A stretch of DNA of 64,000 nucleotides from Takakia lepidozioides (Eukaryota; Plantae; Bryophyta). Positions 1 through 64,000 of the stretch are shown in pieces. Where the stretch lies: assembly GCA_030704615.1 (NCBI GenBank), contig CM060734.1:16368001-16432000 (forward strand), given 5' to 3'. The position numbers and the translations under genes were made by a program. The notes beneath the pieces were generated by a model. It was not told where the DNA came from. It was given only the letters and a program-made list of their open reading frames with translations, and ran no database searches. Each line of letters begins with the position of its first letter. The first letter of the stretch is position 1.

Positions 1-1439
1 CTTTACCAATGATTTCCAGATAACTAACAAACTATCATCTTTTGGCAGTACAATGTCAAAATCGCTTGTCTTATGATCAAAAACTATCTGAAAAGAAAGT
101 TGTACCAATATATGCATCTACATTTATGGCGACCAATGGGGAATACTCGTCCCAAATGTAAGAGAATCCAGGATCTCTAGTTCGTAAAACCCCCCTACTA
201 GGGTATCCCTGATATCCCTTGGAGTCAACGACTCACTTGAGTGACATGAAAAAGATGAAGAATAATTTCCCTTAGGCTCTTCCTCTTTGGAGAGAGTTCA
301 AGTCTTCCGGGAGAGAGGAGGGAAAATAAAAGCAAAAGCCAATAAACGTTTGAAAACACCCAACTCGCCCTCTTCGGAGAGAGTTGGAGTTCCCAGATAA
401 AAAATACTTCAAAACCGCCATTCTCCCCCACCGGACTGGGTTTGAATCCCCTAGATGATGTAAGAGAGATATGCGCGGTGCAAATTGATGATTCTACTCT
501 AAAATAGCCTTGGAAGGACTTTGGTTCTACACTGCTTTGACATGGCTTGCAGGGACCTCTCCTGGATTTGCAAAGCTCATTGTAAATCGCTCAATGTGAA
601 CTACGACCTCAACTCGAATCCGGAAGGGTCAAATGCTCCTAAATAGGATGCTTCTAGGAGTCCTAATCAGTGGCTCCGGTGTCAACAGAAAAGATTGGAT
701 ACCCAAGGACCCCTACACATGAAATAGACGCACAATTTCTAACCTAAGGTCCTAACTACCCTCAGGGCTCGAATGGACCTCTCATGGATTTCGTAAAGCT
801 CATGGTGAAATGCTTGACTTTGAAATGATTGCATATCGTTTGAACCTCAGAGGACCCTACTCTGGAATAGCGCATCATTTATATCTATCTACTGAAAGGA
901 GGTCACAGGCTCTTCTGGGTTTTCCTGAATCTGACGCCCTTCACTCATGTGAGGGGAGCAGCAATCACTGCTCTACAACTCACCTTTTACCCCCCTCACT
1001 GCTTCTGACTTTTCTCTCTCTACAAGGAATGCTACAGCGGGGTAAGGTGGAAATGACAAAAGGTTTAAGGTTAGAATCCCCATGCGGGAAGTCGCAGTGC
1101 TCCATGTCGGGAGCATCAGTATACTGCAGAATGCTTGATACAGCAAACATTTATTTTTTCTCGAGATATGCTTGAGCAGACATAGATATATTTTGTGCTA
1201 AAAGACAAATGATGATCGACGGTATGCATTGAACAAGAGTGCATATATTAGCCATTCCATTGTTCTTATTCTTAAACCTGTGGTTTTTCACTTGGTGAAG
1301 AAAAAAAAAAAAACTCATAACACGTGATTAGTAACGAAGATATATGAAGTCTTCTACTTGGCAATTGGATGGTCATAGCTTTCATAGCTTATGCCATATC
1401 AAACAAATTCTAATTCTACAACGTGGGTTAGATTACTGC

Positions 1440-1700
1440 ACTCTATGTGCCCCGTATCCCAAGGTCTATCCTTGTGGATTCCAATAACTACCCAAAAATT
1501 CACACTGGAGAACAAATCACCTCTTTAATGCAACTGCGTTGCCCCGCATCCCAAGATCTATCCTTGGAACTCCAAGAAAGGGTGTTCAATAACCTAGTTG
1601 GGTAAGAGCCCTACTGACTTCTTCCCAGTGGAGAAGTTTCATTGGATTATTGCAACTTAGTTGCCCCGCACTCCACTTCATTATGGAGCTCCAATAACCA
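1440..1700. repeat. Three degenerate ~100-bp repeats, probably in the 3' UTR of the Gypsy element
   Basis: GCCCCG(T/C)A-led motifs occur at ~1449, ~1541 and ~1663. The first two share CCCAAG(G/A)TCTATCCTTG; the first and third end in TCCAATAAC. Confidence 0.5.
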
Positions 1701-2053
1701 ACGAGTCCGTGGATAGGAAATACCAACATTTCCTTCCGACAAACCGGGACGAAATCCTAAAGATCTCTCCCTTAATGGGGGGATAAGTTCATTGGTTAAT
1801 GGAACTCACATGTAGTAGTGCCTGCACCGGACACCGTTTACCAGATTGGAGAACTCCACTCCCCGAAGTGTCTCCAATTGTAATGAGCCATTGTCAAAGA
1901 CTGTCTTGACTAAGTATAGTCAGGGTATGGTCCCATCCAATATGAGTCGAACTTGGCCTTGAACTCCTCGTTCTGACTGTCGAATAATAGTACCAGGTCT
2001 CCTGGATCAAAGATTCTCTTTTTACGCTTAAAATCGAAGCGAGCTTTCCTTCG

Positions 2054-2650
2054 TCATTGCATTGCCTCAATGTGCTGAGCTGTTGCTTGCCGGAGTTCAT
2101 CCAGTCCTTCCAACCTCTCAAGTCGTTCCTTTAATGACTCAGACGTCGCCAACCGTTCGGTGATAGCTAGTCGTAGAGATGGAATTTCTGTCTTGATTGG
2201 CATGATGGACTCTACCCCATAAACCAATGAAAAAATTGTTTTGGAAAGAATGTTGCATAGGGTTTGGTTGGCCAGCGCGCTCCACCTGCTCACTCGTTTG
2301 TGGATGATAAGGGGTCGCTTTGCAATGTTTGATGGAAAATGCCGCTATCATTTCCTCGATGACGTCGTTGATGAAGTGAGATCCCCTGTCACTCACTATC
2401 TCTTCGGGGCATCCAAATCGGGAAATGATATATTCATAAATGAAAGAGGCAGTCACCTGTGCGTTGGCCTTCTTAACCGCCTTTGCTTCTGCCCACTTGG
2501 TCAGATACTCCGTGGCTACAATGATGTAGCAATTTTGTCAACTTGATGCGGGGTGCACTTCTCCTACATAGTCGATTCCCCACTTCTCAAACGGAGCAAG
2601 AGAGAGTCTGGGAACTAACGGCATTCCAAGCCTGTTGTCCCTTTTGACAA
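2054..2650 (-). pseudogene. Integrase core of a non-chromovirus Ty3/Gypsy element (3' continuation of the pol at 12324-13790)
   Basis: The minus strand reads GMPLVP..PFEKWGIDYVG..YIIVATEYLTKWAEA..IISRFGCPEEIVSDRGSHF..TPYHPQT, which is an rve DDE core. It has stops, frameshifts and deletions. Confidence 0.92.
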
Positions 2651-2866
2651 TCCCTCATGAAGAATATGGCCAACACGGAGGGGATGAGTGCACTACAGGG
2701 CACTAGTATGGATGAGGTCGGGGGTCATGGCCAGGGATTGGATGAGAGCTCTGTGGGACTTAGGGGAACGCCGCCTCATTTAGGTGCTCTGGCAAAGGGC
2801 GCGGAGTCATCAGACTCATCAGATAGCTCTGAGTCCTCCACTGAGGATGAGGATGAGGATGACTAG
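2651..2866 (+). pseudogene. Last exon (acidic C-terminus) of CACTA ORF2, displaced by the 11-kb inversion
   Basis: After re-inverting 2651-13783 it continues in frame from the minus-strand exon at 13784-13850: FERKPSPVEYNYAKEHG*QSLMKNMANTEG...EDEDEDD. Confidence 0.75.
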
Positions 2867-3139
2867 TCCTAGTCCATGTAGGTCCCAGGGTCAGCCTACT
2901 GAACCCTTGTGAGCTTTTCAGCTCATTTCCTGTAAATATATTTCCATCTTTCCATCTTCCATCTTATTCATGTGTCGCACCGTCCTCACCCTCGATTCAT
3001 GCTTGCTCAATTGTGTACCTACTAAATCAGAGAAATGGAACTGTAAGGTCTCCCATCCCCAAATACAAAACCAGGCAAAAAACAAAAAACCACCCCCAAT
3101 TCACCCCCAAAATCAACCCCCAACCCCCCCCCCACCAGG

Positions 3140-3743
3140 CTGCCCTCGCGACTGCAGGACGTCGCCAATGGCGACGTGTTTTTTGGGCGGGGGTCGCACG
3201 CCGCGACGGTCGGGCGTCGCCAATCCCATTTGCGGGCGGCAACCCCCGACACCCCCTGTGACGTGTTTTTTTGATCCGGGGTCGCAAGCCGCGACGCCCT
3301 GGCGTCGCGTAGCCCGCCACCCTGCCTGCGCCACGTTTTTTTTTTTTTGGATTAAATATTTAAAAAAAACGATGCCAGAGCGTCGCCAAAATCCACGCCC
3401 GGGCGTGGCGTAGCCCGACTCCTGCTCCTGCTATTTTTTTTGCCACGCCCAATAGTCGCTGCCGCGCCGGCGCCCCCACCAATGTCGTCGGCTGGAGGGC
3501 CGCGATGGCGAGACGTCGCTCGACGGAGGCCCCTGCCATCGGCGCGGACGGCCTGAAAGCGACGTCCGGCAGTCGCGGGAGTGGGGCGGGGGCTCGCGAC
3601 CCCCACACGTCACATTTTGGCGACGTTATTTTGGCGACGACCGGGCGTCGCAAATTCTGCGCCTGCCGCGTGCCCAAAAAGGGCGTTTTCCCGACGCTGC
3701 GGCATGGCTCGAGCGTCGCAAAGGCCCCCCTTTTCCTGTAGTG
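3140..3743 (-). mobile_element. CACTA (En/Spm) left terminus: TIR plus GCGAC subterminal repeats
   Basis: The minus strand starts CACTACAGGAAAA at 3743, followed by dense GCGAC/GTCGC motifs. The flank 3744-3746 reads ATG on the minus strand, matching the TSD at 54261-54263. Confidence 0.93.
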
Positions 3744-3746
3744 CAT

Positions 3747-6700
3747 CATGGCATTCTCTCAAGAGACCATCTCTGAGCCCTCCCTTCGGCACGTAGAGGC
3801 GCTTTTGCTTATACCGAAGCAGTCCTTTATGCAAGTGGAACTGCGACTTAACCCCCAGCCTCAAGTCCCGCAATATCGACTTTGCGAACTCATCCTTCCG
3901 ATAGGCCTTCCGAAGTTTCCTCTGCAACACCGTCTCGCCCTCGTTCATCAACATGAGCTGCTGCTTTCTACTCAGAGCATCGGCCACCACATTGTCCCGT
4001 CCTGGTTTGTATTGGATATCCACGTCGAACACTGCCAAAGTGTCTTGCCACTTAATTTTTTTTTGGGACAACTTAGGCTGTGTGGCAAAATACTTCACCG
4101 TGACATTGTCCGTGAACACCTTCACCGGGTTGGAACCAACATAGTGGCGCCAAAGCTCAAGGCAATGCACCACTGCCTTCATTTCTTTCTCATGCGTGGG
4201 CCACTGTCGCTCCACTTCATTCAGTTTCTTACTTTCGTAAGCTACTGGACGTCCATCTTGCATCAGCACACCCCCAATGGCGAAGTCTGACGCATCCGTG
4301 TGAATCTCGAATGGACGATCGAACTCCGGGATCTTCAAGACTGGAGATTTCGCCATTTGCTGCTTCAACTCGGCAAAAGCTTGGCCACAAAAAGTGTTTC
4401 ATACCCATACCTTGGACTTACACAAAAGGTCTGACAGCAGCCCCGCGATCTTGGCGAAATTTCTCACATACTTTCGGTAGTAGGAGGCGAGTCCCAGAAA
4501 GGATCGCACTCCCGGGACCAAAGTCGGAGGTTCCCAGTCCAAGATCGCCCTCACCTTTTTGTCATCCATTTTGATCCCATCCTGTGTAATCACATGCCCT
4601 AGGAACTCCACTTTCGTGACCCCGAATTTGCACTTTGAAGCTTTGGCATACAGCTTCCCTTCCCGCAATTTCTGGAACACCCTTTTGAGGTGCTCCAGGT
4701 GCTCTTCCTTCGTTTTCGAGTACACCAAGATGTCGTCGATGTACACGATCATAAAATCATCCAACCACTCCTAAAAGAGGCAATTCATCAGGGTGCTAAA
4801 GGTTGCTGGCGCGTTGGTGAACCCAAAAGGCATCACCAAAAATTCGTACGAACCATACCTCTGCAAGCTGTCTGTTCCTCATCTCCTTCCGCTATCCGGA
4901 TCTGGTGGTAGCCTGAGCGTAAATCTATCCGGCTGAAATACTTTGCTCCTGCCAACCGATCGAAGAGGTTGTCGATCCTTGGCAAAGGGTACCGGTTTTT
5001 GATAGTCACCTTATGTAGAGCCCTGTAATCGACACACATCCGCAACGTCCCATCCTTCTTATCTGCGAATAGTACCGGGGCTCCGTAAGGTGTTTTACTT
5101 GGCTGGATGTACCCCTTTGCCATTAGATCCTTGAGCTGGGCCTTCAGCTTGACCAACTCTCTGTGGCTCAACTGGTAGGGCGCCTTAGCAGGCGGCTCCG
5201 ATCCCGACACCACCTCTATCTTGTGGTCAACTCCTCTTCGCGGTGGCAAGCCGCTTGGTAAATCCTCCGGCATCACATCTTGGTATTTCTTCAGGATCCC
5301 CTTGATCCAATCTGGGCTCGGCTCCCTATCGACTTCTCCTTCCACTTGTCTCACGTAAAGCAAAAATTGGGGCTCGTGTGGCTCTTCCACGGCCCATTCC
5401 TTTGCTATCAGCAGGTTTATTCGCCCTCCCACTCGGTTGGGTGTTTCCGACACCCGTAAAACTTCGCCACCATTCCCACACGGTAGCGAGACTACTCTTT
5501 TGCGGCCATCTATGACCGCTCCGGATTTGCTCAAAAAGGTCATCCCCAAAATGAGATCCACTCCATTGATCTCGCAAATGGTGAAGTTCTCACGTCCCTC
5601 CCAACTCCCCAGCTGAAGAGGAACATCGAACGTCACCCTTGTCGCTAGTTGTGGTTCTCCTTTGGCACATCGCACTTCAATAGAGGCCCCCACATCACTT
5701 GTCGATGCCATTGCCGGTGTCATGAAGGAGTGCAACGCTCCTGTGTCCACCAACAATGACACGTTAGTTCCGGAAATTATCCCGCTCACAAACATCAACT
5801 GACTTCCTTTTCGCAAATCTCCCGTCTCCTGATACAACTCACAAGAGTAGTTGCCTACCTTGCAAGTCTTGGCGACCACCGCCTCCACCAAGCGGCTGAT
5901 GGATTATTTGGACAGCTCCGTGGTCGCCCGAGTCATGTTCAACTGTCATGGTTTCAGGCACTTCTTGGCCATGTGCCCGGGCTCCCCGCAATTAAAGCAC
6001 ACCCCATCAAAGGTCGTCTTCTATCCGCCATGAGCCGACGCACCTGATTTTCCTTTTGGAGCATCGGGTGCCGCCTTGATATGCAAAGGACCTCCTTTGT
6101 TTTCCATGCGCCATTGTTGCAGCGTGGCCTATCCCACTTCTTTTCCGGTCGGAAGGAGTCACCCTCTCGCTGGACCTTCTTGTGGTTCAGCTCCGTACGG
6201 CCCTGTCTTTCACCCCTAGGGACATCCGAGAAACATTCAACCCTTTCAATTGCCTCGTTCAAAGTCTTTGGTGGCCTCTCCTCCAACTTCCGCCTGGCCC
6301 ATGGGGCCAGTCCCGCCACAAAGTTGAAGACCATTTCTGGTTCCGCCATATCTGCAACTTCATGCAAAAGCACATTGAAAGCCTGAACATATCCCCGAAT
6401 GTCATCCGTTTGCTTCAAATTCCTCATCTTGTCCCAGGCGAGCCAGGACGAGTTGAGGGGCACAAACTGTCTTTTCATAAGTTCCTTGAACCCACTCCAG
6501 CTCAAGGTTTCTGGGTTTGGCCCTTGGTCATGAAGGCGCTTCTACCACCATTGTTGAGCATAGCCCCTCAATAGGTAGGAGCCACTTCCACCCAATCCTC
6601 GTCACTCAACATGGCCGCCCGGAAGTACTGCTCCAGCTCCAAGAGCCAGGTGTTGAGTGCCTTCCAATTTCGGACGCCCTCAAAGGTGCCGGGTTCCTTA

Positions 6701-7016
6701 GGCTTCACCTTAAACTTGGCCTTAGTGGAAGTGGCATTAGCCGCCCTCATCACGTTTTCAGCGTCTCGCCAAACTGCGCCAACAACCCTTCCCAAAAGGC
6801 TGCTGGCATGGGAGGCATCTGTTGGTCTGGCGGAGCCTTTGGGAAGTCCTCGGGCTCCGACTCCCCAGATTCCTCTCACTCTCGAGTAGCCTCGCTTTCA
6901 GAAGCAAAAATCGCCTCTTCCATTTGCCGCTTCGGTGACACGTCGCCCCCACCGGGCTCACTAGGATCATCGTCTTTCGGGCCGTTCCGCTTTCGCTTTG
7001 TCTTGCCCGACCCTAT
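3747..7016 (-). pseudogene. gag-pol of chromovirus copy A (start codon mutated to ATA, frameshifts, stops)
   Basis: ORF pieces 6568-6879, 5954-6505, 4833-5891, 4399-4764 and 3610-4368 are colinear with the gag-pol at 55749-60279. Confidence 0.93.
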
Positions 7017-7057
7017 GGTGAGGCCGATCTCAAGGACAATCGCGTACTGAACTCTAA

Positions 7058-7069
7058 GCTCTGATACCA
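7058..7069 (-). promoter_or_regulatory. Primer-binding site, initiator tRNA-Met
   Basis: TGGTATCAGAGC lies 2 nt after the LTR end (..GCGCGACA). Confidence 0.92.
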
Positions 7070-7071
7070 AG

Positions 7072-7810
7072 TGTCGCGCACCTCACTTCGGTAAACTCCC
7101 CTTCAAGTCAAGTTACTTGCTTTGATGTGCGCGCCTAACTCCCAAACTGGCCGCCGGGCCAACTCGGAGCTTCGACTACTCACCGGGGCATAACAGTCCC
7201 CCTTGCGCCTCCAAAAGATCCTCCACCACTTTGGGCCTAGTGGAAATTCCCTTTGGTAGATGGCAGTCTGGAATAGCTCCCCACACCTTGGTCGCTTTCC
7301 GGCTCGCACGCTTACTCACTAGTTTTTGGTCACCAACGGGCTTGCACCGTTCTCGGGGTTACTACTCCCTATATATACTTCTGTAGGTGTCCGCGGGGGT
7401 TCCACGTCCAAATCTAGTGCACCACCACCTAGACCCTCAACCTTCCGTGGTGAGTCGCGGTGAGTCTTGGCCCACCCACCACGGCCCCAATGGACCGCGA
7501 TGAGTCCCAAGACTCCCCACGACTCCCACTACAAGGCCTCAGCCTCATGGTGAGTCCTATGCGACCCCCACTACGACTCCCTACGCTACCACCACCCCTC
7601 GTGGAGCCCCCACCACCGCAACTCAGGGCTCCACCTAGTGAGTGCCTCCGCCTCCTTGAGTGCCTTCGGCACTCAAGGGTGCTTCAACCCCCTTTCCTAT
7701 TCGCTGCCACTGCCCCCACCACAGGGGCAGCCCCTCTTGTGTCCTCCCCCCCCCCGCCCTCAAGGTAAAGGGCGCGCCTTCCGGTTTTTGGGTGCACCTG
7801 TGGCAAGACA
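7072..7810 (-). repeat. 5' LTR of chromovirus copy A (739 bp, TG..CA)
   Basis: It matches the reverse complement of 62863-63567. The flank 7811-7815 (CTCAA) is the reverse complement of TTGAG at 63568-63572, giving a 5-bp TSD. Confidence 0.92.
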
Positions 7811-7815
7811 CTCAA

Positions 7816-9331
7816 TTACTTAAGCGTGGAGGCAGCCGTGGCCCAGCCGCGACGTACGGGCCCGGGCCCCAGCGCTGACCTTAGTCGTATTGAGATCAAG
7901 TGCACCAGCCGTGTGTGGCCCAGGCACAAGGCGCTGAAGCGTGTAAACAGGGCGCGGGTCTTTAACCCGCTAGATAAACAATACTGTTGGCAAACCGGCG
8001 GTCGCCGGCTTTAACTGCAGGGGTCCCTAGCGCGGACCGCTCCGCGCGGAGCCACGCCACGCCCCGTGGCGGGGGCGGTCTATCCGGCGGGCAACGCAAC
8101 TGCGATTTCTTTAAGGGGGGTTACTCTTAGCTATTTGTTTTAATTTGCACCCCTTTAAGGGTTAGGGGCCTATATACCAGGGCTCCCATGGTAGATAAAA
8201 TCTAGGATTTGGGGAGGCCATAGCCTTTGGAAGGAGCTTCCTTATGAATCAGAGAGGGAGCCGAGCGGTTCTATGAGCTCCGAGCTAGAGGCTGAGACCT
8301 TGAGAGACAGGGGAGGAGCAAAAGTACTCTATCCTAAAATTTAGGCTATAGTGACCCATTGTGTCGGAGCCCAAGGTAGGGGATGATCTTTTCCAATGAG
8401 GGAAAGCGCACCATCTCCCTTGAAGTAATATAAAGGGGTGTGATCTGGCTTGGACCCACCATTTATTTTATTATTTGAGCATGCATGTTTTGGACTAATG
8501 AATGTAGTGGCAGGGATGAACTTTGAACGAGATTCACCGCGGGCAGGGCACGGCCCCCGGGTGTTCCCAGGTTATACCTTGGTTCCCAAAGGGTTCCCAA
8601 TATTATTTCTAGGTGCCAAGGGCATCTTTGGATCCCCCGCACAATTTCCCACAGGGGAGGTATTTTCTGGATTTTCCTGATATTATTTATTTTCCTGCAT
8701 TTTTTTATTGCGAAAATATCTAAATAGGCTTAAATGCGATTTAACTTATAGAACTTAGGGGAACTTATTGAACTTATTGGACTTATTAATCTAAGCCACC
8801 TAGGGTGACCTTATTGTACCCTTTTTACCTATTGGATTGTGATAGGTGTTATGGCCCCCCTCTTGTGCTAAAACAAATTACTTGGGCACCGAGGCAGGGA
8901 AGGATTGGCCCTTCCAGCGGAGTGACTTGAACTCAAGCACCCGGAGAAGGAGAGGCATTGGGAGAGGGTGATTACCATTCTCCTCCCTAGGCTTGGTAGG
9001 TGCCTTGTGAAGGGATTGAAATGCATCCTGACTATAGGCGGCTCGGAGGCTGAGGCAGTAGGACTTAGCTAATAAAAGACTTGGAAGGCAGTTACTGAAC
9101 TGACAAAGTTGTAGTTCCGTAGGACTTAGAAAACGCAAACTCACCCTGTGAGAGGGAGTACTCCACTCCGTCTTGCCGGTAGGAATTAGTTAACGAATGT
9201 CACCCATCTACGACCCCCTGTACTAACCGCAGTCGGGTAGGCGGTTCAATGAGCCCAACCTACACCGCGACTTACCATGGCCCCTTAGCTAATATATTGT
9301 CACCCTGACCGCGCGCGCTCAGGGCTCGCCA
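7816..9331 (+). repeat. Probable distal part of the 5' LTR of the non-chromovirus Gypsy element
   Basis: Non-coding, with TATA-like motifs, and ends ..CGCCA 5 nt before a PBS. No partner LTR is seen in the window. Confidence 0.5.
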
Positions 9332-9336
9332 TAAAA

Positions 9337-9354
9337 TGGTGCGTCTGCCGGGAG
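9337..9354 (+). promoter_or_regulatory. Primer-binding site complementary to plant tRNA-Gly(UCC)
   Basis: TGGTGCGTCTGCCGGGAG matches the reverse complement of the tRNA-Gly(UCC) 3' end plus CCA, as recalled from memory. Confidence 0.8.
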
Positions 9355-9573
9355 ATAAGTAAATAGTCAGGCTTGTCCAAACCTCAGATGGAAGAAGAGT
9401 GGACGCCTATCATTCTCTGCAAGGATCTCGTTCTTTCACTCTATCTAACTTTTATTGTTTTGTATCTTTTGTCTCCGGCAGGAAAAGGCCGAGGAAATAT
9501 TTAGGTGCGTTTAGATACATTTCTCACCTTTGAGCACACGTTGCTAACCTCATGGAGAATTTCGAGTGGCATT

Positions 9574-10236
9574 ATGGCTACACCAGCGGAGTTCCCTCGC
9601 CGGGAGCATTCCTTTGAGTACCGGGTGATCGGACTCTATCGCATCATTTCCAGCACCAAGACTGGCGATGTACCTGGCCACGAGGCCACCGTGACTTGTA
9701 GGTTAATGCGACGACGCATCTTGACCATTGCAGAGGAGTATCATGGGTATTGGATCTTAGCCCGGGTTGGACCCCGAGGCTCTAGAGCCCACACGGCTCC
9801 TATTTCTACATTCTTTCGGTTCAACACCCGTTGGTCGGGCTGTTGTCAGTCACCTTTTCTTGCTTATATTCATTTTGATTCGGCCCTTGAGGTCCATCTT
9901 GTGTGGCAGGTGGCCTACTTGGCTTGTTGTGCGTTGTGTCGCACCATCACCGACACCCTGTTGTACACGTGCAGCAGGATCGCTAGGCGGTCGGCCCCGT
10001 TGAGAGAGTGTGTAGGACGTGCTATGTGCGGTCATTACCCCGCCTTCGTAGATTGGCTAATTAGAGTCGGCCCAGGAGAGGACGGATTCGAGTGTGAGCG
10101 TCTCCCACATCCGAGGAGGTCCTGTCGGCCATTCTTACCACCCCGGTACTATCACCGAGGGACCACGCCAGCAGCTCTTTTAGATGGTTCATATCTTTCA
10201 ACATGGATGAATCTAGTGACTATAATTTTTCCATGA
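9574..10236 (+). CDS. Extra ORF of unknown function between PBS and gag-pol
   Basis: Uninterrupted ATG-initiated frame (MATPAEFPRREHSF...) of ~220 codons with no recognised motif. Confidence 0.4.
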   Translation: MATPAEFPRREHSFEYRVIGLYRIISSTKTGDVPGHEATVTCRLMRRRILTIAEEYHGYWILARVGPRGSRAHTAPISTFFRFNTRWSGCCQSPFLAYIHFDSALEVHLVWQVAYLACCALCRTITDTLLYTCSRIARRSAPLRECVGRAMCGHYPAFVDWLIRVGPGEDGFECERLPHPRRSCRPFLPPRYYHRGTTPAALLDGSYLSTWMNLVTIIFP

Positions 10237-10699
10237 TCATCAAATCAAGACTCTGAAAAACCTTAGGACTTCTTGTGTAGGCCACACAGTGGATTTTTTC
10301 TAGCCACCGTAGTTTGCTTTCACCCATAGCATGTATTTTGCTACCCCAATGCAGATAGCACAACGACCAAAGCCAGATCAGGCAGGTCCATCCTACTCAT
10401 GGGGTAATACCGCTCAGGGACAGAATTCCCGAGCAGCTTATTGAAATCCTGCGGCTCAGATAGCCCAGGGTTCTTCTAACACGTGGTCTCCCCCTCAGGA
10501 TGTAAGGGTGCAGGGAGGACATCAAGCGTCCACTTTGGCGCCGCCTCAGCAGCAGCATACCAACGTACAACCAAGTCATGCAATGCGCCCACAGGAGACG
10601 AAGCAGAAAGTAAATTGGATTGCGAGTGAGCCAAGAGCCACTCCAACCACGACAGCTAGCCCTGAGAAAGGTAGCTACGTCGTGCTGACTCGACAGCAA

Positions 10700-13600
10700 T
10701 GAGATATGCTAAGGAAAGGCCCTCGGTATGTGGCGTCGGAGTCAGCCATGTCCACGTCAGAGCAGGAGGATCTAAACTTCACTATATTGAAGTCAGATGC
10801 ACGAAAGGTGGCAGAGACTGTGCTTCGGGAAGAGGAGAACATCCACCCCAAAGAAAAGGAGGTAGCATTCGCGGAGACAGAACTTCCAATAGTCCGACCA
10901 ACCATTTGTCGACCACCTGTAGCAAGAGCAAAAAGTCTGGCAAATCGGCCGGCGGCACCAGAAAAGCTTCCCCCGGAGGAGAATGCATTCAACCGTGCGG
11001 TTCACAGACGAGCTGGAACCATACAATCTAATGGAGGATCTTTGCCACATTCAGACAAACATTATGTTTGCTCAACTCATAGCCATGACGCCCACAGTCC
11101 GTCACGCTCTCAAAACATCTTTGGTGAGAAAACGGGTAAGCACTTCCGCTCAAGCCCGCCACATTAATGCCCACATCGACCTAGGACCAGTGGAGATAGA
11201 AGTGGAAATTGCTGACCGATTTATACGGCGTTGTTTAGTGGATGATGGGAGCTTAGTCAACATCATGTTGTTCTCCACTCTATCCAAACTAGGTTTTACA
11301 TGACAGGAGAATCCCCTTTGACAATCAGGCTAGCTGACCAGCAGAAGATCCGACCAGTGGGTCACATAGCCAATGTGAAGATGAAGACTTCCAAATCATA
11401 GAATTCCCCATCGATGAATATTCGTACGCACTCCTATTAGGGAGGCCATGGTTGGTCTAGTCTAGAGCACGAACGGACTGGGGGCAGGCACCATTACTTA
11501 TGGGGTAAGACCTTACACTACTACCGTTGCATTTCTTTCTGGAGCACCTCATGAAGAGACAGATGAGGATGAGCTCAACATGATTGGCTCTGAAGAGGAG
11601 TCTGTAGACTTGAGTGAGGAGGATTTAAAGTCAGAGGGGGAGCTCCTTCCCACCTCGCACGCCCACCAAGTTTGACAACATCTACCGCGCCTCACAGGGA
11701 GGTTAAGTGAAGGAAGGTAGGACTAGAAGACGCAATCAAGTCTCTAGGACCGAGATTATATGAATGCAAGTCTGATGCAGACTACATCACCTGGTTGTTC
11801 GGAGGAAACCAAGGCAGGGAAGTGATGGTATACTCGGTATCAACCGAGGCACTTCCGGAGTTCAAATTGTTGACCGAGCTCTTTTCCATGTCCGCCAAAC
11901 AGGTTGGTCTGCAGGAACAAGAGATTCCTCAGAAGGAAAACGGCGAGATTATTGACATGAGAATTGTAGGGGAGGCCGACTTGGAAAGGGATGTCATGAA
12001 ACATAGCGCCCCCTACATTCGCTATTTGCAGCAGGGATCAAGCAGATCTCGGTTTGAACCAGGATCGACTTTCACGTCAGAACCGACATTGCAGTTGGTG
12101 GACATGTCAGTTGGAGGAGAATCACCAAAGATGGTGAAGGTGGGAGCCCACTTGACAGCAGAGCGGCCTTTAGAGCATCAAGCGCTGTTCAAGGAGTTTC
12201 GGGATATCTTTGCATGGTCCTACACCGAATTGAAGGGAGTACCTTCTTACGTGGCAATGCATTCCATTCCCCTGATTCCAGGAGCTACCCCAAGACGACA
12301 ACGAGAGAAAAGGATGAATCTCGGTGCAACGCAAGGATCATTTCCCCTTGTCATTCATAGATACCTTGGTGGGAGAAGTAGCAGGGAAGGAACTCTACTC
12401 TTTCATGGATGGGTTTTCCGGGTACAATCAGGTGTTGATTGACCCAAAGGACGTGTTGAAAACCACCTTTACTTCACCTTGGGGGACATTTGCCTATACA
12501 AGGATGCCCTTTGGTTTGTGCAACGCACCCCTGACATTTCAGAGGGTAATGACATATGCATTCTCATACATTGTAAGGAGGAAGTTAGTCATCTTTTTAG
12601 ATGACTTTTGTTGCAATGGAAATGCAAAGGATCACATTGCCGTATTACAGGAGTGCTTCATCCGGTGCAGAGAGAATGGGATCTCTCTCAACCCAATGAA
12701 GTGCGTGTTTGCAGTCACACATGGACTGCTATTAGGGCACATAGTGTCCAGAGAGGGCGTGGCGACTGACCCAGCAAAGGTGAGCGCCATAGTCGAGCTT
12801 CCCGCACCAGAGACATCTTCTAAGGTGAAGGGATTCCTTGGCCACACAGGGTGGTATAGGAAATTTATGGACAAGTATGCAGCAGTGGCCTTACCTCTGA
12901 CTCGATTATTGAAGAAGAACCAGATATTTTCTTGGGATGCAGGGTGTCAGGAGTTTTTCGAGACACTCAAGCAACGCTTGGTTTCCGCCCCAGTATTGAC
13001 AGCTCCCGATCGGAACAGGCCTTTCCATGTTTACGTTGATGCTTCAGCGGTGGCCGTAGGCTGTGCCCTTTGCCAACCAGATGCTGAGGGCCATGATCAT
13101 CCGATATCCTTCGCCAGTCGACAGCTGACCTTCGCGGAAACAAGGACGTATAGCACCATGGAGCGGGAGGCTCTGGGAATGATTTTTGTCGTGAAGAAGT
13201 ATCGGCACTATTTGTTGGAGACACCTTTCACATTTTTCGTTGATCACATGGCATTACGATACCTGATCAACAAGCCCGATTTGACGGGGAGAATAGTCAA
13301 GTGGATTATTCTACTTCAGGAATTTGACTACAAGGTAGTCTACAAGCCCGGAAGGCTTAATGCTCAGGCCGATCACCTTTCCCAATAATCGAAGAAAATA
13401 GGAGACGAGCCTATTGACGATGATTTTCCGGATGCATTCTTGTTCTCCATAGAGACAGTTCCTCCATGGTATGAGAACATTGCTCAATATTTGAGCACCC
13501 TGGAATTTTCCCCAGGAGTGGATCGACATGCGCGACGAAGGCTACAACTGCGCAGCGTGAAATTTGCTCTTGTAGGAGGGCAACTTTATAGAAGGGGATT

Positions 13601-13790
13601 GGATGGACTCTTGAGGCAATGCATCACCCCGGAGGAGGTTCCCCAGATTTTAGAGTCAACTCATGACAACATGTATGGAGGACACTTTGCAGGGCGGCTC
13701 ACAGTGTAGAAAGTCTTAAGGGCAGGATACTATTGGCCCTCCATGTTCAAAGATGCGCACATGCATATGCGGAGATGCGACTCTTGTCAA
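10700..13790 (+). pseudogene. gag C-terminus, protease, RT, RNase H and integrase zinc finger of the non-chromovirus Gypsy element (Phygy/Selgy/Tat-like)
   Basis: Motifs: protease LVDDGSLVNIM, RT KDHFPL..SFMDGFSGYNQ..MPFGLCNAP..FLDDF, RNase H YVDAS, then H..GGHF..GYYWPSMF..CDSCQ ending at the inversion breakpoint. Confidence 0.92.
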
Positions 13791-15741
13791 CCATGCTCCT
13801 TGGCGTAGTTGTACTCTACTGGAGATGGCTTCCTCTCAAACGCGCGTTGCTACACATGCCACAAATTAAAGTCAGTTCTTCGCGATGATGGATCCAGAAA
13901 GAAGACATAACAAAATCCATAGGGAAGTACGACTTACAAGATAAAACCCTTGGATCCGCCGGCACCCCACTTGTGTGTGGATTCGTGCTTGTCAAGGCAG
14001 ACTGTTGTTGCTTCGCGTGTCCAGTCAAATTTGGCCTTGTTTGTGGCATCGGTCTCTCCCGCAATGAGTGCATCCCACGATATCTATGCCCCCCCCCCCA
14101 ACAATTAGTGAATTACACACATACGTTGCATCGAATCCACCTCATTAATGCACATGCGACAAATGGAAGGTGACATGATTCAGGATTTGCCAACCTGTGT
14201 AATTCCATAAGTTGGTTTGGGTATGGCCCCCTTTTCCATTGCCCTCCGAATGATCTGTCTGGCACGGTACCTCCTATCCTTCAAGTTTCGCCCCACCATC
14301 TCCATCACCCTTGTGTCACTCCAACTGCCCGGAAACTGGCGGTCTAACTCACGGGCATACGCCCACTTCGCGCCAAAGTGCTGATCAGCCCACTCGATGT
14401 GCAAAGGGAACCACCTCAATGCGAGTTCGAAGGCTGGCTTCTTCATAGCCTCCCAGAACGCACCGCAGGGGTCACCATGGCGATTCACCTCCACCGGCGG
14501 CTCCACAATCTTTGCCAACTCCACGTCCTGTATTGCTAAGGACATGTTCTTCTTCCCACCCTCTCCCTTCTTTGTAGCCTCCTTCCCCTGCTCCTTTGTT
14601 ACCCCACTGCCCTCCCCCGCATGCACACTCACCCCTTCCTCTCCATGGGACTTCTTCTTCTTCTTCTTCTTTTCCTTCCCCTTCTCCACGACCATCTCCT
14701 TCCCCTTTCCCGCTACTTCCTCTCTCTCCTTCTCCCTCTCCCTTCTCTCTCTCCCCTCGGCAGCCCCTTCATTGATGGTAAAAGGGATCTCGAGAGATCG
14801 AGGCCTCTTCTTCTTACCTTTGGTGTTTGGGTCCTTCATGAACACCACGTGCTCTCCCTCATTGGCAACCCCACTGGACTGCACCAATGAGGCCAGCCAT
14901 GTTGCTGCCTCCTGAAGACAAATAACCCCTCCAAATTCAAAAAAAGAAACAAACAACAAAGAAAATCATGCATACAAAGGAAATGATAAATCATGGAACA
15001 AGGTGCGACAGTTGTACCTTTGCAAGCTTGGAATCTACTTCCAGTGGCGCTCCGGGAGGGGATAGAGCGGGCACATCCGGCAACGGGGACTCCTGCCATC
15101 CTGTAGTCCAGGCCCTTCTTTGCTGACCGCTCAGGCTCAGGGGGCAGTGTCGCTGATCGGCTAGGCTGCTCAGAACCGGCCCATACCTCCTCCTCTCCCC
15201 CCCCCAAATGCGTATCAGGGTAGAAGCCCTCACCCGGCTTGACTTCTTTGAGGCGCTTCGCTATCTTGGCCACTTCATTGGCCCTCCTCGTCTCCTCCTC
15301 TTTCATCGACAACAATGGTCTGGCAATGGAGGCTTTCAAAGGCCCTTGAACTTGACGTTGGGCCTTGGCAAGTGCAGCCTTTGCTGCGGAGGAAGGGGTT
15401 GCTATGGGGGTGACATCCAAAAGTTGCCCATACCGGGCCCCCGAACGGGTGATGTGCTTGCCAAGGTACATTTCACCTGTCTTGGTGGCCGGGGGTGTGC
15501 TCAACTGAGCATCCGGCTCAGCAACAACCTCTCGAATAGGAGAGCTGGTTGAGCCGGCCCCTGGCGCATCCAAGATGTGGACAAGAGGGGGGGTACTGGC
15601 CTCGGGGGGCATACGAGCCCTCCGGCTGCGGCTGTCGACGGGGCTGGTTAACCGTGAGTCACATGTGCCAGCAGAGCAAATGGATTGTCCGCCCTTTTCT
15701 TTGGGGCAGGGGACTTCTTCTCTTTCCCCATAAGCTAGCAC
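13784..15741 (-). pseudogene. CACTA ORF2 (TnpA/Ptta-like), middle exons
   Basis: GT-AG-bounded exons 15741-15018 and 14911-14195. The segment VEVNRHGDPCG..W..K..F..VG..LKDRRY resembles CACTA ORF2 proteins. It has at least one frameshift and one stop. Confidence 0.7.
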
Positions 15742-15857
15742 CTGTCATGCAAACCCACAAGTTGGCCTCATTAGGAAACAACCTCTACATTCCAGATCAA
15801 AAACAAAAAAAACCAAGCATGTCGGGGGCTGAGAGCAGCAAGTGCTCGGGGTCTCGA

Positions 15858-15975
15858 GAGGGGGCAACAAAGAGAAAAGAAAAAGGTGGGGGGGAGTGAG
15901 CACCACCACCAGCTGCTGAGCACCACGGGCTCAGTCACTCCCCCCCTCCTAATTTCTTTTTTTTTGGTTTCCTGA
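15858..15975. repeat. GA/CT-armed palindrome H1 (rearranged centre)
   Basis: GAGGGGGCAACAAAGA..AAGGTG(G)nAGTGAG ... CTCAGTCACT(C)n..TTTTGGTTTCC; homologous to 42044-42200. Confidence 0.75.
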
Positions 15976-17723
15976 TCTCTCCCTCTCTCCCTCTCCCTCT
16001 ATAAATCTTTGGATTTCATCTGGCCTTAACCTTTTGAGGTTATTTAGTTTTTCATCCCTGCCTTTTTCATCCAAATCTGGATGATTTTATTTTATTGGAT
16101 GATGAAACTTAATATACAGAAAGCTAGAGTTACCGTCTATTTTTTTCATCTAAACTGGATGATCTACATAAATAATGTTTACCTATTATAAAATCCAAGA
16201 GAATAATAAAACTACCATCATAAATGATGGCTGTTATTAAACCTAAACCTATACCATAACCCTAAAAGATACATTTCTATGGGATGTCATCCAGTGACAA
16301 AATGCCTATCTTGGTAAAATGTGATATTTCATCCATCCTGGATGAAAAATCGGGAAGTTTTGCCCTAAGCAGGCCGACACACTTCAAGCACTGAACTCGT
16401 GCTTCAGTGAACCTTGATGATGCGCCGTATAAACCTGCTCCCCTGCTGCTACATGGTACTCGTGATTGCTGGCTCTTGGGATGCGCAGTGGTGGTTAAAC
16501 AGATTCTTCTATGGCAGACGACAAAGCCGTGATTGCTCTGATCAGGAACTCATGGTTCTTTATTTTGCAGCGGCGCTTTTACTCCTTGTTGGGAAGTACT
16601 CTATCCCTATTTATCTACAGATTACTTGTTGCTCTCTCTTCGTGTATGAGCCACTCTCTAGCTGTGAACGCTTCTACTCTGATTGCGTTCTGTTGGAGAC
16701 AATCTGTTGGACGCCATGGCGCAGGGCATACCACAAACACTCAAGGTTTTTTGAGTTTACCATTGCTTGAATTGTGATATGTACTTGCTTTAGAATTCAA
16801 CACTGACATGGATAGCAACTGTGAAGACCTGCCACTTACCTGCTGCATCCTCACTAACACACATCGCTATGTGGTGGTTTTTGGGACGGGCACAGGTGAG
16901 GGTCTTCACTTGTCTTGATTTCTTGAAGCTTGCAGTTCCTGTTCTTGCAAGTGTGGATACTGCTGCTGCCTAAGCTGCTGATGCCATCTGCTGTTTCAAA
17001 CTGCCACCATGCCGCTTCAGACCTGCTCCAAGATTTCTCCAATGAGGATCTGCTTCTCTCCTTACCCCTGTTTACGGTTTTTTACAACCACATTTGCATG
17101 TGTAGGAGTTTAGCTATGAAGGATACAAGGATACAAAATAGCAGTTATTACTTTGACTGCCTTGATACTTGGCTCTGAAATGAGAACTCTTGGTATGACT
17201 CTGATGGATCAAAAGGATAGGCTTTGATAGATAACACACATTCTTCAAGGCCCTCATATCATTTTGGTTTCATGGCTTGATAACAAACAGGGGTTTCTGA
17301 GCTGCTCTTTCACCTTGGCAGAACTACTTTATGTGGCCTTAAAATACCATTCTAGGCCTATACCTGCTTAAGGGGGCTCTACACTGTTGTTTCTTCTTCC
17401 TTTTTAAGAATCTTGCTTATATCTTGGTTCTAAAACATCATCTTCAAACCAAACCTGCAATCTGGTTTTTGAAATGAGTTTAAAATGGATTCTTGAGATG
17501 ATGATGTGTACTATGGTGCTTTCATGATATGAATGACCTGGAATCCCACCCTCCCGCCCTGTTTTTTCAGAGACCCTGAAATGTAATTGGGTATTCAAAT
17601 GAGATTGTAAACATGAAAGAGAATGTTAGATGGTGCCCTGTAAAGGGCTGTTTTGTCTTTCAATGACAATGACCTTAGCGGTCTTGTCCATGTCTTGACA
17701 TGACATGTATATCTTCCCTCTCT
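15975..17723 (+). repeat. Non-coding module A, copy 1
   Basis: Direct repeat of 21952-23700 (offset 5978; only 2 substitutions noticed). A more diverged copy lies at ~42200-44030. Confidence 0.93.
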
Positions 17724-17835
17724 TTATTTGATCAGTGTACTTAGTGGTTTTTGTACACACCATCTACCCTTACCTTTCTCCTTTTCACCTTCTCATTTTG
17801 TTATATTGACAAATGTTCTTGGGGGGCTTTGACAG

Positions 17836-19066
17836 AGAGTCACCAAAGGAGGTCCTAGCTGGAATGAGGACCTCATAGCCCTGGGGTATCAGTCCCCACT
17901 ACCTCCTCCAATTCCTGCTGTGCAGGCAACCCTCGCACAAGTCACACCAAGTGACTTCCATGCTACATTGCAAAAGATGGATATTGAGGCCGTGGAAAAT
18001 TCAGGTGATGAAAACCCCGTGTTATTACTTGAAACCTTTTTGGAAAATTGGGTTGCACTTGGCATCATGGCAAATAAGAATGGCAGGTACCTGGAGAAGC
18101 TCCAGGAATTCAATACTAAAATTATTGAGGTACTGGAAGATGATGCCGAGGAGCTGATACAATGGGAAAAGAAGGGATCAGCCATTGAGGCAGCTCTTAG
18201 AATGGCGAACCCAGAAGATGACCAGACTGTCTCCACGCAGAAATCTACAAACACATCTGAAAAAGACTTCATCCCTTCTGTAAGTAATCACCCAATCCTT
18301 GGGCACATGATTTTACCGGATGAAGAAAAAGAGGCAGTGAGAGAATTCTGTGAACAAGTAGAAATCTCACAAGTGGAACAAGAAAGGGCAGCAGGTGCCA
18401 CTCCTGGAAATCTGCAATTTGTCCCTTGGTTGCCTCCCCGTGCAGTTGAATTAGAGGTTGCCAATAACGATCACATGATGTGGCACCCACATGCTAATAT
18501 CAATTTATTGGCACCCATTTCTATTGAAATGTGGGTCAAATGGGGCAACATAACTCCTGCTGAACGCAGTAGGTGTGCACAGGATGCTAAGGAGGGTTTT
18601 CAGAGAATAAAAAATGAACCTATTGCTGTGGCATGGCCACTAAGGACCTTCTACTACAAGCTCTGTGACAAAGGTGAGAACCTTACCCTGAGGACCAAAA
18701 ATGACTTGCCGACTGGTTCGGCCAGATCCAAAAATCACAAGAGTCAACTCTTCAATTGGCATCGTCCCTACATAAGATGTAACTGTGGACAAGGAGGGGC
18801 ACCCTCTTCTTGCATTGGGAGTGTTGCTTGGTTTGACCATATGGTATGGTATATGCTGAACAATCTGATTGTGTTCTTCCCTGATGATGCCTATCCTTCG
18901 GTGCAAACCAAGTATTACAGCTTTCTGGTATGGATCATGCGGGCTGCCAGATCTGCCGTTCTTGCACAAATTACCTTCCAGATGACCCGGGGCTTCATAA
19001 TGGAAGCAGCTTGTGAATTCTCAATTGACCCCCAAGCCAAGTTGCTTGGGAAGTTAGGAGAATCGG
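17836..19066 (+). CDS. PLE ORF1, N-terminal part (its C-terminus is 20680-20301 on the minus strand)
   Basis: The frame is open from a TTTGACAG acceptor-like site at 17835. It has a coiled-coil-like acidic region and a CNC-x8-C cluster, and joins in frame to an RG-rich tail after re-inversion. Confidence 0.75.
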
Positions 19067-20680
19067 ACTTTTTCAGGCAGGTTTAGTGTAAAGTCAGTGA
19101 TGGAATCAATAATCCAATAGATAGCAGTAGATACTTTGAAAAATTGCTCATAAGTATGCAGCCTTGTCTTGGCCCATTCTTTTACCAATGGTAGAAGATC
19201 CATGGTAGCCCTTGTAAGAAGGCTAGCAAGTTCACTGAAAACACATTTATGGGCATTGGTAATCCATCTGTATTTTTTCTTATGTAGCTTGTAGATTCCC
19301 ATAATGTAAGGTAATCTACAGGAGGGAGCAGATATCTCCGGAATCAGACTCTGTACTTCCACGGAAATGTTTCCTAGAGCAAGGTCAGGTGGCAGCCATA
19401 CCTCAGCTTGCTTGCATGGTGTAAAGTCTTTACCCATCAATCTGTGGAAGGCTTGAGTTCTTATGTGCTTCACACACATAAAACATACGTTGTTGTTAGC
19501 CTTGTCAAGACCAGAAAAATACAGGTGATTGAGAAGCCATGAAAGTTCATCTTTTGCCTCTTTTACAGTAAGAGGATTGCGCTCATGGTGAGTGAAGTCG
19601 TACCTTCCTCTGCCGGCTTTTTGTTTCAATCTATCCCAGCATGTGTTTTTTACCCATTGGCTGCAGGATGCTGCCCAAGATTCACATGGGTCTATATGTA
19701 AAATTTCACAGGTTCTATGGAAAGCCAGAGACACTTGTTCAACAACGTCTTTCAGCAAAGTACGTTTGAGAAGGATGTGATTCATACCTAGGCTGAATAG
19801 TTCTTTCAGCCTTGCGTGTCTAATAATATTTAGGTCCATGGTACGTACGTGTTGCGTAGGTGTAGAACCAGATAGATGGAATTCTGTTTTGTATCTGCAT
19901 CCTGAAAATCATGAAACCTCTTGGCACTGTCACATAGACAATCTGGTGAGTGAATCAGGTCTTGCATAAAGCAAAATCACGGAAAACAGCAGCAGGCTGA
20001 TAGTATTCAGAGCTGCTTTGTTTATGATATGTCCATCCAAAGACTATCTCATCGATGAGAATAGCCAAGTCATTTTGTCCAAATTCCAAAAAAGCTTCTT
20101 TTATCAAGTTCCTAGGGTTTATCCACTCCATAGCACGGTTTGGGTACAACATATGAATGAATCCCAAGGGAGCAGGTTTTGCTGCCTGTTTTATGAATTT
20201 CCTGCCATGGGCATGAGTTTCAATTTGTCTACAACCATCCTCAAGACCAAACAACGCATCTGCACATGCAAAGTAGAGGAACATACCAAAAATGAGATTT
20301 TTAAAGATCTGTCCATGATCCAAAATCTCGTTTGCGTATTGGGGAGAACTCGTCAGTGATACGACGAGTCTTGTATGACTCCTGGCTGGCGATGTTGATG
20401 GTGGTACTGGAATTAGCACCCGAACCCCCAAGTGATGACCGATTCGTTGCTCTTGAATTCTTAGAGGTGTTGGTAGAGTATTGCCCCCTGCCAGAGCGTC
20501 CTCCTCTTTGGTAGAGACCTCTTCCACGACCAGGGGTACCTCTGCCTCGAGTGGCATTGTTCTTGCCTTGTTGAGGAGGCGTCTGCCCCTCCATACGCTG
20601 CCGTTTGTAGCTGTTGAATTGTGGCCTGTGAAGGCTGTCTGAAAAAGACCCAGGTTTCACAAGTTTCTCAATGTATCTGG
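19067..20680 (-). other. Inverted 1614-bp segment of the PLE: ORF1 C-terminus and RT N-terminal half
   Basis: Re-inversion restores both frames: LGES|ARYIEKLVKP and LNLPEKV|PNIFVADITQCYENIP. Confidence 0.92.
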
Positions 20681-21665
20681 CCCCAACATCTTTGTTGCTG
20701 ACATTACACAATGCTATGAGAACATACCTTTGACAGGACAGGATAACTTAGGGGATGCCATTGAATACGTGGTGAAGATTGCATTCCAGCAACACCATCG
20801 GTCTCACCCCCGAGCACGTCATACTCTATGGATTCCAGCCAAAAACGGTACTTTCGGAAAAAGTAGATGGGGCACGTCTTCCCCAAAATCAGGTACCTGG
20901 ATTGAACTTTCTGAAGTCAAACTACTTATGCTCCACAAATGGCTTATGTCACACTGTTTTGTCGCCTTAGGGGACCGTGTATGGCAGCAGATTTCTGGAA
21001 TACCTATGGGTTTTTCATGCTCACCATTATGGTGCAACATGTACTTCCTTTCTTATGAAATCAAATTCATCTTAAGGCTTGCAGCTTTAGGACAATTCCA
21101 GCTTATGCCTATGTTTAAATCTGCCTTCAGATACATTGATGATATATGCTGGCTAAATGTGGGTGATGCAATGCTATTCCTGGACCCACGGGCAGACAGA
21201 AGCAGCAACAACCCTTGGTGGATCTACCCACTCAATGTAGTGGAGATCAAACCTGAGCTACTACGCACTAAAAACGATTCCCAATACGTGGGGTTGGAAG
21301 CTTGTTTCATGAATATCCAGATTACAGTCTCAAACTGTGACACAGGTGAGTTCCATTTCCAGAAATATGACAAGAGAAGACTACTTCCTTTCTCTTACAC
21401 TCAATATATCCAGTTCTTATCCAATAGGCCTGTGAATCAATCTTACAACATTGTGATTTCACAAGCTGTGCCTATTCTATACATTTCCAGCAATGCTGAT
21501 CTGGCTGGGAAGGAGTGTAGCATTCTGATTAACACTCTTGGGAGGAATGGTTTCAAGACCAGAAAACTTGCTCGTATCTTGACAAAATTCCTTGAACGTG
21601 GTTCATTCCCTGGCCTGCTCTTCCCTGTACAAGAGCTTATTGAGAAACTGAAAGGTACTTTCTAA
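20681..21665 (+). CDS. PLE reverse transcriptase, catalytic and thumb half
   Basis: ADITQCYENIP, GIPMGFSCSPLWCNMY, RYIDD, FMNIQI..YDKR. The frame ends without a C-terminal GIY-YIG domain. Confidence 0.9.
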
Positions 21666-21951
21666 AAACCTATACAGAGCTATGTTATACCATTGAACTC
21701 TACGTTCTTTTCTAAGTGATACTATACTAGTGTTGCTATGATACATTTTATGCCATCATTTCATTCTTGATCCGAGGAAGTGAGGATGTAGGATTCTACT
21801 CCTTTGGATAAATATTATCTGAGGATAGAACTACATGAAAGAGGGAAAACCTTATGAGAAGAGGTCTGGTATGCACTCCCTTACGGGGTGAGTGCATACC
21901 ACACTTACTCCGTAAGGTTCTGCCATGCCAGGGGATTGGCTGGTGGGTCCC

Positions 21952-23764
21952 TCTCTCTCCCTCTCTCCCTCTCCCTCTATAAATCTTTGGATTTCATCTG
22001 GCCTTAACCTTTTGAGGTTATTTAGTTTTTCATCCCTGCCTTTTTCATCCAAATCTGGATGATTTTATTTTATTGGATGATGAAACTTAATATACAGAAA
22101 GCTAGAGTTACCGTCTATTTTTTTCATCTAAACTGGATGATCTACATAAATAATGGTTACCTATTATAAAATCCAAGAGAATAATAAAACTACCATCATA
22201 AATGATGGCTGTTATTAAACCTAAACCTATACCATAACCCTAAAAGATACATTTCTATGGGATGTCATCCAGTGACAAAATGCCTATCTTGGTAAAATGT
22301 GATATTTCATCCATCCTGGATGAAAAATCGGGAAGTTTTGCCCTAAGCAGGCCGACACACTTCAAGCACTGAACTCGTGCTTCAGTGAACCTTGATGATG
22401 CGCCGTATAAACCTGCTCCCCTGCTGCTACATGGTACTCGTGATTGCTGGCTCTTGGGATGCGCAGTGGTGGTTAAACAGATTCTTCTATGGCAGACGAC
22501 AAAGCCGTGATTGCTCTGATCAGGAACTCATGGTTCTTTATTTTGCAGCGGCGCTTTTACTCCTTGTTGGGAAGTACTCTATCCCTATTTATCTACAGAT
22601 TACTTGTTGCTCTCTCTTCGTGTATGAGCCACTCTCTAGCTGTGAACGCTTCTACTCTGATTGCGTTCTGTTGGAGACAATCTGTTGGACGCCATGGCGC
22701 AGGGCATACCACAAACACTCAAGGTTTTTTGAGTTTACCATTGCTTGAATTGTGATATGTACTTGCTTTAGAATTCAACACTGACATGGATAGCAACTGT
22801 GAAGACCTGCCACTTACCTGCTGCATCCTCACTAACACACATCGCTATGTGGTGGTTTTTGGGACGGGCACAGGTGAGGGTCTTCACTTGTCTTGATTTC
22901 TTGAAGCTTGCAGTTCCTGTTCTTGCAAGTGTGGATACTGCTGCTGCCTAAGCTGCTGATGCCATCTGCTGTTTCAAACTGCCACCATGCCGCTTCAGAC
23001 CTGCTCCAAGATTTCTCCAATGAGGATCTGCTTCTCTCCTTACCCCTGTTTACGGTTTTTTACAACCACATTTGCATGTGTAGGAGTTTAGCTATGAAGG
23101 ATACAAGGATACAAAATAGCAGTTATTACTTTGACTGCCTTGATACTTGGCTCTGAAATGAGAACTCTTGGTATGACTCTGATGGATCAAAAGGATAGGC
23201 TTTGATAGATAACACACATTCTTCAAGGCCCTCATATCATTTTGGTTTCATGGCTTGATAACAAACAGGGGTTTCTGAGCTGCTCTTTCACCTTGGCAGA
23301 ACTACTTTATGTGGCCTTAAAATACCATTCTAGGCCTATACCTGCTTAAGGGGGCTCTACACTGTTGTTTCTTCTTCCTTTTTAAGAATCTTGCTTATAT
23401 CTTGGTTCTAAAACATCATCTTCAAACCAAACCTGCAATCTGGTTTTTGAAATGAGTTTAAAATGGATTCTTGAGATGATGATGTGTACTATGGTGCTTT
23501 CATGATATGAATGACCTAGAATCCCACCCTCCCGCCCTGTTTTTTCAGAGACCCTGAAATGTAATTGGGTATTCAAATGAGATTGTAAACATGAAAGAGA
23601 ATGTTAGATGGTGCCCTGTAAAGGGCTGTTTTGTCTTTCAATGACAATGACCTTAGCGGTCTTGTCCATGTCTTGACATGACATGTATATCTTCCCTCTT
23701 TTTTTTGCTGCTCACAAAAATAAACAAACCACAAGGGAGAGAGGGTGCAGAAAAAGTTAAAAAG
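21952..23764 (+). repeat. Non-coding module A, copy 2 (with tail)
   Basis: Near-identical to copy 1; its tail is shared with copy 3. Confidence 0.93.
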
Positions 23765-24475
23765 TTTGTACTCATAAGACGTTGTTTGTCGTAGCCTTGT
23801 GGCCATTGAGCCCGCACCCAGTTTGAGCGGAAACAAAAGGGACAGAACCTGCCTCTGTCAGGGGCTGACGTTGGTAGTAAGACTTACCTTCATATATAGA
23901 ATTAATCTGGGTTTTCCAGATATCCTCTAGAAATCCCTTCACACAAACTGCTGTGTGTGATTTGCCCAATAACTAGGCCTCAGGAGGGCCTGGGCTTTTG
24001 GCTCAGCCTTGAGACTTTCAAAGTTGGTAAACAGAGGTACAGGCACAATTCCCTTGATAGATTTGAAAGAGAGCGTCTCTTTGGTGAGAGAACCCCGGAC
24101 AGTGTATTAGAAAATGAGTACTGTCTTCAGATTGCCCACACAACGGGCAATTGCACTCTCCCTTTCCTCTTTGCTTCTGTCTGCTGTTCAAAGGTAGGCT
24201 TCCTGCTCTGAGTTTAAATTTCAGTCTAGTGCCGAGAGTGGGTAGACCCTTGAGGTCATCCAAGATGTCCTCCCCCATGTCACTGACTGGAAACAAGTTC
24301 AGGGAAGTTTTCTGCCTAACTTCATTTTCATCAGACAATCTCATGGCAACAGACATGGCTTTGGACACTACAGCCTCTAAGTCAGATTTATCAACCCATA
24401 TTGCAGATCCGTACTCCAAGGCAGGTCTAATAATGCGACAAATCATGGTTTTCTTAACCTCGGAGTTGACCCCTC
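23765..24475 (-). mobile_element. 5'-truncated, internally deleted RTE/RTEX-type LINE with a 19-bp TSD
   Basis: Motifs: IIRPALEYGSAIW, KLRAG..CPLC..EDSTHFLIHCP zinc finger, FLEDIWK. The TSD TGCAGAAAAAGTTAAAAAG is at 23746-23764 and 24476-24494. Confidence 0.85.
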
Positions 24476-27400
24476 TGCAGAAAAAGTTAAAAAGAGAGAG
24501 GGAAGATACTTTTTGTCATGTCAAGACAAGGACAGGACCCCCAGGGTCGTTGTCATGAAAGAATAATCAGACATATCAGCCACTTACCAGTGGCACCATC
24601 CATCAATCATCAAGCTTAGAAAATCCATAATTACATCCATGCACAATAATGTGTTCATGTCAGTATTATTCATAACCCAAAGAGTATGCCACTGATGCTG
24701 ATTGACCACCAGTCATGATCATGATACACATTCAGAGGTCTGGGTGGGATGGCGGGTACTTGGCCATATTTTGGCCTTGATGTATTGCGGGTCAAATGGT
24801 CATACAGATTTACTATCCGCAAGCTGTAATCCAAGCATACTTACTCAAACCCCATGGGTGTCATGGAGGGTTTTTTTTCCAAAACAAAAAGAACAAGAAG
24901 AACACTTGGACATCACAGATTTAAATATCTTGCCCTGCTAGTATTTGTTTAGACTGGTCTGCAGCACAGCTTGCCCCCACAGGGGAGGTGGATATGTCTG
25001 GTAAGTTTTCCAGAATACCCCTATACCTTTATTTCTTGCTACAGCTGAAAATCAAAGTTCGTGACCCAGCAAGGTAAAGATAAAGGACTGCATACACATC
25101 ATGTGACAGTATATAATACTATCAGTACATCCTATTCACATCATTCCACATTTGACCATGTCATTACACCATGTCCAGGGGGTATTTCCACTTGACCACC
25201 CTGGCTGCCTCAAAAACCAGTTACCAGTTATATATTGCTGTCATATTTCATTGTCAGCCGAATATCCACAGGCATAATCTTCACCATACCCTGCCCTAAG
25301 CATCTAGCTGACAAAGACATCCGGGTTGGAACATAACAGGAGCCAACATGGGTACCCGAATAGCTGCAACAAACAATTCCTTGCAGCCTCTCAAATTGTT
25401 TCCAACTACCATAAGGTAAGCAAAGCAAACTAGGGCCTGGAAAATAGATGTGTGTCTCTCACACAAGCCATCATAAACCCGGCTGTCACAACAAAGTAGA
25501 GGTCTTCCATTGGCTGGGCCGAAAATAGCCCATCGTAGAAAGCATTACACTTGTTCTTCAAAAATAAATGAAGGAAAGAGGTAGGAAGAAAAACCATAGA
25601 GTAGTTTAGTTTTTCAACATTTTAAGATACATCAGAATATTAAGTGGAAGCCCTCACCTGTGTCCGTCCCAAAAACAACCACAACGCATTGTGAGTTAGT
25701 GAGGATGCACGAGGTGAGTAGCAGGCTTCCACACTTGCTATCGAGTTCAAATACACTTCAATCTAAGCACAAAGAATGCCAAAGAAAGCAGGGAAGCAAA
25801 ACAAACAGAAAAAAGAACCTTTTTTACTGTTTGGGGGAGAGTCGTCATCTCTCCACAAGCCTAACCGTGCAGGGAGGACTCCGCCAGCACCACAGCACTG
25901 CTACCTTAACCAAAGCAAAGTCTTGCCAAGCACAAGAAAAAAGAGCTTGATCTCAAAAGGTAGGGTTTATAAAGGGAGGGAGAGAGACTTCCTTGTTCTT
26001 TTGAGCGGAAACAAAAGGGACAGAACCTGCCTCTGTCAGGGGCTGACGTTGGTAGTAAGACTTACCTTCATATATAGAATTAATCTGGGTTTTCCAGATA
26101 TCCTCTAGAAATCCCTTCACACAAACTGCTGTGTGTGATTTGCCCAATAACTAGGCCTCAGGAGGGCCTGGGCTTTTGGCTCAGCCTTGAGACTTTCAAA
26201 GTTGGTAAACAGAGGTACAGGCACAATTCCCTTGATAGATTTGAAAGAGAGCGTCTCTTTGGTGAGAGAACCCCGGACAGTGTATTAGAAAATGAGTACT
26301 GTCTTCAGATTGCCCACACAACGGGCAATTGCACTCTCCCTTTCCTCTTTGCTTCTGTCTGCTGTTCAAAGGTAGGCTTCCTGCTCTGAGTTTAAATTTC
26401 AGTCTAGTGCCGAGAGTGGGTAGACCCTTGAGGTCATCCAAGATGTCCTCCCCCATGTCACTGACTGGAAACAAGTTCAGGGAAGTTTTCTGCCTAACTT
26501 CATTTTCATCAGACAATCTCATGGCAACAGACATGGCTTTGGACACTACAGCCTCTAAGTCAGATTTATCAACCCATATTGCAGATCCGTACTCCAAGGC
26601 AGGTCTAATAATGCGACAAATCATGGTTTTCTTAACCTCGGAGTTGACCCCTCTGCAGAAAAAGTTAAAAAGAGAGAGGGAAGATACTTTTTGTCATGTC
26701 AAGACAAGGACAGGACCCCCAGGGTCGTTGTCATGAAAGAATAATCAGACATATCAGCCACTTACCAGTGGCACCATCCATCAATCATCAAGCTTAGAAA
26801 ATCCATAATTACATCCATGCACAATAATGTGTTCATGTCAGTATTATTCATAACCCAAAGAGTATGCCACTGATGCTGATTGACCACCAGTCATGATCAT
26901 GATACACATTCAGAGGTCTGGGTGGGATGGCGGGTACTTGGCCATATTTTGGCCTTGATGTATTGCGGGTCAAATGGTCATACAGATTTACTATCCGCAA
27001 GCTGTAATCCAAGCATACTTACTCAAACCCCATGGGTGTCATGGAGGGTTTTTTTTCCAAAACAAAAAGAACAAGAAGAACACTTGGACATCACAGATTT
27101 AAATATCTTGCCCTGCTAGTATTTGTTTAGACTGGTCTGCAGCACAGCTTGCCCCCACAGGGGAGGTGGATATGTCTGGTAAGTTTTCCAGAATACCCCT
27201 ATACCTTTATTTCTTGCTACAGCTGAAAATCAAAGTTCGTGACCCAGCAAGGTAAAGATAAAGGACTGCATACACATCATGTGACAGTATATAATACTAT
27301 CAGTACATCCTATTCACATCATTCCACATTTGACCATGTCATTACACCATGTCCAGGGGGTATTTCCACTTGACCACCCTGGCTGCCTCAAAAACCAGTT

Positions 27401-30400
27401 ACCAGTTATATATTGCTGTCATATTTCATTGTCAGCCGAATATCCACAGGCATAATCTTCACCATACCCTGCCCTAAGCATCTAGCTGACAAAGACATCC
27501 GGGTTGGAACATAACAGGAGCCAACATGGGTACCCGAATAGCTGCAACAAACAATTCCTTGCAGCCTCTCAAATTGTTTCCAACTACCATAAGGTAAGCA
27601 AAGCAAACTAGGGCCTGGAAAATAGATGTGTGTCTCTCACACAAGCCATCATAAACCCGGCTGTCACAACAAAGTAGAGGTCTTCCATTGGCTGGGCCGA
27701 AAATAGCCCATCGTAGAAAGCATTACACTTGTTCTTCAAAAATAAATGAAGGAAAGAGGTAGGAAGAAAAACCATAGAGTAGTTTAGTTTTTCAACATTT
27801 TAAGATACATCAGAATATTAAGTGGAAGCCCTCACCTGTGTCCGTCCCAAAAACAACCACAACGCATTGTGAGTTAGTGAGGATGCACGAGGTGAGTAGC
27901 AGGCTTCCACACTTGCTATCGAGTTCAAATACACTTCAATCTAAGCACAAAGAATGCCAAAGAAAGCAGGGAAGCAAAACAAACAGAAAAAAGAACCTTT
28001 TTTACTGTTTGGGGGAGAGTCGTCATCTCTCCACAAGCCTAACCGTGCAGGGAGGACTCCGCCAGCACCACAGCACTGCTACCTTAACCAAAGCAAAGTC
28101 TTGCCAAGCACAAGAAAAAAGAGCTTGATCTCAAAAGGTAGGGTTTATAAAGGGAGGGAGAGAGACTTCCTTGTTCTTTTGAGCGGAAACAAAAGGGACA
28201 GAACCTGCCTCTGTCAGGGGCTGACGTTGGTAGTAAGACTTACCTTCATATATAGAATTAATCTGGGTTTTCCAGATATCCTCTAGAAATCCCTTCACAC
28301 AAACTGCTGTGTGTGATTTGCCCAATAACTAGGCCTCAGGAGGGCCTGGGCTTTTGGCTCAGCCTTGAGACTTTCAAAGTTGGTAAACAGAGGTACAGGC
28401 ACAATTCCCTTGATAGATTTGAAAGAGAGCGTCTCTTTGGTGAGAGAACCCCGGACAGTGTATTAGAAAATGAGTACTGTCTTCAGATTGCCCACACAAC
28501 GGGCAATTGCACTCTCCCTTTCCTCTTTGCTTCTGTCTGCTGTTCAAAGGTAGGCTTCCTGCTCTGAGTTTAAATTTCAGTCTAGTGCCGAGAGTGGGTA
28601 GACCCTTGAGGTCATCCAAGATGTCCTCCCCCATGTCACTGACTGGAAACAAGTTCAGGGAAGTTTTCTGCCTAACTTCATTTTCATCAGACAATCTCAT
28701 GGCAACAGACATGGCTTTGGACACTACAGCCTCTAAGTCAGATTTATCAACCCATATTGCAGATCCGTACTCCAAGGCAGGTCTAATAATGCGACAAATC
28801 ATGGTTTTCTTAACCTCGGAGTTGACCCCTCTGCAGAAAAAGTTAAAAAGAGAGAGGGAAGATACTTTTTGTCATGTCAAGACAAGGACAGGACCCCCAG
28901 GGTCGTTGTCATGAAAGAATAATCAGACATATCAGCCACTTACCAGTGGCACCATCCATCAATCATCAAGCTTAGAAAATCCATAATTACATCCATGCAC
29001 AATAATGTGTTCATGTCAGTATTATTCATAACCCAAAGAGTATGCCACTGATGCTGATTGACCACCAGTCATGATCATGATACACATTCAGAGGTCTGGG
29101 TGGGATGGCGGGTACTTGGCCATATTTTGGCCTTGATGTATTGCGGGTCAAATGGTCATACAGATTTACTATCCGCAAGCTGTAATCCAAGCATACTTAC
29201 TCAAACCCCATGGGTGTCATGGAGGGTTTTTTTTCCAAAACAAAAAGAACAAGAAGAACACTTGGACATCACAGATTTAAATATCTTGCCCTGCTAGTAT
29301 TTGTTTAGACTGGTCTGCAGCACAGCTTGCCCCCACAGGGGAGGTGGATATGTCTGGTAAGTTTTCCAGAATACCCCTATACCTTTATTTCTTGCTACAG
29401 CTGAAAATCAAAGTTCGTGACCCAGCAAGGTAAAGATAAAGGACTGCATACACATCATGTGACAGTATATAATACTATCAGTACATCCTATTCACATCAT
29501 TCCACATTTGACCATGTCATTACACCATGTCCAGGGGGTATTTCCACTTGACCACCCTGGCTGCCTCAAAAACCAGTTACCAGTTATATATTGCTGTCAT
29601 ATTTCATTGTCAGCCGAATATCCACAGGCATAATCTTCACCATACCCTGCCCTAAGCATCTAGCTGACAAAGACATCCGGGTTGGAACATAACAGGAGCC
29701 AACATGGGTACCCGAATAGCTGCAACAAACAATTCCTTGCAGCCTCTCAAATTGTTTCCAACTACCATAAGGTAAGCAAAGCAAACTAGGGCCTGGAAAA
29801 TAGATGTGTGTCTCTCACACAAGCCATCATAAACCCGGCTGTCACAACAAAGTAGAGGTCTTCCATTGGCTGGGCCGAAAATAGCCCATCGTAGAAAGCA
29901 TTACACTTGTTCTTCAAAAATAAATGAAGGAAAGAGGTAGGAAGAAAAACCATAGAGTAGTTTAGTTTTTCAACATTTTAAGATACATCAGAATATTAAG
30001 TGGAAGCCCTCACCTGCGTCCGTCCCAAAAACAACCACAACGCATTGTGAGTTAGTGAGGATGCACGAGGTGAGTAGCAGGCTTCCACACTTGCTATCGA
30101 GTTCAAATACACTTCAATCTAAGCACAAAGAATGCCAAAGAAAGCAGGGAAGCAAAACAAACAGAAAAAAGAACCTTTTTTACTGTTTGGGGGAGAGTCG
30201 TCATCTCTCCACAAGCCTAACCGTGCAGGGAGGACTCCGCCAGCACCACAGCACTGCTACCTTAACCAAAGCAAAGTCTTGCCAAGCACAAGAAAAAAGA
30301 GCTTGATCTCAAAAGGTAGGGTTTATAAAGGGAGGGAGAGAGACTTCCTTGTTCTTTTGAGCGGAAACAAAAGGGACAGAACCTGCCTCTGTCAGGGGCT

Positions 30401-33400
30401 GACGTTGGTAGTAAGACTTACCTTCATATATAGAATTAATCTGGGTTTTCCAGATATCCTCTAGAAATCCCTTCACACAAACTGCTGTGTGTGATTTGCC
30501 CAATAACTAGGCCTCAGGAGGGCCTGGGCTTTTGGCTCAGCCTTGAGACTTTCAAAGTTGGTAAACAGAGGTACAGGCACAATTCCCTTGATAGATTTGA
30601 AAGAGAGCGTCTCTTTGGTGAGAGAACCCCGGACAGTGTATTAGAAAATGAGTACTGTCTTCAGATTGCCCACACAACGGGCAATTGCACTCTCCCTTTC
30701 CTCTTTGCTTCTGTCTGCTGTTCAAAGGTAGGCTTCCTGCTCTGAGTTTAAATTTCAGTCTAGTGCCGAGAGTGGGTAGACCCTTGAGGTCATCCAAGAT
30801 GTCCTCCCCCATGTCACTGACTGGAAACAAGTTCAGGGAAGTTTTCTGCCTAACTTCATTTTCATCAGACAATCTCATGGCAACAGACATGGCTTTGGAC
30901 ACTACAGCCTCTAAGTCAGATTTATCAACCCATATTGCAGATCCGTACTCCAAGGCAGGTCTAATAATGCGACAAATCATGGTTTTCTTAACCTCGGAGT
31001 TGACCCCTCTGCAGAAAAAGTTAAAAAGAGAGAGGGAAGATACTTTTTGTCATGTCAAGACAAGGACAGGACCCCCAGGGTCGTTGTCATGAAAGAATAA
31101 TCAGACATATCAGCCACTTACCAGTGGCACCATCCATCAATCATCAAGCTTAGAAAATCCATAATTACATCCATGCACAATAATGTGTTCATGTCAGTAT
31201 TATTCATAACCCAAAGAGTATGCCACTGATGCTGATTGACCACCAGTCATGATCATGATACACATTCAGAGGTCTGGGTGGGATGGCGGGTACTTGGCCA
31301 TATTTTGGCCTTGATGTATTGCGGGTCAAATGGTCATACAGATTTACTATCCGCAAGCTGTAATCCAAGCATACTTACTCAAACCCCATGGGTGTCATGG
31401 AGGGTTTTTTTTCCAAAACAAAAAGAACAAGAAGAACACTTGGACATCACAGATTTAAATATCTTGCCCTGCTAGTATTTGTTTAGACTGGTCTGCAGCA
31501 CAGCTTGCCCCCACAGGGGAGGTGGATATGTCTGGTAAGTTTTCCAGAATACCCCTATACCTTTATTTCTTGCTACAGCTGAAAATCAAAGTTCGTGACC
31601 CAGCAAGGTAAAGATAAAGGACTGCATACACATCATGTGACAGTATATAATACTATCAGTACATCCTATTCACATCATTCCACATTTGACCATGTCATTA
31701 CACCATGTCCAGGGGGTATTTCCACTTGACCACCCTGGCTGCCTCAAAAACCAGTTACCAGTTATATATTGCTGTCATATTTCATTGTCAGCCGAATATC
31801 CACAGGCATAATCTTCACCATACCCTGCCCTAAGCATCTAGCTGACAAAGACATCCGGGTTGGAACATAACAGGAGCCAACATGGGTACCCGAATAGCTG
31901 CAACAAACAATTCCTTGCAGCCTCTCAAATTGTTTCCAACTACCATAAGGTAAGCAAAGCAAACTAGGGCCTGGAAAATAGATGTGTGTCTCTCACACAA
32001 GCCATCATAAACCCGGCTGTCACAACAAAGTAGAGGTCTTCCATTGGCTGGGCCGAAAATAGCCCATCGTAGAAAGCATTACACTTGTTCTTCAAAAATA
32101 AATGAAGGAAAGAGGTAGGAAGAAAAACCATAGAGTAGTTTAGTTTTTCAACATTTTAAGATACATCAGAATATTAAGTGGAAGCCCTCACCTGTGTCCG
32201 TCCCAAAAACAACCACAACGCATTGTGAGTTAGTGAGGATGCACGAGGTGAGTAGCAGGCTTCCACACTTGCTATCGAGTTCAAATACACTTCAATCTAA
32301 GCACAAAGAATGCCAAAGAAAGCAGGGAAGCAAAACAAACAGAAAAAAGAACCTTTTTTACTGTTTGGGGGAGAGTCGTCATCTCTCCACAAGCCTAACC
32401 GTGCAGGGAGGACTCCGCCAGCACCACAGCACTGCTACCTTAACCAAAGCAAAGTCTTGCCAAGCACAAGAAAAAAGAGCTTGATCTCAAAAGGTAGGGT
32501 TTATAAAGGGAGGGAGAGAGACTTCCTTGTTCTTTTGAGCGGAAACAAAAGGGACAGAACCTGCCTCTGTCAGGGGCTGACGTTGGTAGTAAGACTTACC
32601 TTCATATATAGAATTAATCTGGGTTTTCCAGATATCCTCTAGAAATCCCTTCACACAAACTGCTGTGTGTGATTTGCCCAATAACTAGGCCTCAGGAGGG
32701 CCTGGGCTTTTGGCTCAGCCTTGAGACTTTCAAAGTTGGTAAACAGAGGTACAGGCACAATTCCCTTGATAGATTTGAAAGAGAGCGTCTCTTTGGTGAG
32801 AGAACCCCGGACAGTGTATTAGAAAATGAGTACTGTCTTCAGATTGCCCACACAACGGGCAATTGCACTCTCCCTTTCCTCTTTGCTTCTGTCTGCTGTT
32901 CAAAGGTAGGCTTCCTGCTCTGAGTTTAAATTTCAGTCTAGTGCCGAGAGTGGGTAGACCCTTGAGGTCATCCAAGATGTCCTCCCCCATGTCACTGACT
33001 GGAAACAAGTTCAGGGAAGTTTTCTGCCTAACTTCATTTTCATCAGACAATCTCATGGCAACAGACATGGCTTTGGACACTACAGCCTCTAAGTCAGATT
33101 TATCAACCCATATTGCAGATCCGTACTCCAAGGCAGGTCTAATAATGCGACAAATCATGGTTTTCTTAACCTCGGAGTTGACCCCTCTGCAGAAAAAGTT
33201 AAAAAGAGAGAGGGAAGATACTTTTTGTCATGTCAAGACAAGGACAGGACCCCCAGGGTCGTTGTCATGAAAGAATAATCAGACATATCAGCCACTTACC
33301 AGTGGCACCATCCATCAATCATCAAGCTTAGAAAATCCATAATTACATCCATGCACAATAATGTGTTCATGTCAGTATTATTCATAACCCAAAGAGTATG

Positions 33401-36400
33401 CCACTGATGCTGATTGACCACCAGTCATGATCATGATACACATTCAGAGGTCTGGGTGGGATGGCGGGTACTTGGCCATATTTTGGCCTTGATGTATTGC
33501 GGGTCAAATGGTCATACAGATTTACTATCCGCAAGCTGTAATCCAAGCATACTTACTCAAACCCCATGGGTGTCATGGAGGGTTTTTTTTCCAAAACAAA
33601 AAGAACAAGAAGAACACTTGGACATCACAGATTTAAATATCTTGCCCTGCTAGTATTTGTTTAGACTGGTCTGCAGCACAGCTTGCCCCCACAGGGGAGG
33701 TGGATATGTCTGGTAAGTTTTCCAGAATACCCCTATACCTTTATTTCTTGCTACAGCTGAAAATCAAAGTTCGTGACCCAGCAAGGTAAAGATAAAGGAC
33801 TGCATACACATCATGTGACAGTATATAATACTATCAGTACATCCTATTCACATCATTCCACATTTGACCATGTCATTACACCATGTCCAGGGGGTATTTC
33901 CACTTGACCACCCTGGCTGCCTCAAAAACCAGTTACCAGTTATATATTGCTGTCATATTTCATTGTCAGCCGAATATCCACAGGCATAATCTTCACCATA
34001 CCCTGCCCTAAGCATCTAGCTGACAAAGACATCCGGGTTGGAACATAACAGGAGCCAACATGGGTACCCGAATAGCTGCAACAAACAATTCCTTGCAGCC
34101 TCTCAAATTGTTTCCAACTACCATAAGGTAAGCAAAGCAAACTAGGGCCTGGAAAATAGATGTGTGTCTCTCACACAAGCCATCATAAACCCGGCTGTCA
34201 CAACAAAGTAGAGGTCTTCCATTGGCTGGGCCGAAAATAGCCCATCGTAGAAAGCATTACACTTGTTCTTCAAAAATAAATGAAGGAAAGAGGTAGGAAG
34301 AAAAACCATAGAGTAGTTTAGTTTTTCAACATTTTAAGATACATCAGAATATTAAGTGGAAGCCCTCACCTGTGTCCGTCCCAAAAACAACCACAACGCA
34401 TTGTGAGTTAGTGAGGATGCACGAGGTGAGTAGCAGGCTTCCACACTTGCTATCGAGTTCAAATACACTTCAATCTAAGCACAAAGAATGCCAAAGAAAG
34501 CAGGGAAGCAAAACAAACAGAAAAAAGAACCTTTTTTACTGTTTGGGGGAGAGTCGTCATCTCTCCACAAGCCTAACCGTGCAGGGAGGACTCCGCCAGC
34601 ACCACAGCACTGCTACCTTAACCAAAGCAAAGTCTTGCCAAGCACAAGAAAAAAGAGCTTGATCTCAAAAGGTAGGGTTTATAAAGGGAGGGAGAGAGAC
34701 TTCCTTGTTCTTTTGAGCGGAAACAAAAGGGACAGAACCTGCCTCTGTCAGGGGCTGACGTTGGTAGTAAGACTTACCTTCATATATAGAATTAATCTGG
34801 GTTTTCCAGATATCCTCTAGAAATCCCTTCACACAAACTGCTGTGTGTGATTTGCCCAATAACTAGGCCTCAGGAGGGCCTGGGCTTTTGGCTCAGCCTT
34901 GAGACTTTCAAAGTTGGTAAACAGAGGTACAGGCACAATTCCCTTGATAGATTTGAAAGAGAGCGTCTCTTTGGTGAGAGAACCCCGGACAGTGTATTAG
35001 AAAATGAGTACTGTCTTCAGATTGCCCACACAACGGGCAATTGCACTCTCCCTTTCCTCTTTGCTTCTGTCTGCTGTTCAAAGGTAGGCTTCCTGCTCTG
35101 AGTTTAAATTTCAGTCTAGTGCCGAGAGTGGGTAGACCCTTGAGGTCATCCAAGATGTCCTCCCCCATGTCACTGACTGGAAACAAGTTCAGGGAAGTTT
35201 TCTGCCTAACTTCATTTTCATCAGACAATCTCATGGCAACAGACATGGCTTTGGACACTACAGCCTCTAAGTCAGATTTATCAACCCATATTGCAGATCC
35301 GTACTCCAAGGCAGGTCTAATAATGCGACAAATCATGGTTTTCTTAACCTCGGAGTTGACCCCTCTGCAGAAAAAGTTAAAAAGAGAGAGGGAAGATACT
35401 TTTTGTCATGTCAAGACAAGGACAGGACCCCCAGGGTCGTTGTCATGAAAGAATAATCAGACATATCAGCCACTTACCAGTGGCACCATCCATCAATCAT
35501 CAAGCTTAGAAAATCCATAATTACATCCATGCACAATAATGTGTTCATGTCAGTATTATTCATAACCCAAAGAGTATGCCACTGATGCTGATTGACCACC
35601 AGTCATGATCATGATACACATTCAGAGGTCTGGGTGGGATGGCGGGTACTTGGCCATATTTTGGCCTTGATGTATTGCGGGTCAAATGGTCATACAGATT
35701 TACTATCCGCAAGCTGTAATCCAAGCATACTTACTCAAACCCCATGGGTGTCATGGAGGGTTTTTTTTCCAAAACAAAAAGAACAAGAAGAACACTTGGA
35801 CATCACAGATTTAAATATCTTGCCCTGCTAGTATTTGTTTAGACTGGTCTGCAGCACAGCTTGCCCCCACAGGGGAGGTGGATATGTCTGGTAAGTTTTC
35901 CAGAATACCCCTATACCTTTATTTCTTGCTACAGCTGAAAATCAAAGTTCGTGACCCAGCAAGGTAAAGATAAAGGACTGCATACACATCATGTGACAGT
36001 ATATAATACTATCAGTACATCCTATTCACATCATTCCACATTTGACCATGTCATTACACCATGTCCAGGGGGTATTTCCACTTGACCACCCTGGCTGCCT
36101 CAAAAACCAGTTACCAGTTATATATTGCTGTCATATTTCATTGTCAGCCGAATATCCACAGGCATAATCTTCACCATACCCTGCCCTAAGCATCTAGCTG
36201 ACAAAGACATCCGGGTTGGAACATAACAGGAGCCAACATGGGTACCCGAATAGCTGCAACAAACAATTCCTTGCAGCCTCTCAAATTGTTTCCAACTACC
36301 ATAAGGTAAGCAAAGCAAACTAGGGCCTGGAAAATAGATGTGTGTCTCTCACACAAGCCATCATAAACCCGGCTGTCACAACAAAGTAGAGGTCTTCCAT

Positions 36401-39400
36401 TGGCTGGGCCGAAAATAGCCCATCGTAGAAAGCATTACACTTGTTCTTCAAAAATAAATGAAGGAAAGAGGTAGGAAGAAAAACCATAGAGTAGTTTAGT
36501 TTTTCAACATTTTAAGATACATCAGAATATTAAGTGGAAGCCCTCACCTGTGTCCGTCCCAAAAACAACCACAACGCATTGTGAGTTAGTGAGGATGCAC
36601 GAGGTGAGTAGCAGGCTTCCACACTTGCTATCGAGTTCAAATACACTTCAATCTAAGCACAAAGAATGCCAAAGAAAGCAGGGAAGCAAAACAAACAGAA
36701 AAAAGAACCTTTTTTACTGTTTGGGGGAGAGTCGTCATCTCTCCACAAGCCTAACCGTGCAGGGAGGACTCCGCCAGCACCACAGCACTGCTACCTTAAC
36801 CAAAGCAAAGTCTTGCCAAGCACAAGAAAAAAGAGCTTGATCTCAAAAGGTAGGGTTTATAAAGGGAGGGAGAGAGACTTCCTTGTTCTTTTGAGCGGAA
36901 ACAAAAGGGACAGAACCTGCCTCTGTCAGGGGCTGACGTTGGTAGTAAGACTTACCTTCATATATAGAATTAATCTGGGTTTTCCAGATATCCTCTAGAA
37001 ATCCCTTCACACAAACTGCTGTGTGTGATTTGCCCAATAACTAGGCCTCAGGAGGGCCTGGGCTTTTGGCTCAGCCTTGAGACTTTCAAAGTTGGTAAAC
37101 AGAGGTACAGGCACAATTCCCTTGATAGATTTGAAAGAGAGCGTCTCTTTGGTGAGAGAACCCCGGACAGTGTATTAGAAAATGAGTACTGTCTTCAGAT
37201 TGCCCACACAACGGGCAATTGCACTCTCCCTTTCCTCTTTGCTTCTGTCTGCTGTTCAAAGGTAGGCTTCCTGCTCTGAGTTTAAATTTCAGTCTAGTGC
37301 CGAGAGTGGGTAGACCCTTGAGGTCATCCAAGATGTCCTCCCCCATGTCACTGACTGGAAACAAGTTCAGGGAAGTTTTCTGCCTAACTTCATTTTCATC
37401 AGACAATCTCATGGCAACAGACATGGCTTTGGACACTACAGCCTCTAAGTCAGATTTATCAACCCATATTGCAGATCCGTACTCCAAGGCAGGTCTAATA
37501 ATGCGACAAATCATGGTTTTCTTAACCTCGGAGTTGACCCCTCTGCAGAAAAAGTTAAAAAGAGAGAGGGAAGATACTTTTTGTCATGTCAAGACAAGGA
37601 CAGGACCCCCAGGGTCGTTGTCATGAAAGAATAATCAGACATATCAGCCACTTACCAGTGGCACCATCCATCAATCATCAAGCTTAGAAAATCCATAATT
37701 ACATCCATGCACAATAATGTGTTCATGTCAGTATTATTCATAACCCAAAGAGTATGCCACTGATGCTGATTGACCACCAGTCATGATCATGATACACATT
37801 CAGAGGTCTGGGTGGGATGGCGGGTACTTGGCCATATTTTGGCCTTGATGTATTGCGGGTCAAATGGTCATACAGATTTACTATCCGCAAGCTGTAATCC
37901 AAGCATACTTACTCAAACCCCATGGGTGTCATGGAGGGTTTTTTTTCCAAAACAAAAAGAACAAGAAGAACACTTGGACATCACAGATTTAAATATCTTG
38001 CCCTGCTAGTATTTGTTTAGACTGGTCTGCAGCACAGCTTGCCCCCACAGGGGAGGTGGATATGTCTGGTAAGTTTTCCAGAATACCCCTATACCTTTAT
38101 TTCTTGCTACAGCTGAAAATCAAAGTTCGTGACCCAGCAAGGTAAAGATAAAGGACTGCATACACATCATGTGACAGTATATAATACTATCAGTACATCC
38201 TATTCACATCATTCCACATTTGACCATGTCATTACACCATGTCCAGGGGGTATTTCCACTTGACCACCCTGGCTGCCTCAAAAACCAGTTACCAGTTATA
38301 TATTGCTGTCATATTTCATTGTCAGCCGAATATCCACAGGCATAATCTTCACCATACCCTGCCCTAAGCATCTAGCTGACAAAGACATCCGGGTTGGAAC
38401 ATAACAGGAGCCAACATGGGTACCCGAATAGCTGCAACAAACAATTCCTTGCAGCCTCTCAAATTGTTTCCAACTACCATAAGGTAAGCAAAGCAAACTA
38501 GGGCCTGGAAAATAGATGTGTGTCTCTCACACAAGCCATCATAAACCCGGCTGTCACAACAAAGTAGAGGTCTTCCATTGGCTGGGCCGAAAATAGCCCA
38601 TCGTAGAAAGCATTACACTTGTTCTTCAAAAATAAATGAAGGAAAGAGGTAGGAAGAAAAACCATAGAGTAGTTTAGTTTTTCAACATTTTAAGATACAT
38701 CAGAATATTAAGTGGAAGCCCTCACCTGTGTCCGTCCCAAAAACAACCACAACGCATTGTGAGTTAGTGAGGATGCATGAGGTGAGTAGCAGGCTTCCAC
38801 ACTTGCTATCGAGTTCAAATACACTTCAATCTAAGCACAAAGAATGCCAAAGAAAGCAGGGAAGCAAAACAAACAGAAAAAAGAACCTTTTTTACTGTTT
38901 GGGGGAGAGTCGTCATCTCTCCACAAGCCTAACCGTGCAGGGAGGACTCCGCCAGCACCACAGCACTGCTACCTTAACCAAAGCAAAGTCTTGCCAAGCA
39001 CAAGAAAAAAGAGCTTGATCTCAAAAGGTAGGGTTTATAAAGGGAGGGAGAGAGACTTCCTTGTTCTTTTGAGCGGAAACAAAAGGGACAGAACCTGCCT
39101 CTGTCAGGGGCTGACGTTGGTAGTAAGACTTACCTTCATATATAGAATTAATCTGGGTTTTCCAGATATCCTCTAGAAATCCCTTCACACAAACTGCTGT
39201 GTGTGATTTGCCCAATAACTAGGCCTCAGGAGGGCCTGGGCTTTTGGCTCAGCCTTGAGACTTTCAAAGTTGGTAAACAGAGGTACAGGCACAATTCCCT
39301 TGATAGATTTGAAAGAGAGCGTCTCTTTGGTGAGAGAACCCCGGACAGTGTATTAGAAAATGAGTACTGTCTTCAGATTGCCCACACAACGGGCAATTGC

Positions 39401-41243
39401 ACTCTCCCTTTCCTCTTTGCTTCTGTCTGCTGTTCAAAGGTAGGCTTCCTGCTCTGAGTTTAAATTTCAGTCTAGTGCCGAGAGTGGGTAGACCCTTGAG
39501 GTCATCCAAGATGTCCTCCCCCATGTCACTGACTGGAAACAAGTTCAGGGAAGTTTTCTGCCTAACTTCATTTTCATCAGACAATCTCATGGCAACAGAC
39601 ATGGCTTTGGACACTACAGCCTCTAAGTCAGATTTATCAACCCATATTGCAGATCCGTACTCCAAGGCAGGTCTAATAATGCGACAAATCATGGTTTTCT
39701 TAACCTCGGAGTTGACCCCTCTGCAGAAAAAGTTAAAAAGAGAGAGGGAAGATACTTTTTGTCATGTCAAGACAAGGACAGGACCCCCAGGGTCGTTGTC
39801 ATGAAAGAATAATCAGACATATCAGCCACTTACCAGTGGCACCATCCATCAATCATCAAGCTTAGAAAATCCATAATTACATCCATGCACAATAATGTGT
39901 TCATGTCAGTATTATTCATAACCCAAAGAGTATGCCACTGATGCTGATTGACCACCAGTCATGATCATGATACACATTCAGAGGTCTGGGTGGGATGGCG
40001 GGTACTTGGCCATATTTTGGCCTTGATGTATTGCGGGTCAAATGGTCATACAGATTTACTATCCGCAAGCTGTAATCCAAGCATACTTACTCAAACCCCA
40101 TGGGTGTCATGGAGGGTTTTTTTTCCAAAACAAAAAGAACAAGAAGAACACTTGGACATCACAGATTTAAATATCTTGCCCTGCTAGTATTTGTTTAGAC
40201 TGGTCTGCAGCACAGCTTGCCCCCACAGGGGAGGTGGATATGTCTGGTAAGTTTTCCAGAATACCCCTATACCTTTATTTCTTGCTACAGCTGAAAATCA
40301 AAGTTCGTGACCCAGCAAGGTAAAGATAAAGGACTGCATACACATCATGTGACAGTATATAATACTATCAGTACATCCTATTCACATCATTCCACATTTG
40401 ACCATGTCATTACACCATGTCCAGGGGGTATTTCCACTTGACCACCCTGGCTGCCTCAAAAACCAGTTACCAGTTATATATTGCTGTCATATTTCATTGT
40501 CAGCCGAATATCCACAGGCATAATCTTCACCATACCCTGCCCTAAGCATCTAGCTGACAAAGACATCCGGGTTGGAACATAACAGGAGCCAACATGGGTA
40601 CCCGAATAGCTGCAACAAACAATTCCTTGCAGCCTCTCAAATTGTTTCCAACTACCATAAGGTAAGCAAAGCAAACTAGGGCCTGGAAAATAGATGTGTG
40701 TCTCTCACACAAGCCATCATAAACCCGGCTGTCACAACAAAGTAGAGGTCTTCCATTGGCTGGGCCGAAAATAGCCCATCGTAGAAAGCATTACACTTGT
40801 TCTTCAAAATAAATGAAGGAAAGAGGTAGGAAGAAAAACCATAGAGTAGTTTAGTTTTTCAACATTTTAAGATACATCAGAATATTAAGTGGAAGCCCTC
40901 ACCTGTGTCCGTCCCAAAAACAACCACAACGCATTGTGAGTTAGTGAGGATGCATGAGGTGAGTAGCAGGCTTCCACACTTGCTATCGAGTTCAAATACA
41001 CTTCAATCTAAGCACAAAGAATGCCAAAGAAAGCAGGGAAGCAAAACAAACAGAAAAAAGAACCTTTTTTACTGTTTGGGGGAGAGTCGTCATCTCTCCA
41101 CAAGCCTAACCGTGCAGGGAGGACTCCGCCAGCACCACAGCACTGCTACCTTAACCAAAGCAAAGTCTTGCCAAGCACAAGAAAAAGAGCTTGATCTCAA
41201 AAGGTAGGGTTTATAAAGGGAGGGAGAGAGACTTCCTTGTTCT
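23822..41243. repeat. Tandem array of 8 x 2178 bp (LINE fragment plus inverted module A')
   Basis: The ORF track repeats with period 2178. There are exactly eight units with very few variants. Confidence 0.98.
24495..25990 (-). repeat. Module A', a diverged inverted homolog of module A (first of 8 copies)
   Basis: It shares three colinear blocks with A: the CT-tract/TATAAA/CCTTTTGAG start, an 89-nt central stem and a terminal double hairpin. The interiors look unrelated. Confidence 0.85.
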
Positions 41244-42043
41244 ACCAAGACGCCGCCATTCATCAAAGATCCAGAGGAGGGCTCCTAAAGAAACGTCATA
41301 ACATGCAGGTGGTACCTCCGCCATCACTGCCGTGGTTCCCTTGTGCAGCAAAAAAACAGACAACAGAGATAGTGAATCTTCCCTCATCTCTTAGCCACCG
41401 CCATCGCCTTAAAGAGCCCGCCTAGGCGGCGCTCACAGGAGCCATAAACACTCAAGGATTGGCAGCTCAAGGTATCTGCAGCACGAGCACCATCGCTCCT
41501 CCCAAGCCGCCATCGCGCGCGCTCTTGCAGCGCAAAAAGAAAGACATTAGGGTTGCGCAGGGTTTTCCCCTGTCTGGCCCGTCATTTATCCTGCTCAGGA
41601 TGAAAAACATCCGCCAGCCTATACGTCCGACGGACGTTGTCCGTTTCTCATTCGCGGAAGATGAAAGACATCGTGCGTTCATCCTGTCTTGAACTCGACA
41701 GATGCAGTCCGCTTTTCATCTAGGTTAGATGAAAAACATCGGGGGGTTTTTTTTTTTCTTTAAACTTTTTTATACTTGTCTTGCCCCGTATTTAGGTCTT
41801 GTCAGATGAAGTCATTTTTTCATCCAGGTTGGATTGAAAAAACTGACGGGAGTTTTGCAATCAGTATATTCCGGTTTGATGTTCGGATGAAGCAAAAAAC
41901 CTCACAGGTATTTAGAGAAGAAATGTTTCACTAGGAAAAAAATGTAATTTTGGATGAAAAACATCCAAAATTCCCTGTAACCTAATTTTTTCAATTTTTT
42001 CACAAATGGAAGTCGGGACAACAATTCCATAAACCTAGTTTCC

Positions 42044-42200
42044 AGAGGGAGAGAGTGGGAGAGAGAGAGAGGGCAACAAAGAAAAACAAAAAGGTGGGGG
42101 GGGGGGGGGGAGTGACTGAGCAGCTGCTACTCAGTCACTCCCACCCCCACCTTCCTCTTTTTCTTTTTGTTTCCTGATCTCTCCCTCTCACTCCCTCTAT
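42044..42200. repeat. Long palindrome H2
   Basis: Core GGGAGTGACTGAG-CAGCTGCTA-CTCAGTCACTCCC with imperfect purine/pyrimidine arms of ~70 bp. Confidence 0.9.
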
Positions 42201-44030
42201 CTGTCCCTCTCTCTCCCTCTCTCCCTCTCCCTCTATAACTCTTGGGATTTCATCTGGCCTTAACCTTTTGAGGTTATTTAGTTTTTCATCCCAGCCTTTT
42301 TCATCCAAATCTGGATGAATTTATTATAGGGTGATGAAACTTAATGTACAAAAAGCTGGATTTACCATCTATTTCTTTCATCTAAACTAGATAATCTACA
42401 TAAATAATGGTTACCTATTATAAAATCCAAGAGAATAATAAAACTACCATCATAAATGATGGCAGTTATTAAACCTAAGCCTATACCATAACCCTAAAAG
42501 ATACATTTCTATGGGATGTCGTCCATTGACAAAGTGCCTCTCTTGGTAAAATGTGATTTTTCATCCACCCTGGATGAAAAATCGGGAAGTTTTGCCCTGA
42601 GCAGGCCGACACACTTCACAGCACTGAACTCGTGCTTCAGTGAACTTTGATGATGCGCCGTATAAACCTGCTCCCCTGCTGCTACATGGTACTCGTGATG
42701 GCTGGCTCTTGGGATGCGCATTGGTGGTTAAACAGATTCTTCTCTGGCAGACGACAAAGCGGTGATCGCTTTGATCAGAAACTCATGGTTCTTTATTTTG
42801 CAGCGACGCTTTTACTCCTTGTTGGGAAGTACTCTATCCCTATTTATCTACAGATTACATGTTGCTCTCTCTTTGTGTATGAGCCATTCTCTATCTGTGA
42901 ACGCTTCTACTCTGATTGCGTTCTGTTGGAGACGATCTGTTGGACGCCATGGCGCAGGGCATACCACAAACACTCAAGGTTTTTTGAGTTTACCATTGCT
43001 TGAATTGTGATCTGTACTTGCTTTAGAATTCAACACTGACATGGATAGCAACTGTGAAGACCTGCCATTTACATGCTGCATCCTCACTAACACACATCGC
43101 TATGTGGTGGTTTTTGGGACGGGCACAGGTGGGGGTCTTCACTTGTCTTGATTTCTTGAAAGCTTGGAGCTCCTGTTCTTGCAAATGTGGATTCTGATGT
43201 TGCCTATGCTGCTGATGCCATCTACTGTTTCAAACTGCCACCATGCCGCTTCAGACCTGCTCCAAGATGGCTCCAATGAGGATATGCTTCTTTCCTTACC
43301 CCTGTTTCTGGTTTTTTACAACCACATTTGCATGTGTAGGAGTTAAGCTATGAAGGATACAAGGATACAAAATAGCAGTTATTACTCTGACTACCTTGAT
43401 ACTTGGCTCTGAAATGAAACTTCTTGGTATGACTCTGATGGATCAAAAGGATAGGCTTTGATAGATAACACACATTCTTCAAGGCCCTCATATCATTTTG
43501 GTTTCATGGCTTGATAACAAACAGGGGTTTCTGAGCTGCTCTTTCACCTTGGCAAAACTATTTTATGAGGCCTTAAAATACCAGGCCTATACCTGCTTAA
43601 GGGGGCTCTACCCTTTTGTTTCTTCTTCCTTTTTAAGAATCTTGCTTATATCTTGGTTCTAAAACATCATCTTCAAACCAAACTTGCAATCTGGTTTTTG
43701 AAATAAGTTTGAAATGAATTTTTGAGATGATGATGCATACTATGGTGCTTTCATGATATGAATGACCTGAAATCCCACCCTCCCGCCCTGTTTTTTCAGA
43801 GACCCTGAAATGTAATGGGGTATTCAAATGAGATTGTCAACATGAAAGGGAATGTTAGATGGTGCCCTGTAAAGGGCTGTTTTGTCTTTCAATGACAATG
43901 ACCTTAGCGGTCTTGTCCATGTCTTGACATGACATGTATATCTTCCCTCTCTTTTGTGCTGCTCACAAAAAAAAAAAAACCCACAGAGGGAAAGAGGGGG
44001 TAGAAAAAGTTAATAAGAGAGAGGGAGAGA
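42200..44030 (+). repeat. Non-coding module A, copy 3 (older, diverged)
   Basis: Colinear with copies 1 and 2, with scattered substitutions and small indels. Confidence 0.92.
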
Positions 44031-44097
44031 GAGGGAGAGAGAAGGAGAGGGAGAGAGGGGGCAACAATGAAAAAAAATGGGTTGGGGGGGGGAGGGA

Positions 44098-44720
44098 GGT
44101 CAGATGGTGGGGTCAGCTGCAGCATATGTCCAACACCAGATATCCTAAGTTAATCGACTCTATATCTTGGAAACAGGACCGCCCACCGACCTATCAAACA
44201 GGCTAAGTCCTGGCAGAAGACAGTAGAAGAGATTCTCAAGGATCTGGACCTGGAACCACAAGTCTTCACCCTGCTGGATAAATCTGACTTAGAGGCTATA
44301 ATGTCCAATCATGTCTGTTGCCATGAGATTGTCTGATGAAAATGAAGTTAGGCAAAAAACTTCCCTGAACTTGTTTCCAGTCAGTGACATGGGGGAGGAC
44401 ATCTTGGATGACCTCAAGGGTCTACCCACTCTCGGCACTAGACTGAAATTTAAACTCAGAGCAGGAAGCCTACCTTTGAACAGCAGACAGAAGCAGAGAG
44501 GAAAGGGAGAGTGCAATTGCCCGTTGTGTGGGCAATCTGAAGACAGTACTCATTTTCTAATACACTGTCCGGGGTTCTCTCACCAAAGAGACGCTCTCTT
44601 TCAAATCTATCAAGGGAATTGTGCATGTACCTCTGTTTACCAACTTTGAAAGTCTCAAGGCTGAGCCAAAAGCCCAGGCCCTCCTGAGGCCTAGTTATTG
44701 GGCAAATCACACACAACAGA
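44098..44720 (+). mobile_element. RTE-type LINE 3' fragment sitting between the two arms of palindrome H3
   Basis: VRWWGQLQHMSNTRYPK..SWQKTVEEILKDL..CPLC zinc finger. The left flank resembles the H left arm and 44729-44820 is the H right arm. Confidence 0.82.
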
Positions 44721-44858
44721 TTGAGACACAGTAGCTGCTGCTCAGTCACTCCCCCCCCCCCACCTTCTTTTCTTTTCTTTGTTGCCCCCTGATGTCTCCC
44801 TCTCACTCCCTCTCTTTGTCCCTCTCTCTCCCTCTCTTCTGTGCTGCTCTCTTTTAAG

Positions 44859-45300
44859 CTCCCGACGAGATAAATTCAAGGTCAGATGGTGGGTTCAGCT
44901 GCAACATATGTCCAACACCAGATATCCTAAGTTAATCGACTCTATATCTTGGAAACAGGACCGCCCTGTCAAACAGGGTAAGCCCTAGGAGAAGAGAGTA
45001 GAAGAGATTCTTAAGGATCTGAATCTGGACCCGCAAGTCTTGACCTTGCTGGATAAACCTGACTTAGAGAGTGTAGTGTCCAAAGCCATGTCTATTACCA
45101 GAAAATTGTCCGATGAAAATGAAGTTAGGAAGAAAACTTCCCTGAACCTGTTTCCAGTCTGTGACATGGGGGAGGACATCATGGATGCGCTCAAGGGTCT
45201 ATCCCACTCTTGGCACCAGACCTAAATTTAAACTCAGGGTAGGAAGACTACCTTTGAACAGTAAACAGAAGCAGAGAGGAAAGGGAGAGTGCAATTTCCC
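44859..45300 (+). mobile_element. Third, more diverged fragment of the same LINE family
   Basis: RRDKFKVRWWVQLQHMSNTRYPK..., truncated within the zinc finger. Confidence 0.82.
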
Positions 45301-45308
45301 TGACGTAC

Positions 45309-45431
45309 CTCTACTGTTGCGGCTGCTGGTGCTTGAAGCGAGCTGGCGCGGCGAGCTGCTGTCGCGGCTGCTAGCAGCTGCCAGCGGTGCGGGTCCCCAC
45401 CGCTGTAGGGCGTCTCTCCCCCGCTCACCAC
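45309..45431 (-). CDS. Upstream exon of CACTA ORF2 (5' boundary uncertain)
   Basis: It ends GAG|GTACGT (phase 0) and splices in frame to the CAG|GTG acceptor at 15741: AAATVE|VLAYGE. Confidence 0.6.
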
Positions 45432-45599
45432 GGCTCTCTCTCTCTTCAGCTCGTTAGGTCGCGCCTTTGCGCGGCGTTCCTACCACACAGGGGAGAGAGA
45501 CATCAGCCCGTGCTTAGGGCAAGAAAGCAAGACAGAAAATGAGGGAGGAGGCGGTGCTTACCTTGGGCGTTGGAGCGGCGTTGGGGCAAACTCCTTGGG

Positions 45600-46370
45600 G
45601 CTTTGCGACCACCTCGGGCTCAGCAGTAGGTGCGTTTCTCCTCCACCCTAAACCCCACTCTCTGAACTACCTCTCTCCCAAAGAACAAATGAAAACGAGA
45701 GGGGAAAGAGATGCTTCAAGCACTTAGGGAAAAAAAAAGGGCGCGCCTACGCCCCGCCCTTTTTTTGAAATGTAAAAATGATATTTGCGACGGCCGGCCC
45801 TCGTTGCTTGCGACCCCCGGCCCCATAAATTTAAAAAAAAACACGTCGCCCCCCGCCACGGCTGTCCGTCGCCGGGTGCGACCCCTAGGTAAAAAAAAGA
45901 AAAAAACCCGTCGTCAAATGCGACACGAGGGTGTCGCAGGAGGCGACGGCCGGCCTTTCTGGGTTTAGGGTTTAGGGCCTTTTGGATTTCTTAGTTTTTA
46001 TTTTATTTATTTATTTTTTCATATGGTACTGGGTTAGGGTGTTTGCTTTTCTTTATGGTGCTGGGTTTTGGATTGGCGGTTTTGGTTGTGGGTCTTGGGT
46101 TAAAAGGATAAACGGTGTAATTAGGATTCACATACCCAAAATGTGGTTCAATCTGATAATTGCAAAGCCCTGGGTCTCAACAAATTTTTCCATGGTGTGG
46201 GCATCCTGAAGATAGAACGAGAGGAAGGATTTATTGTCTTGGGCTCTAACACCATAGGGATGCTCCGCCTTTGGTTACCAATTTTGAAAGCCCCGAGGCT
46301 GAGGCATAGGTTTTTCTGCCAACGGTTTTTGAGAAATGAAAGTGTTGGTGGTGTGTGTTAATTAGGATGC
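45600..46370. promoter_or_regulatory. Putative bidirectional promoter region of the CACTA element
   Basis: It lies between divergent genes and contains an internal GCGAC/GTCGC cluster (45780-45950) and telo-box-like (TTTAGGG)2. Confidence 0.45.
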
Positions 46371-46371
46371 G

Positions 46372-47105
46372 ATGGTGAGGAAACATCGACCTGTCTCCCT
46401 CGAGGATGGGGAGGTAGTTCCACATATCGATTGTGGCCCTAGAGCGACCATTTTTCGTGGCGAGGAGCCACCCATTGCACCTGATCCAATACAGGCTGCC
46501 GGGCACAATCGTAGAAGGGACCGGGGCCAAATTTCAGGCGATGCGGAGGATATTGACACTCCGGGATCGAGTTGGGCGCGCCGCGGGTTGCCCCCTCGCG
46601 GGCCACCCCGTCCAACCACGTCCACCTTTGACCCCCCCCCCCCCCCCCGATAGGATTGAGTGTTGGTGCACTAAGTGTTGGGAACGGATACCGTCGGGTG
46701 GCACCAGACCACCGAGGCGGCGACCGCATGTTGTCGAAAAACATTATAAGAAGAACAAGATTGCGGATGCGGCAAAGGTGAGTGTTTTTCCCACCCCTCT
46801 CATTAACATTCATTTAAGGTACATTTAGGTTTATCTAATAATATAGTATGATTGGTAAGCATACATGAATCAAAATTACGACATAAGTATTGATGCGTCG
46901 TTCACTACACACATTGCAGCCACGACTTGATGCCCAAGCTCGCAATCACATTGCACAGGAGGCATTTCGCGCCGGTCTACTTGCAGAATTTGTGCCAAAG
47001 CATGTGCCCGATGTGACCAGTTGGTTCCCCCAGCAGCACGTAGATGAGATGCATAGGGTCGAGGGGTATCGTAGGTGTCGTAGGCGTTATGGCCTGCGAC
47101 GAGCA

Positions 47106-47143
<38 letters not shown>

Positions 47144-48025
47144 AGTTTCCTCAGGCGGTCCCCCTGATTGTGGCCTCCCCCCCCCCCCGTCTGTTTCTTT
47201 GCTTGATCCACCTCCGGTAGTACCTGATCCGGATGTTGTACCCCCGGCTGCACCTCCAACATTACATCCTCAACCACCTTCACTTTCATCTCCTCCGCCA
47301 GCAGTACCACCTCCACCTCCACCTCCACGTGCATGTGCCCCCCGAACCCCTAGGAGGGGTCGGCTTCGCCCTAGGTTTCCTCCCCTTCGGCTTGGCCAGC
47401 CTGAGCCGGATCCTCGCCCCCGATGGGAAGCGCATAGGACTATGTTACTCATGACCGTCTAGCCTCGTTGTTGGGGGAATCATCTCGACCCTCCCACCCC
47501 CATCCGAGAAAATGTGGAGTTCGAATATTGGGGGAGACGGTATGTGTGAGAGCCGCTACAGACCCTGCTATGGGTCGGGGTTTATTCACGGTCAATGATA
47601 TTGTGGTTCCTCCTCGGAGAAACAACATGGTGGACTTGTTTCCCTACTACGGTCCATACTACACCTCTGCGGAGTTCCGTACATTACGCCTCGAAGCCCC
47701 ATACATCCTACCCTACATTTTGTGTGTCGACGGACAGGATGTACGTAGACGGGGGTTGTCTCCCATTGAGATCAGATTTTGTGATGGTGACCCCGACATC
47801 TTCGGCAATGTTGCTGGGCTGGTCAATAGTTCTTTTGGTCATCCTAGGAGAACCAATGTAGTATGGGACGAGCGAAGCGATGGGCATGAGAGCTTTTGTG
47901 GTCATACGTCAGTATACTGTGAAGGGATGCACATGTTTGTGATGACATGTGCTAGTAGGACTATTAGGGCTGGCAGCGAACTGTTTGCATCATACGAGTT
48001 CTCCCGGGATGATTGGGACCTCTGA
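46372..48025 (+). CDS. CACTA-borne gene: CxCxxC..H motif, Pro-rich linker and SET domain (frameshifted)
   Basis: SET motifs in 47468-48025: MGRGLFT, PYYG, GNVAGLVNSS, ASRTIRAGSELFASY. The upstream exon has IECWCTKC..VEKH ending AAG|GTGAGT at ~46777, with an acceptor at ~46958. Confidence 0.78.
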
Positions 48026-49099
48026 TTACAGCGTGAGTGGGATGTGTATGATAGAAATAGGGTTCCTTTGAGACAGGGATCGCGTAGAGGGGCATTGTAG
48101 ATATTCTCATGATGTACTTTGTATACATCCGATTAATCGATTGATGTAAATTTTTTTCTTATTGTTCGTGTGGGTTGCAACTTTGCATATGTGATCTAAA
48201 CATACCTATGCACATGTGGACCAGATATGAGCTTGAACCAAGTTGAATCAATGGGTCATTCTAGTGTTGAACGCAGCTACGTGTCATAGAGACGGAAAAT
48301 TGTGTTTCGCCTGCAGATGATTTTTTTTTAATTCCATTTTCAAGCCATATGCTTGATGATAGCATATGCAATCTGCGTGCAAAATTTGGGAGTAAACAAA
48401 AGTCATTTGGACCCATAACCAGATTTTTGTTCTTTCATTTGTACTCCAAAGTTTTATTTTCTTCAACTTCATGCACTCTTCATAGAGAGTTCTGCAAAAG
48501 TGACCCTAGAAACACACTTATTTTTTTTCCATTTTTTTTTTGTCCCATTTTTTGCATGGGTGTAGTGGTGCAAAGCCCGATGTCACCAAACAAAATAGAG
48601 CTAAAAATAAAATCATTACGCCCCTCAAAACCGCAATCATATATTTTTTAAATGCAAATATTTATTTTAAATTCATTTAAATTCGATTTAACTCAAAATT
48701 GGTGCAAGGGTGAGTGCGTCGTTGGGGAGGCAATTTTTTTTAAAAAATTAATTTTTAATTTTTAATTTTTAATTTTTTTCTGCTGTATCTTTGTATAGGT
48801 GTTGCACACATATTTAAGCACATGTAGGAAAAAATGAAGCTTGAGCCACATCCGTTTGTTGGGTGCAATGGCATGAGAGGATTTTCTTTCACATTAATAA
48901 ACAAAAATTGGTTGATAGGGTGAATGCGTCATTGGGGGGGCAAATGATTTTGTTTGGGTTTGAAACTTTGCATGCGTGTACGTTGCACACATACATGTAA
49001 TTATTGAATGACATATTTGATGCACACACACATTGAAGGTTGTTGTTTGCATTTCGCTTATAATGAAGTTGCAAGGACATATTATAATATATGTCCCTA

Positions 49100-52000
49100 T
49101 GTTCATTTGTTCGTATCAGGACTTTGTCCATCCCTTCCCAGTCTTTTCTCTTGGCACCCCATCCGAAAACAACCCAAGTACATCAGGCGGGAGCCGTGGG
49201 CGAGACGCCGCCCCCATGGTACCGGACGATGATGACGATGGCAGTGACAGTGACAGTGACAACAACAATGAGCATGGAATTAACCAGGAGGATGTGCAAG
49301 CCATGGAGGATCTCTTAATGCATCATGTGGGCGCTAATGCATCCCATGAAGAGGGAACCCGGCCAATCGATGATCCTGAAATGGCCCCGTCAAATGACAT
49401 GGAGAGGAAGAATAGAACTCCCTTGTACGAAGGCGCGAAAGTGAGTGGACTTTCAACAATCTTACTTTGGCTCAATCTTCAAATTCGATTTGGCATAAGT
49501 AATGCTGGGATGTCTGCCATAATGCGAACTATTGCAGATTATATCCTTGCTCCACACTTGAAACCCAAGATGCCACGGTCGCGGAAAGAGGCGCGCGACG
49601 TCTTGGACTCTGTGGGGATGGGCTATAAGATTTTTCATGCATGTCCATGTGATAAAACCCTATACTACGGAGAGGATTCGCATCTCACCAAGTGCCCAAA
49701 GTGCAAGAAAGACCGATATCGGGATGATGTCAAAGGGAAAAAAGTACCACGCAAGGTATAAGCGTCATTCCCCCTCGCATGGAGATTATTTTCTTTAATC
49801 TTCTCAATGTATGTAAAGTATATTCCACAAAGTTTAGGGTTTAGAGAGTAGTACTCATGCAAGATCTGATTGTGGTTTTGGAAGGAGTGAGTGAGGAGTG
49901 GAAGGAGTGATGTTCGGTTTTGACCATTCACACCCAAATGAGAGAGAGGTTGCATAAAGGGAAAGACATAAAGGTGTTGTATTATGTGTGTTAATGGGAT
50001 GATTACATGTGGGGGGCATGGGGTATTTCATCCTAGAAAATGCATTACTTTCCGATCATCCCGCGATTGAGGGCACAGTACCGAAGCCCCGAATTGGCCA
50101 GACTCATGAGATGACACGCCTCGCATTGGAGCCCCCCGGGAAAGGTGTGCGGGCCACAAGATTCACAAGCATGGAGGCATATTGAAGAGATGTGGCCTTT
50201 TCTCTTGGAGGACCCACGACATGTCCACCTCGGCTTCTCCTCGGATGGGGTCAACCCATTCTCTGTCCAGTCATGTAGTCATTCCACTTGGCTGGTGACC
50301 ATGGTGAATAATTACAACAATATCCCTCCGTATTTTTTAATTAAAAAAGGCCATATCATGTTGGCTGCCATTGTGCCAGGTGAGTATACTCATTTCATGT
50401 TTATTATTGCCTTAGACTTTACATTAAACTTCTGTTCTCTGACGCAATTCGGATGCAAGATTGATGAGTGACATAATCATGGAGTAAGACGAGTAATTCA
50501 TTTTATAGTATAATTTGCATATTGGTGGAGCATTGAAACAATGATGTGAATGTCTCATAGGGAAAAAACAAGTGGCAAACATGGACACGTACTTGCGACC
50601 TCTTGTTGATGAACTTATGGAGCTATGGAGGGGGGTCCCGACATTGGATGCTTCACTTGACCTTATGGCCGGACAATCTTTTCAGATGAGAGGCATCTTG
50701 CTTTGGACAATGCATGATTATCCAGGTATATTATGTTCCCCATGAACAACCCGCGTACATTCACTTGTCAATCCCGGATAATATCGATGAGGATTGGGAT
50801 TGATTGAAGTAGAGGCAACAGTCTTGTGCACCGTAGTGGGGTAGATGGCATTATGGGTCATGCACATGACAACTTTTTGTTTTTGCTAATGTGGCGGGAT
50901 GTGTAGTACATGACTAACTGTTTGCTCGGGGCTAAGCACCAAAGGGTACCATGCATGCTTGCATTGTGGCGATGATCTTGATGCACATAGCTCCCGCCAT
51001 CTTCACAAGATGGTGTATCCCAAATATCGCAAATTTCTTCGTATGAGCCATCGATAGAGACGAAGAGAGAAACACTTATTTGATGGCAAAGAGGAAGTAC
51101 GCCCCCCCCCCTATGACACCGTCCGGGCAGTTTTGGGAGGACCGATGGAAGGAGGCCCATGCGGGCACGGACGGTGAAGTGGACGTGCCCGGCATGAAAC
51201 GATTTTCAATCTTTTACAAGTTGCCATATTGGGCGGTACATATTCCACAAAAACACCGTCAATATCCCTATGTATGCATGTGATATTGCACATTTGGTAT
51301 GCGTTGCATTGTCACTTTCACGTAAAATTTTTTGTGTAAGTCTTTGTGGGTGGGGATATATGTAGGACCTGAAGATTCGCCATCTTCTAGATCCCATGCA
51401 TATGGAGAAGAATGTCTGCTCGTCCTTTTTTTGGGTTCTTCATGGCACGCCGGCAAAGAAGGGAGTGGCTGCAAAAGGAGATTCTCTCAATGTTAGAAAG
51501 GAGCTTGAGGAGCAGGGTCGCATGCGCCATCTATGGGCCGAACAAAATGGTGTGGACCCAAAAGGTGTTGTACGGTGGAAGTATAGGCGCGCACCTTGGC
51601 AATGGACAAAGGAGGAATACAAGAAAGTGATAGCCACCATAAGTGCTGTCCGAACACCAATTGGTTATGGGTCATCCCTCCGTACGAAGTTCATCGAAGA
51701 AGACGGGGTCCATGGTTTGAAGTCTCATGACTACCACAATCTATTGCAAGACATCTTGCCCATTGCAGTACGTGGGACATTGACTCCCGAGGTTCGTGAG
51801 ACAATCTATAGATTGGGAGGCTCCGGTGGATTTGCTCCTAAGAGTTTTTTTCACACATGAAGAAGGAGGCGGCGGAGGTAATGTGTATGTTGGAGATGCA
51901 CCTTCCTCCCTCCTTCTTTGACATCCAAGTGCACTTGGTAGTGCACTTAGTGGAAGAGACTTCGATTGTTGGCCCCGTTCATTCTCGGTGGATGTACTTC

Positions 52001-53307
52001 CTTGAGCGTTATATGAAGACTTTGAAAGGATTTATAAGACAAATGGCGCACCCGGAGGGTAGCATGGCGGAGGGGTATACGTTGCAAGAAGCTATGTTCT
52101 ATTGCACGGAGTACATGGCAAGGGTGGATGAGGAAGCCCCTCAGATGTGGAAGGAAGAGGAGGATGCACAAACCAAGGACATCGTTTTGCCCAAAAAATT
52201 GAAGAGGGTAAAATTGCCGACCTTGGTGATTGAGCAAGCGCATGACTTCATACTGAAGAACACCCCATCCATACATGAGTGGGAGACAAGATACAATAAT
52301 CTTGTTCAGCAACAAGAGGAGGAGACGCTTGCATGGAGGCGGAACCATCCAAGGCCGGTTACTAGACGCCCACGACGAGGAGCGGGCTGCCGGAATGTTC
52401 CTTCACAAAATTTGCCCATGGAATTGCAGCCTCTAAGTTCATTCCAACAGTGGCTTCAGACTTCAGTTTATGACGCCATTGCTCAAGGAGAGGTGGTTTC
52501 AGATTTGGTGCAAGACATTGTAAGGGGCCTCTCAATTCGCGACCCATACACGGCGGTTTGGGTTCACGGTCGTCATTTCCGCATTCGTGCTCTTGACATG
52601 AAGCGCAAAACAACCTTTGATTATGGCTTGTGTGCCACATATTGGCAAGACTCCATGTGGGGCAAGGAAGATACACGACCTGCTTTGAGCAAACTTGAGT
52701 ACATTGGAGAGCTTGAGAGCATACTCCAACTTCAGTATACAAGGTACCGGCCTCTTCTCTTCAAGGGAAGGTGGTTCCAGCCACATCTTGTGGGGCCCTC
52801 CGCAACACTAGTGCAAGATGATTGTGGTGTCATGCGCGTCAATGCAGATAGGCTCAACCCTCCGATGAGCTTTTTTCACTGCCTTCAGACATAGAGCAAG
52901 TTTTCTTCTCCGATGACAAAACAAGAGGGGGGAATTGGAAGGTGGTTGTGCATGCTCAGCCAAGAGGAAGACGTATCTATCATGGTCTCGGATCTCCATA
53001 GGGTGAGGCAATTGCGGTGGATGGAGAGACTGGTCATAATGATGCTGATGATGGAGGTTGGGTAGAGGGGGTAGAAGAGGATGATGACGCCCCGGACAAT
53101 GCATCCTGGACCCTATATGATGAAGCTCTAGAAGATACGGATGTTGGAGAAGGAGACGAAGACACGGCCATTGACAACGAGGTGGAGGACGATTCGGAGG
53201 TGCCTTTTGAGGGCCGGGCCATTTATGACGATGACTCCGATGACCAAGAAGACTTGCAGCTTGATGAGGATGAAGAAGCTCCGGATGATGATGTTCAAGT
53301 TGATTAG
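49100..53307 (+). pseudogene. tnpD: CACTA TnpD/Tnp2 transposase (Transposase_21, DUF4218, DUF4216-like), multi-exon
   Basis: Motifs: HACPCDKTLY..CPKC..RY, YFPIIPRL, LGFSSDGVNPF, WTMHDYPG, DPMHMEKN, GLKSHDYH, PPSFFDIQVHLVVHL, RWMYFLERYMKTLK..PEGSM. It has several stops and frameshifts. Confidence 0.95.
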
Positions 53308-53639
53308 ACACAAAATCAAAGCTACATAACAATTCTTGCACCGAACTGGACCCATCCCTTCGGTTGATTATACATGTACATGCATATTGTACTTTACTTC
53401 TATGATTGATCAAACATGGCCGTGGCTGATAGTCTTTCAAGAAAGAAGGCAGAGGCAATGAATATGTTGGAGCAACACATACAGATGTGGTATCAAGAGA
53501 ATTATCAAAATGAATGTCACAATCTACAATAAGGTCCACAACAACAAGCTAAACCATAAAGAAAAACAAACACCCTACCCCAGTACCATATGAAAAAAAA
53601 AAAACTAGGAACCCCCAAAGGCCCTAAACCTAAATCTAG

Positions 53640-54260
53640 AAAGCCCTGCCGTCGCTTCCTACGACCCCCACGCGTCGCCACCGGCGACGCGGTTTTTAGG
53701 ATTTATAAGGCCGGGGGTCGCAAACGGCGACGGCCAACCGTCGCCAATGCGACCTGTTTTTTTGAATGGATTTATGAGGCCTGGGGTCGCAAACGGCGAC
53801 GGCCAGCCATCGCAAATTGTGACCTGTTTTTTGGTTTTCCAAGAATAGGGCAGCCGGGCAGTTTGCGACGCCCGGCCGTTGCAGGGGCCTTTTGCCCTTC
53901 ATGCCACCATGCGACGGCCTGGCGTCGCAAGAAAGGGCTGCGATGAAAGAAAGGGCAAGAAAGAGTTTTTTTTTTTCGGCGTGCGACGACCGGCCGTCGC
54001 CAGAAAGGGCTGCCTTCTGCCCTTCGCTGGGGGGCGACGCTTGGGCATCGCACGAAAGGGCTGCCATTTGCCCTTCATCAACCCGTGCGACAGCCAGGTG
54101 TCGCCGCCTGGCCCCGGCGCCAGGTGGCGACCCGCGGGGTTTGGCTGCGACGGCCCGGCATCGCAAACCGCTCCGCGGGGTTGGCGTCGCACGCTCGGCG
54201 CCGCGCGGGGCGTGGGGGGCGCGGCTGGCGTCGCAAAACCCCCCCCCATTTGCTGTAGTG
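53640..54260 (+). mobile_element. CACTA right terminus: GCGAC subterminal repeats plus TIR
   Basis: It ends TTTGCTGTAGTG at 54260, followed by the TSD ATG. Confidence 0.93.
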
Positions 54261-54967
54261 ATGGCCTGCTTGCGGGCCACGACGGAGCCAAGCGCACCGC
54301 GGCACTCTTGAAGAAAGAGTATTTCTGGCCCAAACTAAGGGAGGAGGCCGAGGAGTATGTCAAGACATGCACCACATGCCAGCAAAACCGGAGCGAATAC
54401 AAAAAGTAAGCGGGGCTGTTACAACCTTTGCCGATTCCAGAAGGGTCTTGGGAAAGTGTCTCGATGGATTTCATGACTGCTTTGCCACTGTCAAAAGGAT
54501 TTGATGCAATCATGGTCATGGTGGATAGGTTCAGTAAAATGGGTCATTTTATCCCTACCAAGGAGACGGCAATGGCACAGGAGACATGATGACTTTACTT
54601 CGCTCACTCTGCCGCATCCAAGTGCTCCACCCAGTCTGACTAGTCTGCCGATACATAATTCCGCAAGATTTGCTTCACTATGGAGTTCACTTTTTCTGTT
54701 TGGCCGTCCGTTGTAGGTCGGAAGGCCGTGCTCATTTTGAGCCTCGTCCCCATCTTTTTCCAAAATGCCCTCCAAAATTTACTTGTAAACTTTGGATCGC
54801 GGTCTGAAACAATGTCCTTCGGGAGTCCATGATGCTTGAAGTTCTGTTATAATAACATAGAACACTCCGCAATGGGAGCTTCCCCTTTCGTATTGGTCTA
54901 TGGAAAAACACTTCTGGTGCCGACAAGTTGGGTCACCCAGGACGGTGAGGGCCGGCAGCAGCAGCGG
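54261..54967 (+). pseudogene. Chromovirus copy A integrase (continues from 3744), containing a 235-bp inversion
   Basis: DGLLAGHDGAKRTAALLKKEYFWP..SVSMDF. The segment 54607-54841 matches the integrase core in reverse. Confidence 0.9.
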
Positions 54968-55693
54968 TGTCGCGGCCCTTTGCCTTGAGGGCAGGGGGTC
55001 GGGACACAAGAGGGGCTGCCCCTGTGGTAGGGGCAGTGGCAGCGATAGGTATGGGGGGGCTGAAGCACCCTTGAGTGCCCAAAACACTCAAGGAGGCGGA
55101 GGCGCTCACTAGGTGGAGCCCTGCACACCGGGTTGCGGTGGGGGTGGCTCCACAAGGGGTGGTGGTAGCTTAGCGGGACTTAGTGGGGGTGGCATAGGAC
55201 TCATCCTGGGGCGGAGACCTCATGGTGGGAGTCGTGGGGAGTCTTGGGACTCATCACGGTCCATAGGGGCCGTGGTGAGTGGGCCAAGACTCACCGCGAC
55301 TCATCACCAGGAGTCGAGGGTGTTCGTGGTGGTTCACCATAAAATGGCATGGTTGTTTGTGAAACCCCCGCGGACAGCTACAGAAGTATATATAGGGAGT
55401 AGTGACCCCGAGAACGGTGCAAGCCCGCTGGTGACCAAAAGCTAGTGAGTAAGCGAGCGAGCCGGAAAGCGACCAAAGAGTGGGGAGCTGTTCTGGACTG
55501 CCAACTACCAAAGGGAATTCCGCTGGTTCTAAATCGTTGGAGGGTTCTTTGGGAGATCAAGGGGGGACCGTTATGTCCCGGTGAGCAGCCGAAGCTCCAA
55601 GTTGGCCCGGCGGCCAGGTTGGGAGTTAGGCGCGCGCATCAAGCGAGTAATTATGACTTGAGGGGGGAGCTTATCGAAGTGAGGTGCGCGACA
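54968..55693 (+). repeat. 5' LTR of copy B (726 bp)
   Basis: TGTCGCGG..GCGCGACA, followed by CT and TGGTATCAGAGC. Confidence 0.93.
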
Positions 55694-55748
55694 CTTGGTA
55701 TCAGAGCTTAGAGTTCGATACGCAATCGTCCTTGGGATTGGCCTCATC

Positions 55749-58700
55749 ATGGGGTCGGGCAAGCCAAAGCGAAAGCGGAACGACCCAAAAGATGATGATC
55801 CTGGTGAGCCCGATGGGGGCGACATGTCACCGAGGCGGCCGTTTGAGGAAGCGATGCATGTCTCCAAAAACGAGGCCGCTCAAGAGCGGGAGGAATCTGA
55901 GGAGTCGGAGCCTGAGGAATCCTTGAGAGCTCCGACCGACCAACAGATGCCTCCCATGCCGACAATCTTTTGGGAAGGGTTGTTGGCGCAATTTGGCGGG
56001 ACGTTGAAAGACGTGTTGAAGGCGGCTAATACCACTTCCACTAAGGCAAAGTTTAAGGTGAAGCCGAAGGAACCCGACACCTTCGAGGGCGTCCAAAATC
56101 GGAAGGCACTCAACACCTGGCTCTTGGAGCTGGAGCAGTACTTCCGGGCGGCCAAGTTGAGTGACGAGGATCGGGTGGAAGTGGCTCCCACCTATTTGAG
56201 GGGCTATGCTCAACAATGGTGGCAGAAACGCCTTCACGACCGAGGTCCAAGCCCGGAAACCTTGAACTGGAGTGGGTTCAAGGAATTGATGAAGAGACAG
56301 TTTGTGCCCCTCAACGCGTCCTGGCTTGCCCGGGACAAGATGAGGAATTTGAAGCAAACAGATGACATTCGGGGATATGTCCAGGCTTTCAATGTGCTTT
56401 TGCTCGAAGTCGCGGACATGACAGAACCAGAAATGGTCTTCAACTTTGTGGCGGGACTGGCCCCATGGGCCAGGCGGAAGTTGGAGGAGAAGCCACCTAA
56501 GACTTTGAACGAGGCAATTGAGAGGGCTGAATGTTTCTCGGATGTCCCTAGGGGTGAAAGACAAGGCCCTACGGAGCTGAACCACAAGAAGACCCGGCGG
56601 GAAGGTGACTCCTTCCGACCGGAAAAGAAGTGGGATAGGCCACGCGGCAACAATGGCACGTGGAAATCGAAGGGAGGGCCTTCACAAGTCAAGGCGGCAC
56701 CTGGTGCTTCGAAAGGAAAAGCGGGTGGAGCGGCTTATGGCGGACAGAAGGCGACCTTTGATGGAGTGTGTTTCAATTGCGGGGAGCCCGGGCACATGGC
56801 CAAGAAGTGCACGAAGCCCCGGCAATTGAACATGACTCGGGCGACCACAGAGCTGTCGGAAGATACCATCAGTCGCTTGGTGGAAGCGGTGGTCGCCAGG
56901 ACTTGCAAGGTAGGCAATTTTCTTATGAGTTGTATCAAGAAACTGGCGCCTTACGTAAAGGGAGTCAGTTATTGTTCGTGGATGGGATAATATCCGGAAC
57001 TAACGTGTCGTTGTTGGTGGACACAGGAACGTCACACTCCTTCATGACACCGGCAACAGCACAAAAGCTGGGACTCCCGACAAGTGACGTGGGGGCCTCT
57101 ATTGAGGTGCGTTCTGCCAAAGGAGAACCGCAATTGGCGACAAGGTTGGCGTGTGATGTTCCTCTTCAATTGGGGAGTTGGGAGGGAACTTCACCATCTG
57201 CGAGATCGATGGAGTGGATCTCATTTTGGGGATGACCTTTTTGAGCAAGTCCGGAGCGGTCATAGAGGGCCGCAAGAGAGTAGTCACGCTACCATGTGGG
57301 AATGGTGGCGAGGTCTTACGAGTGTCGGAAAAGCCCAAACCCGTGGGAGGGCGAATAAACCTCCTGTCAGCAAGGGAGTGGGCCGTGGAGGAGGCACACG
57401 AGCCCCAGTTTTTGCTCTATATTAGAGAAGTGAAGGGAGAAGGCGATGGGGAGCCGAACCCAGATTGGATCAAGGGGATTTTGGAGAAATACCAGGATGT
57501 GATGCCAGAGGATTTACCAAGCGGATTGCCACCGCGAAGAGGAGTTGACCACAAGATTGAGGTGATACCGGGATCGGAACTGCCTGCCAAGACGCCCTAC
57601 CGGTTGAGCCACAGAGAGTTGGTCGAGCTGAAGACTCAGCTCAAAGATCTAATGTCAAAGGGGTACATCCGGCCGAGTAAGTCACCTTACGGAGCCCCGG
57701 TGCTATTCGCAGACAAGAAGGATGGGACGCTGCGGATGTGTGTCGATTACAGGGCTTTGAATAAGGTGACTATAAAGAACCGGTACCCTTTGCCAATGAT
57801 TGACGACCTTTTCGATCGGTTGGCAGGAGCGAAGTATTTCAGCCGGATCGATCTGCGCTCCGGCTATCATCAAATTCGAGTGGCGGAAGGAGATGAGGAG
57901 AAGACCGCGTGCAGGACAAGGTATGGTTCATATGAGTTCTTGGTGATGCCTTTTGGGCTCACCAATGCACCGGCAATGTTTAGCACGCTGATGAACAACC
58001 TTTTTCAGGAGTGGTTGGATGACTTTGTGATCGTGTACATCGACGACATCTTGGTGTACTTGAAAACAAAGGAGGAGCACCTGGAGCACCTGAAAAGGGT
58101 GTTCCAAAAATTGCGGGAAGGGAAGCTATACGCCAAAGCTTCAAAGTGCGAATTCGGGGTCACGAAAGTGGAGTTCTTGGGGCATGTGATTACACAGGAT
58201 GGGATCAAAATGGATGACAGAAAGGTGAGGGCGATCTTGGACTGGGAGCCTCCGACTTCGGTCCCGGGAGTGCGATCCTTCCTAGGACTCGCCTCCTATT
58301 ACCGGAAGTATGTGAGAAATTTCGCCAAGATCGCGGGGCCACTGTCGGACCTTCTGTGTAAATCCAAAGTCTAGGTATGGAACACCTTTTGTGGCCAAGC
58401 TTTTGCTGCATTGAAGCAGCGGATGGCGGAAGCTCCAGTCTTGAAAATCCCGGAGTTCGATCGTCCGTTCGAGATTCATACAAATGCGTCGGACTTCGCG
58501 ATTGGGGGTGTACTGATGCAAGATGGACGCCCAGTGGCTTACAAAAATAAGAAACTGAATGAAGTGGAGCGACGGTGGCCGACGCACGAGAAAGAGATGA
58601 AGGCGGTGGTGCACTGTCTTGAGTTTGGCGCCACTATGTTGGTTCCAACCCAGTGAAGGTGTTCACGGACAATGTCACGGTGAAGTATTTTGCCACGCAG

Positions 58701-60279
58701 CCCAAGTTGTCCCCAAAACAACTTAGGTGGCAAGATACTTTGGCGGTGTTCGACGTGGATATCCAGTACAAACCGGGACGGGACAACGTGGTGGCCGATG
58801 CCTTAAGTAGAAAGCAGCAGCTTTTGTTGGTGTACAGGGGCGAGACGACGCTCCAAAGGAAGATCCGGAAGGCTTGCCAGAAGGATGAGCTGGCGAAGTC
58901 CGTGATGCAGGACTTGAGGAGGGGGGTTAAATCGCAGTTCCACTTGCAAAATGGACTGCTCCGGTATAAGCAAAAGCGTCTCTACGTGCCGAAGGGAGGG
59001 ATCAGAGATAGTCTCTTGAGAGAATGCCATGATAGCCCGCTTGCAGGCCACGGCGGAGCCAAGCGCACTGCGGCACTCTTGAAGAAAGAGTATTTCTGGC
59101 CCAAACTGAGGGAGGAGGCAGAGGAGTATGTCAAGACATGCACCACATGCCAACAAAACCGGAGTGAGTACAAAAAGCAAGCGGGACTATTATAACCCTT
59201 GCCGATTCCAGAGGGGACTTGGGAAAGCGTCTCGATGGATTTCATGACTGCTATGCCGCTGTCAAAAGGATTCGATGCAATCATGGTGGTGGTGGATAGG
59301 TTCAGTAAAATGGGCCATTTCATCCCCACCAAGGAGACGGCAACGGTGCAGGAGACAGGGCGACTTTACTTCGCCCACATCTTAAAGCATCATGGAGTTC
59401 CGAAGGATATTGTCTCGGACCGCGATCCAAAGTTTACGAGTAAATTTTGGAGGACACTTTGGAAGAAGATGGGGACAAGGCTGAAGATGAGCACCGCCTT
59501 CCGACCTACGACCGACGGCCAAACGGAAAGAGTGAATTCCGTAGTGAAGCAGATCTTGCGGAATTACGTGTCGGAAGACCAATCAGACTGGGTGGAACAC
59601 TTAGATGCGGTAGAGTTCTGTTATAATAACACAAAACACTCCGCAACGGGAGTTTCCCCTTTCGTATTGGTCTATGGAAAAGCACCTCTGGTGCCGACAA
59701 GTTGGGCCGCCCAAGACGTTGAGGAACCGGCAGTAGCGGCGGTACTGGAAGAACGCGAGCGTTTGTTGAAGCTCGCAAAGTACAACATTGCCAAAGCTAG
59801 GAAACGGTATGAAAGACAGACGAATTGGAAGCGGAGGGAAGTGAAGTTTGAGGCAGGCACGGAGGTCTGGTTGAACATCAAGAATTTCCGACTACCTCCG
59901 GAAGTGAGTCCAAAGTTCGTACCTCCGTATGCGGGACCCTTTCGCATCCGGAAGGTTATGAATGAGGATGTGTATGAATTGGAGCTGCCGGCAAACAGCA
60001 AGGTGCATCCAGTATTCCACGTCTCCCTTTTGAAGCCTTACTTCAAAGATGAAGCGCGTCCGAATCGGCATCAAGTGTTGCGTTCGCCACCTGTGCTGTT
60101 GGATCATGAAAATGAACCTGAGTACGAGGTGGTTCAAGAACCGAGAAATGGAGTATCTCGTCAAATGGAAGGGCTATCATCATGTGGAGGCATCTTGGGT
60201 GCGTGCCTCAGAAATGGGAAACGCATCCGAGGCGGTTGCAGTTTTTGAAGGGCGACCTCAAAAGCGGAAGAAGCGTTGA
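55749..60279 (+). pseudogene. gag-pol of copy B (gag, zinc knuckle, PR, RT, RH, IN, chromodomain)
   Basis: Motifs: CFNCGEPGHMAKKC, LVDTG, YIDD, IVSDRD..TDGQTE, YAGPF, YLVKWKGY..ASW. It has stops at ~58372 and ~59193 and several frameshifts. Confidence 0.95.
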
Positions 60280-61182
60280 TGGGGACATCAACCTTGGAGC
60301 GTGGGGAGGAAATGCATGCTTAGCCCGGCTTAGCTAGCTCAGGAATCCGATTGCAAAAACTTGTATTGTACAAAAATTTGTTATAAAGGAAATGGGTTCC
60401 AAATGTTGTGCGTCCTATTTTGTTTGGAATGGTGATGCATGGTGTGGTTGGCTAGTGTGTAGAATGCATGCTAGCTTACAAAAGTGGGAGAGGTAAATTG
60501 GGTTAATCGTGTGTTTGCGCAGTGCCGAAATCGGGTGACTCCCATCCAAGGGGCAAGGAAACATGCGCCTTCTTTGGGAGTTCTCGTGCTAGTGCGCACC
60601 TGGCGCGTGCTCGTACTATAACTGCGCTACCGAGGTGGTTGCCTTGTAGTGCGGGCTAACGCGGAAGCTACGTGCTTCCGTTCACGTACTATAATCGTTA
60701 GCCTCGGGACGAAGTCGTAGTGCGGCTTCGACGTGTTCCCATACCTCAGGCCAGCATTCCAAGACAGACCCAATTGTAGTGATTGGGGCGCACGGTTGGT
60801 TCAAGGTTATCTCCTAGTCAAAGGGGGTTCGAGGTGAACCCTTGCTCAAGGTGATGCCAAAAGCGGCATCATGAGCGGTCGCAAGCAATGTTGTTGCAGT
60901 GTGGCGATTCGATCCTCGGGGAGGATCGTTCCTTGGCCTTGAAGTAGGCCAAGAAGAGTGCACTGGGAGGAGCTTGAGAGGCTCCACCCTTGGCCGGGAC
61001 TTGGAGGAAGTCGGCCGAACTAGCTAGTGGAGAGTAGAGTCAAGTGTGGGGTTTGGTTCTTTGCCATGGGACGCCATGGTACGGAAACAAACTCCTTGAT
61101 GTGGGATGCCACAACTTGGATGTTCGTTTCCACAAAATGTACAAGCCGATGAGGACATCGACTCCCTGTTGGTAGGGGTGTG

Positions 61183-61402
61183 TGTCGCGGCCCTTTGCCT
61201 TGAGGGCAGGGGGTCGGGACACAAGAGGGGCTGCCCCTGTGGTGGGGGCAGTGGCAGTGGCAGCGATAGGTATGGGGGGCTGAAGCACCCTTGAGTGCCC
61301 AAGCTCCAAGTTGGCTCGGCGGCCAGGTTGGGAGTTAGGCGCGCGCATCAAGCGAGTAACTATGACTTGAGGGGGGAGCTTACCGAAGTGAGGTGCGTGA
61401 CA
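61183..61402 (+). repeat. 3' LTR of copy B, internally deleted to 220 bp
   Basis: Both LTR termini are retained; about 500 bp are missing at ~61300. Confidence 0.9.
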
Positions 61403-61407
61403 AGCGG

Positions 61408-63567
61408 TGTTGGAAGAACGCGAGCATTTGTTGGAGGTCACAAAGTACAACATTGCCAAAGCTAGGAAACGGTATGAGCGGCAGGCAAATCGGAAGCGGA
61501 GGGAAGTTAAGTTTGAGGCAGGCACGGAGGTCTGGTTGAACATCAAGAATTTTTGACTACCTCCGAAAGTGAGTCCGAAGTTCGTACTCCCATATGCGGG
61601 GCCTTTTCGCATCCGGAAGGTTATGAATGAGAATGTTTATGAGTTAGAGCTGCCGACAGACAGCAAAGTACATCCAGTATTCCACGTTTCCCTTTTTAAG
61701 CCTTACTTCAAAGATGAGGCGCGTCCGAATCGGCATCAAGTGTTGCGTCCGCCACCTGTGTTGTTGGATCATGAAAATGAACCTGAGTACGAGGTGAAGT
61801 CGAGGAGGTTCAAGAATCGAGAAACGGAGTATCTCGTGAAATAGAAGGGCTATCATCAAGTGGATGCAACTTGGGTGCGTGCCTCAGAAATGGGAAACGC
61901 ATCCGATGCGGTTGCAGCTTTTGAAGGGCGACCTCAAAAGTGGAAGAAACGTTGATGGGGACATTAACCTTGGATCGTGGGGGAGGAAATGCATGCTTAG
62001 TCCGGCTTAGCTAGCTCAGGAATCCGATTGCAAAAACTTGTGTTGTACAAATTTTGTTTATAAATGAAATGGGTTCCAAATATTGTGCTTCCTATTTTGT
62101 TTGGAATGGTGATGCATGGTATGGTTGGCTAGTGTGTAGAATGCATGCTAGCTTACAAGAGTGGGAGAGGTAAATTGGATTAATCGTGTGTTTGCGCAGC
62201 GCCGAAATCGGGTGACTCCCATCCAAGGGGCAAGGAAACTTGCGTCTTCTTTGGGAGTTCACGTGCTAGTGCGCACATGGCGCGTGCGCGTACTATAACT
62301 GCGCTACCGAAGGGGTTGCCTTGTAGTGCGGGCTAATGTGGAAGCTACATGCTTCCGTTCACGTACTATAATCGTGTAGCCTCGGGACGAAGTCGTAGTG
62401 CGGCTTCGGCGTGTTCCCATACCTCAGCCAGCATTCCAAGGCGGACCCAATTGTAGTGATTGGGGCACACGGTTGGTTCAAGGTTATCTTCATAGTCAAA
62501 AAAGAATTCAAGGTGAACCCTTGCTCAAGGTGATGCCAAAAACCGGCATCATGAGCGGTCACAAGCAATGTTGTTGCAGTAAGGCGATTCGATCCTCTGG
62601 GAGGATCGTTCCTTGGCCTTGAAGTGGGCCAAGAAGAGTACACTGGGTGGAGCTTGACAGGCTCCACCCTTGGCCGGGACTGGGAGGAAGTCGGCCGAAC
62701 TAGCTAGTGGAGAGTAGAGTCAAGTGGGGGTTTGGTTCTTTGCCATGGGACGCCATGGTACGGAAACAAACTCCTTGATGTGGGACGCCACAACTTGGAT
62801 GTTAGTTTCCACAAAAAAAGACAAGTCGATGAGGACATCGACTCCTCGTTGGTAGGGGTGTGTGTCGCGGCCCTTTACCTTGAGGGCGGGGGGTCAGGAC
62901 ACAAAAGGGGCTGCCCTTGTGGTGGGGGCAGTGGCAGCGAATAGGAAAGGGGGCTGCAGCACCCTTGAGTGCCGAAGGCACTCAAGGAGGCGGAGGCGCT
63001 CACTAGGTGAAGCCCCGAGTTGCGGTGGTGAGGGCTCCACGAGGGGTGGTGATAGCGTAGGGAGTCGTAGTGGGGGTCGCATAGGACTCACCATGAGGCT
63101 GATGCCTTGTGGTGGGAGTCGTGGGGAGTCTTGGGACTCGCCGCGGTCCATTGGGGCCGTGGTGGGTGGGCCAAGACTCACCGCGACTTACCACGGAAGG
63201 TTGAGGGTCTAGGTGGTGGTGCACCAGATTTGGACTTGGCTAGTTGTGAAACCCTCATGGACACCTACAGAAGTATATATAGGGAGAACGGTGCAAGCCC
63301 GTTGGTGACCAAAAACTAGTGAGTAAGTGTGCGAGCCGGAAAGCGACCAAGGTGTGGGGAGCTATTCCGGACTGCCATCTACCAAAGGGAATTTCCACTA
63401 GGCCCAAAGTGGTGGAGGGTCTTTTGGAGGCGCAAGGGGGACCGTTATGCCCCGCTGAGCAGCCGAAGCTCCGAGTTGGCCCGGCGGCCAGTTTGAGAGT
63501 TAGGCGCGCGCATCAAAGCGAGTAACTATGACTTGAAGGGGAGTTTACCGAAATGAGGTGCACGACA
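61408..63567 (+). mobile_element. Chromovirus copy A 3' end: integrase C-terminus, chromodomain, 3' UTR, PPT and 3' LTR (62863-63567)
   Basis: It resumes the integrase interrupted at 54967. The LTR ends GCACGACA, followed by the TSD TTGAG. Confidence 0.94.
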
Positions 63568-64000
63568 TTGAGTACCTAGCTTCTAGGCGCAGCACCCAGG
63601 CTCCTCCCGGGCTACTCACGGCTATGGGGCAGCTGCTATCAAGCAAATTTAGCCCGCCCAAACCCCAAAACAAAAAAAATAACAACTCCCCCCTCCCCTA
63701 GGCCTCCACGGCTTGCTTGGGGGGGACAAATTAGTATATAACGGGCGTGATGGTGGCCTAAAATCCCAGATCCAGCCTGTTGTCATCTTTTCTAGAGTAG
63801 ACTATATTCCAAATTAGTAACAAATCACCAGACTATTTCTTCAATGACTTCAAATATAAGCTTCAAAAGCTCTCAATTCAAATGGACTTATGGGACCAAC
63901 CCCTTGTAAATCATATATTTGAAATAGTGGAACTCCACAATGCATGCTCCTCCTTTAGAGGGCTTAAATCAGATTTTCAACTTCAAGCTTTTGCTTGGAA

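Follow-up and report, generated by a model that had tools for sequence, protein, structure and literature searches.

The 29.6-kb block at positions 15742–45308 of the 64,000-nucleotide stretch of Takakia lepidozioides DNA that we analysed (the window) raises the question of whether its many repeated modules were joined by one reverse transcriptase (RT) or accumulated through separate events. The initial annotation had proposed the former, namely a chain lying in an intron of a CACTA element and built by a Penelope-like element (PLE) that copies non-coding A-type RNAs. Sequence comparison in the window found hairpins, A copies, the PLE, LINE-type pieces and an eightfold array in the order then proposed; three copies of A, an RT-coding body between A1 and A2, eight copies of a 2178-bp unit and the palindromes H1–H3 were confirmed, as were CT/GA tracts (at 17712, 21948, 24489, 42204 and 44819) located exactly at module ends. 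Two details of the proposed order had to be amended: the PLE does not simply run forward, since 19063–20684 is inverted, and the minus-strand LINE given as a single module is represented by one LINE piece inside each of the eight array units.

With a probability of roughly 0.7, we read the block as nested retroelement insertions, rearranged later at the DNA level and centred on an endonuclease-less, two-ORF PLE family of the Naiad/Chlamys type ('PLE-X'-like), that is, a pile comprising a broken nuclease-less PLE, extra non-coding 3′ ends, LINE fragments and a very recent eightfold duplication, joined at CT-rich simple repeats. The block is mostly explained by known Penelope behaviour rather than by a new system: pseudo-LTRs, inverted 5′ copies, a microsatellite bias and non-autonomous head-to-tail derivatives are all published features of PLEs (PMC8557442). 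The novelty is modest, and consists of a CT-tract-anchored, ribozyme-less and nuclease-less plant lineage. The genomic scope is this one window of the genome.

The sequence gives no support to the proposed CACTA intron. GT and AG dinucleotides are present on the minus strand at 45308 and 15742, but coding exons there are without support: the minus-strand ORFs of the flanks, each flank of the window being searched separately and by reference, gave zero homologues and zero domains, and the recognisable CACTA-type ORFs (DUF4218, SET-like) lie on the opposite, plus strand. The locus is interstitial, and its surroundings consist of Ty3/gypsy and CACTA-like sequence.

A PLE with a TERT-like RT, interrupted by an inversion

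The coding body of the PLE and its 3′ border are made up as follows.

17731–21953, plus strand: PLE body (5′ UTR, ORF1, RT and a conserved block before the CT tract)
17920–19062, plus strand: N-terminal part of ORF1, 381 codons, ending at the left inversion breakpoint
19063–20684, minus strand: inverted segment with the C-terminal part of ORF1 (RG-rich) and the N-terminal half of the RT (CxC region, DKA motif, RT motifs 1–2)
20685–21665, plus strand: C-terminal half of the RT (motif A, FVAD; long A–B spacer; motif B, GIPMGFSCSP; motif C, YIDD; thumb)
21948–21978, plus strand: internal (CCCTCT)n tract dividing the coding body from the 3′ module, with a tract in the corresponding position in relatives

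The inversion spans exactly 1,622 bp, and homology maps exactly across both breakpoints; when the segment is flipped back in silico, two frames are open, of 537 and 608 codons. Contigs from public runs of two studies carry the joint 19065/20685 on opposite strands, which is the un-inverted, in-frame form, and at each of 19886 and 19972 they have a base more than the window, whose two 1-bp deletions lie near these positions within the inverted segment. The inversion together with the two deletions indicates that the copy of the PLE in the window is dead.

Homology hits of the RT are to RT proteins of Selaginella, Chara and Ceratodon, the genera from which its closest named homologues come. An AlphaFold model of a relative, P0001 (pLDDT 88), which is 52% identical to the RT half in the window, has TERTs as all of its top 14 fold matches in the PDB, ahead of Prp8 and a group II intron RT; the telomerase likeness is thus a fold-level result for P0001 and not a placement in a tree. 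Ahead of RT motif 1, the minus-strand ORF 19054–19839 has the DKG-type motif GLDKANNN, and D188, K189 and A190 are invariant or near-invariant in a 13-sequence alignment of the family. The family alignment shows no variation at C44 and C46, the two cysteines of the CxC motif, which lies N-terminal to the RT; in the window copy the two 1-bp deletions disrupt this region. In the window RT by itself, about 100 residues separate FVAD from GIPMG, that is, motif A from motif B, a candidate for a spacer like the insertion in fingers of the Naiad/Chlamys clade. Pfam searches of all ORFs of the window element and of its relatives, run also at lenient thresholds, gave no GIY-YIG or other endonuclease domain, which indicates that the element is EN(–), like Athena, Coprina and PLE-X. 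[quoted passage not shown] The proposal of a PLE-type RT without an endonuclease is borne out by the TERT-like fold of the relative, the CxC and DK(A) motifs and the lack of a Pfam nuclease, and the element appears to be a PLE with a TERT-like RT that groups with Naiad/Chlamys by its motifs.

The A modules and the 3′ end of the PLE

Three copies of A lie in the block, with two shorter features of interest.

15976–17730, plus strand: A1, an upstream pseudo-LTR and copy of the non-coding 3′ module of the PLE
21954–23707, plus strand: A2, the PLE's own 3′ module, 99.8% identical to A1
42204–44013, plus strand: A3, a solo 3′ module with the same tail as A2, 95% identical to A1 and A2
22789–22889, plus strand: conserved stem-loop of the 3′ module
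23708–23745, plus strand: 38-nt 3′ extension common to A2 and A3 and absent after A1, a candidate PLE 'tail'

A (CCCTCT)n tract and then TATAAA open A1, and a CT tail of 14 nt closes it; indeed, all A and A′ modules begin and end on a CT-rich tract. A1 and A2 form direct repeats of 1755 bp spaced 5978 bp apart, and A1–PLE–A2 is the usual partial tandem of PLEs, with A1 and A2 as pseudo-LTRs. The homology of A3 to A1 and A2 covers 42210–43954, and A3 starts at the point corresponding to the internal CT tract of the PLE. The stem-loop recurs at 16811–16911 and 43044–43144 and, within A′, at 25642–25742 on the minus strand, with compensatory changes relative to A′ and to L002.

The numbered relatives are metagenome contigs and a nested pair in Ceratodon. 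A layout like that in the window occurs in L002, L021 and Ceratodon purpureus. L002 encodes an RT about 50% identical to that in the window, followed in matching order by the post-RT block, a CT tract and the stem-loop. In Ceratodon, elements a and b have in common with the window element both the CT tract and the block that comes before it. Distant relatives carry A contiguously with the RT, so that A belongs to the element, and on these comparisons it is the native non-coding 3′ module of the PLE and not a foreign passenger. A1 and A2, which had been taken for passengers copied in trans, are instead a pseudo-LTR and the PLE's own 3′ module, and in annotation 'A' should be merged into the PLE consensus as its 3′ module rather than kept as a separate family. 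Solo A modules do exist, both in the window (A3) and in another species; L021 contains one that starts at the CT tract, as A3 does.

In A1–A3, A′, L001 and Ceratodon the CT tail belongs to the element itself; its length differs between the two Ceratodon repeat copies. In L001 a CT-tailed 3′ end is joined directly to a 5′ start with the motif TACTTAGT, the same as at 17743 in the window. The order at Ceratodon locus L023 is B, PLE-a, CT, A, PLE-b, CT, A, B; its repeats are 99.9% identical, and the simplest reading is one PLE nested in the CT tract of another; pseudo-LTRs are present there and in L024. The long internal CT tract is lacking in L001, L024 and L026 and so is not family-wide.

A LINE insertion and a recent eightfold array

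Downstream of A2, the following features extend to the second palindrome.

23746–23764: first copy of the LINE target-site duplication, 19 bp, TGCAGAAAAAGTTAAAAAG
23765–24475, minus strand: 5′-truncated 3′ end of an L1-like LINE (ORF2 C-terminal zinc knuckle and 3′ UTR)
24476–24494: second copy of the LINE target-site duplication, repeated in each array unit
24495–25987, minus strand: A′ of the first unit (CT tract and TATAAA start, stem-loop, GACATGAC motif, CT tail)
23822–41243, minus strand: tandem array with 8.0 copies of a 2178-bp unit made up of most of the LINE piece and A′
41244–42043, minus strand: A″, a weakly A-like 5′ region and extended left arm of H2

The 19-bp target duplication is perfect, an uninterrupted paralogue of the target site lies beside A3 (near 43997–44013), and the LINE piece has a weak zf-RVT match. 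The LINE adjoining A′, which had been counted as a module of the chain, is an ordinary independent insertion at the tail-to-tail junction of A2 and A′.

A′ resembles A in two patches only (about 81% identity) and in its similar termini, and appears to be a diverged non-coding relative of A. Its possession of the terminal CT tracts of A and of a covarying stem-loop makes it a plausible non-autonomous partner of the PLE, in line with the passenger role claimed for it. A″ is 68% identical to A over 79 nt and shares short GGATGAAAAA hairpin motifs with it.

The array units are 99.9–100% identical, with only four variable positions. The junctions fall inside the LINE 3′ UTR, 57 bp short of the LINE 3′ end and 12 bp upstream of the CT tract of A′. 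This position, away from element ends, makes the array look like a product of DNA duplication rather than of chain-building by an RT, as had been proposed, and our preferred reading is that the LINE piece and A′ were later duplicated together at the DNA level; RT-mediated template switching may be an alternative origin.

Palindromes and LINE-type pieces at the edges of the block

The palindromes and the right-hand end comprise five features.

15855–16000: H1, a head-to-head pair of an 'R' leader of about 60–80 nt, the right arm entering the CT tract that opens A1
42044–42234: H2, a near-perfect R′/R palindrome centred on 42125, with GA and CT tracts at its flanks
44016–44840: H3, with an R′ arm (44016–44097), an R arm (44733–44840) and a LINE-type piece between them
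44097–44745, plus strand: LINE-type piece 1, with an ORF2 C-terminal zinc knuckle
44879–45300, plus strand: LINE-type piece 2, 87% identical to piece 1 and with the same 5′ start position

All six arms of H1–H3 are homologous. The palindromes are head-to-head pairs of the R leader lying 5′ of such modules, and match the 'inverted 5′ copy' known from PLEs; sequence from the PLE itself leaves the R leader and the palindromes unexplained. LINE-type piece 2 breaks off at 45300, which is 8 bp away from the proposed splice donor.

Alternative origins of the block

Could the PLE RT have built the whole 29.6-kb chain, as a non-telomeric counterpart of Terminons, by priming or jumping between templates at (AGAGGG)n ends and copying A, A′, H and LINE RNAs in trans? 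The ends of A and A′ on CT/GA tracts, a TERT-like RT with no nuclease and a comparable multi-module chain in Ceratodon are consistent with this, as is the finding that words from A and A′ (and from LINE positions) occur in many more distinct contigs than those of the PLE body, a measure of contig word depth and not of copy count. We nevertheless consider it unlikely, given that A belongs to the element in distant relatives, that the LINE by A′ has a clean target duplication and a paralogous empty site, and that the array junction falls within the LINE 3′ UTR. In addition, A2 and A3 have the same 3′ flank, which indicates that they are related by a composite duplication and not by independent priming.

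Mis-assembly of a multi-copy family could in principle have produced the eight units, the inversion or both, and tandem and inverted PLE structures are known to disturb assemblies (PMC8557442). The near-identity of the units would fit such an artefact. The inversion could likewise be an assembly error, because none of the contigs listed confirms the window's own inversion junctions, and among the joints listed the public contigs show only the un-inverted one. However, the four differences between units are private, except that one is common to the neighbours u7 and u8, as expected of a real young array, the flanks of the array are clean and unique, and the breakpoints of the inversion are base-exact and in frame on both sides, with no repeats there to mislead an assembler; we therefore regard an artefact as improbable.

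That A–PLE–A is an LTR retrotransposon or DIRS-like element, with A and H as non-autonomous DNA transposons or LARD/TRIM-like derivatives, is hardly credible despite the 99.8% identity of the 1755-bp direct repeats around a coding body, given that no protease, integrase, RNase H or tyrosine recombinase was found, that the TERT-like RT barely touches RVT_1, and that the directly oriented repeats have CT tracts at both ends, no TG..CA ends or target duplication, and an extra tail on the 3′ copy.

A possible mode of spread

Returning to the nest of insertions around a nuclease-less PLE, we suggest how such an element might move. The unit comprises a 5′ UTR, an ORF1 of about 540 codons, a TERT-like RT of about 690 aa, the conserved block, the internal CT tract and A, a 1.75-kb non-coding 3′ module with a conserved stem-loop and a short CT tail at its end. 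The CU-rich 3′ tail of the RNA would anneal to GA-rich DNA 3′ ends at CT/GA microsatellites, from which reverse transcription could be primed without a nuclease. The internal CT tract might provide microhomology for early 5′ joining, giving solo A modules, and might also serve as a landing site for further copies, giving chains. A′, which keeps the terminal tracts and the stem-loop, was probably copied in trans. Later, as its 19-bp target duplication shows, a LINE landed at the A2/A′ junction, after which the 2178-bp segment (LINE plus A′) would have been duplicated to eight copies; the PLE body underwent its inversion and two 1-bp deletions as a further later event.

The earlier proposal of priming at (AGAGGG)n survives here in part: by analogy with Athena and Coprina, an element-borne 3′ CT tail fits priming on GA-rich ends, but the copying of A1 and A2 in trans does not stand. 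No empty target site was seen for any PLE or A insertion, nor any priming junction, and priming at microsatellites is accordingly something that we infer. We offer only tentatively the idea of a conserved land-plant PLE lineage, lacking both nuclease and ribozyme, that spreads within chromosomes by means of a CU-rich tail on GA-rich microsatellite ends, its internal tract acting both as a module boundary that releases the structured 3′ module as a self-propagating, non-coding passenger and as a landing pad on which copies accumulate into chains. The locus also illustrates that ordinary events (pseudo-LTR formation, a solo 3′ module, LINE insertion, tandem duplication and inversion) can mimic a designed 'system'.

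Comparison with known systems

The closest named homologues come from the host taxa of the Chlamys 'PLE-X' group (Craig et al. 2021, PMC8557442), namely Chara, Selaginella and mosses (the latter by BLASTP). With that group the window element shares CxC, DK(A) and the lack of a GIY-YIG domain, as well as pseudo-LTRs, 5′-truncated and inverted 5′ copies and an association with simple repeats (PMC8557442); the lengthy spacer separating its motifs A and B may be a further likeness. Unlike the published PLE-X families, which have canonical hammerheads, it has none that was found in the window; its ORF1 is separate (about 540 codons) where PLE-X has an intron-separated N-terminal extension; and CT/CCCTCT tracts take the place of the (CA)n or (C)n tracts or 28S rDNA target of PLE-X (PMC8557442). 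An internal CT tract that delimits a modular 3′ region further distinguishes it from PLE-X.

The extension of about 38 nt after A2 and A3, absent after A1, is reminiscent of the Penelope/Poseidon 'tail', an optional extension of 30–40 bp in only a fraction of copies (Frangieh et al. 2024, PMC11167929), and might reflect two RT start sites. The window element has no endonuclease able to recognise a tail. Like the Chlamys MRC1-type elements (PMC8557442) and the animal non-LTR retrozymes derived from PLE pseudo-LTRs (bioRxiv 10.64898/2026.07.22.740005), A′ and solo A are protein-free, have the 3′ end of the autonomous element plus an internal structured element, and are found in a far larger number of contig variants than the coding body. 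They differ in having no ribozyme, and the eightfold array differs in including a LINE piece and in having junctions away from element ends, so that it is probably a product of DNA duplication rather than of head-to-tail retro-insertion.

To the extent that Athena, Coprina and Terminons (Gladyshev and Arkhipova 2007) are described in PMC8557442, the window element resembles them in lacking a nuclease, in forming chains of full and truncated copies and in ending 3′ in a short repeat that could pair with a G-rich repeat in DNA. Set against that same description, the repeat in the window differs from the plant telomere unit, the location is interstitial, no hammerhead lies next to the repeat in the window, and the RT groups with Naiad/Chlamys rather than Athena/Coprina, by motifs and not by a tree. 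Insertion of EN-less PLEs away from telomeres is a stated open question for PLE-X of Chara and Selaginella (PMC8557442). If our tentative model is right, the element would be an interstitial counterpart to the telomere-primed Athena and Coprina, and this locus and its relatives would offer a concrete, testable answer in the form of a CT tail encoded by the element together with its internal CT tract and conserved 3′ stem-loop.

A PLE nest built from repeated modules with CT tracts at their junctions

The locus is a genuine, instructive nest built around a Penelope-like element (PLE). Comparison of the window with itself resolved the block into the following parts.

15976-17730, A1, first copy of the ~1.75-kb non-coding module A
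21954-23707, A2, second copy of module A
42210-43954, A3, third copy of module A, 95% identical to A1 and A2
23822-41243, array of exactly 8.0 units of 2178 bp
44097-44745 and 44879-45300, LINE-type pieces

A1 and A2, which flank the two ORFs of the PLE (ORF1 and a TERT-like RT), are 99.8% identical and lie 5978 bp apart from start to start. Every copy of A, and of its diverged relative A′ in the array, has a CT/GA tract at both ends, and each array unit holds a 449-bp inverted copy of the sequence found in the LINE-type pieces. The self-comparison map and the positions of the tracts thus bear out the order of modules in the initial annotation and its observation that tracts lie at module junctions. 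All six arms of the palindromes H1, H2 and H3 are homologous, being copies of a 60-80-nt leader (R) that terminates in a CT tract in each arm, invariably occurs in head-to-head pairs and is absent from the PLE body. Searches for known RNAs in the block and in relatives returned only generic miRNA-like matches to the H2 palindrome.

Module A as the native 3′ module of the PLE

Module A had been proposed to be a passenger foreign to the PLE. Comparison with relatives instead indicates that A is the PLE's own non-coding 3′ module, such that A1 and A2 are pseudo-LTRs, a reading based on the order of parts in a metagenome contig (L002), covariation in a stem-loop, a block and tract shared with the moss Ceratodon, and a junction in a further relative (L001). 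L002 encodes ORF1 and an RT ~50% identical to that of the window, and past its RT stop there follow a conserved block as in the window, a (CT)n tract and, ~430 nt beyond the tract, an A-type stem-loop. The conserved structures are positioned as follows.

Window 16811-16911, 22789-22889 and 43044-43144, stem-loop of ~90 nt in the A copies
Window 25642-25742, minus strand, stem-loop of ~90 nt
L002 4631-4745, L025 1217-1306, and L021, stem-loop in relatives
Window 21832-21947, second conserved block
L002 4049-4160, second conserved block
L023 (Ceratodon purpureus) 5700-5850 and 11320-11470, second conserved block

Pairing in the stem-loop is kept among A, A′ and L002, with 7 of 29 pairs changed on both sides in a compensatory manner, and this covariation spans families whose RTs share only ~50% identity. 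The blocks GATAGCAA, CTAAC and CAGGTGAGG are invariant, and an 18-nt stretch beside the stem-loop is identical in the window and L002. When metagenomes were scanned for the A/A′ stem-loop, a 25-nt pattern gave no matches and an 18-nt pattern gave 15 loci, among which L021 is the only true relative. The second conserved block lies immediately 5′ of the internal CT tract, is partly self-complementary (CTGGTATGCA ... ATACCAGG-like) and is not a hammerhead by Rfam; both Ceratodon elements have this block and the tract, as in the window. In L001 a CT-tailed 3′ end is fused directly to a 5′ start, where a short motif matches that at window position 17743.

No domain-bearing ORF was found in A. Classification of A as an LTR, a DIRS element or a DNA transposon was considered and rejected. 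The motif TATAAA occurs right after the opening CT tract of A (15996-16003) and of A′ in each array unit (25970-25975, minus strand); it is possibly a promoter inside the pseudo-LTR, like those reported for Penelope and Chlamys-3_cRei, and its conservation does not extend to L002 or L021.

The CT tract is a recurrent boundary

The initial annotation proposed that the PLE RT may prime or template-jump at (AGAGGG)n ends. What stands of this idea is that the CT tract appears to be a recurrent, but not universal, boundary and landing site in this PLE family, as judged from A3, L021, L023 and L025 on the one hand and L024 on the other. The 5′ start of A3 is the internal CT tract. In L021, which comes from another metagenome and is related to L002, homology begins exactly at the (CT)n tract, upstream of which the sequence is unrelated and there is no RT. 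The Ceratodon purpureus locus L023 (CM026427.1, 323181-344413) has the order B, PLE-a, (TC)n, A, PLE-b, (TC)n, A, B, in which the two A repeats are 99.9% identical, as are the two B repeats, whereas the coding bodies of PLE-a and PLE-b share only ~72% DNA identity; the simplest reading of this arrangement is that the internal CT tract of one PLE harbours a second, nested PLE with pseudo-LTRs. In L025 the RT is followed by a (CTT)n tract, and a separate module carries the stem-loop motifs, whereas L024 has 1287-bp pseudo-LTRs without a long tract. The L023 elements adjoin ordinary host genes (Phi_1, KH_PNO1).

An apparently dead PLE copy with an inverted segment

Searching with a 311-codon ORF (20730-21665) yielded 1702 relatives; the best are 50-53% identical, and the named ones are from Selaginella, Chara and the moss Ceratodon. 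When intact relatives of ~690 aa were mapped back onto the window, RT residues 1-335 matched minus-strand sequence running from 20131 to 19063, and residues 336-659 matched plus-strand sequence (20685-21653). The inversion breakpoints are exact (19062/19063 and 20684/20685), delimit an in-frame segment of 1,622 bp (19063-20684) and lack inverted repeats. Re-inversion of this segment in silico joins ORF1 in frame (537 codons) and gives an RT frame of 608 codons. Contigs from public sequencing runs of two independent studies (X1 and X5) carry the un-inverted form, in which 19065 is joined to 20685 across opposite strands, and have one additional base each after 19886 and 19972, precisely the two sites at which the RT frame of the window slips. 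The inversion and the two frame slips relative to these contigs indicate that the copy in the window is dead. Intact-looking copies exist elsewhere in the organism. The inversion may be an assembly error, and the window's own inverted junctions are matched by none of the listed contigs. A second, 'cryptic' inversion of 11.1 kb (2644-13790) was given in the initial annotation, making two exact inversions within 64 kb.

LINE insertion and the eightfold array

On the minus strand, each array unit comprises the A′ start (CT tract and TATAAA), the stem-loop, the GACATGAC motif and the CT tail, followed by a 5′-truncated end of LINE ORF2 and the LINE 3′ UTR. The LINE at 23765-24475 has a perfect 19-bp duplication on both sides, and the LINE-type piece has a weak Pfam match to zf-RVT. 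The 3′ flank of A3 carries the LINE target sequence uninterrupted and thus represents a paralogous empty site. In run X1, ~140 contig ends fall at 23767 with variable GA-rich sequence before them, and they mark the genuine 3′ terminus of a LINE family of very high abundance. In most genomic copies this end (23765-23767) is followed by a variable CT-rich repeat (GA-rich on the plus strand), not poly(A). The LINE-type copies at 44097 and 44879 begin at the same 5′ position, with an initial 180 bp that the LINE copy of the array lacks; these copies may form a LINE-tailed non-autonomous subfamily.

The array unit stops 57 bp short of the LINE end, and its start lies 12 bp upstream of the A′ tract, so its boundaries are not element termini. 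Only four positions vary among the eight units, one of them shared by units 7 and 8. We read the array as a very young tandem duplication at the DNA level that followed LINE insertion; less probably, it arose by template switching of the RT.

Flanking sequences do not support a CACTA intron

The block had been placed inside a CACTA intron. A GT at 45308 and an AG at 15742 are indeed present on the minus strand, but the intron itself is not supported by searches of the flanking ORFs taken singly: those on the minus strand are low-complexity and no homologues of them were found, and the recognisable CACTA-type ORFs are on the plus strand, opposite to the proposed intron.

47468-48025, plus strand, weak, sub-threshold Pfam match to SET domain (E 0.04)
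49033-52894, plus strand, ORF with strong match to CACTA-associated DUF4218

Protein-atlas and homologue searches were both empty for the ORF proposed as the downstream 'exon' (14836-15741, minus strand), and the claimed donor is 8 bp away from a truncated LINE. Ty3/gypsy elements also occupy the flanks. Two copies (3745-7776 and 54971-59033), in inverted orientation and 87% identical, bracket the entire region and have protease-RT and gag, RT and integrase ORFs; the stretch 12324-13388 holds additional RT/RNase H ORFs of gypsy type.

Abundance of A and A′

A′ has a start and tail of the same kind as A and matches it in only two patches, the 3′ end and the stem-loop (~81% identity). Distinct contigs from the public runs number up to ~30 at variant positions of A and A′, some of them uniformly unlike the window, compared with 1-3 contigs for the PLE body, and word depth, which does not equate to copy number, likewise ranks A and A′ above the body. 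Contig coverage and word depth together indicate that A and A′ are dispersed families outnumbering the coding body, an excess that would be expected of 5′ truncation, trans-mobilisation or both. A 38-nt 3′ extension, common to A2 and A3 and missing after A1, resembles the optional 'tail' of PLEs (PMC11167929).

Comparison with known PLEs

Pfam gave no matches to ORFs of the PLE body, A or A′ and no nuclease domain in any ORF, whether of this element or of relatives; RVT_1 was matched only weakly, on relatives. Searches of PDB sequences with a relative's RT (P0001) and with the family profile gave no meaningful matches, making a fold search necessary, and the first 14 PDB fold matches of the P0001 model (pLDDT 88) are telomerase RTs. 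In the family alignment CxC is invariant and a DK(A) motif is present. TARA contigs of the P0015 type (L003-L007) were set aside, their architecture being different.

The endonuclease-less 'PLE-X' group occurs in Chara and Selaginella, has BLASTP matches in mosses and inserts without a nuclease in a mode stated to be unknown (PMC8557442). In contrast to published PLE-X families, no hammerhead was found in the window element or in relatives. Naiad/Chlamys PLEs carry CxC and DKA/DK as well as a long spacer separating RT motif A from motif B (Craig et al. 2021, PMC8557442), and are described as having pseudo-LTRs, inverted 5′-truncated copies and a microsatellite bias, usually without hammerheads (PMC8557442). 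Published PLE behaviour, together with three ordinary later events, mostly accounts for the locus.
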